Part shown: positions 1 to 64,000 of the stretch, one piece after another
How positions within the stretch are numbered: position 1 is the first letter of the stretch
How the letters are laid out: each line of letters starts with the position of its first letter
Assembly (NCBI RefSeq): GCF_037042905.1
Contig: NC_087247.1
Location: forward strand, 31,310,001 to 31,374,000
Direction of reading: 5' to 3'
From: Lytechinus pictus
Lineage: Eukaryota
DNA: 64,000 nt
Notes under the pieces: generated by a model
Database searches by the model: none
Told to the model about the DNA's origin: nothing
The model's input: the letters and a program-made list of their open reading frames with translations, nothing else
Made by a program: the position numbers and the translations under genes

Positions 1-961
1 GAAAAAAAAGCTTGCTTTTAAAATCCATGTTTTCTGGTGACTACGTGCCTATTTCAGGCTTGCTGATTTACTATCGGAACTATAAAAAAAAGATTCTGAG
101 AAAAAAATCAAAATAGGCCCTATATATTTTAAACAAGAATGTTATACAAATAAAGAAAGTTGTGTAAGATTTATCAAAATAATTAAAAGTGCATCATTTT
201 AAAACAGTATTCCGATGATGGAGCTACATGTAGTAGCTCCATGTGCTGTTGTATTACATGTACATCCCATCGCGTGATGCAAATTGATATACAAGAACTG
301 TAAATGCACACATATTCGTGCAAAGCTGCAGGAGCCCATTTTTTTAAAGCAGTATTTCTGCATTTATTAATAAATCAAAATTACAAATTTATAACAATGA
401 TATAAAATCAAACATACATACTGATCAAGTTACAAAGGTGACAATTGTATAGTAGTTAAGTAGATATATAGACATAATATTCATGTAAACAATAACAAAT
501 GAATTTAAATGCAGAGGCCAGCTATCGTAAGCTGAAAGCTTGAAATAATAGCAGCCAGGGGAAAAGAGGCTACATGGAAACCATAATAAAAATACCGGGT
601 CTTTATTATTTAAAAGTTGTGTCACTTATATTGATAGTGCAACTGCATTTTGTGGTAATTTTAAAAGATGGATAGGTTACCACAGGTAACCATTGGTATT
701 TTTAGAATTAATTATAGTCCTACAATATCAAACACTTGGACCTGTATTCCACATGTAGGCCCAAAATAATTTTTGATTTTTGAGGGCTACTTTTCACATT
801 CTGCCTAAATTTGCAATATCGAATTTGAATACCGGTATATATATTTTAATATATTTTAACATTGCAGTGATTTTCAGGGTCTCTTTGTTTTATTTTTCCA
901 GGGCTCTTTTTATCAATTTTTGAGAAAATTGCCCCAAACGCCGTGTAATTTCACCCTGAGC

Positions 962-1256
962 TGTATTCTGAAGTCGTAGACCATGTAACTCTATGCTAAA
1001 ATTAGGAGAAGCCAAAAAAGTTAATTTTTAATATTATATGTTTTCCTAATTTATTTTGTTTCCATGCTTTAATGATGAAGAAAACTATTTCATTTATTTT
1101 TCCCAGAAAGTTATGAATTATTCAAGTGTCAAAATGAGTTGATAGATTGAACCTGTGCTATTAGTTAATACAGATCCGTTACAATCAATTTGACTATCCA
1201 TGGTTAAATCACAACATTAGAGACCCAAGTTTGAATTAAATCAGAGTTTAGAGTAC
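962..1256 (-). mobile_element. Degenerate inverted copy of the 24481-24799 MITE
   Basis: Collinear by eye with the reverse complement of 24481-24799 (GTATTCTGAAGTC..TAGACCATG..CTAAAATT..GAAGCCAAAA..ATGAAGA..TTATGAAT..GTCAAA). Confidence 0.65.
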
Positions 1257-1554
1257 ATTTATAAACCATAGGTTTTTTTTTGGATGATTTGATGAAAAAG
1301 TCAGATTTTGATAATCGTTTTGTTTCAAATTTTAATATCCCATTAAAAAAATGTTAATAGTTTAGCAGTGAATTAATAGTGAACATGTACATGTACTTGT
1401 AGGGTCCATGGTTAGATCAACTTTAGTTTAAAAAAAAGTACATGTACTCACATCTCACAAAAACTTGTTTTGAAGTATACAGTAGCCTACATATACCTAT
1501 ACCATAAATTATTATACACTTTACAGTGCATACAGTATTACAATTTTTATGCAC

Positions 1555-2460
1555 ATTATTCATGTCGACGCTTGGATATTAAGAGACCTTTCGTTTTCTG
1601 CAATGAGCCATGTGGACGTACGAGAATAAGGAATTTTGGAAGCTCTGCGCATGTGTGAAGTAATCTGCGACGAGCCCCCTCGTTCACTGCCCAAATCTGT
1701 GACTCGTTGAGGGTTTTGACGTTTGGTGTCGAAGTGCTCGAATCAGCGCTAGGTGACACATCCTAGCTTAGCAAAAATGAATGAAGCCGCATCAACATTT
1801 CGAATTTTAGTGATTCAGCAGGCTGGTAAATGGGAAGACATTGCTTGTTACCAGCTTTTCCATCACATTTCTTGTGTCATGTTTTCAGCAACTACATATC
1901 TGGTAGGTAATTCATGTTCTATTTCCAAACATCTGTATTTTTTGGGGGCTTTTGCGCCACATTTGCACACCCAGCTTCCAGAGCTCAGCTTGCGACAGCG
2001 CTCAGCGGGCATGGCAGCCTGACTCTACCAGGGTTGCGGCGATTAACTCCATCGAGATCCGCTATTCATGCATCTCTCCTCAAAATACATGTTTTCAGTG
2101 TATTATCATAAAACTGTGGAAGTTATGTATCTCCTGATATCATTTTAAATTGTTGTATACCGGTACACTGTGGGATTCATATTGGTACATGTTCTCACTA
2201 CGTAAAAATGTTTTCAACTTTCAAGCATTCAAAGAGTGCAAATGCTGCACCCTCAAGTCGTTTTCTGCAACTACGCCTGATCCTCCGGCCGAGCATTGGC
2301 TCATGGCCTGCTCGCTATCATGCTGGTCTATGCTGTGGCCTAGTACGGGTAAGTCGACTGAAATTGAAACTGTTTTCATCATTGTACGAACGTGATACTG
2401 AACGAGCGGTGTCACCACTTCCGGTCAACTAGGACTACATCGCAGTTGTAGAGAAACAAA
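1555..2460 (+). promoter_or_regulatory. CpG-rich promoter and probable non-coding first exon ending at 2348
   Basis: Sharp local rise in CpG density. NRF1-like TGCGCATGTG (~1646), ETS CACTTCCGG (~2416), consensus donor CGG|GTAAGT at 2348/2349. Confidence 0.55.
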
Positions 2461-2962
2461 AACTTGGTAGTATCAGGACGTTGCTTGCAAAGCCTTGCAC
2501 ATGTAAGATTAAAGATTTATGATGTACAGGTGATGTATGTCACTTTAATTCGAAATGTATTATAATCCTATAAGAATTTGCAATCAAATAATTTTGATAG
2601 ACACTTTTTAGTATAAATTTCTCATTTTGTATTTTGCAATGACATTCATTGCAATCGTAATCATAAAGATCATGACTTATTCATTCTTTACAGTTGAATG
2701 TGTTTCATATGCAGGGCAACATGGAAATGTATGTTCAAGGACATGCTATGTATGGTACATGTACATAGACATTGTCTTTATTCAGGTACATGTTGGTATT
2801 ATGGTTCCTCGGTATGGTTCTTTGCCCTTCCTCGTAACCATATTTACATGTCCGTACATGTAGTGAAACTCAATAGAAAGGCAGTTCACCTCCTTTTTGT
2901 TCCTTCTGAATACATTTCTTTACCACAATTCATTCTCTGAACCAGTGTTGAGATACTACCAT

Positions 2963-2988
2963 TGTGTGTGCCTGTGTGTGTGTGTGTG
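2963..2988. repeat. (TG)n microsatellite, interrupted
   Basis: Direct reading. Confidence 0.8.
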
Positions 2989-5900
2989 ATTATGGAGTCC
3001 AATTATTAAATATAAAGCATGAATCACGAGGATCTCCCTTCTCCTTGGATGTCAGTTATTTCTCTCCCAAAGATTTACACATCCAGGGGCTATTTTCCCA
3101 TCTGATACCTTATACTTATTACAATTGATTCCCCCAGTAAACCTGCCCTGGCTCAAATTATTTCAGCTTTGCAGGGCAGTTGAGTGGGGAGGGGGACGCT
3201 GTAGGGGAGCCGAGGTCTTACTCCTTGATTTCAAGTTCATTTGAGTAAATGCATATAAAAAAAAGGGAAGCTTTATTATTCCTTTCGCAACAATCCAGTA
3301 AATGATGAGTTATGATTTTTCTGTGTACTTGTATGTAGTCATTATTTTTGAGTTGTTTGTTCGTACATGCATGTTGGCTCCAATGATCTATAATAATAAT
3401 TTGTGTATGGTTTACAAATGAATAGATTTATAGTTCTTTGAAATCAATTTCATAGTTGATGGACATTGATTTTTAAAGTTGAAGAAAAAATGGCATGCCG
3501 TAGAGTTCAGTAGACTGAGTAGCTTGAAAAAAAAATGATAGAAAAAATGTGCTTTGTTTGCTCATTTCTCATTGGCAATCACCTTTAGTACTGAGTAACC
3601 ATGTTGGTATGCAAAGATATCATAGAGCTGAAGCTATTCTTGAATTTGTTTCACCTTGGTGAAACTTTGCCCTTGGCAGTATTAAGTTGAACCTGACAGC
3701 GGTACCCCAAAATCTGTCTTTCATAATGTTTCAGCCATCCCATGTTCGAAGTTTACTATTTGTATCTCTGCAAGCCTTCCTATTCCAGTGAAACTAAACC
3801 ATCCTTTCTATTTTTACTTTCCCAAACACACAAGGTGGGTCTCCACCAGAACAAAGTGGTTGCACTTGTCTGATTCAAGGTGTTCATTTGAAACAAGTTT
3901 CAGTTTGCATGATGTCTTTGTCATAGCGAATTCCGATCAAAGTTTGGACTGCGAGCACGAGACCAACATTGTTGCGCATGCATTTGCATGTATGATGCTT
4001 GTCCTGTATGCCCATGTAACTGTATGTGGCATGCATAGGGCTTAACTATAAAGGTATGATGAAGACACTTCCGTTTTCAGCAAACAGAAGGATAATTTGT
4101 CATTTCGCTGGCTATTCTGGAAATATGTTGAGGGTGTTTCTGGCTGACCTTTTTTAAAGCTAAATACAATGTAGCAATCTTGATAAGAAAATTAACCTGT
4201 TATTCTTTGATCGAAATTCATCGGATCAGCAATAGTGGGCTAGAGAGCACCCACTTGGTTCTGGTGAAGATGCGGCTCTTTGTTGATAACTATGCTTCAG
4301 GTCATTTGAGGTTGCCAAGGTCAAGTAATAGATACCTAGCTTCCAGGGATTCTAATTCTGGGCAGGGGGTGCTGAAACAAATAAATATGGCTGAGTAGAT
4401 GTCTTTTCATTTTATGCAGGCGCATTATGATCCCTCCTTTCTTTCTTACCCCTTACCCTGTCAAGATCTTTTGTCCAGACAAAAACATTTTGGCTTGCCA
4501 AAGACAAAGGCCAGGCAAAAACGTTGGTGGGAAAGGATCAGGCTAAAATATCTGTTCCCACACTTACATGTACGTGTGCTATTCTATTGTGGAAGGCGTT
4601 TTGGCCAGCCTGAATTTTGCTTTCTTTTTCTTTCCTTCTCTCAAAAATCAAGTATTGAGACTTATCATTATGGGAATAAATAAGAATACTCGATCTTCTT
4701 AATAGCTGCCATTTAAAAAGAAATATTATTTACATTTAACTTACATTTTAACATTTTTTTTGGTTCTTTTAAATTCGTAACATGCCATTTCCTAGGTAAT
4801 AATGAAGATTATCAATAACATTTATCTGGGAATTATGAAGATTTCTTTTTAACCGGGAAAGGGGGGGGGGGGCTTTACTTCAAGGGAGAAAAAAAGTTTG
4901 AATTTTGTTCCTATAGTATAGACCAGCGATGAAATGCAGACTGTAGTAGTAGTGCATGCCATAAATTAGTTTCAATTGGTCTGTCAGATGCCCGTCTGTC
5001 TCTGAAGTCCCATAGGCACCTATGAATGTCATGTTTACCGAAACGCTTTGAACTTTTGCCCCCCAATGCACATACCCTTGAAACTCTGAATGCTTTCATG
5101 TTCATTCATACCTTTCAACAACCAATATGGTGCCTTTCAAAATTGTGTCTTTTCCTGTTGGATTATCCCATGTGCTCCAGAATGATAGAGGCCTCTCAAC
5201 CATTCTGAATTAGGAGGAAAGAATCTGAAATTATATCGTTCAGAACTCTTTAATAATCTAGTTCATCTAGTTTTTATATGATTTTCCACTAATATATTAA
5301 TAGTTTTATGGTACACTCGTATGGGAAATGTACTTACCTATGTAATTTTGAACCTTTTTTCCGCCGAATCCTCTCAGTCAGAAATGTTTGGTCTGTATTA
5401 TACAAAGCATATAGTCAGTGTTTTTACTATTTTTTTTTGTTCTGAGCCAATGGGATGCAAGGATTTCAGTAGCTTACAGCAGTTATCAGTGAAAAACCAT
5501 TGACTATTTGTTTCATGAAATGCTACCCAGATCTGTGATTGGCAGCATTCAAAGAAAGGTAACCCCTTCACTTCGACTTCAGTAAACATCAATTGATTTT
5601 GTATACATCAGGTTTTCACACCATACAATAAGGCACATAACCACACATGCCCCCTAAATGCCCCCAAGTTTCACTGTATTCTCCCCTTTATACACTATGT
5701 ACAAGTCTTTTCTTATCCACAACAATAGAGCCAGACATTTCCATCAAAGGTTCCTTTGATCTTTTCATTTGCATGATAAAAGGGGGAGGTTTCTTCTTTC
5801 TTTACTTCATCATAATACTTTTTGCCCATTCACTTATTCTTGAAAGGGTCTAATAAACTTTGTTGCCTAGTCTTCAGTTCAGTTGTAATTTTTCAATAAA

Positions 5901-8900
5901 TGAATCAATGAACCATATGCAGCATGGTTTATTTATGGGATTTCAAGAATATATTAGGGTTTCAGGAGTCCATAACTTGAAAATCCACTAAATTACCACT
6001 TCCCTATTAAACATTTTGAAAAAATAAATGGGTATTTAAATATCAAACAAAAATTTACTTTTCAATTTATGATGCCAACATTCATATTGCAGTTAACAGA
6101 TGAGATTCCTATGGGCAAAGCCCGGGGAGGGCAACATGGCAAATGTTTACCTCATTGGTCTCGGATTGAAAGTAGCGAGCGAAATGTGACTTATTTATCT
6201 GCTAAAATGTCTTGTATAGGTAATGATACAAAATGTGTGTTTTATTGGATAAATTTTACATGAATATTTGTTTGGGTTGTAAGATGGATAGTTTTTGTTT
6301 CATTTGTAATGCTTAATATAAAACCACTTCTCAATAGTCATATGGCTGAAAATTTTAGGATAGAATCTTTGTTTACTGCTTTTTTGTAATTTTTACCCGT
6401 GAATTTGTATCTAATTGATATTACATGTAGGCCTACTTTGTATTATGTTTGAATGCAAATGAAATGGTGAATTGAATGTAACTGATATCCAATCATTATT
6501 TATTTGTATTATGTGTTTGAAGGTCCCCTGAGAAAGAACCTAAAGAAAACATTACAGAAATTAAAGGTTGCTTTAATAGGCCTAGGCCTATATGTTTTTT
6601 TTTCACAAAGAATGGACAGATAAAAATGAATATTAGTATGTATATTCAACATCCACTACAAAGGTTGTAATGTTAATAGCTGACACTGGAGTATTAATAG
6701 CCCTTTTATCACAGGCTTATATGAAGAAAGCTTGAAAAGAATAATGCTCTTACCTTTCCAAGTACTACTCTGTTGATATACCCCTTTAAAACGAAAGGTG
6801 GACAATGAACCATACCAACCATGCATGACTCATATGAAGATGACAAGACCTGTTTACACGGGGGCAGTGTGATGGTCAGCCCTCCTTTGAAATGACCATC
6901 GATTATATAGACCCCTGCTTCCTGACCTCAAAGCACGCATGCATGCATATATAGGCATTAATCATTCAGGGGATCTATGGTGGCTCTTCTGATCTTTTTT
7001 TACACAAATTATTGATTACTTTTTACCAGTATTAAAGATCTCATGCTAGTTGGACTGCTTTATTATCAAGGAGGCTAGTACACCAGCAAGTAGGTGGTAT
7101 ACAGTATGTCATGTTAATCATTCAGATAAAAAGATTAATAGACATGCACATGACATCATAACTTTTGAGACAAATGGTAAGTTTATTATATAGGGCATCC
7201 ATGTGGAATGCACACATGACAGTGAATTTACGAGACCAATGGTAAATTTGGTGACACGGTATACGCTATATGCTCCTGTGACATTTTCTCTGGTCTTAAT
7301 ATCTCAGAGGGCATGGGGTTAGAGTTAGGATTGTAATAGAGTTTTTGGTTCAGAATAATGCAAACCTAATGCAAAGATAAGGATTGGGATTTTGGAGGTT
7401 TGATTTTAGGTATGGCTTTATAACATGCATTGTTCATCAAATGGAGCAATTGTCGCCACAGCGAATGTCATGGAATCATGAATTTACATATGTAGACCAT
7501 ACATGCAACTACATAAAAACTGGAGAAGGAATGGTATAGGCCTATACTGAAAGTGGGATATCAATGCAAACTGGAGATTGCATTTCCCTGATTCATGTAG
7601 GTTTATTACTTTTTATCATGACTTGTAAAAGGTGAGTGATTAGTAAAATCTTTGCACATAGTGAAATGTTCTTTTCTGGTATTTTCGCCACATTTTGCTT
7701 CCTCAGAATTTGAGTAAGGTCTGTTCATGGCTTAAATTTTTATATTCTAGGACAAGGTTGCTTTTCTCTCCAGGGCACATTTCTATAATACAGGACACAT
7801 GGAAATAATTAAAAAGGCCAGCCAAATCTCCTAGAATGTTTTGTAGAAAATGATGATTGTACAGAGTAATTAACCTCACCAGTGATATTTATTGTACATA
7901 CATGTACATGTATATATTTCAGTTGCTTGCAGCATGAATTGCTTACATGTATTGTAGGCCTACATGTACATATAGCGTGAACGTTTGGAGATGTTCATGA
8001 CCTTGATATTTGATCGTAGCCAGGAATAGATGGAACGGAACGAACCCTCTGATACCTCTCACGCCCTTTTCATGTCCACATACCAGTGATACCATGATCA
8101 GTCACAGTCACATTCCTCTAATCACCCCTTTTGTCCGCCATTCTTTGTCGGCAATCGACGATCAAACATGAATGTGTATACTGGAATGTACATGTAGGAT
8201 GGGGGTGTATTGACATTTTCATTGATCGGAGGTCAAACCTTGTTCATATGTACGCTAGCTCTCCATATAAAAGAATGTTGTGCTAGGGCTAATTACGGAT
8301 GTAATCTTGTCAACTATGCAAATCAATGAATGGGTGTTGTAAATTCAACAGTATTATGAAAAATATGCATCAATTCACTCATAGCACCCTTGAAAATAGT
8401 ACTGCAAAACGACTGTAATATTTTTCCCAGTAAACTCCTACCATCTCCCATATATATATTACTGTTGTGGCATTTTATATTGTGGTAATGTTAATATGAA
8501 CAGGGTATATGGTAGGTGATTATTGAATTCAATCATTTTCACATCACATTTAATTTTGTTAAATGCTGAAAATGTATGTACCATTTTGCTGCTGTTATTT
8601 CTGTTTTATAGTAAAAAACAAATTTAGAATAATTTCATACTTTTGTAGTGCGATTTTGTCATTCTCAGCTGATTGCATCATTCTACCGTAATTTACATCC
8701 CTATATATTGTAACAAACTGAAAATCATCGAAGAGCGATGGATAGCTCTATAAACTCTAAAAATAACAACAAAAACAACAACAACTGAGCATCAAGGTAG
8801 GTCCTTTGTACAGTAAACCTATATTTCTGCAACCATTGCAGCATTCAACGCAAAATATATATTCTTTGGTGCATTGTGTCATCAATGCAAATTGCTGAGT

Positions 8901-10183
8901 GTACCCAAATTATAGATGATTCATAAATGATCTCCGCTTTATCACGTTTTACAGTGAAGTTGTGAAAATCCCAGAATTTGTGATTGCTGCATAAAAGAAG
9001 TAATTCGCATATCGGGTGTGTTGTGGAAAGGACATGTACATGTGTAGACTTCAAGGGTATATTCTATAATTCTCTTTTGATTCTATTCCTCTGTGCAGAT
9101 ATATTTTCAGCCCTGAAATGAAAATGTAATGTACTTTGACAAGAAAAGATAAGTGCTTTTTAAATCCAGCTATTATGTTATTATTAGTATTATCATTATC
9201 ATCGTCGTAGTCGTCATCATCATCATTAGGTAAAAATGTACTTGATACTGCTTTTACTTTGAAGCAAAATGTAGATTGAGCTAATCAAGTATCATTACAT
9301 GTAAGTGATATTAAAAAAAGGGTGGGTTGGGAGAAGCTATCATTGGAAGGGATATTGTTTGTCCCCACCATGATAATTGCTGTTTTCACTGGTAATATAT
9401 TTGTAAAACTACATTTATAATGTGCACATATCCATTCCAAAATAAAAACATAACATGCAATGATACATAGGCCTATACAATATTAAGAGAAATTATGAGA
9501 CATGAGATAGGTATGCAGTTAAAATGATTATGGCATCATCATGCATAATAAAAAGAGATAATTTGCCAACCTTGCTCCCTCGACAGGATAATGACTTCCC
9601 ATCAGCGATTAAATGTTAATTTGGAGAAAGGTCTGAGTATCGAATGTTTGCCCTTTGTCCTTGGGCTTTTGCATCCAATCCTGGTGAAATTTGAGCAAAG
9701 GAGGAGGAACAGTATCAGGGGACTTCATTAGATATTCTGGTCAGCTACACAGCCTGCAACGGTATACAGAATATATTTCAAGTTGGTTGAAGGGGGTAGT
9801 GGACCTGTTGGATACTCTGCGATACAGTATTGGCAGTGGTTAATGTCGCACGTGAAACATGCTGAGAAATATTTTATATAAAATATAGCGTGAGCTCCGT
9901 AGGCTTATTCAGAAACTTCATTTCATATGCAATGGAAAACTTTGGTATGTCATATAAAGCGTCTTGTTTTATATCTGATTTTGATGAAATTTTTAGTGTT
10001 ATTTTACATAAATAACTATCATGAAAAGAGTTGTAAAGTTAAGTGATAAAAGGGCATCGTTTTTAAAAGAATTTTACATTTAATGATTGGAAGTTACTGT
10101 GCATTATTTGTTGTTTATGTAGATGTTCATCTAATTTGGCCTAACCTCCTTACCATGTAAAATAAAGAAAATGTTACACTTAC

Positions 10184-10437
10184 AGCAGGCTTTCAATTTC
10201 AGTATTTGGAGAAAAATGCCATTTTAAAAAAGGGCACAGTTATATATTACAGCACAAATGGGAAGATAAGAATTTTGTTAAGCAGGCCTTGAATGTCAAT
10301 GTTTTGAGGAAAAGGCCATTTTTCAAAAGGGCACATTTTCATATTTCAGCACAAATGGGGAAAAATGCACTAAAATATCCAAACCAGTGAAAGGGCCAAT
10401 TACGGCCAATCATGGCTTTGGATTCATTCAAGCCCTG
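10184..10437. repeat. Two ~97-bp tandem units in a hAT-like relic
   Basis: GCAGGC..GAAAA..GCCATTTT..AAAAGGGCACA..CAGCACAAATGGG occurs twice; the block ends AGCCCTG. Confidence 0.6.
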
Positions 10438-11675
10438 TTAATACAGAACAGGACTGAAGAAAGCAATGATTTGTTTTTATTAAGTGCAACCAAGCTTCAA
10501 AAGTCAGAGTCAAACACTGGCAATAGATAATGCAGAACACACATTGAAGTCATTCCCTCATCAAGAAATTGTAATTGCGTAAAAATGGCACCCTTGTGAT
10601 GAGAATTCTTATTGCAGTCAAATAGAATATGAGGGAAATGACGAGCAAAAGCAATCCAAGATTGATAACCGTTCACGGTTCCGTGCCCATGAGCAAACGC
10701 CAGGCATGTTTTCACCATCATCCCCCCACCCTCATTACGTCGCTACGTCACAATGTAGCACTGTGTAAATTCTATTGGGATGGTTATTAATGGTTCTACA
10801 TCGGTGCCATGGTTCTGCTTGCCTGCAACACGAGCGGGGGATGCATTCGTCTTTGCTGGCAAATTGGTCATTGGATGAAGGTGTCATCCACACTGCCTGG
10901 ACACTCGTAGCTTGACAGCCCGCAAGGGGATCCCATTGCATGGTTTTACCTAGGCTTACGCGTGTCTCTCCCCTGCCATCTGATCCGGGTTGTCTCTGAT
11001 TGATTCGCTCTGTCATCCGATTCCATACGAATGAACGGGAGATGGATTTGTTCATGCGCAGTGGACAAAACAGGGTGGGGTTTTCATATGTGGTTTCCTC
11101 TATCTGCGTGAAGAATTACCGAGATGATAATTTATCACGTATCAAATTTAAAAAACAAAAATATGTACAGTGCGCAGTGTGAGTTCAGAAACAAAGTTTA
11201 CTTGAATGGTTTACTCTTTGATATTCGTCAATAATTATCAAAATGAACAATGCAATAATATGATAAAGGATAACCTTATGAAATTTAGTGAAAAAAATGA
11301 TGTAAAATATATTGATTTATAATTGAAGCTACATCCGTACCAATTCAAACTGTACAATAGACTGGAAGCATATTAAATCAAAGAAAAAAAATCAAATAAT
11401 GGAGTAGATTATTTGATTGAACCCTAATGGTTATCACATTATACTTGGTCTTTGACAAAGTTTTCCAGTGTGGCCCTTGTCAAAATATTGTGCATGTACA
11501 TGTAGCTCAGGTTAATCTTACATACATGTCATGAATCGCTATTCACAAGAAATCAGATGTTTTGAAAATGGCTGAAACTAACATTTATTAAAATCCAACA
11601 TTGACTTGATGAAAACGAATAAAATCATACATGAAGGACAGACACATCAGTACCCTTTTGTAAAAAAAACCTGAA

Positions 11676-11677
<2 letters not shown>

Positions 11678-11708
<31 letters not shown>
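11678..11708. repeat. (TA)n microsatellite
   Basis: Direct reading. Confidence 0.95.
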
Positions 11709-11710
<2 letters not shown>

Positions 11711-11821
11711 AATTAAGTTGGGATGTATCAAGTTTAGGGAAAGTGCTCGATGTTTCAACTGAAGCAGAGCGTTGTAGAAATTTTCCTCACCTCTGGTCTA
11801 CATATATATATATATATATAT

Positions 11822-12040
11822 GGAGGTGCCGTGGCCGAGTGGTCTAAGGCGCCTGGCTATACATGGAAAGTCCGGGGTTCGATCCCCGGCCGCGGCACCT
11901 ATGCCCGTGAGCAAGGCATTTAATCTACAAAGCTCTTTTATCCTGCTTTCAAATAAATGGAAATGCTATATGCATTATTGGTAACTAGGTGTGCACTTGT
12001 TTAAATAAAAATAAAAAAATAATAATAATAAAAAAAAAAA
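11822..12040 (+). mobile_element. tRNA-derived SINE with an A-rich tail, inside a (TA)n tract
   Basis: A box TGGCCGAGTGG, B box GGTTCGATCCC, GCCCGTGAGCAAGGCATTTA core, A/AAT tail. Confidence 0.85.
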
Positions 12041-13199
12041 TATACATGTATATATATGTATATATATTAATAATTTTTTTTTTTTGGGGGGGGGGGTTCT
12101 GGCCCTCCCAAAATGTTCCATGACCAGGAAAATACAAAAGAAATATTAGTAGGAGAAAGTGAGAGAAAAGCTAGGGAAAATGGTGAAATATTGTAATATT
12201 TGTTGAATTTTATGTCAAAATATATTACAGAATTAGAATTTCATTTTAAGAAAGGCCAAAATTTTTGCTTGCTTGCTTGCTTTGATCGCTCATTGCTTTT
12301 TAGAATTTTTCCCACATTCACCATGATGTGCCCCCTCAAAAATTTAAGCCCTTTATGCCACTTACTCGAACCGTGATGAAAAATAAATTGAAAAACAATA
12401 TATTCACACTATGTGGCTATCTATGTTCATGTGATTGTTCCTGTACATTGCCTGTGTATTGTACATGATAACATCTGGTAAATCATGGGTTGTATAAAGA
12501 CAACATGGCGATTGATATTAATGTGGCTCTCTTTGTTGATATGATATCCAATCAATCTTCTTAAGTACATGTAGTTCATAATTTTACTCTCCCATATGCG
12601 GTTAGGCATGTGACCTCATATATGTCACACAGTTTCAAAGAATTGTATAGATTTTACCTGCCTAGAGGGGGCAGGCTGCATATGTACTATGTTTTTTTTT
12701 AATTGAGACTTTCATGTAGGTACCAACTGGATACTGTGTGTAACAAATGTTTAAACATACATTTGTATTTGAAAAAGTACTCACTACTAATAAAATACAA
12801 CTCAACTGAAAGAAATATGATCTACTGACAAATTATTATAAAAATACAAATTTTGCAGGAGAAGTATTGTACATGTACATGTAGATGATATCTCCACAAT
12901 TATTCAATCCTCTCCATGTATTTTTTTAAACCTTATAATACATGCAGAGTACATATTTTAATTATATCTAATTGAAGGGTTAGGAAGAGTGTTCTTTTGT
13001 AGCGCAGGGTCTCAGTATAGATGCTGTGAACCTGATTCCCCTGTCATGCGTGCATAACATACACATTGCCAAACACATAGAGCTAGCAGTTCCCTGGCGT
13101 GTACACTGACTGACTGGCAAGCTAGCGAGGTACATGTACATGTAGGCATTCATGCGATTCCTCTTGGTTGTGAACGTTTCACTGTGATCACTCCCTCCT

Positions 13200-13535
13200 C
13201 ACTCACTTGCCATTCAGTTCACCCACTACATGCACTGGAGTAAGGAGCTGGTTGTAGGAATCCCGTGCCCGTGAAATTTGATTGTGTGTCGCTGGTACCC
13301 AGAGAGCGATTGATATTGCCCATTTCCCCTCGAGGAAACAAATCGGCAGAGGTGATGTTGCGTTGATGATGATGATGATGACGGCGATGGTAGACTGGGC
13401 TTAATCTTCTGTGCTTTCTGGGGATGTTTATACGCATGAGGAGTAGTATTATTATTGAGAATAACGAGTGCACATGCTAAATCCACTAGAGGATTGAGGA
13501 AAAATACTTATTGCAGAGATTACACAGTTTTACAG
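13200..13535 (+). other. Candidate alternative non-coding 5' exon
   Basis: GC/CpG-elevated block with a (GAT)n tract ending in donor CAG|GTCAGT at 13535/13536; start approximate. Confidence 0.3.
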
Positions 13536-15664
13536 GTCAGTTGTGCTGTTTTGGAATGGATAGATGAATGGGCTTCTATTGCTCTTGCAACAATTGGAAA
13601 ACATATAGGAATATTTTTCAGAGGCAATGTTTAAAAGCTTTCCCTTCATCTGGGCATATTGATTGAAATTTTGTAAGGTTTGCTACCAAAATATAATTAT
13701 GGCAGACTTTAAAAAATTAGCATAAAAAGTAAGCCTACAAGTTAGTATTTTCATGGATAATTATACATGTGCATGTAAATATGCATCTAATTTTTCTACC
13801 TCATTGGCCTGGCATGCGAAGAATGGGAATTTTACAATTATATACTGTACATGTGCATGTATACTATGGAGATATTATCTGCATGAATATTTCCATGGAC
13901 ATACATTTAGGCCGACATATACATGTATGTGATATATATGGTTTGTAACCTTCTTTTGAAATAGTCGATGAATATGCTCTATTTTGTCAGAAGGCATATA
14001 CATGTATGTACACATTGAGGAAATACACCACTGTAATTACCTCTGTTGAGCTCTACTAGTACGAATGTATATGTCTGCACATAAATGGTTGCAGTACATG
14101 TGATGGAAGTGTTCACCTACACAAATATACAAATGCCTGCACTGTTTACCCTGAGTAAAGAATTTGAGGAATTTGTCATCACCTCCCCAAATTTTATGCC
14201 CTTGGGGGATTGGCTAAATCCCCAATACCACTCCTGGCCTTGGGTAAGGACAAGAGGTCAACTAAGGTTAGATAAGGTCAGATGAGGTCATAGTCTGCGG
14301 ATTGTTTGTGATAATGAGTATATTCCTTTTGTTATTGTTTTGTGGTGCTTGACTGAAAACAAGCACAATTGTATTGTTACAGACATGTTTGTGCCTGTTG
14401 TGTTTACTTGAGCATGTCCCCCTGTCTGGTAATCTGAGAGCGCATTAGATTTTGTTTCTCTCTTTTCTGAAATCTTACCTGAATTGATTCGCAGTTCCAT
14501 CAAGGTATTAAGTCCTTGTTCCATGATGAAATTGTTGACAGTCATGTCATAATAGCCTATCTCTTTGTGCTTGTACTCATTGTTACATGGAGCCTTTGTA
14601 TGTTCCGTTTTCATGATATAGGCATATTTCATATTATAATCTAGAGAAGTTCCTACAAGAAACATTTAAAGGTATAAGCTTGTGTATTAGAGAGATTACT
14701 ATGTAGATCATAACTAGAGTAGAATGAACATGATCTACCGGGTATGTACAATTTTCAGAATCTCAATGAAAATTAACATCAGTAATTGTATGTGGATATA
14801 ATTGTGAAAGCACCGGTATTCCACATGTACATGTATATTTTCTTTTCGTTTTCCTCATTAGAAACTACTCTATTAATTCACCAAATTGCCAAGATGATAA
14901 ATACATGTTCTGTATGGAGAGAGAGTGGATGAGAGAGGAGGAAAGAGGGAGATAGAGGGGACTTTGTCTATGCAATATCCAATCAATATCACACAAGACT
15001 GAACACACACCCGCACACACTGCATAGAGACGGGCTGATACTGAAACCTATTTTAGTTGGTAAATGAAAGTGGAGATGGGATGGCAAGCGTTTTGTCTTA
15101 TTTGTTGACGAGGCCGCGGATGCATGTTACCCGAGTTGCTGCTAGAAGGGAGAGCGTTCAGGAGCTCGGAGGTCACGTTTAATGGTGGAACTTGGTCGAA
15201 GCGAGGATAGGGTTCAAATATATGTAAATAGGCCTACTGTGCATTTGTGTCTTGGTATTGCTTACTGTACAAAATTACTGGAAATACATATATCATTATT
15301 ATTACTTATTCTGCACTTTTCCCCAGATAGGCTAAAATACTTAAAATATACAGTGTTCATGTACACCTATCTACACTGTACATCTATTATAGATAGATAG
15401 ATCACTGGTTTATTGAAGAAAAATACAATTATTATGAGTTTCCACAGAAAGACATGGCCCTACAAATACGCAAGTTGATATTTTGAAGTAAATTACCTTA
15501 TCGCAAATTCAATTTATATGTAAAAAAATAAACATTCTGTAATGATAATAAAAAAAAATATGGTAGCACATTACACTTTATATAGGAGGTCTACCTCCAT
15601 GCACTGATGTTTGTACTGGTTTATCGCTCTGTGAGCAACAGTCCAGTAGGTACCTCCATTTATA

Positions 15665-16483
15665 CAGTGCGTCCCACAAAAAACGCAACCGAGATTTATC
15701 GATGATTTATCATAACTTAATCACAAATACATTAGACAAATGACCTACCATTGTAAAGCTTAGAATCTCCTCTTTCATCTGAAATTACTTAGATTATTTC
15801 TCCTTCACGCATGAGTGAGCAAAAAGAATTTGAAGAGGGGATACCAAAAAGTCACTTGGCGGGCTGTATCTGGGTTTCAAAAAGAAAACCACATTTTTAA
15901 AAAGTTCAATATCTGCTCTTTAATTTGATACCTCAACTACAGAAAATGGTCAAGAAATAACAAAGTTCTGGTTATTTGAAATAAGGCTTGAATTTCAACA
16001 ATTTCATAATATGAAGAAGTTTTACAGGCTATTGTCCAGACTCACTCGAGACTCCGTTTTGTTGACGATCAGCCATGCATTAAGTCTTTTGTTAACCGTG
16101 CGATAGCTTCGGTGGGAAACCTGTGAAAACACGTTTATTTAATGAAATTATGGAAATACAAGCATTGTTTCGAGGAACATAACTTTTTTACTTCTTGACC
16201 ATTTTCTGTGATTAAGGTATTAAATGAAAGAGCAGATATTGAACTTTTTAGGCATGTGATTTTCTTTTTGAAATTCAGATACCCCCCGCCAAATGAGTTT
16301 TTGGTATCCTTTCTTCAAATTGTTTTTGCTCACTCATGCGTAAATGAGGAATATTCTAAGTAATTTCAGATGAAAGAGGAGATTCTACGCTTTACGTTGG
16401 TAGGTCATTTGTCTATTGAATTTATGATTAAGTTATGATAAATCATCGCTAAATCTCGGTTGCGTTTTTTGTGGGACGCACTG
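15665..16483. mobile_element. Tc1/mariner-type foldback MITE with long imperfect TIRs
   Basis: TA|CAGTGCGTCCCACAAAAAACGCAACCGAGATTTA ... TAAATCTCGGTTGCGTTTTTTGTGGGACGCACTG|TA. Inverted similarity extends about 350 bp. No ORF. Confidence 0.92.
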
Positions 16484-16971
16484 TATATGTTTCAATTTGA
16501 AGAGAGGATTACCTGAGGTCACTTTTCAGGGAACTAACTTCATGGGCTCTTGCTATTATTGCACACCGTGAATCTCTTCCCATAGGACCAGGCAAAAATA
16601 TATATATATATTATTTATTTCCGGGGGCTACTTTTTCCCAAACCTACTGGCTGAATATGCTACAGTGGGGAAGCTTCAACATTTACAGTGAATGAGAATT
16701 TTCAAGGCTCTTTTGACCATTTCGGTTCGGGCGAAATCGCCCTGAGCCTCCATGTAATTTCTTCCTGCATAGGGCCACATGCACGGGGATTACCTTGAAT
16801 CCTACCGTTTTTATGATAAAAAATATTAGAAATGTTATTATCAATAATATACATGTAGTTGTGGAGGTGTCATGGTGTAGTGGTTCTGACTCTTGCCTCT
16901 CAATCAGAGGGTCACAGGTTCAAATCCTTCAGCAAGAAAATGTTGCCCACAGTGTGCTGCACTCATCTCTG

Positions 16972-17150
16972 GTGGGTGTTTCATAAAGCTGTTAGTAAGT
17001 TAAGAGCGACTTTAAGAACGACTGGTGATCCTTTCTTACGCGCTAAATAATCACCAACAAATAATGGTGAACGTCATTTACCACAAGAAAGGATCACCAG
17101 TCGTTCTTAAAGTCGCTCTTAACTTACGAACAGCTTTATGAAACGGGCCC
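16972..17150. mobile_element. ~180-bp hairpin MITE (Harbinger-like, CWG-type flanks)
   Basis: ~60-bp near-perfect arms GTTTCATAAAGCTGTT..TAAGAGCGACTTTAAGAACGACTGGTGATCCTTTCTT; flanks CTG/CAG. Confidence 0.9.
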
Positions 17151-17159
17151 CAGGTGAGA

Positions 17160-17360
17160 CATATCCTAATCCTACATTTACCCCCACTGCCCTCCTGTCC
17201 ACCTTGTTTATATGCTGGTGATTGTTGATGCTGTGTGTATTTTATAAAAAAACTTTTCAATAGTTTCCATTTTTCTCTATGTCATTTTCATTCTTGTACG
17301 TATTGTATATTGTTTTTATATTGGTGAGAAAATAAACAAATTGAACTTGAACTTGAAAAA
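17160..17360 (+). mobile_element. LINE (CR1/L2-like) 3' tail
   Basis: T-rich 3' UTR-like sequence ending AATAAACAAATTGAACTTGAACTTGAA. Confidence 0.5.
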
Positions 17361-18448
17361 ATTGATACCCAGTAGGATTTTTTCTGTGAATGCTTTATGG
17401 TGAATGCCTGTATGGCTGCTCAGTTAAAGCCAGAAAACTGAAACAATGCATCACAGTAGACTACATACTATGTGCATATATAGCTTTGCGATATAAACAG
17501 GGAATAATTTCACTTCTCAAATTCTATTAGCGTTTCTGGTTGTGAGAGAAATGCTTTCAAGTAACTGTGTTCTGTACGTCCTACAGTGTACATGTATGTA
17601 AAATATTGCTTTGTGGAGCACTTGTAAAAAAGTGTAGAGCAAATTGTGATGCGATATATATCAGGAAAATTACTCCCTGATAAATGCATCTACTATTATT
17701 ACGATTATTATCATTATGATGGAAACACGGAGGTATCTATTTGATAGACTCATCTTGCTGACTCAGTCTCGCTAGCTCGCTCTCTCGCTCGCTGTGCCGT
17801 TTGGGAAGGTTAATGTGGTAGTGTGGGGAATGCATTAACCAGCTGATGGGATGTGATCTGTGAATGTTTCAGCATGCTGACTCACCACTCTATAATTTCT
17901 CTTCAGATGACTTTGGGCCCAATAGCGAGCCTTGCCGTGTAACCCTCGACTGGGGATGGGTAAAAATAGCAGAATTAATCCAATGATTGTAGATGAATGC
18001 ATAGCTGTGCACGGCATAAGTAATGATTATGGGTTTTAAAAAAAATGCAACAGTTGAATTTGCTGACATTGTGAAATGAACGAGGAGGAATGTGCCATTG
18101 TATCGTTAACTTTGCTATTGTTTGGGACAGATATTTTCAGTCGGAGGCTGGCTACATTCTGCATGTTGAAAATTATATTTTGTAAATGATCATTGATTTA
18201 TTGTGTTTTGTCAGCTTACAAGGGCTTTTTTTTACACAATTCTTTGCCTTTGTGGATTGTTGTTTCCATTCCATGTAGGATTTGGAGTAATTCATGTTTT
18301 CTAAATTGTTAATTAGCATTGATATCATCCAATGTATAGCTATTATGATGATCTCTAATAGTTTGGTTATTCCATTTCCTTTTTTTTCTCCTTGAAGGAC
18401 TATGATGTTGCCCGACTGCAGGTGATCTGAGTCACCATTGTAATCGCC

Positions 18449-18596
18449 ATGGAGATGGATACAACGCAATGCCCCTCATGTCACCAGGCCTACGACAAGA
18501 GCAAGAAGCGCAAGCTGACGGATGCTTGTGGACACTCCCGATGCTACACTTGTATGTTTGCAACGGAGTCCTGCCCAGTCTGTCAGCATCTCAATG
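18449..18596 (+). CDS. TANC2: First coding exon: RING finger MEMDTTQCPSCHQAYDKSKKRKLTDACGHSRCYTCMFATESCPVCQHLN
   Basis: Kozak GCCATGG with an upstream in-frame TGA (18428-30). Acceptor after a pyrimidine tract at 18397; donor G|GTATGT, phase 1. CxxC..CGH..CxxC..CPxC pattern resembles the Drosophila Rols7 RING. Confidence 0.88.
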
Positions 18597-21500
18597 GTAT
18601 GTTTGAAATACATGTTCAGTGTATATAGTGACAATAGATGAAGAAGACGACTGATGTGAAAAGTGGTTATCTGCCATAAATTGCTTCAATTAATGTACAG
18701 TCAAACCTGTCTTTAGTAGCCAACAGAAGTTCTCCCATTTGATAGGAATATTTGTTATAGAACCTGTCTATAAAGATCACCTGTCTGCAGTGACCACTTT
18801 CTCTATTTCCCTTGGGTGGCCTTGATTAGACAAGTTTGACTGCATTTCCAAAGATGGATATGAATGGTCAGAAAAGTGTAATCAATCTAGACAGGCTATT
18901 TATCTTCACTTCGTCATTTTTTTTTCAAGCAATCTGCTCATAATGACAATCCTTCTCCTGCAAAATGTATTTGTTAAATTTTCTTTGTTGGTAGTAGATC
19001 ATATTTGTTTAGAATGATTTTTTTTTTTTTTTTTTTTAAATGATTGATACCAAAATCAATTACCGATATAGCCTATTATGTGTGTTACGTAATGAAAATT
19101 GTATTGTATACAAATGTTATGAATGCAGAAGAAAAAAATAAATCAAATCAAATATGTTGAAAAAGGCATATTGATGTACAGTAAATATGTAATATGGCAA
19201 AAACAGGTAATTAGGAAATTAAGGCCCCTCTGTGTCTATGATGCAAAAAGTAATTCTTCGAATGAAGAGGTAGGGGAGCAGGTGGACTGGAAGTATGTCA
19301 GAAGTAGGTGAAACTTCCCATCACCTTTACCTGTAATTCCTAAATTTAAACCATAAATATGTATGTTTGAAAATACAAAATATATGAAACACAAAGCTAA
19401 AACATATTTTGATGAAGTTTGGGAGATAGATGAATATTTTTCTTTTCTTTTCTAGGCCCTGTAACATATGGCTTAGCTATTGATCTCGGGGCTCAATTTT
19501 TACGATTGATTACATATATATAATTATGAATGATTAATCATAAAAATCAGCCCTAGGATCAATCGGTAAGGTCCATGTTGAGGGGCACTGTCAATTTTAT
19601 TTCAGTTTCCTGTAGCATTTGCCTCATTTAAGTTATCAAGTACTGTATATTGTACAATATGTGGTTATATCCCCTCTGGCACTCCAAACAATAATCAACA
19701 TTACACCTTTCGAATATGACTCATGCTCGTTTTGGGTGCTGCATGCAATCAGTAGCTCATTTTGCTTCAGAGAAGTTCAGTTCAGCGACTGCATGTGAGG
19801 AGACTTTGAGTGAGTTCTTGCAGAATTTGTTAATTTTCACGCTTGATACAGAAGTCAAGTTTCATGTTTAATGCGGAGCCTGTTGTTGACCGTTGAGTTT
19901 GCGGTGGCGGGCTTGGAGTCAGTCAGTCTGGCTTGTTAGTCGTTGAAGCCCTGATGGCCCCTTAACACCTCGCTCTCATACTCTCTCACTCTCTCTCCAT
20001 CTTTTCTTTAGTCTCTGCATCCGTCTCTTATTTCCCTGTTTTATACATCTTAACTTAAAAACATTCTCACTTATCCTTTAATACTGTAATTGATCAATGT
20101 CTCTTGGACTTGGTTTATCCTCTTAAATTTACAAGTTTAAAGCTAAACTAATAAAGTTGATGTAAACAATGGTTTCATGAAAAAGTCTTTAAAATCAAGG
20201 TTGATGTCACCATCTCAAATTTAGATCGAGATCTGGTTCATTAATACATAAAGATAACTGTGTGATAAATCATGAATCTATTATGTGAAAAAAGAATCTA
20301 TTTGCTGAAAAAACACCTGGCTGGAAGGCCATGCTTTTTCTCATTTCTCAGCAATTTTTTTTCTTTACCAAATTCACTTTATATTTTATTAGCAAATATA
20401 TGTACAAACACTGGCCATTCTGTTGGATCCTGTTTAACTAATACAACATCGGTTATGGCACAAATTTGTAATCTTCTGTAGCTCTTGCAGTACATTATTT
20501 CTTGTATTCTAGAAAATTGTACAATGTGGAATTTGTAAAATTATACTTAATATTCATTTAATCTTTTCTTAATTAATCTTATGGAGATTTCGTTAGCTTT
20601 TGTGGCAATAGTTTACTGCTTGACACAGCAGTAAGTGTATAAACGGAAGATGCTTGCATCATTTTGCGTGGTGTCAAAATCCATGAATTTAACAGGAAAC
20701 GGAATGCCATGTCAGGGTTGACAAGATAGGTGGACTAGGCAGGAGCCAGCGAGTCTCGAATTTGTCCTACAAATTGCCACGCAGTCTCCCTATGGGTCTA
20801 GACTGGCTGTGATCAGCTGTACATCTGGGCACATTACCCCCTCTGAAAACGATCCAAGAAAAGAGAGATGGGTGACAGATCAGGAGCTGATCCCTCCAAG
20901 GGTAGAGATTAATCGCTCGTCCTGTGCCACGAGACACGTGAGCGAGAGCCCGTGATGAGGCACCAGGGGGTGGTGCAGGGTGTAGGATGAGGGTGGGATT
21001 AAGTAATAATCTTTTGCATCAATGGGAGATATGGGATTAAGAATTAGTGTAGGAGATGTTGAATGAATTGAAGCCAGGGAGGAATGGAGAGATGATGACT
21101 ATCTTTTCTGCGGTTGTGAGGAAGCGAATGTCCAGTAAACGGCCATCTGTTTAAGATTTGTGTTGTCCAAAATTCAATGTTACCGTTAGATAATCTTGAA
21201 AGTCATTGGATGTGTACATGTACCATTTAATAGTGGAATGAATGGATGGGACTATGGATAAGTCATTACGATTGTGATAAGTCATTTGAATTGAAAGTTG
21301 ATAGAAGTGTTCCGTGTGGAGGTCTGTGATCAGTCGTTAGAGGATGAAATCATGACTGATAGTAAAGGGATCACCAGTCAAGCTTAAAAATGTGATATTA
21401 TAGTCAAATGTATGTTTAATGCTCAGTGATCAGAAGAGTGAATCAATGACTCCAGTGTACATGTATCTTTAGGGCCTTGAAGATGAACGACCCATAAATG

Positions 21501-24500
21501 TTCAATGCAAAGAGATATCAATGATCACTCACGGGGATGGAAGTTTAGAATGGTGATGGTAGAAAACTCACCAATCAGTTTATATTTTCAGCTATTCACC
21601 AAATAAAATGAATTTTGTGGGGAGATACATGAAGAGATAGATGATTGTATAGAGGGTTTTGAAAAGGGGATAAAAGTGATTATCATTCATCATGATGGGG
21701 TTATCCATGGATAGGTGAATAAGACATGGAAAATATGAAAAGTGGCCTGTCGAAGTGGATGTTTAGCTGTATGTGTCATTCCGAATGGGAATTAGTCAGT
21801 CAAATCAAAGATACAGTATGTAATTGTTGATCCTAGATTGTAAGACTGACAATATGATTTAATAGCTTCATAGGTTTTGATAAAAATAAATGTATCTTTG
21901 CACTATCAAAGTGCATGTTTGATGGTGAACACGGTCTGATGAATATTTTGGAATTTTTAAAGGGTTAGACTAGAAGTGGGAGAGATGTTGCTGTGGATAC
22001 CATACCTTAAGTGTATTCATTCCTCTTTTTTAGGGGCATGCGGTCTGATATTGAATGAAAAAAATAAAATTCAGCAGGTTTCTGTTGGATTGATAACTCA
22101 CTGCAAACAAACTTGCCGTACTCACTAATTGGTTTATCGTTAGAGCAGTATAGTAATCATTCATTCATGATAACGAGATTGTCAGCAATGCGAAGGTGAT
22201 ATAAACATAATGAAAGCACATGTTCATGTATTTGTGACAATCTTCATGACTGGGTCTTGGAGATGGATGCATGTTGTATCGGAGGTGGCGTGTATCTCAA
22301 AGGAATGATTAGAAACATAGTACAACCTGTCCATTGGGAAGAGGAGAGAATAATCTCCCGACGGCTGGTTTAGACACCTTTAAAGGGAGAAGTCCTCTTT
22401 GGCAACAAGGGGAACATTTTATGAAAGAAATGAAATGTTATATGTTATGTAATAATTGTAAACAAGAGTTCTGAGGTCTCAACTCCTCACATATTTTTTC
22501 AAGCGCACATTCTGCTCCAAGAAAAAAAAACGTGCTTAGAAATATAACCTTTTCTCATGTAAAGCACACTGCATCGATTGAAAACATGTTTTAAGATTGA
22601 TATTTCAATCAAGATAAAACAGCAATAAAAAACTCAAACAAAAGTAAAAGTGACATAATTCACTTCCAAGCTTCTCATGTCCATGCTTTGAATTTGTTGA
22701 CCATCCCACTGGCAAATATTTTTGTAATTGCATGCAAACTCACATGAAAGGGTACACGTAATTGAATGGTTCAAACACAATTTCATTTCTCCAGGCTTCA
22801 AGAAAAAAAACCCAACCCTGTCAGAATCCAATGCTGCCTCCCATATTTCATCTTCAAAACAAAATTACATTTGCTGTGACTTGTGCATCCCTCGTTGTAT
22901 TCCTTTCCATGCTCTTGTGTCCGTTGCCCTCTGCTGCCTGCCTGTGTGCACAGATTTGAATGCCTATTTATAGAATTGTTCTCGGAGTATGAAGATGGTG
23001 AGTGCTTGCTTGAAGATTGTGTTGTTGTATGGTACTGGCAGCAAGTCTTGGTGCATTGTATTTGCTTGTCAGGAATACAGCTGTATTCCATCAATTCAGA
23101 ATATGAAATACATGTACATGTACACTGTATTGAAGGTATTGTTCAAGATGCTGGTTTATATTTCCTTTCTGTGATGGTCCAGTATCAACTCTTGTTGGCT
23201 TACAATTTGTATGCTTTATAACTATGTTGGGATAAAGCATTATAATTGTAGCTCAGCCTTTTTAATCGGGGCATCTTGTCTCCAGACTTTCCGCCACAAG
23301 GTCCAGGGTTCAAATCCCACCGCACCACTCACGTCTTTTCGAAAGGCATTCATCTACGTTTGCCACTCTCCAGCCAGTGACACAGGTGTAGAAATAAATG
23401 TTGTTGATGAGGGGATAAGTCTCCAGACTTTGAACCACAAAGTCCGGGGTTCGAATTCTTAAACAGCATCCGTCTTTATTCTTTCCTCTACATTTGCCAC
23501 TCTTCACCCATGTGTAAGAAAAGGGCGTAATTTTTTTCGGGTTTGTTGATAAAAGTGGAATAGTCTCCAGACTATGAACCACAAAATTTGAGGTTAGAAT
23601 CACCCTCAGCACTCACCTCCTTTGGCAAGGCATTTCTTTACTTTTGCCACTCTCCACCCAGGTGTAGAAAATAACTATGCAGTAGAAAGGAATTCTTTGA
23701 ATGCTTGTGCACCTATAAATCAGGGTAGCCATGTTTAATTGGTAATGATACACTGTTTATACACTGTGTATGCACCACAATAAACCAATGATTTTGGGGG
23801 CATTATTCATGAACATCTGGAACCTCAAAAAGTGTTCGATTATAATTATGCTTAATTATGAAATCATTATTTTGAGATTTTTTTTGGTTGCCCATTCTAG
23901 TCAAGCTTGGTATTGGGTGTTAAATTGGTGTTGGTCTTGGGTGTTAATCACTCCCTCTGTTGTGTATATTGAATAGGTCAGGATGGAGATATCCTAGGGG
24001 GTAACTTTTGACAGATAGAAAACACTTAAAAAACAAGGGCAAATAAGATGCTTGGTGTGTTTGGTGTTAAAAGACTCCAAAAATCGAGAGCAAGGTATTA
24101 TCGAGTTCCAATTCTTCACCAATTTGCCCTATACATGGCTATAGCATCTCCGGCCTCCTTACCTGTGCCCCTCCTGTTATGAGGGAAAGAAATTCTGCCA
24201 TGTAAATGATCATTTGAAACCCTGGTAAGAGTGTCGTCCTCGCAGTGCAATCAGATTTGTCTGGCGCCAGCCAACACATTTACCGATCGTCCGAAAGCGG
24301 TGGCATCAAATGGCGATGACCCCCTCTCCCTCTCTCTCTCCTTCGCTTTTTATTATGCCTCTGTGAAAAAGTTATTGCCTAATTCTTGCTTTTTTGTGTG
24401 ATTGCAGATTTAACATGATATGTAGGATGACGTAGATGGCAACTTAGAACTCTAGCACATGTTAGCATTGATGTAATTATAGGCCCGTATTTTGAAGTCG

Positions 24501-27500
24501 GGTTTAACTTAAACTCAGGTTTAAAGCTGTGGTGTAAGTATGGATAGCTAATTGTTACATAAATCACTAACAGTAGAGATATCATATTTTAGCTCATTTG
24601 ACTCTCTAATCATTCATAATTGTCTAGGAAGTATAAATAGAAGATTGTCTTCACCATTGAAGAATCAGGAAAGAGCACAGTAAATATAAGAAACATAGGC
24701 CTACAACTTAATTAAAATTTTGACACTTTTGGCTTCCCATAATTTTAGGACAGAGTTAGACCATGGTCTAAGTTAAACCTGACTTCAGAATACGGGTCCA
24801 TATTTCTAGTAATGTGTTTATTTTCAATCACTTTTCTTTCAGGAATCACCTAGTTTGAATGTTGGTTTGCCAATTTACAACTACTTAGTAATTGTCTGAA
24901 CTAGAGTAAGATTGGTAATGATATAAAGTACTAAGTCTCTGTGTATAACCGGCATCCAATGCATAAAATTAGTGTCTTGTGATGAATCATGCCATTTTTT
25001 TTGCTTAAAAATGAAACCAGTGCTACATGTACATTTAAAGAGTTCAGTTCCAGTCTACATGCACATCATATCTAGAAAATATTTTGTACATGTATGCATT
25101 CATGTATAACATGTCATATTCACTGTTGAAGTATTTTCATGCAATTTGCATTCATGCTATTGAAATTAAATTATTTTAAAATTATCCACAAAGGGGTACA
25201 TATATACATTTAAATTGGATTACAGTGATAAAATAGTGTTAAGAAAGCTGACCACCCAGAGAGATTGCATGTAAGGTTTTAGGGAGACGTCATGAGGGAG
25301 GTGATACGGTTTAAGTGCTGTAAGATTCAGAGTATTATGAATAGTGAACATGGCAGAACAGAGAAACAAACAGCTTTTTGAGAGATTTTCGCATTCTTAA
25401 AATTTCAATCCCATTCCAAAGAGATCTCTATCTATCAGTGTACGAGCGTTGTACAGAGCGTGGGCGAAATTCCTTGCGCCAGGTGCTTTCCCAAATGAAT
25501 ATTGATGGATGGTGTGTGGAAATTTTCTGTAAATTCACAAAATATTTGTTGCCATAAATCTTTGCCATCTTCCAAGGGTCACGATGGATGCCCTTCAGCA
25601 ATGTCTCTTTAAAGGACAAGTCCACCCCAACCAAAAGTTGATTTGAATAAAAAGAGAAAAATCTAACAAGCATAACACTGAAAATTTCATCAAAATCGGA
25701 TGTAAAATAAGAAAGTTATGACATTTTAAAGTTTCGCTTAATTTCACAAAACAGTTATATGCACATCCTGGCTGGTATGCAAATGAGGAGACTATGATGT
25801 CATCCACTCACTATTTTCTTTTGTGTTTTATTATATGAAATATGAAATATTCTAATTTTCTCCTCATTGTCAAGTGATACAACAATTAATTCCTCCCTGA
25901 ACATGTGGAATTAGCATTGTTTTAATAATACTATATGGTTGAGTCAAGTTGGTCCTTAATGTCAAATCTATAAAAAAATGAAATATTGTGTAATTCAAAC
26001 AATAAAAAAACAAAAGAAATAGTGAGTGATGGACATCATCGACTGACTCACCTAGTTGTGCATATCACTGTTTTGTGAAAAATAAGCGAAACTTAAAAAA
26101 TGTCATAACTTTCTTATTTTACATCCGATTTTTATGAAATTTTCAGTGTTATGTTTGTTGGATTTTTATCTTTTTATTCAAATAAACTTTTTGTTGGGGT
26201 GGACTTGACCTTTAACTATCCAGACATTGAAACCCCAATCAAAATTTGCATTTTCCTGACTTACGGAGAAGATTCAATTAAATTGATGTAATTGTGAGTC
26301 TCATCAAGGAAGAAGTGTCCAGGATTGGACCTGAACCATCATACTCTCCTATTAATTGTAAGTCGAGAATCAATAAGATTTTATTTAAAAAAATCCCACT
26401 AGGGGTTGTTCTGTCAATAATTTTGGATTATTTTTGTTAACTTTCAGTTTTGGTATCTAGAGAGAGAGCAATCTCAATAAGTTGTGCTTCCAACCTCAAA
26501 CTTCAAATCACTCATTTTGATGTGCATAGATTACCTGCTGTATGTGCTAGTTGAATGGAACGTAACAATGTATTATAATGATACAAGTATACCATCCATG
26601 AACACGCTGTAAAGTAGATGCCCCAATTGTGTAACTGTACATTATCAAGATAATCAATTTCATTTTTTTTTAAGTTACGACCCCCTTTTCTGGCCCTCAG
26701 TATTAATTAATATAATTAAATATGAAACAGACTGGCGTCACCATCAGGTTACCTAGAGATCAGTTACCGTACAATGCACTCTGCTATGGGGCATGGAAAT
26801 CCCATTATAACAATTCTGTGAGGGCTGCGCTTGTTAGTGCAAGCTTATAATCATTCCTTATTGGGGAACACTCGTAATAAACCAAGCAACCCAATTAGGA
26901 AAACCCCTGCTTGTTTTTGCGGTAAGGGGCTGCCTATGAACTTGGCAGTCTCTGCATTTTTTTTTGGTTTCATGTTTGGAAATGATCTTTCTTATTCTAC
27001 ATTTAACACAATAATGAAAAACTTTGCATAAGTATTTGTATTTTACGATTAGGTCAGAAAGAAATATTTTATTTTGTTTTAATGTAGATAGATGTAGGTT
27101 ATTATTCATAAAATCAAAATGTTAGACTTTTTTTGTTTTTCTGTTCAATTCTGATTCATGTTCAAGAGCTGCAATATGTTTACAGCATTTACAGCATTTA
27201 CATTGCAATGATTGCATGTAAAGGGTACAGTGTAAAATACATGTATGGTGTTGACCTCCTGTTGGACATCGTGCACTTTTTGTCAGGTTATTAAACCTTG
27301 GATGTTAATTATTCACTATACTGTATGAGCAATACATGTAGGTTTGCTTGTCTATAGCTGATCCCATGCTGTAGATCTAATTATCATTGGAGTGAGTTGC
27401 CAGAAATGCGCTGCATGGGAAGTCTTGTAACGGATTTCACTTGATTGAAAATTAAGTATTGATATCCTTCAATCGGACATACATTTATATTCAGTGCAAG

Positions 27501-30500
27501 TGTTTGTCATCCACTGATGCTTTGTGAAAGATTGAATAGTAATTTCTTAAAAAGCATTTTTTTTATTAAAGGCTCTTTGTATATTACTAATCTACAAAAT
27601 ATACAATAAAAACTGTTTGAAATGGATTATTTTCAGTTTTCAATAATTGTTTTCCCTTCTTGGTGTTAAAAATAGACATTATAATAAAACATGTACAGTA
27701 CATACTATACATGTAGCTGGGCATATCCATTTCACCCCCTGTCCATCTCTTTCCTTTATAGCTCCCTCTATTTCTGTTACCTCAATCCATCCATCCCACC
27801 CTTTCATTAATTGTTAGTCATAATTGCATAAATGAAAACATGTTCTATCTAATCAGTGCTGCTTTCATTAACTCTGACAGAGTAGCAGTGTATACAATGC
27901 TATTGCTAATTCTTTAATCTGATTATCAAACATAGATCTCCATGTACATGTACCAGTGATGATGGAAGTAAGCATCTCCTACATGTACATCTGGTAGGAG
28001 GCATACGTCTACGGTAGGAGCATCTAGGTCTTTTGGTATAAAGCGCCAGTATTATCTGCCGCTTGCCTTTGTTTACGTTTGGCCAGGAGTAATAACATCA
28101 GCACAATTTGACCATGTACATGTAAATGGAGCTCTCTGCTTGGCCAGTCAGCTGACTTCATCACTGGTGTCGGTCACTAATAATATCTAGAGTAGATCTA
28201 AAGCAACTTGCTTCATGGTGACAGAGTTGATAAGATATGAACTGTTCAATGGCATGTTTTGCATTACAGATGCTGTAGGATAGGAAACACCATTGTAATA
28301 ACAAAGAGAAATACACTATTTTATTACTTTTTGACATTTTTGGCAAAATACCTAGTATTTTCTGAAGGGGATTTCCGGATCAAAGAATACCTGGTGTGCT
28401 TGAGCTTCAAGTCGGCCTGAAATACATTGTAGGTCCGTTGGTATAAAGGGCCAGCATTATCGGCTGCTTGCCGTTGTTTACGTTCGGCCAGGAGTAATAA
28501 CAACGCAATTTGACCATGTAAATGGAGCTCTCTGCTTGGCTAGTCAGCTGACTTCATCACTGGTGTTTACCAGTTGCTAATATCTAGAGTAGATCTAAAG
28601 CAACCTGCTTCATGGTGACAGAGTTGATTAGATGTGAACTGTTCTATGAAATAATACAGCACTGTAGGATAGGAAATAGCATCGTGATGACAAAGAATTT
28701 TGTTAAGATGAAGTAACTGACATTGTTTTCGTAATTTAATTCCTTTGTTTGTGATTTAATTTGATTTGATTTGCTTAATTAAAAAAGAGAAGATAATAGA
28801 ATCAACACTTCTTTAATTCATATTTACTTCAATAATGCATGTTGTGACTTTGTAGATGTAGACTGAACTACACGTACTGTATGTACGGAGAGAGCAATGC
28901 ACAGAATACCAGAGAGGGCCCATGCATTGATGAGCAAAACTACAATTTATCAACTGATATACACATTTCACCAGGGGCAAATTCTTACAACTGGCCGTAT
29001 AGAATATCTACTTTGCATTTTTATCTTGGAAGTATTAAAACACCAAAAGCATGTCGGTGTCCGTTAGTGACTGTAGTGAACAATGATTCATGTAGCAAGA
29101 CAAATTGGCACATAAGATTTCCATTTTGAATCCCCCGAAGCAATCTTCCCAGAAAATTGATCAAAACTATATTTGATTTATATTGATTGTAAGAAAGCAC
29201 CACATGTAATTTGTGTCATACATCCATATATATGCATGTATCTCGCAATCAATTTGTAAGATTCCCATTGGAATGTTTCCGACACAATTCCTTCTATTTT
29301 TTAAACCTTCAAAGGATGATACACCTGTACGCTTGGCACGTCTGTATTTTGCATTGCAAACTTTTGGTCTGAAATTGGTGAAATTGCAGAAATGCAAGTG
29401 AATCTGTAACATAGGTTCACTGCAGACCTGTTTGGGTGGTTTTGATGGAAAATTCAAATATTCTTGGTAAAAATTCTGCCACTAAATTTGCTGTTAAAAA
29501 AAAACTACAGTACAGAGTTGAGCATTGAAATTGACACCGTCATACAAGTAGATCTCTATTGAAATTTTAATTCATACTTTGAATTTAGTAGAATTAACCG
29601 AACTTCCCCTTTGATGTGCACATTTCTGCTCATACAAGTAGATCTCTATTGAAATTTTAATTCATACTTTGAATTTAGTAGAATTAACCGAACTTCCCCT
29701 TTGATGTGCACATTTCTGCCCATACAAGTAGATCTCTATTGGAATTTTAATTCCTACTTTGAATTTAGTGGAATTAATTGAACTTCCCCTTTGATATGTA
29801 CATTTCTGCTCATTTTCCAATTATGGAATTCCAAGTAGTATGAGTCATCATGTATTCTATTGTGTTTGTTTTGTGACCTCAAAAAGAAGGTGTGATAAAT
29901 GTACATATGTGGTTGCATAGTGATGAGTTACCAATGTTTTGTTTGCAGGTTTGTCAGTCCCCCACCACCCCCTATAAATGGTAATATTCGCTCCCTTTCA
30001 GTCAGGCAAAATTAATCTTGTGAAATTAAAAACAAATATTTGGGCACTATTAAACTTGTTTATCATTTACAATAAGTCAGGTGAATATTGTCACTTATCC
30101 CTCTATTGATTTAGAAATCTTTGATTCAATTTGAATTTAATGATTGAGAAGATTAGTTTGCAAATATATGAATTAAATTTAATTATTAAATATAAGGGTC
30201 AGATATGAATATTAATATCATGAGAAAGCAATAGAAATAAGAATACTGCACTCCACATGTGAATGTTAAAGCTTTCTGTACCGAAGCACTTTTTTGCCCC
30301 TGGGACTCTTAGCTTTTCAGTTGGGATGTAGGTTCATGTATTAAAACTACATGTATCTACATGTATGACTGGTTGACAGCCCTATTTGAGACTACCATCT
30401 AGATGTATCATCATGAAAGAGCTTGTTATGATCTCATTTTGTTGAGGGTCAGGTCAAACAACCCCACGATAACTAAAAATGCATTGATTTACCACCTTGT

Positions 30501-33500
30501 GGGTGCAATATGACTAAATTAGGTAGGACATCCAAGGAAATGAAGTTGGGTAAGGGCTAATTAAATTACGGATAACTCGTCTTATGGAAATATCATCTTG
30601 TTGTCAGCTAATGACTGTGCATGGAGAACATGGCATTGCTTTAGTTTGTTGTCAAGGAATTCAGTGAATCTCTTACACAAGAATGCAAGGAGCACAAAGA
30701 AACAGATGGCTACATCTAGTTCGCAATAATCTGTCAAAATTTATTTTCAGTTGACTTAATGCACTATTTTGTGGTTTCTCATTTCCATTTGCATGTAGGC
30801 CTAATACATGTGGATTTGTAAACTGATAAAAATAAAAGAGGAGATAAAAATAAATTGCATTTTAATGCGGGAAGTGAATGACCTCCTGAATGATACATTC
30901 ACGATGTGATTTGGGGTTAGAGCATGTCTTAATTTCCTAATTTTTCCTCTTTCCTAAAAATGATTTTGATTTCTTCAGGTAAAATATTTTGAGTCAATGG
31001 TCCATGAATAGTTTGTGAAAAAAAATTATAAGTGAACTTGTGAACAGTTTAGAGACTTTAATGCTTTTTTGGTTATAATTATTTTGGTTATATTATTTTT
31101 ACCACGTTCATGTAACACAGAATGTAAAGAACTCGCTCTTCAATATCATGTGTATTTAGGAAATGAAAAATATCAGTTTTTTATCAATTCTTTAAAAAAA
31201 TGGTATCCTCAGACCTCAATCAGCAATGCACCATCCTTACTTGTTTGTTCGGAGATTGACCAAGGGTTGTGTGCCATTTAAAGGAGAATGAAACTCTTGG
31301 AGCAAGTTAGCTTTTGTGAAAGCAGAAAAATCAAAGCATAAGATCAACAAAAGTTTGAGTAAAATAGGACTAGCAATAGAAGAGTTATGAGCATTTGAAT
31401 GTCGAGATCACTAATGCTATGGAGATCCTCCCATTGGCAATGCGACCAAGATCTGTGATGTCACAGATGAACAACTCTCCCCTTTTGGACACTGAAAATA
31501 TACCCCAAAACATCTCTTTTTGCTCATTCTAATCATATGACAAACGATTCATCAATGATATAATGTTGTGAAACCTCTGTACTTGTCCTCTCATAAAGAG
31601 AACACCTCACCTTGCGATAGACTCTACAAAAGTGAGAATATAAGTGAAATAAGTACTAAAGTAATGAGGGAGTTGTACGTGTGTGACATCACAGATCTTG
31701 GTCGCATTGCCAATAGGAGGATCTACATGGAATTAGTGATCTCAATATTCAAATGCTCATAACTTTCTTATTATTCATTCAATCTTCCTCAAACTTTCAA
31801 CAATATGTTTCTTTGATTTTTCTCTTTGATATGGATTCAGCTGGTTTCAAGGGTTTCATTCTCCTTTAACTCATTCATACAAGTATTAAAGTATGTGCAT
31901 CCCATTAAAACATTGGTCAATTCATTATAAATTGTGACTCAAAATTTAGATTTAGAGAAAGAAACATCAATTTCTGCAGCAACCAGAGATCTGCAGGATT
32001 TCTTGATTTATCTCTCCAATCTGTTTTGCCCCGGCTGTATACATGTACATGAATTTCTCGAGCAGAGACAGTTACCCACATGAATTTAAGCATGCAGGCT
32101 TTTTAATGAAAGATGCACCCAAGAGTGCCCTCTGATTGAGGAGCTGTCAGCAGAAAACAAGGGAAGAGATGAGGGGAAGGTGATGAGGAGGATGCCTTCT
32201 TCTTATGGATGAAGGACCGATGAGATCATTTAGAAATGAAATCAGGCCACAGACACAATTCATCTGTTGCTCTCCAGATGTCAGCTTATAGCCTCCTCAC
32301 GTTTGTTGAACTTTAAATTTGCATCCCCATCCCAACCGGGTGGGTGTTTCATAAAGCTGTTCGTAAGTTAAAGAGCGACTTTAAGAATGACTGGTGATCC
32401 TCTCTTGTAAGAAATGGTATATTGATTGGCGATGATTTAGCGCATGAGAAAGGATCACCATGCGTTCTTATAGTCACTCTTAACTTATGAACAGCTTTGT
32501 GAAACGGCCCCCAGGCCATTTCTGTTTTACTGTCTCCCTTCGTCTTGGAGTGAAATTCACGCTCATTTTTGTGGAGTCAACTCCGACTCCGAATGAATCC
32601 AGCTGGGAGTTTGAGTCAACTCTGTTGTGAGTCAAAATTAGTTGTCTTTCATTTGACTCGGAATTGAGTGATTGGCAGCCGATGCCATATTGTGAGTCAA
32701 ATTGATTTGGACTCGGAATTGAGTTGACTCCCAGCTGGTGACTTTCCTAGTCAAACTTGACTCTGCAGAAATAAGAGTGCAGAGTAGTTTTGATTTTTAC
32801 CATTTCTGCTGTACTACAAGTAAATCCTCTCCATTCCTCCACTCATTGGGAGCGATGTCTTACACTGAAAAATAACCCCTCAAGTTCTGAGCCGAGGCAT
32901 TAATCCTACATGGACTACTTATGATAAGCAATTTCTATCAATGAAGTTAGAAAGTACATGTATAGGACCTATGCATATTAAGAGAAGAATTGAAATATGT
33001 TAATGATAACCTTTTAAGTGGATTTCTGCTGTCATGGCAATAGCAAATTTATATCTGGATCAAGAATAGCCTATACTGTATTGAATATTTAAAGTAAAGT
33101 AAATTTCTCCCCACACAGAGATCATGTGCCTTTCACATTCTTATAGATTGCTATAGTTTTATGAATTTATTGTATGTCTCTATAAATAACATATAGATTT
33201 TTTAGTAGAATAATTAAGTTTTTCTTGATTAGTGCTTTATAGTTTAGTAAACTTTTGTCTCACTGTGATGCAAGTAATGGTTGGAAATGAGGATAGAGAA
33301 GGATGGAGGATGAGGGGGGGGGGAGGTACACAGGCAGTGGGCTTGTGGAGAGGGAGGAAGACAGAGGGATAAATTTGAATAAAGGACAGTTATGAGGAAT
33401 TCTCATTTCAAAGTGTCACAGGGACATAAAGTTTATGGATTACTGGTTTGAAATGCATGATATTTTATATAAAATGTCACCCCCAAGATTCTGGTAAGTA

Positions 33501-36500
33501 TTATTATTTTAGATGAAAGGGCTGCTGAGCCACTACATGTAGATGTAATGCAGGGTGTTTCTTCACAGACCAAAACCGTAGTAGGGTCCTTGGTTCAGAT
33601 CATCCCTGGTCTGGATGCTGCGTTTGGTCACTGATGATGATGGCGGAAGAGTGTGGATGACTGACTAATTGATTTGTTGATTGGTAGATTAACATGTCAG
33701 TAGGGAGACCTCCCTCAAGGATTATAATGAACATTACAGTCATCCTTCATGACACTAATTGCCCACTAATACGTACATATTTCATGGTCCGGCAAATATC
33801 ACGGTGACATCGTTGCCTATACATGTATACATTGATAAAAGAGTGATGTGAATATGGTGGATTTGTAATCCATAACTACATCTTCCTTGAGACTGCATTA
33901 GTCTGATCGGAGTCCAATTTTTCACCATGTTAAGGTCAGATACATGTAGCACGGTATTATAAAGGTGAATGTTGGCTGACATGATCTTGTATCAAATAGA
34001 AACATTAATGGAAAACATACAGGGCCTAGGCGGCCTATTTATCCAACATTTATAGAAATTCCTCGAATGCTCGAGCGCGCGATCAAGGTAGCCATGCTAA
34101 AGCTGGGGTAGTAATATATAATCATGTTAAGCAGGGCCCGCTGTGAGAACACTTTTCGGAACTGAAGTGGCTACCTTGGGTAAAATATGAAGTTGTTATT
34201 ATTTCATTCAACATGAATTAGAAAATTTAAAATCATTGTTTTGATATTCATCATGAAAATTTAATTCATTGAAAAGCAATTTTAGAACCAGTCATCTAAC
34301 TGGGTGAGGGAGGTTTGGGCAGACAATACCTAGATCTATTTGAAGTACCAATACTTGTTTGGATCTAATTCATTTCATATTTTTGTTCTATTTATAAATA
34401 TAATCCATGTCTCGTAGTGCGAGTGATCCATTCATAAACGCCTGTACGCTCCTAGTTTATAGGCACCTGCATGTATTTTACTCTGAAGCAGTTTAATATG
34501 TATATTGATGACATTGTTCGCACCAGTGCATGATTTCATCCCGGACTGGCATGCAAATACAAACGTCCATTGTGGTGGTGGCGAGACCCCACTGTATACA
34601 TGGTATATGCTCAGGAAGTCCCTTTTGTTACACGGAGCTGTTCCTGGGGCCGAGGGTCATGGGTAATACACCTGAACCCACGAGGGCACCCTATCAATGC
34701 AAACATGCTCTTTGGCTTCGTGTTTCAACACTAGTGGGTGACTCATCGTGCACGATCCCAAATCAATATATTGTATCTCATCTAGTTTGTGGACAGATTT
34801 GATACATTTTGGTTGCCTTTTAACCCAATTACATGTTAAACATGCACGTTGCATCATGGTTGCATAGATGTAGGTGTGTGGTTTGCTGTGGAGTTTCAAC
34901 AGGCTTGTGCTGATACAATGTATATTGAATGGCCCAGAGAGTGAAATAGTTTATATTGAGGTTAAATCCATCAATGACTCTAGGGGAGTCAACATTAGGA
35001 AGAGCTGCACGTCTATGTCATCACAGAATCAAACTTAAAAAAATCATAACTATGTTTATTCTTTTTCATCAAACTTTTGCTGACATTTATAAGGTATTTC
35101 CTGATTCACTTAAATTCACCTTATTGTCAGGGTGAACGTCCCCTTTAAGGCATAGCTTATATCATCAACCAAATACGTTGTTGAGTAGGTCAGACAGCTA
35201 GCCAGTATTAAAACCTCTCAAGACTACAGCAGAGGAGTCAGAAATTTTAGGGGACCTAAGGTCCACCCTTTGATGCTTGCCTTTGCAATTTTGAAACTTA
35301 ATTTTTGCATTGATTTGTTGATGTGTGACTTGGCGTCATTCTATTGATTGTATTTTAGATTTATGTCTCCCTTGTCAATCATCTTTATCACACAAATAAG
35401 AGAAAGAAATTATTTATATTTGAAGTTCGGAGACTGCAATTAAATTTGGAAACAATAGAATATGCAATATGAATTCTCCCATGAACTTCCTATAAAATAT
35501 ACACAAGATGTTACTAGAGTTATTTCTCAAAGAGCTTGGAAGGAATGTATTGTTTTTATTCCCATGAAGACCATTCAATGTCACGTAAATATTGCCTTTT
35601 ATATGTTGTCATCCATGTTATTACAGCGTTTCAGCCAGCTAACATACATGTACATACATATTTAGTCCATGTCCAATATGTATTTCTTGATATCAAACAT
35701 TCCTATTTCTAATTGAATAACATAATTAAAAACACAAAATATGAAGAATTCAATTTTTTATAACAAACAAGGGCAATCCTTGATATCAATAAATAGGAAT
35801 TAATGAAACAAAAGGCTTGTCCTATGTACTTCCACAATATGCTGGTTATAATGACCCTGGGGCCTGGTGCATAAAGAGTTGTGATCAAACGCCAGTAAAA
35901 AATCAAACGCATCTTGCTTTTCAACCAATGGACTTGCGCTTGATTTCTTGAGTTGGGTTTAATGGCAGCTCTTTCTTCTGGGTGTCTTCTGGTGTGTAAT
36001 CCATGTTAGACATTTAGCAGAACCTATGTTCTCCATGTCTCCATACTGATTGATTGTAGAGATGAAGTGAAAACAAGGTTCTTTGGCGACCCAAGACCAT
36101 CTATCATCACATTTCAGTTGAAGCATCATTTAAACTAATACCTACAAATTGGACTTCTGAAGATCCAATTGAAGTGGGGAGATCTGTATCAACATACTCT
36201 AGCTAGTATCACATTCGGTTACATCTGTAGTAGGTCCATAGTCGTGTGCAAAGGGAAGGGATTGTATAAAGTACATGTACATCTGTACTGGGGTTAATTT
36301 TCTTTCAGATCAGTTTTGGATTTTGTACAATTTTTCAATGAATTTAATTCAGAAAAAAAGTAGATTCAGAATTTAAATATTTATTCCTCAAAAAAATGTT
36401 ATTTAATTTTTTTTTAATTTTATTTTTTACTTTAAATGTTCTTGTTTGTTGAAGATTTGGGGGCAGCTCTCAAAAAGATTGTCACCCTAGAATATTTCAT

Positions 36501-39500
36501 TTTGGGAAATTTAGGGGCAATTTTGGTTGTGATGAGGGCAAAATCTCCCTACTGTCCACCGCCCATATGTATACATGTCCTACAGCACTATTCATACCTT
36601 TTAAAATGTCTTAATCCATCCATAGGCTGGGAATAATCATCATTAAAGATCAAAATTCCCATTCCATTTCCCATGTTTGGTTAAATCGAGCTTTCAAAAA
36701 TTCATGGTATGGCTTTAAATCTTCCTGGCATTATAGCTACATCTCGTTGAAGAATGCAATAGGTCCCCAGTGTATTTGCTCGTGCAGTGATAGTTCTGTT
36801 CCTATCATTCATAATACTTGTCAATGCTAAATATAGCCTGTGTGTGGGCTCCACAAAATGGTATATTTCGCATATCATTAATATAAAGCTGTTGCTTTGT
36901 GTAATGCAGCCGAGACTGCCAGGGATGTTTCACTCGTTTCATTTTTTAAGAAACAACTTTTAACAACTTTTTGAAATATTTTATATATTTGTCAGTATTT
37001 GCATGGACCTACAACAAATGGACGTTTAATGAATCCCCAATTTTGAAGCATGGTATATGAGATATTTGATGAACGGTTTCCCATTTTTTTAATCTCAATT
37101 CTCATCCATGTTTATTGATGTTTATAAAATTGCTTATTCATTTTTGCCGAAAATCAATCAAAATAGTATATCCTGTGGTGACCACTTTGTGTGTTGTTCT
37201 GCATCCACTTTGGACTCTGTCACACCGTCCGTAATAAAAGAACTGGAAAGTAGGTTTGTGTGTAGCAGTATACAGCTAAGCCATTTTTCAGCATGAATAC
37301 TATAATGCTTGCACTCCTCGTCGGCCATTGACCCAACCCCCATTAGCACAGCGCAATTGAATATTCAGTGGTTGAAATAGCCGTTGTTGGTAAACTAGGG
37401 AATAGCATTCATATTTTTCAGCCCGAGGCTTCTTTCGACTTTATGTAGCACAACCATTTAAGTTTGCGAGATGGGAGACAGACTTCTATCTACATGTATC
37501 TTTGCATTGTTTTGTGTGTATGTATGGTAGGAAGTCATTAATTGACTTTGATAAAGAATGGACTTGAAAAATGAAATCTGGATGAAGATCAGAATGAAAT
37601 TTGAGGTGTACCACAAATTGATGATCATGCATTTTCTCACGAGAAAGAAGTACATTGTTTTTGAGGTACAATGAAGGAAATGCAATGATCGTGGAGCATT
37701 TCTTTCACTTCTTTTCATTTTAACATATATGTCACATGTATGAAGCATTTTATATTGTAAATGACGTATGGTATAAGATTTGGATAACGTAAGTCATAAA
37801 ATATCAAACAGTGCTTATTTTCATATGAGTATATGTGTTACTTCAATTTCTATATGATAAGATGGGGATATGGATTCTACTCAGATAATTAGCTGAAATT
37901 TACCTATGTGACTAGTCTAATAGGCAGATTTGCTAATGACTGGTACTAATGACTAGTTCTATTGACTGGAAATGGTTTTGAAAACTTTTGAGATTAGGAT
38001 GGTTTATCAAATAACAAGGATCCACATGACTATCTTTAATAGAAAACATGTAATACACATCATTTGCTCTGGCGGTAGAATAGTTACACATGTATACATG
38101 TAATTAATTGAAAACTGTTCTACACATGTACCATTGGTCTATCCACCTGTGTGTCCTCTGTCTTTCTGACAGAACAGGACATCAGAAGCTATACCTTCAG
38201 ATTACCCACCGTCCATTTTTGCTTTCAATCAATTGATAGCACAGAGACAGGTGTACAGTACATCTCTATCAAAATTCAATCCATTCAATTCCTCTTCCAT
38301 TTGTTATCTTCTGCAGGAAAGGGAAGACAAGTTGTACCTAAGGAGGAGGAGCGGCCACCCACCCCGCCCCCAAAACCCAAGGAGCTCCAGCAAAGGTCAT
38401 CATCTACTTCAAGTGCAAGTGACATTAAAGGTATCGGTAGAACTCCGCAGAAACCACAGCATTGGTCATCTCTTTAGAGCGTGTATAATCTTTAACCTGA
38501 AAATGTCCCAGAGGGGGGGGGGGGGGTCGAACCAGTGGATCAAAGCCCCCCCATATTTCCTGCCTCCATTCCACCGCTCCACTCACATAATTTTTACTTT
38601 CAAGTCTCGTATATCCTTTAAAATCTTTTTGTAAGAAAATCAACCCCCATACACCCCTGCCATAGATCAGTAAAAAAAACCTGATCCAAAGATAGTTTTG
38701 ACAAGAGCAGAAATAAAATAGAAACAAATTAAAGGGATGGCGAAAATCTATTGTACAATATCTGAGTTTTGGATTTCCAAGGCCTTGTGATATATCCTTG
38801 GTTTATAATGGAATGGTGTAGATTTAAATTTAACTTGTGATTTTTTTTCAGGTGTGAATGGGGGTTCCGTTGAGGAGTTCCCTGACATCAAACCCCCTCC
38901 TGCCTTCCCTCCTGCCCCGGCTATAGGTATGGTGACAGGAGGTGAGACATCAAGTGTAGCTTCCATGCCAGGTAAGTCATTGATTCACACCAAAGCAGTT
39001 CTTGAACTAATCCAGTTTGGCCCTATTAGGTGGTTTCAAACCGCCTCGATAATGAGAATTCCCGTTAGATTACGAGACCTTTTTTAGGCTAAAAAATACC
39101 CATTAATTATTCCTGCATTCACACCGCCCCGAAACATACCCTATGGGATAAGTTCCTGAAGTTACAAGCATGCGCATTATGGTCTGATAAGCAAGCAAGG
39201 CGCGAGATTCAAAATCACTAGCTCAGCAGCCACCCAAGGCACCCGCGCCCAACTACACGCTAGGCTAGGCGACCTTGGAAAAATCCCCGCGAAAGTTCTC
39301 GTAATTTTGACAAGTACCTACTATTTAGTGGGTATTTTCTTTCGGGAAGATTACGCATAATTTGCTTTCACATTGCCAAAATACCTGGAACTGACGAACT
39401 TCGAGGCGGTCTGAAACCACCTAGTGAGAGGGAAGATACTTTCCCAATGCCCGACATAGAGGGAGATTTTAAAAATCCACAAGATCTCCCCCTTCCACTG

Positions 39501-42500
39501 AAGATCAATTTCAGTTGGCATGCTGCTGAAGTGGTGGATTGTTGCTGGAGGGGGGAGGTCTTGTGACTTGTGATTCTCCCTCTGTGCAGGGCTTTAGGAT
39601 TATACATCAGTCACATTTGCTCTATTGGTGAGTCGAAAACAGTTATTTTAACATTTTTTGTACCAGCTACATATAGATGGTTTGAATATAAATGTGACTG
39701 AGGTTTAAGTAGCTTTCCTCTCACAATGGTCAACCGAATTGTTCTTGAACTAGAAAGAGCAAAATTAGAAAGAATTAGAAATAAGAATTCAGGCCATCAG
39801 TTTCTTATATGTTCCTTTTCTTTATGGAATAGTCACTTCGGCAAAAACAACAAAAGCTATATTGCATTTCCCAAATACATACCATTGGTCAGTTTGGATT
39901 CCGGTTTTGTTGTTGTGACTGTAGCATACAAATTGATTTATCCTGAATTTATGTTCTGATTAGTGAAAGAACTATCTTGCAGTTTTCAGCTCCTGTGTGC
40001 TATTTCATAAAATTGTTTACAAAAAAAACTTTGAAAGAAATTTAAAGTTTGGGTTTACAATTCTGCCGTTGACTTTAACACAAGAATAAAAAAGTAAAAA
40101 TAATCTTGAATTTTCTCTGGTAAAATGTTTTATTCATCAGAGCCTAAGAGTCCTTGTTGAATGTTAACAAAAGTTGGGGAAGTATCCGTTCAAAATATAA
40201 ACCTTTCTCAAGTTTGAGCTCAATATATATGTTGCTTTAATGTAGGCCGGCAAGGTTTCTTTTATTATCTGATAAGATTAATGTATGATGAGAGTGCTGG
40301 ATGCTCCATTGAATTAATGTCTTTTATGTCTTTAATGGGCTTTATGTTCTTGAAATGAAGTGGAAGTGATTTCTCTCTTTAGCTTTGCAAGTTTCATTTC
40401 ATATTCCGTGTCTCAACGGCCATTTTATTGCATATCACTCCATTAGCAACAGCGAAGTATCAAAAGTAATAGTCAAAAAATATTTAACATCATTGGAAAT
40501 TATTCCCTATAGCGGGGCTTTTATACCTGTTTGATCACAAAATACCTGTAAATTATGAGAAATTTGATATTCAGACCTCAAAATACTTGATAATTCATTT
40601 TAGATGTTCATACTGTACAAATCTGAACCAGATAAAATTCCTTAAGCTATATAATAATAGTAATAGCTGGATTTATGAAGCGCTGAGGATACAAAGCGCT
40701 GCCATTATTACCCCAGCTGTAGCTCGAGCTACCTTCACTGGCGGTCAGTGCATTCAAAGAATTAATCCTGCCGGGTACCCATTCACCTCACCTGGGTCGA
40801 GTGCAGCACAGTGTGGATACATTTCTTACTGAAGTGAAACATGCCATGGCTAAGATTCAAACCCACGACCCTCTGTTTGAAAGGCAGGAGAAAGAACCAC
40901 TAGACCATGATGCGCCCACATATGAGCCAGTAAATAATGCTATTGCATTCATTTGATTTAATCCTATTTCTAGATAAATCATAGAGAATTAAGACACAAA
41001 ATAAGTTCCGGATGAAGACATGATTTTTTAAAAATTTTGTATTGTAAACAAAAGTAAGTCTTGATATCAAGAATGAAACTCTGACAAAGTGGCTTACCAT
41101 ACATAAATCAGCATTTCATTTTCTCATTTCATTTCATTTATATCATTTCCAAAAAAATACAAATCTGACAAACACAGTTTGATCAAAAGAAATCAGTTAA
41201 TTCAATAGCAAAATATGTATCATCGTTACTTGAAATAACTAAATAGCAGTATATTAATTACAATCAATAAATGAAATATGACAAAATATAGATTTATATT
41301 TTGTGAAAATGGAGGGATGCACTGAAAAGCAATAGCTTCATAACAATAGCATCAAGGTGTGACAGCCCCTCAAGGTACAGTGATATGAATGATGATGGGT
41401 GGATCGCCATCAGGATATCATTTTAATCCTCCAGCAGAAGAGAATGTCAAGAGTAATTAAGGTCGTCTGAATATTAGCTTCAAATTGGGCAGGCTTGGCA
41501 TGATATCATTATCGTATCCCCTCCAGTGTGGTATAGTCATGAAAACCACTTCACAGTGATGTAGTAGGTCATTAATGCCTCGGAAAAGGGGTTTCTATAG
41601 GTCTGTGAAAATGGGCTCATCCAGTTCATGTCTTGCATTAGTTGGTTTTCGAGTGCCTGATATTACAAACACAGTATGAAGGAATTTGTGTTATTTCCGC
41701 TTTTGGCAGTCAGTCCTTCCAGTGACACTTGTTTGTAGAGAATGAAATGACCCCGGGGGCCACTTACATTGATGAGTGGATGCCATGCGCGACCAACAAA
41801 ACACGTAAAAAGGATGTCTTTTTCAAGAAAGGGCATGTTACGTACGTAACGTAATAAGGGTGTCAAAAACACTAAAATAATGAAAAAAAGGTATCTATTT
41901 CGCGAGGAAAGCTACGTGTTTAGGGTCAAATTTGCGAGGGTATAAAAAATCAAGACTGAAATGTTTTATAAAGGATGTACTTTTTGCCCCAAGAGTCAAC
42001 ACTACGTGTTAAGAGTACAATTTGCGCGAGTGGAGCTGTACTAAACCCGATGATGTAGGTAAAGGTAAAACCGATGACCGACGTCCGTGATATAAGTTAG
42101 GCTAACAATTGAAATATCGCTGTACTTATTTAGGGGTTCGATTCAGGGAATGCTTGCCAATAGTATCGTTTTGTTTCCAATACTTGTTAAGGGTAGGGTT
42201 TCACACACCAATACTTGTTAATGGGTGCATTTTTAGAATATGAAAAATACATGTTAAGGGTGCTTTTTGAGATCTCATGGTTGCGCATGGTATCCACTCG
42301 TCAATGGAAGTGCCCCCCCCCCCCCCCCCCCCGGAAATGACACAAGCCCAACACCTTAAAAGAGTGCATTTCTTACGTTCTTACTCCTGGCAGATGACTT
42401 TATACAGTTAGAAAAACAAAAAGCATTTTCAAAGGCCAAGTTCACACCAACAGTTTAAATTGAATAAAAGAGAAACATCAATAAAGCAAAAGGCTATTAA

Positions 42501-45500
42501 TTCCCCCAAAGTCGGATTTAGGCCTATTCAAAATATGCACTGGCAGTATAGTAGTACTACGCAATTGAGGTAGCCATTGATGTCACACACTTATTGTATA
42601 TTTTTACATGAAATATAAAATATTCAATTTTTTTTATTTTAATGTAAAATATGGTTTGTCTGCTTGTGAATACAATAATGTGTAATGCTAATAACTCTAA
42701 GATGATTAAGAACTTTTTCATTTTAAAATCTACAGAAATTGAAATATCTAATCTGATAAAATACAAATGGTTTGTTTTGCTTGTGTATGTTGTACATTGA
42801 ACTGATATATGATAAAGCAAAATATCAAATTTTAATAACTTATTTTTCATTCGATTTTGAAGAAATGGTCAGTGTTCGCTTGTGTAATATTTCTGTATTA
42901 ACCCTAATTCTCCCGGGGGGGGGGGGGGCATTATGCCCCCCCTCGACAATTTTCGCGATATATCTGCTGCGCAAAATTTTTTGACCTTGCCGCTCACTGA
43001 CTTTTTACTTTAAAGTCTCGCGCAAATTTTGGGACCAACTTTGTGATGCCCGGGTACGCGGTTACGACATTACGCAACATTATGTAAGTGCATGTCAGAC
43101 CCAAAATTGCTCATAAACGTGATTTCATGTACAAATCCAATGCAAATTGTGTATTTGGCCAAAATTCATAAATGTATCATTATTTCTACTTTTAATGATT
43201 AAACTTAATTAATTTTGCCTTGTTTATGATCAGAATTAAGTCTGGAACGATTTCCATCGAAAAAACAATGAAAAACAAAAAGTAAAAAAACAGAGAAATA
43301 CATAAGAAATTTAAAAAACAATAAAATACATAAGAATCGGTCTTGGTACCAGAATATTTTTCATTCACAATTGTTAGGAATGCCATAAAGAATATTTTCA
43401 CCAAAAAATAGCATTCTAGGAGCTTTATTTAGTGAATCAGAGCAAAAAGTATGATTTCATGAATAAATTAGCATAATTAATTCATATAAAATAAAAATAT
43501 ATGAATTCAGTGAAATTTACCAATGCAACTGCGTAGATTACGTCATTCTCTACCATCATGCAAATTTTTGTTGTGATCGTGCAATCCATGGCTGAGATCT
43601 TAAGGGGGGGCCATAATGGCCCCCCCCCCCCCCGGGAATGACAAGAATCAAAATACCCCGGGAGATTGAGGGTTAAAATCAACTGGTTGTTGGATACGGA
43701 CTTGGCCTTTTGAAATAAAAAATGTGCATTCATATTAATTTTTTTTATATGATTATGCATATAACAAAGAGCTTCCTGCAATGAGGACTATTCATAGGGA
43801 ATACCTATTCAGCATGAAAATCTAAACCAGATTGTGAAATAAGAGAACAAATCAATATGGCCTGCCTGTGGGCAGTCAGTCCGTGAAGATAATTACCCAA
43901 TGCTTTCAAAATTATTGACTTACCAATTTGCAAGGGACTGTCCAAATAACTTCCTCTTCATAATTTCCCTCTCGTTGTGGTATAGATACACTTATAGATA
44001 TTTATATTTTCTTTTCATATTGTTCAGTCTGTGGTATTATTTGTCTTTGATGAGATGAAAGGAAATGGCTCATTATTCTAAAGAGCGTAACCTTTTGGAT
44101 AGTTACTTCTATTTATTTTCCAGTGATACCCCCTCCACAAAATTGTTCCCTGAAACGTCTTTGAATATTGCTTTTCTTGGGTAAAAAAATGTTAACGCAT
44201 TCCCTAAACTCATCATGGCTTGTATTTGCAGCTTGTTGTTGTGACACTGCTTCCTTCTTGCTACGACTATTCAATGCCACTGCTAGCTACCCCATCTTCC
44301 CTCTCTGCAAATCACATTACTTCCAGAAACGGTCTGGCCTTGACACTGAAACAGGTTTAGGAGCAAGTAGATACACTAAAGCGTTTAGTGGTTGAATGTC
44401 TGCGCTAAGTGTACACTAATTTGATATTCACAACTTGCACTCTTGCCATCACAGCTTGGCACTTGAAATTGAATTCATTAGTGGAGCAAGCTGTAGAGCT
44501 TGGGTTTAAGGAATCAACCTTCTTCTCGAAAATAAATAAGAGAATCTTCTATTGCATTGATAATGTTATGACAAATAGGGGAGGGACTGGGGCTCTTTTC
44601 AGAGCAGTCAAAAAATAAAATCTTTCCAGACCCACTTTTTGAGCTCATCAGCGTAACTTTGCTCCACTGTATTACAGTTTAAATGGGACCTGATGAGAAT
44701 TCATCCGGCTCTTTTTTAGTTTTCCAGGGCTCGTTCAGGCAGTTAAGGGGGCGAATTCACCCTGAGCGCCTGCAAATTTCCAGTTTCAGAGCTTGATATT
44801 ATGAATGAAAATTCAATTTTACTCATACTTTCATAGTATTGCTAAATATATAGATAAAGTATGAGTGCATCATGCTCACTTATATATTTTAATCATGTGA
44901 CATTCTGGGTCCCATTTCATAAAAAGTTGCTTCATGATAGCAACTCTTGCTGGAATGTCAACTTTCAATGGAAGAGTTGTCATGGTAGTTGACATTTCAG
45001 CAAGGGTTGCTATCATATCAAACTTTTATGAAATGTGGTTCGGGTCATGTGATATGACAGAAAGTACGATGTGCGAAGCTCCCAATCATGCTATTATGCA
45101 TGCATATCTCTGCGTACATCGCTAAGATGTCTGATGATGAATTGATGATACAAACATGACTGCAATTTTCCAGGATAATTCCAGATGGTTTTTGAGCTTC
45201 ATTAGTGATTTCTGTGACATATTGTCTGCTACAGTCATTCCCGGGTGATATTATCATGGAGGTACTACAACCGAAGAGTATACGTGTATGAAGGAATTAG
45301 GCAGTATGCAGAGTGACTGAGTATGGGATGCATGGGGAGGATGTGTAACATGGTTATGTGCTGGCAGTGCCGCGAAGGGGAATATTTTGAATTATTCATG
45401 AGAATAATTTGACCAACATTCTACAGAAAAGTCTTTTAAAAAAAAACTTACAATGTAATATATTTCATTAATCACAATCTTTGTAAGCATTGGAAGAAAA

Positions 45501-48500
45501 TTATGATATTTATGATAATAATTATGACAAATATTAATTTATTAGATGAGAAGAATGGAGGATTTTATTCTGACACAATGTAAGATTTTTTTTTAATAGA
45601 AAAGAAGGCAAGAGGGTGTAAAAGGAAAAATACTGAATTTAACTAATTCATTTTTGTTCAGATGTTGTTGATTGCAATAACCTGTGGATAAGTTAATACA
45701 TCAATACTCCTTAAGGCAAATATATATGTCACTACCAGGAGGCCTATATGTATTTGTATCTATTGCATGGTCAAGGAAATGGATTGACTGCCTGAATTAG
45801 CTGCAGTTCTTTTTACGGGAGTGACCGGTCAAAACTATTGATTGATTGGGAAGGCAATAGAGGCTGTTCTCACTCAGTTCCTTAAACTAGTTTAGTGGAA
45901 ACTAGTTTAGTGGAAACTAGTTTAACGCTAAGTGAGAACGGTCGAAGCGCTCTTGGAAGCGCTCTTCCAAACCAGTTTGGAAGACCACCTCGCGATGTAG
46001 TTTTCAAGATCGCTTCGCATCGGAAAAGTGGTTTTAGCGTAAGTGAGGACACAACCGTTCTTCGGGAAGCGATCTTCGCACATTTTGAGCGCGCTACTCC
46101 ACACGACAGGTGTAGAATGCCTATGCTGCGGTTTCGAATTTCGCGCGAAACGTGTCACCCCACTGAGAGCGTTTCCATAGCAACAAGAGCGCTTTACGTG
46201 AAGTGATTTTGAAAACCACTTTCGTGTGATCAAGTGAGAACGCTAGCAAAGCGATCTTCCAAACTGGCTTTCTGAACCGGTTCCCAGTAAACTAGTTTTA
46301 GGAACGTAGTGAGAACAGCCTCTTAGATGATGATATATGACCCAATATAGAGAGCAGTTGATCCTGTATACAGGCATGACAGGTGTTATAGGGAAGTCAT
46401 CGTCAGAGGAGTAATGGCGCAATCACATTTCTTCGACCGGTACGTTACGGCATGCTGAAAGCAGCTGTTACATTTTTGTACCAGACACATAAAGGTGGTT
46501 TGAATAAAAATGAAGAAAATGGCTGTTTTAGTCTCGCAGTATGGCCGCGGTAGGGAAAATGTGACTGCAGCATAAAGTTTAGTGAATTCACCATATTTAG
46601 GCTAACGCAGAACAAATCTCTACTAAAAACGTCTTTGTGAATTGATTAGCTATCAATAGTCCATATGAATTTTCAGGGGGTTTCGTAACATTTTTTATCT
46701 TCTAGTCCTATCCATATTTTCATAGAAATTCTTATACAGTGCGTATCAAAAAAAAGTTTACACTTAAAAAAATCCTGTAAAATTATACATTTGTAATATC
46801 CTGAAGATTTTTCCACATTTTAACATTGGTACAGATCCATTTAAGCAAATGATGATATAACTGTCGAAAAATATTTCCGCTTGAGTGAGCACCACTTACT
46901 TTTGTAAAGTTAGTGAAAAATGATTTGCGCAGAACTTTGAAATAGTTATGCGAATAAAAGTAGACCTTAATCATGAAGAACACGTTGAATTTAGCTAGTA
47001 AAATTGATTTGAAGATATCTTTTACCTTTTTAACTTGTTTCCTTGCCCAAAACACTTCGAAGAGTGCATTGCGCCCCACCCCACTCCCCCACACACCGAG
47101 GCCATCTTGACGATATTTGCTTTACACTGAGCTGTGAATTACATGAAATGGCTTAGGCTTGATTTTCATTTTGTTAATCATTGTCAAGCTTGGAAAAGGT
47201 GTGGAGAAACAAGTATTAAATAAAAAATGAAATGTAAACCCACTTTAAATGATAAAAAAAATGAAAAAATGATGGAAATGTCTGATATAAACTTTTGTTC
47301 AGATTTAGTTATGTCCTCAGATCCAGCTGGCACAAAAAGGGTAAAAGTTGTGCTTACTAAGTGTTGAAATTTCAATTTGGGTGGCAAAATTGTTACAAAA
47401 TGCTTGAATGTATCTGTTTTATTTCAATTGACTAAAAGTGCAAGGGAAATGTATGAGAAATGTTTCGAAGGGTAAATTTGATTTCACCCTTTCCCCTTGA
47501 CACAGCGTGAAAACAAGCATTTCTGCGCAAACAGATTTCTGCGAGCTTTACAAAAATGGACAGTGCTCACTCAAGTGTAACATTCTGTCATAACTTTTAC
47601 TTTCATTGGATAGATGAGACCCAAACCTAAGATTATATGTGAAAAAATTACCCACATGTTGTATATTTTTTAATTCCCAGGGCTTTTTCAAAGTGTAAAC
47701 TTTTTTTTGATACGCACTGTATAGTGAACAGAGACAAAACAGGACACAGGTCTATTGCTTCAGCTACTGTATCATGTAACAAGACTTCATCAGAACCCCT
47801 CCCCCATGTCTTGCATCATTTGTTGTCTTTATTCTGTCACACTAATTAATTATTTCTCAACAAATCAAATGCATGTAGTACTCATCATCACGGTACATTT
47901 TTATATACCGGTATGTAGGCAAACATTTTTATATGTATTGTACAGTATATAATGTTTTGCGAGAGATGATGTTGGGAGAGATAATTGGTTGCTTTGTGAA
48001 ATGCTTTCACACGACAAGGAATGGGAGAATATCTCTATCCATTTCTGTAGATTTCGTGACATTTTTTGTTCCTCTAGGGTGGACAGAATGACCCTCTTCG
48101 ATATGCCACTGTACAAAATTATAATTTCCAAGGGGGGAGGGGACTTGTCTCCCCGTTCCCCTTGTATGTGCGTCTCTTTCCATATACAACATATTTGAAT
48201 TTAAAAAATGGCAACCGTTTTTAGCTTTATTTCCTTTCGATCAACTACATGTCTAGCATTCTGAGTGATATCGTATGCCTCATCCTTGAGTCATCAATTG
48301 ATATTTTTCTTCGTTTGATATCGCAGAGAATAGTTCTAAGCAAATGGTATTATAATTGACTGATTGCTATACATCACAATCAATATCCGTTTAATCTAAC
48401 AACGTTTTGCTCCCATGTTCCTGTATGGTAGCTTTATCGGTATTGTTGTTAACTGGACGTTTATTTCTTGGAATTTATTGGTATGTGCTTTATGGGTACT

Positions 48501-51500
48501 ATTCAGTTTGATAGCCTGTTAAAAAGTTTTTGGCAATCTGGTATTTCCAAGTTTGGCTGTTTTGTGAGAATCAAAGGTAGGATTATATGATGACAAGGCT
48601 GGGTCAAACAGAAAAAAAATGAAGCACAGAACTTGGTACATCTTGAAATTAGTTAAAATGGCTTGAATACTTAAATACAGGTTTATTTTTTATATTTGCA
48701 TATTAATCTGGGGTCCAAGTTTCTCCTTGATTTTAGTTTAAAGCTAAATAAGTCCTTTCATGTTGTAGGAGACAATGATTTTATGAGGATTTTTAAAAAA
48801 TTAAGGTTAATTGTCACTGTACATGATCGATCTAGATATAAACCTGACTATGGAATCATGAAATCTGTAATAGCTGAAAAATGATTGCGCTGAAGGTCAC
48901 CAACACCGATAGGCACTTGTAGGACGGAATTATTAAAGCTTGGAAAAAGACCAGACACATGGTTGGAATGCCATGCCCATTTTGTCATCATAAATGTTTA
49001 CTGGTACCCATTTTCTATTAAAATCAGTGGGCACATATTTTTTTAAAATATATTCATACATGTACATTTTAGTAGATTTGTCATTACCACTTTTGTTCAA
49101 GAAAACCACTTGAGTGCACCTATAAAATATTAGCAACCATTCAGATGTCATCTAGTGTATGCGATCTGTTGCTCCAGGATACCAGTTTGCTCTGGTGCAG
49201 GAATTTGCACGAAGATCATTCCCAAGGGGGAGGAATCGAAAATCATGAATTACAAAGTTTACATCTGTACCCACTCCAACACGTTCTTGTGAATGGGTAA
49301 AGACTTCCGCTGTGTGAAGGCAAATCAAATACAGGTAGTATACATTGGATTCCAATTTCTGCTATTCATGAGGGATAGATCCTCCTCTGCAGGTCAGTGG
49401 CTGGAGTGTGACTCACGCATCTGGCCTTCCGATTTGATTTGCATCGTTTTGTTTCCTGGACCCTTTTTCCCTCGTCAATTTTTCATTCTGCATCTACTTT
49501 TCATTTCTAGAGGGGTTGAGTGGGTATAAATGAGCAGTCTGTATAGAAAAGTGCTTTTGACTGCATGGGATTGTGATTCAGGTTTTTTTTATGCCTCAAG
49601 CCAGAAGATCATGGGGGGATTTCTTGAATGAATGAATGAATCTTTATTTCGTTTCAATTCCGATATTAAACAGAACAGTAAATCATTGCAATACAAGTAA
49701 ATAGCAAAGAACAAAAGTAAATACAGGATAATATACATAATACATGCACTACTTTTTATGGAACATTAGTAACACCCATGAGAAAAGATGGAAATGAAAC
49801 GTGGTGACCTACTAAGAAGCTTAGCTTGTGGGCCATAGGCCACCAGAATGTTATAAACTTACATTAGCAATCATTTAAAACATCATAGAACAAGCAAACA
49901 AAAAATTTGAGTAAATAACCAAAGTACAGATATACATATTTACAAAAGATACACTAAAAAGTAACAAAAAAGTGAAATGCAGAATGCAAACAAATTGTAT
50001 TAGACCTTAAGTATAAGAATCTGAAATTCGAAAAGATGAAAGAAAAGAGGAAAAAATAAAGAAAATAAGCAGAGCTCTTCTTGTGACCATCTAACTCATT
50101 CTGCATCTGCTTTTCATTTCTAAAGGGGTTGAGTGGGTTTAAATGAGCAGTCATGCTATTAAAGGAAAGTACTTTTGTTTGCATGGAAAATTGGAAATGT
50201 GATTCAGGTTTTTGTGTGTCAAGCCAGAGAATCATGGGGGGGGGGGAGTAGGGGAAAGCGGGGATTCTCATGACTGTTCATATAGGAAGATATGATGGGA
50301 ATTCTTTTCATTGTGAATAAGGATAATATCTCTGAGATGAAGCGGTATGTAATAGGTTTCCATGGTGATTTTAGCTCTTAAAAGGTTGCCTGGGGAAATG
50401 AAGATATTGTAATGATTCCCTGAGTAGGGGATGATGGGTCACTGGCATTAGCAAGCAAACCAGATTTTTACTCCTGTTCAATGAACTTAAAACTTGTACT
50501 TGCTCATAACCTGATCTGACCTATAGTCCTAATGTGCCGAAAGGTTATGTAACAAATGTGATCTCATCACTTTACGTCCTGATCTGGGTCGGCGCCAGGG
50601 TAATTTGATTGGGGGGGCATTCACTGTGACAACTCAACTTTTGCTTTGAAGTTTACTTGTGGAGAAAAATTGTGTATGTCACGGGATTTCAATAGATGTA
50701 GGGAGTCTTTCATGAAAGAAATCGTCAGTGATTTAACCTGACAAATTTGTTGTGAGCCGATCAGACGACTTCTTTTGTCAGTCATGAAATGCTCTTCTAA
50801 AGATGTTCCTTCTGTCTGACAAAATATATCAAAATGTGAACTGTTTGTAAGATTTCCCACAGAAATATTCAAAGCACGTGAGAATTGCTGCCCGGTTTTT
50901 TAAAAATGTTTGCCATATTGAGCAAACTTACAAAAGAATGGTGTGCATTCCGGAATGCATTTGTTGTCGTTTGAAGGATAACTGTTGCACTCTTTTTTCA
51001 AAGATTTCCATGACTTAGTCATACCGTAAGATCAAAGACCTGAGTGAGTAGAATCGATAAGTAAGGGGAGCCAGCGTTATTGGAAATAGGGATTTTCAGT
51101 GTTTATGTCTCTGTCAACGATTCACAACATGGCTCTCCCCTGAGGCTGATTGATGAGTTCAATTAGCTTTTGCATAGCTCAACAGAGATTAGTCTCTTTC
51201 TCAAAACCCCTATTTGTTTGTGATAAAAGATATAAAATAATGATAATAATGGTATTTTATTTTTAAATCAATTTGTAGCTTTTGCTGAATAGAACTGCCA
51301 ACCAGTAAGATTTTATCAGATTTAGTAAGATTTTTTTCATTCAAACTAATAAAATGAAAGCAATAATCAGATTTTTTTTAAATATGGGCAGTATACTTTA
51401 AGGGTTTTATAGACTCTACATGTAGATCAGACTTTTTCTTTGTTTTAGTAAGATTTTTCAGTTTTAAAGGTTGTCATATATGAACCTGTAGTAGATATTT

Positions 51501-54500
51501 TACAGATCATATATATATATATATGAAAAAAAGCATAAATACAGCGATACGGGTGCTTGACATTCAACGTTCACATGGATTTTCCCAAATTATCATCTTT
51601 GTTCTTTTCTTACGCATTTGAATATAGAATGGAAATGAATTGTGAGTTTACTAGTGTCTATTGAGAGACAGAAATTAAATGGATGGGGTTTTGCTTTTAT
51701 TGATGAGTTTAATAAACAACAATATGGTAATTGATAGTGAGTTTCAGTTTTGATATGTTCTTCCTGCTACATCCATCTACAGTTAAAGACAAAACACAGA
51801 TTACTATGTCCATGCATCGCCATCCAAAATGAATATTGTATGCAATGGCTTTATGATATGATGATATTCTAGCGCAAAACAAGGATGGGTACAAGCCCTC
51901 ATCCCTGTTCCCAAATTATGCTAAGTATGCATGGATGCCTAGAGTACACTTCAACCAATTTGATTTGAAGCTCATCAGCGTGTGGAGACCTTCTCATTAA
52001 GTTTTCATCAGATATGATATGGGGGGTTAGTAAGAAATAATTCATCCCCCTACAGAGCTCAGCGAGCTGATGATGACTAGGTGGTTCCCCATTAGCCCGA
52101 GTGTGCTTAATCCTATTCAGGTTAATCCTATTCGGGTTAAGCGCAAGTTAATACCGACTTGCAAATCAGGCAGATAATCCAAGTTATTGACGTAAATAAG
52201 TTTATCTATATTTGCCACTCTCCACCCAGGTGTAGTAAGTGGGTACCCAGTAGGAATGAATCCCAGAGCACCTGATCAGTGTGGCCGCGGTGAAGCAGGG
52301 GGAATAGATTGCGTCTTCATTAGAAATAGTGCAATACTGTATTTTGTAAACAAGGGCTAATGGAAATGTGCCTTGAGTAACAACACTCTTTAAGGGTGTA
52401 ATTCAAGTTCCTTCCAGGCCATGTACCACAAAAAATACAATCAGTTTTTGAAGCATAACTACACATTGTACGTGTATGTAATTTAAGTACAAAATGTTAC
52501 AATCATTTGTTAATCTAGAGAGTGAATTTGTATAAATTTGTATTTCAACAACCAATAAGGAGAACAGCAATAATATTTTACTTGGGTAATTCTGAGGCAT
52601 TGGTTGTTGTTTATATGTTATATGTTTCCTTTAGAGATTTGCTGCCATGTCATTGTACCTTGTTGTACATGTATGTTCGTGAAAAATAGAATAAACATTA
52701 ACATAAATAAAGGAATATTTGATGAATAGAGATTCCATTACCTCACACATTCTTATGCACCCATTATGCAACAACTTTCTATTCATGAAACTCTTTACGA
52801 TATTGTCGCTGACATTTTTCGAGGAGACACGCCTATGTATTGAAGTCATGGAGCCGATACCTCTTTAGCTATATACCCAGGGAAATAGTAGATAGCCTAG
52901 CCCTCCTTGTTATTCAGGTCAGCTAAAATTGCATTCATTAGATGTTTTTATGGAAGGGCTGCTTACGTAAAAGAGGGAGGCAAATATGAGTGCGATGCTG
53001 TAGGAAGCATCCTGAGTAGGATAATGCCAGCAATATCGATGCCATTATTTGAGATATTGCCAATTTACGAGAAACTAACCTTCTGAGAAGGAGAGTTTGT
53101 TTTTGTGTGGTTTTTTTTTTCTAATGCAGTTTCATCAAGACATTTTGATCAGGAAATGATAAAATGTCAATAATCTATCGAAAGTATCTACCCTTCATAC
53201 TCCATTCTTCCTTTCATTTTTGTCATCGTCAATTTTAAGGTAGTTCACAATTAGATCTATTATTTTAAGGTGCTTATGAATGCATGTATCGAAGAAAGAG
53301 TTTATGTTCTTGTGTTAAAGTCCAAATCCACTGCAACAATGATTTTATTTGAATAAAAGAAAAAAAAATCAAACAAGCATAATGTACAATTTCATCTAAA
53401 TCGGATATAAAATAAGAAAGTAAAAGAATTAAACTTTGTGTAAAAACAATTTGAAGCGTATCCTTGCCTGTATGCAAAGAAGGAGCTGGTATTGTACATC
53501 ACTCATTCACTGTTTCTTTTGTAATTTACTATGGAAATATCAATGTTGATAGTTTTGATGATAAAAAAGAATCTCTATCGAATCACAATAAATTATAGTC
53601 ATGGTGATTCTGCAGTTTCCATGAGGAATCAAACCATTTCCTACATTATTTTACGGGGGGAAAAGGAAAAATAAGAAGTTTTTCACAAAGATTAGTCTGA
53701 CTAAAAATTGAATTTAAATTCCCGGCTTTATGTAGTTTGTGACGTACATTATACCACGTATCATCAAAGAATAAGATAACACATTTAATAAAACTCATAT
53801 GCATGTTGGCACGTCAGCATAACTTGCAGCAGTTGCAGTAGGCTTTTTGAAACAACCTACCTCCCCTGATCAAGTGTATCAGTAGCATCCACCCTACTTT
53901 CTCCCTCTCCACCAGCAGGAAAATAAATCTTTGTTTATTAATAACATCAGACTGCGTAGGTAATAAATTTTCCTCTGTCTATGGCAGTTATTTGTAGGAA
54001 ATATCTGTTTTCTTTCCTATTCCTCTTCAGCTTATAGTCCTCAATGTAGCTGGAGTATCCTTTTCTTAAAGGACAAATTGCGTATCCTTGATGTTCACTT
54101 CTCTAAAGTATTTGTGCAAGGCATTCATGTGCAATTTATTAAATACTTTTCTTGGTTGAAAATATACAAAAGCCTGATTATGGCGATCCACAGATTTTAT
54201 ATGGGAGAGAAATAATTATGCTTGGTTAAGGTGGGGCAAACTATCACTACTGATGAGATTTTGCTTTTTAAAAAGAAAGTATTAAAAACAACTTTTAATA
54301 CACTTCACACAAAGAGTTCATGGGCCACAGTTGTAAATCTTTGGAATATTAGGGCTCCCACAATAGATTTGGTGTCAGAGAAATGGAAGCTTTTATATTC
54401 TCTCATCAGACTTATAACTCACTCAGACTGAAGTATATCTCAGTGTCATTATGGGGCAAAACTTATTTAAACTTTAAAATCAATGTTTTCTTAATTTTCC

Positions 54501-57500
54501 TCACCAAAAATGAATGACTTGTTTTCCTTGCAAATTTTATCAACCGGAACAATATTTTATAGGATTTATATTTTAAATTGTTCTTTATTTCATCTTTCTT
54601 TTCAGTTTCAATCGCTAGTGGTCAAAGAAGTAAGCGTTTCTTTGAGGAGCCTCTTGTAAACACACCACCTATACCCTCATACCCCATCCAGAAGCAAGAT
54701 AGAACAGGTAGATATTTAGAAAAAAAATACATGAAGGCGATGGAAATATCGCTCTCATGACAGTGCCAAGATCGCCCCTAAAATCTGCAAAATAGAATGC
54801 TTTGAGTGACCATCTTTTCTAAATTTGCCATGATATCTGCCACAAACAATATTCAAGAACATTTAGAACATCAATACTCTACATACAGCATAATAATAAG
54901 ATATGCTTTTACAGCATAATTGCTCATTGAGCAAATAAATTAGCCCTTGAAGTGCAAGAAATTACCCCAATAATTCAGCAATTGCCCTAATGTGGCAAAA
55001 GAAAAAAAATAGCCCCAAAAAATTTCCTATCCTGAATGAAAGGTTTTGATGGGCTTTGGGAAAATACCACATCAGTTGTAAGACAATTTCAACAAGATAC
55101 CACAGGAGTCCTATATTAGTTTTACAGCAAGTGCCAATATTTGCAAATATTTCAAGTAGAATATCCAGTCATTCAATATTATAATCATTAACGATCGACT
55201 TAAAACTTGGCTTGTGTATGCATTTGGATGTGATGATGTAATTGCATTTTGTTTACAAAAGATGAGTTTCAATTTGTTCACATATTAATATTTTATTCAT
55301 TTACAACACACCAATTGGACAGATTTTCTAAAATCTTTGTTGATCTATCCATGACCTTTTTCATATATTTGGTATCCCAATGAAGAAGAGTAATTGAACT
55401 TTGGAATGATTTGGATTAAGTATCATGATTAGTTTGTCGATGTTTTCAAAATGTCTGAGAATCCTAGATCCTTTTGTATGCTCTTTAAGATTTGTTGATT
55501 TGTATAAAAATGTGTATTTGTATATTTATTTATGTATATATTTTATATTTATTTATTCATTAATGTATCTATTTGATATTTCATGAGTTTGGGATTAATC
55601 AATGTTTGTCAGGCTTTGAAATGAGAATCTGTACACACAGAATTTGGTTACACAACTCTATTCTGCATCATGAAAATAGCCTTTGCATGAATCCTCTCGT
55701 TACATTCATTTATTCACTCCTCTATTTATGATTTGCGTTTTCCTTCATCATTACTATGATTTTACCTCTCAAACTTCTATATATAGATTTACCCTTGAGC
55801 AAGTCTTGTGATGGCCCTCCCCCCAAATTCTTCATTCCTCCTCCTCCTCCTGCAGCCGCCCCACCCGTTGGACCTGGATCAAATATTGGCACTGATTCAG
55901 ATTATGAGGACATCCCAGAGAATGCCAGCCTCTGTGACTCGTGCCATGGTAAAGTATTTTTTCTCCTTTCATGTTTTGTTGCATTCAATCAGATATTCTT
56001 CCTTTATTTTGTTTTGCATTAAATATATTCTCACTATCAGCTTTCTTTTGAAGCCTGAAGCCTTTTCATAATGCGGGAACATATATGGGTTGGTTTGCTA
56101 ATGAGTAAAGCTATTTATGTTCTATTTATGTTTATCTTTTTTTGTTATTCCATCTTTGATCCTCAACATTGAACCTCTCATCCAGTATTTATTCATCTTC
56201 CCTGTAGGAATATAAAAAATGATTTTGTGAAAGTGAATATTTTTGATTGGCTCTCATGTATTTTCTGTTATTCTGATATCCACAGGGGACACCAGCACTC
56301 CTCCGCCGGCCCCTGCAGAGGCTGCAGAAGCTCTTATCAACAGGCTAGGGTTTCTCTTCAGTCAAGGTCCTCGAAGCGCACCACCTGGCTTGCCTCCAGG
56401 ACCGCCGCCACCTCCCACCGGTCCTGAGCCCCCAGAGCTACCACCACCCAGACAACCTCAACAAAGGAATGCGCTTCCAGACCCTAACCAGGAAAACATC
56501 AATCCATCTCTTCGAACGGGGGTGACCACAGCAGGGGATGGTCACAATGCCAAGATGACGCAGGGCAAGGAAACGGCACATAGCCTTAACCAACAGCAGC
56601 AGCAGAGACATCCAATGCTTGGAGGAATGGTAGTCATACCGGGGCATCCTAGTAGAACTCAAGATGGAGACGGGGAACCTCTATCAAAGGTCCCTCGGCA
56701 TCCAAACGATAATCAGATTAAGTACAATCAACAGCCTCCTCAGCCTGGCTTTAACCAAACAGGACGTGGGAGTGGCCGAGGGGGAAATCCACCTTCAGGT
56801 TTTAATCATAGTAGAAAAGGAAGTGGGAGGGGGAAGAACCCTCAGACTGGTTTCAGTCAAACTGGTAGGGGAAGTGGGAGGGGATCTGAGAGGAAAGGTT
56901 CTGGAGCAGGCTTGAATGAAGGGACTACTGCTGTCAGTGGAAGACATATACAACAACAAGTGACTAACGTACCATCTCAGGGAGCACCGCAGGTGCCAAT
57001 GCAACAAGTACCACATAGAAACCAAATACAGTTACAGCAACTACAACAGCAGCAGCAGCAACAGCAGCAAATGCATCAAATGCACATGCAGCAACAGCAG
57101 TATCAACTAAAAATGCAGCAAACTCATCAACAAATGTACCTCCAGCAGAAGCAGCAAATGCAACAGCTTCAACAGCACCATCAAATGCATCAAATGCAGC
57201 AGAATATATGGCAGCAGCAGAGATTCAGTCTGCAACAGCAACAACAACAGCAACATCTTCAACAGCCACAACAGGCTCATGGGAATGGGGTTGTTCAAGG
57301 GAAAATTCAAACAATGACGGACCAAAGATTCGCAACAGTGCAATCAATACCAACAACTGCTTCACGTCAGAACAGAGGCGAGCAGCAACAGCAGCAGTCA
57401 GAACCATCACCATTACCAGGAATGCAGGATAGAGTAGGGAAGCTGCCTTCGGACAACTCTTCACAGAGACAGCAAGAACAGAAGTCTGGGACAGGTTATG

Positions 57501-60500
57501 CCAATGGTACAAACCACAACAGAACTGGCCTGGTTGCAGGCATGCGGTCCAATACCTTAGAGTCCCGTAGCAAGCAGAACAACAGAGGCCAAGCACCAAA
57601 GACAGGATCTCAGGGTCGTCCTGCTAGCTACCAGAGCCCGGGTAATGAAGGTGGCCCTAGCCTGGAGAATAGACTACAACAGTTACTAGAAGGTGGGGTG
57701 AAGGGTAGACCTGGTGATGCGGTGATTAATGGTAACACCGCACCAAACTTGCAGAAACCTGGTGGAACTAACGACTCCAACGTAAGGAGCACAAATAATG
57801 TTAACAAACCTGGGTCGGGTCACATGCGGCAACAGAGTGTGGACAGGATCAAACCAAAGATGGCCCACCCTCGAAAGATCATGAACACCAGTCATCAACG
57901 TGGAGCTTCTCTAGATTCCTCTGCTGATACTAGTAATATTTCCTTCAATAGTACTACATCTTCTGTAGGAGATACATCGTTCACGAGCGTATCCTCTATG
58001 GAAGGTTATGATATGTCATCTATGCAGGCCCCACCAACTCCTACGAGTCCAAGGGATGTGATGGCCAACATAGAAGGTAATTAAGCTCTCATATTTCTTT
58101 TGTCAAATGTAACAATGTAAAAGAGTTAATACTGTCATGTACAGGCAGATCTATTCTGGTCGGATACAATACCATTTCAGGGCCAGAATTGTTTGTGCGC
58201 AATAGTTGTTCACTCTTTACTATTGTGTCTAATCCTGCTTGATCCGCTCCTGTAATTGCCTGAGAAAAAAGGTGTAAGGTTGGGGAAATTCTGGAACTAT
58301 CTTTTGCTTTTTTTCCTCCCACATTATGATTATCATGTAACAAAATAATGGCAACACCATTTATATGACTTCACAATGGAAAGTTTGAAAGTTTAAACAT
58401 AACATGAGATAAGTTAAGTAAACTGCATAAATATATCTCAGTAGTTTTTTGCTGACATTAATTGATGGAAATGCTCTGAAAATAGTCTTGTTACAAGTTC
58501 TATGATTTTCAGCTTTAATTGAAATACACCTTCTTTCCTTTCACACTTTGTAGGCAAACAGTTTAGACTAGGACATGCACCAAGAAGCACCTCAAAGACT
58601 CATCAAACCTCGACAAATCCTCGCCCAAAATCCACCAAACAACCCCAGGTCAAATTGGCCACTCAGCAGTCATTACCGAATGGTCAACTCTCGATGGCAC
58701 CCAGCGATAAGAGGTCCAATATCGCGGAGAGTTCAGGTCAAGGATCAGAGGTCGTTGATGAGGGTGAGAGGTCACAGGAGAGTTCCTCAGGGGAGAAGCA
58801 GGATCCTATTGTGGTTTCCGAAAGAGTGAATTTCACCAATCAAGAGGTTCATCTCAGTGGGCGTGGCACCCTTGTCTCTCAGGCTAGGTTGCGCTCTGCA
58901 TCAAGTAAGTGATTCACTTCCACCTTGCTCGTTTACGTCACATGCACAGCTAAAATTGGCAGCCATTTTGTCACATTTTGCTTTGTTTGTTTTTGTTAGT
59001 CATTTGCAGTATTGTGAGCATGAAGTGCGAAATATTGTTCGTATCACATTTTAGAAGATTACGCATTTCAATCATGCGCATATTCATTACATTTGTGTGA
59101 GGGAAACGGTTTAGTGCCAATGTATTTTAATGTCTTTAACATGTATTTTTTTAATTTATATCCGAGTCATAGAAACTTTATATAAGACTAAAATGCAAAC
59201 TTCTAATTGCATGTAAATAATGTAGAAGTAAACATGCTCTTATTCTGACCAAATTGAATTGGGCAGGGATTTTGATTTTTAAAGAAGCCTTATTTTCCAA
59301 AATCAAATTGTGTGCATGTTACTTGTATTGTGGTATATTGTTAAGAAAAAGGGGAAAAAATAACCTTAAATTGTGAATTAAGATGAAGCTTTATGTGAGT
59401 TTTTGTGTACAGCATGCTAACATGTTTTCTGCAGTGCATGAGTTCAGTATGTCCATCTTTCATGATTTAAATATCCTTTCATTGTCAGCATTCAAAATTG
59501 TTTGCTTTGATCTTTCACAATCCTCACTGTTTAGCACTTCAATTTTCCACATGATTTTACTTTGCCCTCCCCCCATGGTCTTTGGTTTCTATAGCAACCT
59601 CTGCTTCCAGTCCAGAAGCCACAGATGACATGTCGTTGCTTCAAGGTCGACGCACTTTCACTAGGAGGTCACTAAGAGACAAGGAAAATGGCAATAAGCT
59701 CAGTCCAGATTTTAAAGGTAGCAATCATTCAGTTTCAAGTGAAACTGGTTGTATTATGAATAAAGACAACACTATTGGTTCAATGGACCAGTTCTCATAA
59801 GCAGTAATATCCAAAACAAAAAGTGTTTACAAAATGGTTTCAGTGTTGACAGTATTAAAAAAAACATGAATAAAAGGTTGGTATCATCACGTTGCCAAAA
59901 GGTACTTTGTACAAATCTTTCTCTTTTGGCCTGAATTCACAAAAGGGTTTTATCCCATCCCCACTCCATTACTTCTATCTTGGGGTTCCTGCTGATGATC
60001 ATGTATTCTGCCTTTTGTTTTACACATCACCTCAATCATTTTTAAATACATATATTGTATATATTGTGTATATGTTTGGTTTGATTTGTTCCAAGAAAAG
60101 TTGATTATACCCCCCAAAAAACCTTTTCAGGAGTAGCACAATATACTGCACTGGAACTGGAATTTTTTTTCAGTACATGTTTTGCATTCTAATCACATTC
60201 CATGTGCTTGCAAACAGGATGATGAGAAACTGCAAGAAAATGTCTCTTAAAAGAGACTCTATACCTTTATGGGTGGAATAAGAGTTATAAGACTTGTGCA
60301 GATAATGATCTATGGTTCGATGATGCCGTCACTACTAGTTGCTTTCTCATCTATATTTGCAATTCACTTTTGCTATTCACTTCTGCTTCATAAATATTAT
60401 GGTTTGCGGTGCATCTATCACATTTACGCAAATTCTTTCTTTACCTTTATTTTGGAAACTAATTTTTGTTTTGGATACAGCCAGGGTATGATTCGAAAAA

Positions 60501-63500
60501 AGCCACAAAGTACCAGCTTTTTTTCTTCATGTTCATTTCAGCACTGGTAGTTGCTCTCATGTATGTGTTTTACTTTCATTCTCAGCTGCAATTGCAATAG
60601 ATATTTTGCTGTGGTTATACAGTACAGTAGGGCATACTGAGATTTTCAACATGTACATCAAGAGTTTATGATTACAATGGTGGAATGGTTGTCACAAATC
60701 ATTGCTCATCTTTGTTTGTGAATCACAGGTTTGTTGATATAAGCACATGGCAACAGGTGTAAACAAACAAACATTTGTTACAGTTACGATTACTAGTGAT
60801 TCAAAAGTACTCCTGATCTGGGGCCCATTTCATGAAACTTGTTATAATAACAAATCTGCAATTGTAGTTTAAAGCTACTGAAATCCATCAATTTGATTGG
60901 CTGATGGTAAGCTTTTTATTGAAATTGTGCAATTTTTGTAATAACAATTCTTTATGAAACGGGGCCCTGGGCCTTTAAAACATAGAGATACAATAAATAT
61001 TATTTATTCATTTTTTACTTGATTTGTTGTAGATAATAAACAGTTGTGCTTAATATCGTGTACAGTATTTTCTACCATAAAATGGCTCTAGACTTGGTCA
61101 CTTTGTAAAAGGCAGAAATTTGAGGGAAAAGAAATTTGGAAGGCCTACAAAAAACTAGCAATGAGATATGCTGCATATTTTTATGTTTTATCGTGAAGGG
61201 TGCAAAATGATAGTGGTATTTTTTTGGCATGGTTAATTACCTTGCACACATATGCAATATTCAATGTCACAGACAAGAGTTGATAGAAATTGGTTTCTTG
61301 ACTTCTATAGAGGAATGGTTTGACATTACTATTTGTTATCTTTGACAACTTCAAAAGAATAGAATTCCACAAATTAGTCATATCAGTGTGCTTTCATTTT
61401 ACAAAAAAAAATTAATCTAAGGTCAAAGTTTCTCCAAAGAGCTAAACACATTTTGTCACGGACAGATATTTGGGTGTTGTGGTTGGACAACACAGAAAAG
61501 ATCATCTTAAAAGTTATATTTTTTCTTTTGCAACGTTGTCTATGATGAATTATAAAATTCTGTAAAATGCATAAAGTGGATTATGTATTTAATATACAAA
61601 CTGAATTGGTCATATATTCAACATTATTTCTAGAGCTGTGTATGCAGACAGTAAATCTTTGATTCAAATGTTTCTTCTATTCAGCTCGTATGCAAGCGTT
61701 AAAACCAACGCACTTACTCCTGCGTCCCATGACTTTTGAGATTCCGGGCTTCAGTCAGAAATCTGCCTTCGTTGGACGGGAGTGGCTGTTCCCAGAGATG
61801 GAGCGCTGCTTGGGCAAGGACCCGACCTTAGCGGCCAAGCTGAAGGGGCTAGGGATACTAGGTGATGTAGGAATGGGAAAGACTTCAGTCATCGCCAAGA
61901 TGGTGTCCCTGAGTACACTTAGTAGTCTCCTCATTAACAGCAATATTCATGTCACTGCAGCAAGTAAGTATGATGGCATCGGTTATGTCGCTGCTTTGGA
62001 GTAAAGCTATAATGAATTTCAAGTTCAAGTGAGGTTTTATTTCTTGTATATCAGAGATAAATTATAATGCAACAGAAGAACGATTTACAAATAACTGAAA
62101 ATGGTTGGCTTGATTTTGTCCATGGATATCTTTAATGGAAGGGGCAGCTTTACCTCCTCAGTAAGGAGCCCTATTCTTGAAGATGGAAGAGTAGTCCACC
62201 ATTGAGAAATGAAAAATATACAGTATGTAAAATTGTAATAATATGATGTTGTGATAATTTTGTTATTGTTCAAATTCAGTGGATTTAAAGCATTTTGGTT
62301 CGCTACAAATTCCAGTACTTGTTACGGTCTTGTTCCACAGATCCTTTCAAGTTCTTCATGAATGATATTAGCTCACCTTGTAATATTATTCTTTGTTGTT
62401 TTCCTGCAGGCAATTCTGATGTGTCAAACTCTACTTCTCAGAGCAACGTCTACAACAGTAGTGGTACTATGACAAGAGCAAGGCAACAGTCGGAACAATC
62501 TCTCATGTCACTCGCCTCACAAGTAGTTGCTTTCCATGTCTGTCAGGTGGGTTGGAAATTCAAATTATTTATACCCCTGGTGTAAGAATTTACATATACT
62601 GTATGTCAAATCCATTCAGGCAGAAGAGCATCAACTCTCTCATGCACTGTACATTTTGGGCAGGGCGTGTTTGATCTAACATCCTCATACCAGCCACACA
62701 GGAATTGGAAATCACCACGAATGCGCAACCCGCCATTTTTCTACCAGCTAGGCGATGATGTATCTTTATTGAAAATTGAAGTAATGCATACAAATTCAAA
62801 AGAATAAAGAAAATCAGATAGCGAAAGATGTTTGAAAGACAATCATACTTTCTTCTTTTCAATTGTAGGCTGACAACAGCATCACATGTATGGTTCCGGA
62901 GTTCATCCACAACATGGCCGCCCAGCTCGTCCAGTGTCTCGGCGTCTATCGTGAGATGCTTCTGAACGAACCCCAGCTACAGACACACCTCACCTTGAGA
63001 GAGTGCACCCAGAACCCCAGTGATGCCTTCATCAAGGGAATATTGGAACCACTCAGTCTCCTCAAAGCTCAGGGAAAGATACCAATGGACAATTGCCTCA
63101 TCCTCGTCGACGGCCTCAGTGACGCCGAGTTTCACAAATCGGACTATGGGGACACCATCGCCTCGTTCCTGGCACGCCACATGTCCCGATTCCCGCAGTG
63201 GCTGAAGCTGGTCATCACCGTCCGAAGCTCATTTGCGGAACTCACCAAGATGATGCCTATCCAGAGGATATCCCTGGACAAGGTGTCCAACTCGGAGTTC
63301 ATCCAGAAGGATGCAGAGCTCTACATCAGCCATAGGTTGCAGTTGAGCAACACATTAAGGACTAACGTATCCCTCAATGGGAAAGTGGAGCAGTCGATGA
63401 TCGCCAAGTTCCGAAGTCACTTGCAATCGCTGAGCCGTGGTTGTTTCTTATACCTGAAGCTAACCTTGGATCTGATAGAGCAAGGCTACCTTGTCATGAA

Positions 63501-63660
63501 GAGTCCCAGCTACAAGGTGTTACCCATTAACCTCTCTGAAATCTTCCTGCTACAGTGCAATCTCAAGTTCCCTACCATACGAGCCTTTGAGAGGGTCACC
63601 CCAATTCTCAATGTAGCTTTAGCTTCCCTCTATCCTCTCAGCGATGAACTGCTCTTTCAG
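18449..63660 (+). CDS. TANC2: TANC/rolling-pebbles family protein (RING + low-complexity linker + NACHT-like P-loop; ankyrin/TPR part expected beyond the window). join(18449..18596,38317..38430,38852..38971,54606..54707,55787..55948,56286..58076,58554..58904,59595..59717,61685..61963,62410..62546,62869..63660), 3' partial
   Basis: All 11 exons are bounded by AG/GT, phases are compatible and there is no internal stop. Recognised TANC motifs: LINRLGFL, LLLRPMTFEIP...FVGREWLF, GDVGMGKT, LASQVVAFHVCQADN, VPEFIHN, LVDGLSDAEFHKSDYGDTI, YLKLTLDLIEQGYLVMKSPSYKVLPINLSEIFLLQCNLKFP. Probably a single pro-ortholog of TANC1/2; the symbol is by similarity recalled from memory. Confidence 0.9.
18698..18842. 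mobile_element. Short pogo/Tigger-like MITE
   Basis: TA|CAGTCAAACCTGTCT ... AGACAAGTTTGACTG|CA, with internal ACCTGTCT repeats. Confidence 0.7.
19454..19590. mobile_element. Degenerate hairpin MITE
   Basis: Imperfect palindrome ATTGATC..GGGCT..TTTTTACGATTGATT / GATTAATCATAAAAATCAGCCC..GATCAAT. Confidence 0.5.
23275..23750 (+). mobile_element. Three head-to-tail SINE head/core units
   Basis: GTCTCCAGACT..CCACAA..GGTTC(G/A)AAT..TTTGCCACTCT..C(C)A(G/T)GTGTA repeated at ~23278, ~23419 and ~23563. Confidence 0.75.
24481..24799. mobile_element. MITE with ~45-bp TIRs
   Basis: GGCCCGTATTTTGAAGTCGGGTTTAACTTAAAC ... GTCTAAGTTAAACCTGACTTCAGAATACGGGTCC. Confidence 0.82.
25613..26211. mobile_element. 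Kolobok/T2-like MITE
   Basis: TTAA|AGGACAAGTCCACCCCAA ... TTGGGGTGGACTTGACCT|TTAA with long imperfect TIRs. Confidence 0.9.
28025..28698. repeat. Direct duplication of ~270 bp (period ~405 bp)
   Basis: ~28025-28310 and ~28430-28698 share GGTATAAAG..TGTTTACGTT..GGAGCTCTCTGCTTGG..ATATCTAGAGTAGATCTAAAGCAAC. Confidence 0.93.
29541..29810. repeat. Tandem repeat, 3 x 90 bp
   Basis: CATACAAGTAGATCTCTATTG...CATTTCTGC at 29541, 29631 and 29721; first two copies nearly identical. Confidence 0.97.
31282..31865. mobile_element. Kolobok/T2-like MITE (second family)
   Basis: TTAA|AGGAGAATGAAAC ... GTTTCATTCTCCT|TTAA, with ~85-bp internal inverted arms (GGCAATGCGACCAAGATCTGTGATGTCACA). Confidence 0.9.
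32340..32511. mobile_element. Second copy of the 16972 hairpin MITE, loop inverted
   Basis: Same arms; the loop resembles the reverse complement of the 16972 loop; flanks CGG/CAG. Confidence 0.88.
32545..32782. repeat. GAGTC/GACTC-rich transposon relic (CACTA-like right end)
   Basis: Many GAGTCAA/TTGACTC units in both orientations; ends AATAAGAGTG. Confidence 0.5.
34055..34205 (+). mobile_element. SINE 3' fragment
   Basis: AATTCCTCGAATGC..AAGGTAGCCATGCTAAAGCTGGGGTA matches the SINE 3' body; TTA tail. Confidence 0.55.
38317..38430 (+). CDS. TANC2: Coding exon (GKGRQVVPKEEERPPTPPPKPKELQQRSSSTSSASDIK)
   Basis: ctgcag| acceptor, |gtatcg donor, 114 nt, phase 1-1, GC-rich and open. Confidence 0.8.
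38852..38971 (+). CDS. TANC2: Coding exon (GVNGGSVEEFPDIKPPPAFPPAPAIGMVTGGETSSVASMP)
   Basis: ttttttttcag| acceptor, |gtaagt donor, 120 nt, phase 1-1. Confidence 0.85.
39029..39421. mobile_element. MITE with GG..CC termini flanked by TA (PIF/Harbinger-like)
   Basis: TA|GGTGGTTTCAAACCGCCTCGA ... TCGAGGCGGTCTGAAACCACC|TA; CpG-rich. Confidence 0.8.
40651..40918 (-). mobile_element. Full-length tRNA-derived SINE
   Basis: Reverse complement shows TGGTCTAGTGG, GGTTTGAATCTT, TGCACTCGACCCAGGTGAGGTGAATGGGTACC core and a (TAT)n tail. Confidence 0.85.
41110..41370 (-). mobile_element. LINE 3' fragment
   Basis: (CATTT)n tail, A-rich body, GGAGGGATGCACTGAAAAGCAATAGCTT motif like the 49.8-kb element. 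Confidence 0.45.
41752..42334. mobile_element. Non-autonomous DNA transposon with CCGG termini and a 7-8 bp TSD
   Basis: TIR GGGGGCCACTTACATTGATGAGTGGATGCCATGCGCGACCA vs TGGTTGCGCATGGTATCCACTCGTCAATGGAAGTGCCCCC..CCGG; flanked by AAATGAC at 41745-41751 and 42335-42341. Confidence 0.85.
42433..43708. mobile_element. Degenerate T2-like MITE (25613 family) split by a piggyBac-like MITE
   Basis: Left end AGGCCAAGTTCACACCAAC...TGAATAAAAGAGAAA and right end GTTGTTGGATACGGACTTGGCCT match the 25613-26211 termini. Confidence 0.65.
42902..43672. mobile_element. piggyBac-like MITE
   Basis: TTAA|CCCTAATTCTCCCGGGG ... CCCCGGGAGATTGAGGG|TTAA, with subterminal GGGGGGG-CATTATG-CCCCCC hairpins. Confidence 0.88.
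44908..45040. mobile_element. Hairpin MITE with related termini
   Basis: CTG|GGTCCCATTTCATAAAAAGTT..ATGATAGCAACTCTTGCTGGAATGTCAACT paired with AGTTGACATTTCAGCAAGGGTTGCTATCAT..AACTTTTATGAAATG. Confidence 0.75.
45860..46322. mobile_element. PIF/Harbinger-like MITE, CpG-rich
   Basis: GAGGCTGTTCTCACT..GTTCCTTAAACTAGTTTA ... TAAACTAGTTTTAGGAAC..AGTGAGAACAGCCTC, with internal AAACTAGTTT and AGTGAGAAC repeats. Confidence 0.82.
46737..47719. mobile_element. Non-autonomous Tc1/mariner element
   Basis: TA|CAGTGCGTATCAAAAAAAAAGTTTACACTT ... AAGTGTAAACTTTTTTTTGATACGCACTG|TA, plus subterminal inverted blocks (TTGAGTGAGCAC / GTGCTCACTCAA). Confidence 0.92.
49483..50268. repeat. ~140-170 bp direct repeats (49483-49624, 50096-50268) flanking the LINE fragment
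   Basis: TCATTCTGCATCT..TTTTCATTTCTA..GGGGTTGAGTGGGT..AAATGAGCAGTC..GTGATTCAGGTTTTT..CAAGCCAGA..ATCATGGGGGG in both copies. Confidence 0.88.
49625..50095 (-). mobile_element. LINE (CR1/L2-like) 3' fragment
   Basis: (GAAT)n tail followed by TTTATT on +, stem-loop GGTGACCTACTAAGAAGC..GCTT..TAGGCCACC, A-rich + strand. Confidence 0.55.
52195..52310 (+). mobile_element. SINE core fragment
   Basis: TTTGCCACTCTCCACCCAGGTGTAG..TGGGTACCCAGTAGGA. Confidence 0.65.
53319..53545. mobile_element. Degenerate half copy of the 25613 T2-like MITE
   Basis: TTAAAG.. start and TTTGAATAAAAGA..AACAAGCATAA..TTTCATCTAAATCGGATATAAAATAAGAAAG collinear with the 25613 copy. Confidence 0.65.
54606..54707 (+). CDS. TANC2: Coding exon (VSIASGQRSKRFFEEPLVNTPPIPSYPIQKQDRT)
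   Basis: Long pyrimidine tract + ttcag|, CAG|gtagat donor, 102 nt, phase 1-1. Confidence 0.7.
55787..55948 (+). CDS. TANC2: Coding exon (DLPLSKSCDGPPPKFFIPPPPP...DSDYEDIPENASLCDSCH)
   Basis: tatag| acceptor, |gtaaag donor, 162 nt, phase 1-1. Confidence 0.8.
56286..58076 (+). CDS. TANC2: Giant 1791-nt exon: LINRLGFL motif, Pro-rich, GRGSGRG repeats, polyQ/QM/QH region, Ser/Thr-rich end
   Basis: Lies within the 613-aa ORF 56243..58084. cacag| acceptor, AAG|gtaatt donor, phase 1-1. Confidence 0.9.
58554..58904 (+). CDS. TANC2: Coding exon (GKQFRLGHAPR...SQARLRSAS)
   Basis: tgtag| acceptor, |gtaagt donor, 351 nt, phase 1-1. Confidence 0.85.
59595..59717 (+). CDS. TANC2: Coding exon (TTSASSPEATDDMSLLQGRRTFTRRSLRDKENGNKLSPDFK)
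   Basis: ctatag| acceptor, AAG|gtagca donor, 123 nt, phase 1-1. Resembles the TANC segment before the NTPase domain. Confidence 0.8.
60821..60966. mobile_element. Hairpin MITE with related termini, CTG TSD
   Basis: CTG|GGGCCCATTTCATGAAAC ... TTTATGAAACGGGGCC|CTG. Confidence 0.75.
61685..61963 (+). CDS. TANC2: Coding exon, start of the P-loop NTPase with Walker A GDVGMGKT
   Basis: ttcag| acceptor, |gtaagt donor, 279 nt. Contains FVGREWLF and GxxGxGKT. Confidence 0.93.
62410..62546 (+). CDS. TANC2: Coding exon ending LASQVVAFHVCQ
   Basis: ctgcag| acceptor, CAG|gtgggt donor, phase 1-0. Joins the next exon to give CQADN. Confidence 0.92.
62869..63660 (+). CDS. TANC2: Coding exon, NTPase core with Walker B LILVDGLSD
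   Basis: tgtag| acceptor, CAG|gtgaga donor, 792 nt, phase 0-0, strong TANC motifs. Confidence 0.95.
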
Positions 63661-64000
63661 GTGAGATTGAAAAGAAACTTTCTAAAAATTATTGTCCATG
63701 ATTGATTGTGAAGAAAACTAGTTCAGTTATACTTGTCTCACAATTGTGGATGATTAGCATGACAATTGAGCTTATAAATCAAATCTTTTCTCTTGGAAAC
63801 TTTTGTCAAATTTTGCTAGCCACAGTTACTCTGAAACTACTGGGCTACATTTTCTAACAGTCTCGTAAATCTGTAGAGAAATATTTCTAGGTGAAAGAAG
63901 ATTCCCAGTTATGACTCTGAAACAAGGAGTTCTGAGCTATCCTCAATCCTTTAAATGTTAAGACACATGGCTTTAAGTGAAATAAGTTTATCTTTATCAC

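Follow-up and report, generated by a model that had tools for sequence, protein, structure and literature searches.

Excision scars of cut-and-paste transposons are textbook matter, but assays normally show them one by one, and comparisons between species as rare, untidy events. Minos, a Tc1-family element, is reported to leave in Drosophila four terminal bases plus TA, a net +6, and all four stem from a single end via a mismatched heteroduplex. Neither for Tc1 nor for Sleeping Beauty is retention of both overhangs the usual reported outcome. Excision of Tc1/mariner elements leaves 3' overhangs, and the scars consist of the terminal two to four bases between two TAs (PMC6943129, PMC12632400). 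In Caenorhabditis elegans, the usual product of Tc1 is the +4 scar TACATA/TATGTA, which makes up ~75% of somatic events and keeps one overhang. The footprints of Sleeping Beauty are TACAGTA/TACTGTA (PMC6943129), and its integration consensus is ANNTANNT (PMC8934666). Excision sites of Stowaway/Mariner elements in rice are heterogeneous, with fillers and deletions averaging ~18 bp, and just the duplicated target site was found in 8 of 94 events (PMC4423477, PMC4561436).

We analysed a window of 64,000 nucleotides of the Lytechinus pictus genome (all coordinates below are those of the window, and no strand is assigned to any feature) that is rich in the octamer TACATGTA and also holds TAGGCCTA. 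The likeness to C. elegans Tc1 lies in the TA target, the CA..TG ends and the terminal two bases placed between duplicated TAs (PMC12632400). In contrast to Tc1, the dominant product here is +6 (TACATGTA), with both overhangs kept, and words of the +4 type show no enrichment. Sleeping Beauty footprints show the same order of TA, terminal bases and TA and the same joining of 3' overhangs (PMC6943129); the ANNTANNT consensus (PMC8934666) resembles the octamer flanks, and TACAGTA occurs at a MITE site described below. Sleeping Beauty differs by its three-base stagger, its annealed overhangs and its +5 product, and its footprints are known from assays, both in transgenic animals and in cells after transfection, rather than as fossils layered across a genome. 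As here, the rice traces are natural and fixed and were found by comparative genomics (PMC4423477, PMC4561436), but in this genome one uniform product dominates, so frequent that it heads the non-simple 8-mers. Unlike in Minos, the best reading of the tetramer is that each end contributed two bases.

We propose, with a probability of roughly 0.78, that cut-and-paste transposons of the TA-targeting Tc1/mariner type left TACATGTA and TAGGCCTA behind as fossil scars of their excision. The preliminary description of this DNA had suggested excision footprints, and the suggestion is supported by 6-bp insertions at bare TA, mixed arrays sharing a TA, variation at the junction that stays within its centre and flanks resembling the target context of Tc1/mariner elements. 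Added to the enrichment of the octamers and to the resident elements, these observations point to excision followed by end joining. As no locus was seen both filled and vacated, excision is what we infer; an element would once have been present at each site, with a 2-base stagger and fill-in repair. According to this scheme, an element would insert into TA, which would be duplicated. On exit, transposase would cut the non-transferred strand at a distance of two bases from either end of the element, on its inner side, so that each flank would retain TA and a 2-base 3' overhang, CA and its complement TG, or GG and CC for another family. Germline end joining would then fill in and ligate both overhangs, yielding TA-CA-TG-TA, six bases longer than the TA present at the outset. 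The two TAs of each scar would offer new targets to later elements, giving rise to TA-sharing arrays, mixed ones included, and point mutation would subsequently erode the scars.

The window contains 52 copies of TACATGTA, against ~1.7 expected from a first-order Markov background; in 200 simulations, the mean count was 1.8 and the highest 8. Copies at 225, 255, 1388, 1439, 2756, 2855, 4565, 6422, 7899, 7944, 7961 and 8189 had already been listed, and we found each of them, plus 40 more. Likewise, the early estimate of about 20 or more in the first 18 kb, with about 2 predicted for the window, agrees with our count of 26 and our Markov value. The octamers span 225–52673, with 49 in 1–38200, where 1.6% of TA sites bear one, and 3 in 38201–64000. 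Their density in the window is threefold the genome mean and drops 10-fold beyond 38.2 kb. Among the 8-mers of the window, TACATGTA ranks second and poly-T first. The 812-Mb genome contains 224,046 copies, or 17.7 per 64 kb, and TACATGTA is its most over-represented complex 8-mer. A share of these 224,046 copies multiplied within repeats, for example a ~157-bp tandem repeat. For TAGGCCTA we counted 10 copies in the window and 66,473 in the whole genome, against 3,425 for the reversed word, a type of control that misleads for words holding TA, since depletion affects TA but not AT; the control actually used for such words was the second-order Markov expectation together with an off-centre word. 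Both octamers are eight-letter palindromes, and they add up to ~290,000 copies genome-wide.

The enrichment was specific to these two words. In a pooled 358 kb, TACATGTA (16x) and TAGGCCTA (10.6x) were the sole strongly enriched TA-NNNN-TA words other than simple repeats; TAGATCTA (3.4x) and TACCGGTA (3.3x) were weakly enriched, and the remaining TA-flanked palindromes were not. When the 256 TA-NNNN-TA words were compared, CATG and GGCC alone stood out, simple repeats aside, and words with hybrid ends such as TACACCTA showed no enrichment. Thus, the idea that the window is saturated with TA-flanked palindromes applied to TACATGTA and TAGGCCTA but not to the class, although recurrences reported for TACCGGTA (830, 2158 and 47906) and TAGATCTA (27372, 28193 and 53252) were indeed present, with two more copies of TAGATCTA at 28590 and 34331. 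One-mismatch neighbours of the octamers were enriched 2.6–3.8x, which fits their expected decay. In two other public runs, contigs identical to 13216–15520 (zero differences) included four octamers, indicating that these are not an assembly artefact. Among the indels listed between other-run contigs and 11400–17399, all lay in high-copy repeats, and none of these contigs bridged the MITE there.

Comparison of repeat copies indicates that the octamers originate when 6 bp are inserted at an ancestrally single TA, with duplication of this TA. The clearest example is the TAGGCCTA at 24696–24703, in a copy of a high-copy repeat, which represents a 6-bp insertion at the ancestral bare TA of ACA-TA-CAAC. 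Opposite the ACATAGGCCTACAAC of the window at 24696, 29 of 29 paralogs (L022–L050) read ACA-TA-CAAC and lacked the six bases. Two further copies of the same family carried CATGTA at consensus TA sites; in all, ~3 of its 6 six-bp insertions were CATGTA or GGCCTA, and 364 copies were unchanged. In the Tc1-like MITE family, of 15 insertions measuring 4–7 bp, 5 were CATGTA and 1 was CAATGTA, at consensus TA sites. At one hot MITE site, GACC|TA|CC, CATGTA was present in at least nine copies, covering both arm variants, and the same site held the Sleeping Beauty-type scar TACAGTA in two copies and TACAATGTA in one. The recurrence of CATGTA at this single site may in part reflect inheritance within a subfamily. 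Hence, insertion of CATGTA and GGCCTA at ancestral bare TA sites, which the preliminary description had put forward as a check, was found in two repeat families, in one of which 29 of 29 paralogs had the bare TA, and additional cases were observed.

A self-BLAST census of indels over 264 kb yielded four 6-bp events, two of which were CATGTA/GGCCTA hexamers, too few for use. At 28117–28124, TACATGTA is 6 bp longer than the local paralog (~28430–28648), and CATGTA pre-existed there, a case that slippage and a scar fit equally. In a family lying ~4% from its consensus, 3 scars were seen where a steady-state rate predicted roughly 5. Two candidate recorders were discarded, namely, the satellite in L013, whose words (CTAGCACC and others) make up one tandem array, and the TTAA-flanked foldback family at 25609–26215, whose copies are too diverged.

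Microheterogeneity of end joining is limited to the CA|TG joint between the retained ends. TACA[C/G]TGTA, with one extra base at the centre, was found 23,868 times genome-wide (2.5x expectation), whereas the off-centre control TAC[G/T]ATGTA was found 14,107 times (1.0x). Deletions were also enriched at the centre only. The 17 sampled cases of the extra central base were all in unrelated contexts, and some were fused to CATGTA units. The heptamers TACAGTA/TACTGTA were mildly enriched (81 observed vs 54 expected). The C. elegans-type +4 scars TACATA/TATGTA were not enriched (377 observed vs 367 expected), and none was seen among the insertions of the recorder families.

The octamers also occur as arrays, and three fusions that had been described earlier were all retrieved: the mixed arrays TACATGTAGGCCTA (6422–6435), in which two different hexamer units have one TA in common, and TAGGCCTACATGTA (7955–7968), and the double unit TAGGCCTAGGCCTA (6577–6590; 478 genome-wide). 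A second double unit, TACATGTACATGTA, lies at 7899–7912, 12870–12883 and 13131–13144 and is present 9,353 times genome-wide. The triple array at 23109–23129, TA-CATG-TA-CATG-TA-CACTG-TA, ends in the 3+2 variant with one extra central base, and at 17582–17596 another 3+2 variant, TACAGTGTA, is fused to a CATGTA unit. TACATGTAGGCCTA and its complement occur 2,421 times genome-wide, against 7 for the reversed word, which is 5.1x the expectation under independence; the corresponding values for double units are 6.8x for GGCC and 11.7x for CATG. MITE ends fell on the TA of a TACATGTA 34 times, with ~17 expected. Re-use of scar TAs at 5–12 times above chance, with transposon traffic seeding composite (CATGTA/GGCCTA)n arrays, is a reading to which, jointly with the ledger reading given below, we assign even odds. 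The excess of homogeneous CATGTA arrays is about double that of mixed arrays, and slippage may add to the homogeneous ones. The early proposal that scars build (CATGTA)n arrays was thus supported where mixed arrays share a TA, but for homogeneous ones a contribution of slippage has to be allowed for.

As to possible donors, the inner bases of the octamers are the terminal bases of resident TA-flanked inverted-repeat elements, the GG..CC case being weaker. At 15665–16483 lies a Tc1-like MITE of 819 bp, flanked by TA on either side and with 18-bp perfect inverted ends that begin with CAGTGCGTCC; at least 3,242 intact ends of its CA..TG, TA-flanked family are present genome-wide. A related MITE of 983 bp (46737–47719) has ends that begin with CAGTGCGTATC and is likewise flanked by TA on both sides. 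The GG..CC-ended element at 39029–39421 (393 bp, ends GGTGGTTTCAAACC, TA on both sides) belongs to a family with ~1,000 intact ends, 75% of them with TA in front. In the GG..CC ends, the base next to GG was A in 100 of 100 and the base before it T in 75 of 100, an odd pattern if TA were simply duplicated. Additional TA|CA..TG|TA families reside in the genome, as does a Tc1 element of 1,896 bp; its 18-bp ends are perfect, and its open transposase frame of 347 aa contains HTH_Tnp_Tc3_2 and DDE_3.

The octamer flanks resemble a ANNTANNT-like target signature and do not show the stronger preferences of two resident families. Over 448,092 flanks, A was found at position -3 in 51.3% (34% in the background), and T was depleted at position -1 (14% vs 32%); ~12% of the flanks prolong the repeat as ATG. 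In the CAGTGCG MITE family, T(-2)A(-1) precedes ~75% of insertions, and in the GG..CC family C-A-W precedes TA; both patterns were absent from octamer flanks. We therefore no longer regard the 15665/46737-type and 39029 families as the likely main donors, since most octamer flanks do not show their target contexts (TA|TA and CAW|TA). The elements at 15665, 46737 and 39029, cited earlier as matching, do exist with TA flanks, but the main donors were probably others.

Could the same scars come from TA-specific insertion other than ordinary excision with 2+2 retention? Elements ending in CATG or GGCC might be cut with a 4-base stagger and their self-complementary overhangs religated, or transposase might abort an integration, or disintegrate it, leaving end bases where a copy was never resident. 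The unusual uniformity of the scars, the self-complementarity of both tetramers, the mismatch between resident families and octamer flanks and the missing +4 scars all speak for such a route. Yet 338 kb contained no element of the form TA|CATG..CATG|TA or TA|GGCC..GGCC|TA, while those with CA..TG and GG..CC ends do exist in the genome, and the presence of TACAGTA and TACA-N-TGTA at the same sites fits two separately processed ends. We hold this route to be unlikely. An origin as foldback or P-nucleotides, that is, an inverted copy of the flanking TACA, was discarded, as the flanks offer no source for GGCC and palindromes are generally not enriched.

Still less probable is that (CATGTA)n and (GGCCTA)n are self-complementary hexanucleotide microsatellites growing by replication slippage or hairpin formation. 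The greater excess of double CATG (11.7x) than of mixed units (5.1x), the flanks that prolong the repeat as ATG and the hexamer that pre-existed at 28117 agree with it. However, most of the origins tested had no prior hexamer, mixed arrays are abundant, single units far outnumber arrays, the TA..TA phase exceeds a different phase of this repeat 2.6-fold to 3.7-fold, and new units appear, on a small scale, at bare TA as often as beside existing units. Pure slippage, with the hexamer always there beforehand, had been named as what would speak against footprints; the bare-TA origins and the 2,421 mixed arrays, compared with 7 occurrences of the reversed word, counter it and indicate that slippage is not the primary cause. 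We give the least credence of all to TACATGTA and TAGGCCTA being selected binding sites or structural motifs, for instance in a large 5' intron region of a TANC-like gene. Palindromes suit dimeric DNA-binding proteins, and the local density and its drop past 38.2 kb might be expected of functional sites, but the 224,046 and 66,473 copies are spread over all chromosomes and octamers arise as insertions in individual copies of young repeats. Moreover, their mutational neighbours are enriched as in decaying neutral sequence, and the centre variants and mixed arrays follow no obvious binding logic.

Surviving transposon copies record insertions only; if the octamers are excision scars, their counts would be a direct tally of past excisions. 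A full-text literature search found no report of such a genome-wide scar signal, which is weak evidence of novelty. The evidence leaves it evenly balanced whether the ~290,000 octamers, ~1.7 Mb of inserted sequence, form a readable ledger of germline cut-and-paste, in which the uniform both-overhang product may outnumber the surviving donors. If they do, k-mer counts alone could date and quantify DNA-transposon activity and germline end joining in any genome. The scars would reveal the germline repair of transposase breaks, here by fill-in joining with both overhangs kept, and transposon traffic would provide a mechanism for in-frame 6-bp insertions and for new short tandem arrays. They also carry a warning for motif discovery: when a palindrome is hugely enriched in this genome, it most likely reflects mutational scarring rather than protein binding.

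The octamer TACATGTA (TA, CATG, TA) occurred 52 times in the window (64 kb, 36.6% G+C, G000:C3:31310001-31374000 of the 812-Mb genome, containing part of a TANC-like gene), as compared with 1.7 expected under a first-order Markov model and a maximum of 8 across 200 simulations. It was present at every position listed in the preliminary description, and the fusions at 6422-6435, 7955-7968 and 6577-6590 also matched that description. The GGCC octamer TAGGCCTA was found 10 times (0.5 expected), TACCGGTA 3 times (0.2 expected) and TAGATCTA 5 times (1.1 expected). Genome-wide, TACATGTA numbered 224,046 and TAGGCCTA 66,473, against 3,425 for the reversed word of the latter. In a 358-kb pool combining the window with 200 kb of randomly sampled genome and the sequence flanking 29 repeat copies, TACATGTA (16x) and TAGGCCTA (10.6x) were the only complex TA-NNNN-TA words in large excess. 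The enrichment proposed for all four octamers was therefore strong for these two, but reached only ~3.3x for both TAGATCTA and TACCGGTA, and octamers pairing one end of each kind showed none in this pool. The flanks of the 52 window sites were mutually unrelated, indicating that they do not belong to a single repeat family. An assembly artefact was ruled out, since contigs of two other public runs perfectly matched 13216-15520, a segment with four octamers.

Other features of the sampled DNA were noticed. A satellite of ~75-bp tandem units (TCACTCTATACTAGCACCTTAATATGCCC...) filled most of a 10-kb sample (L013:1-8200; G000:C4, ~5.0 Mb) and gave rise to several 8-mers that ranked among the most enriched in the pool. 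The window was very rich in G and C runs (GGGGGGGG, 30 times; CCCCCCCC, 20 times; ~0.2 expected each), including 20 consecutive C at 42313-42332. No Pfam family matched an open frame of 613 aa at 56243-58084 (+), located in a stretch of 47% G+C with many CAG/CAA repeats. The TANC AAA-lid exon follows downstream (62890-63705), and the frame may represent a low-complexity exon of the TANC gene.

Paralogs within the sample were available for 9 of the 122 octamer sites in 264 kb, and 5 of the 9 showed a clean 6-bp gap relative to the paralog, with TA left behind. At 24696, the window reads ACATAGGCCTACAAC, whereas all 29 fetched copies of the host repeat read ACA-TA-CAAC. The hexamer therefore entered a TA that was still bare once the repeat copy was in place, where slippage had nothing to act on. 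The repeat itself (24560-24830 and L022-L050, the 29 fetched copies) is dispersed and high-copy, with at least 2,693 candidate copies at 92-94% identity to the window copy; it terminates in ...CAGAATACGGGCC and continues 5' of the stretch examined. In this first recorder family, whose copies were compared with the consensus, 364 copies had the consensus anchor-to-anchor spacing and 123 had 1 to 12 additional bases; 3 of ~6 insertions of 6 bp were CATGTA or GGCCTA, located at consensus TA sites. In a second recorder, a segment of a Tc1-like MITE family, 15 copies had 4 to 7 additional bases, with CATGTA in 5 and CAATGTA in 1, every one at a consensus TA. The MITE site GACC/TA/CC carried CATGTA in at least 9 copies and, as both element arm variants were represented, had been hit independently at least twice. 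The same site also gave TACAGTA (2 copies) and TACAATGTA (1 copy), and the CATGTA frequency of ~0.2% of copies was near the average of 0.36% across the genome's TA sites. Insertion at ancestral bare TA, as earlier proposed, was thus borne out for CATGTA and GGCCTA. Two copies of the 24560 family (G000:C14:22057306 and G000:C16:9322807) also had in common a 4-bp insertion at a non-TA site, CACAG becoming CACATGCAG; either this marks a subfamily, or the palindrome TGCA was inserted more than once.

When a Tc1/mariner element is excised, its transposase cleaves the non-transferred strand a few bases in from the element ends and so produces 3' overhangs; after end joining, 2-4 terminal bases remain between the two TA copies (PMC6943129). 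If both 2-base overhangs were kept, a CA..TG element would leave exactly TACATGTA and a GG..CC element exactly TAGGCCTA. Resident candidates included two MITEs flanked by TA on either side, with ends starting CAGTGCG (15665-16483 and 46737-47719; at least 3,242 intact ends genome-wide), other CA..TG families flanked by TA, and a GG..CC element at 39029-39421 (~1,000 intact ends in its family). A Tc1 element of 1,896 bp at L007:2226-4121 (G000:C2, ~15.0 Mb) had perfect 18-bp inverted ends, TA/CACTACTCAAAAAAAGTT; because its 347-aa frame with HTH_Tnp_Tc3_2 and DDE_3 is uninterrupted, the element is possibly autonomous and active. Also common in the sample was a ~600-bp foldback family with ends TTAAAGGACAAGTCCACCCC and TTAA-like flanks (25609-26215, L018:4054-4673, L006:5366-5994, L008:8421-8926), which resembles a piggyBac- or Kolobok-style MITE.

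If two processed ends were joined, variation should be limited to the CA/TG joint. In keeping with this, 1-base insertion variants of TACATGTA were in excess at the centre only: TACA[C/G]TGTA occurred 23,868 times genome-wide, 2.5x the second-order Markov expectation, versus 14,107 (1.0x) for TAC[G/T]ATGTA and its complement, which served as off-centre control. Among deletions, only central ones were enriched (TACAGTA, TACTGTA). Sampled TACAGTGTA sites had unrelated contexts, several being joined to CATGTA units (e.g., 17582-17596 and 23109-23129). Neither unit decay nor a protein-binding motif predicts variation limited to the joint. A variant model, in which elements ending in CATG or GGCC are cut with a 4-base stagger and their cohesive ends religate, would account for the uniformity of the scars, but no such elements were found in 338 kb. 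Another possibility was pure slippage at hexamers already in place. Mixed arrays, wherein CATGTA and GGCCTA units have a TA in common, numbered 2,421 genome-wide versus 7 for the reversed word, 5.1x the expectation for scars striking TA sites independently; the corresponding values were 6.8x for double GGCC and 11.7x for double CATG units. Scar TAs are thus re-used well beyond chance, unlike units included, which slippage cannot produce. As ancestral sites were moreover bare TA, slippage was rejected as primary cause; the ~2-fold extra for CATG doubles may reflect some slippage or more numerous CA..TG families. Ends of the resident MITE family lay on the TA of a TACATGTA in 34 cases (~17 expected), consistent with re-use. 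Three MITE ends with an identical TACATG/TA flank on one strand within 20 kb (G000:C3:68818625, 68824375 and 68837951) are probably a local segmental duplication.

Target context was less simple. Octamer flanks had A at -3 in 51.3% of 448,092 cases (34% background) and scarce T at -1, a signal that survived removal of array-like flanks; in each recorder family, the two sites with footprints likewise had A at -3. The Sleeping Beauty integration consensus is ANNTANNT (PMC8934666). The CAGTGCG family mostly targeted TA/TA (of 100 insertions, 76 had A at -1 and ~75 had T at -2) and the GG..CC family C-A-W/TA, patterns absent from most of the 448,092 flanks. The elements earlier cited as matching do exist, but, their targets being different, they are probably not the main donors, a role that has to be assigned to older or other families. 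For the GG..CC family GGTGGTTTCAAACC, A preceded GG in all 100 ends listed, and the base before that A was T in 75, A in ~18 and G in ~5 of them, with C-A-W strongly favoured farther upstream, a structure not fully explained by simple TA duplication. Also, Tc1 of Caenorhabditis elegans leaves TACATA or TATGTA (PMC12632400), whereas here counting revealed no enrichment of such +4 scars and the +6 form dominated, pointing to a repair outcome unlike textbook cases.

The distribution of TACATGTA was patchy: 49 of 52 lay in 1-38200 and 3 in 38201-64000, a 10-fold drop in density at similar TA density, and contig 1 was similarly patchy over its first 340 kb (34, 12, 19, 25 and 10 per 64 kb). Local hopping, germline chromatin and sequence age are candidate causes. 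CATG scars were present at 0.36% and GGCC scars at 0.11% of the ~62.7 million TA sites genome-wide. In the 24560 family, which is ~4% diverged from its consensus, ~4,000 surveyed TA sites held 3 scars, versus ~5 predicted by a steady birth-and-decay model; roughly, and from very small numbers, this suggests that scar-making lasted into the recent past. Some genomic octamers are amplified copies rather than separate events, since every unit of a ~157-bp tandem repeat family (L017:3900-4700, L001:9690-10000, L008:6816-7025) carries TACATGTA or TGCATGTA.

Collectively, insertion at bare TA, centre-only variation, mixed arrays and resident TA-flanked elements make excision scars of TA-targeting transposons, as the preliminary description had it, the best-supported explanation of the octamers, with a probability of about 0.78; we infer excision, no locus having been seen both filled and vacated. 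The mechanism is already known; what is unusual here is the +6 scar, which keeps both ends, and its scale.
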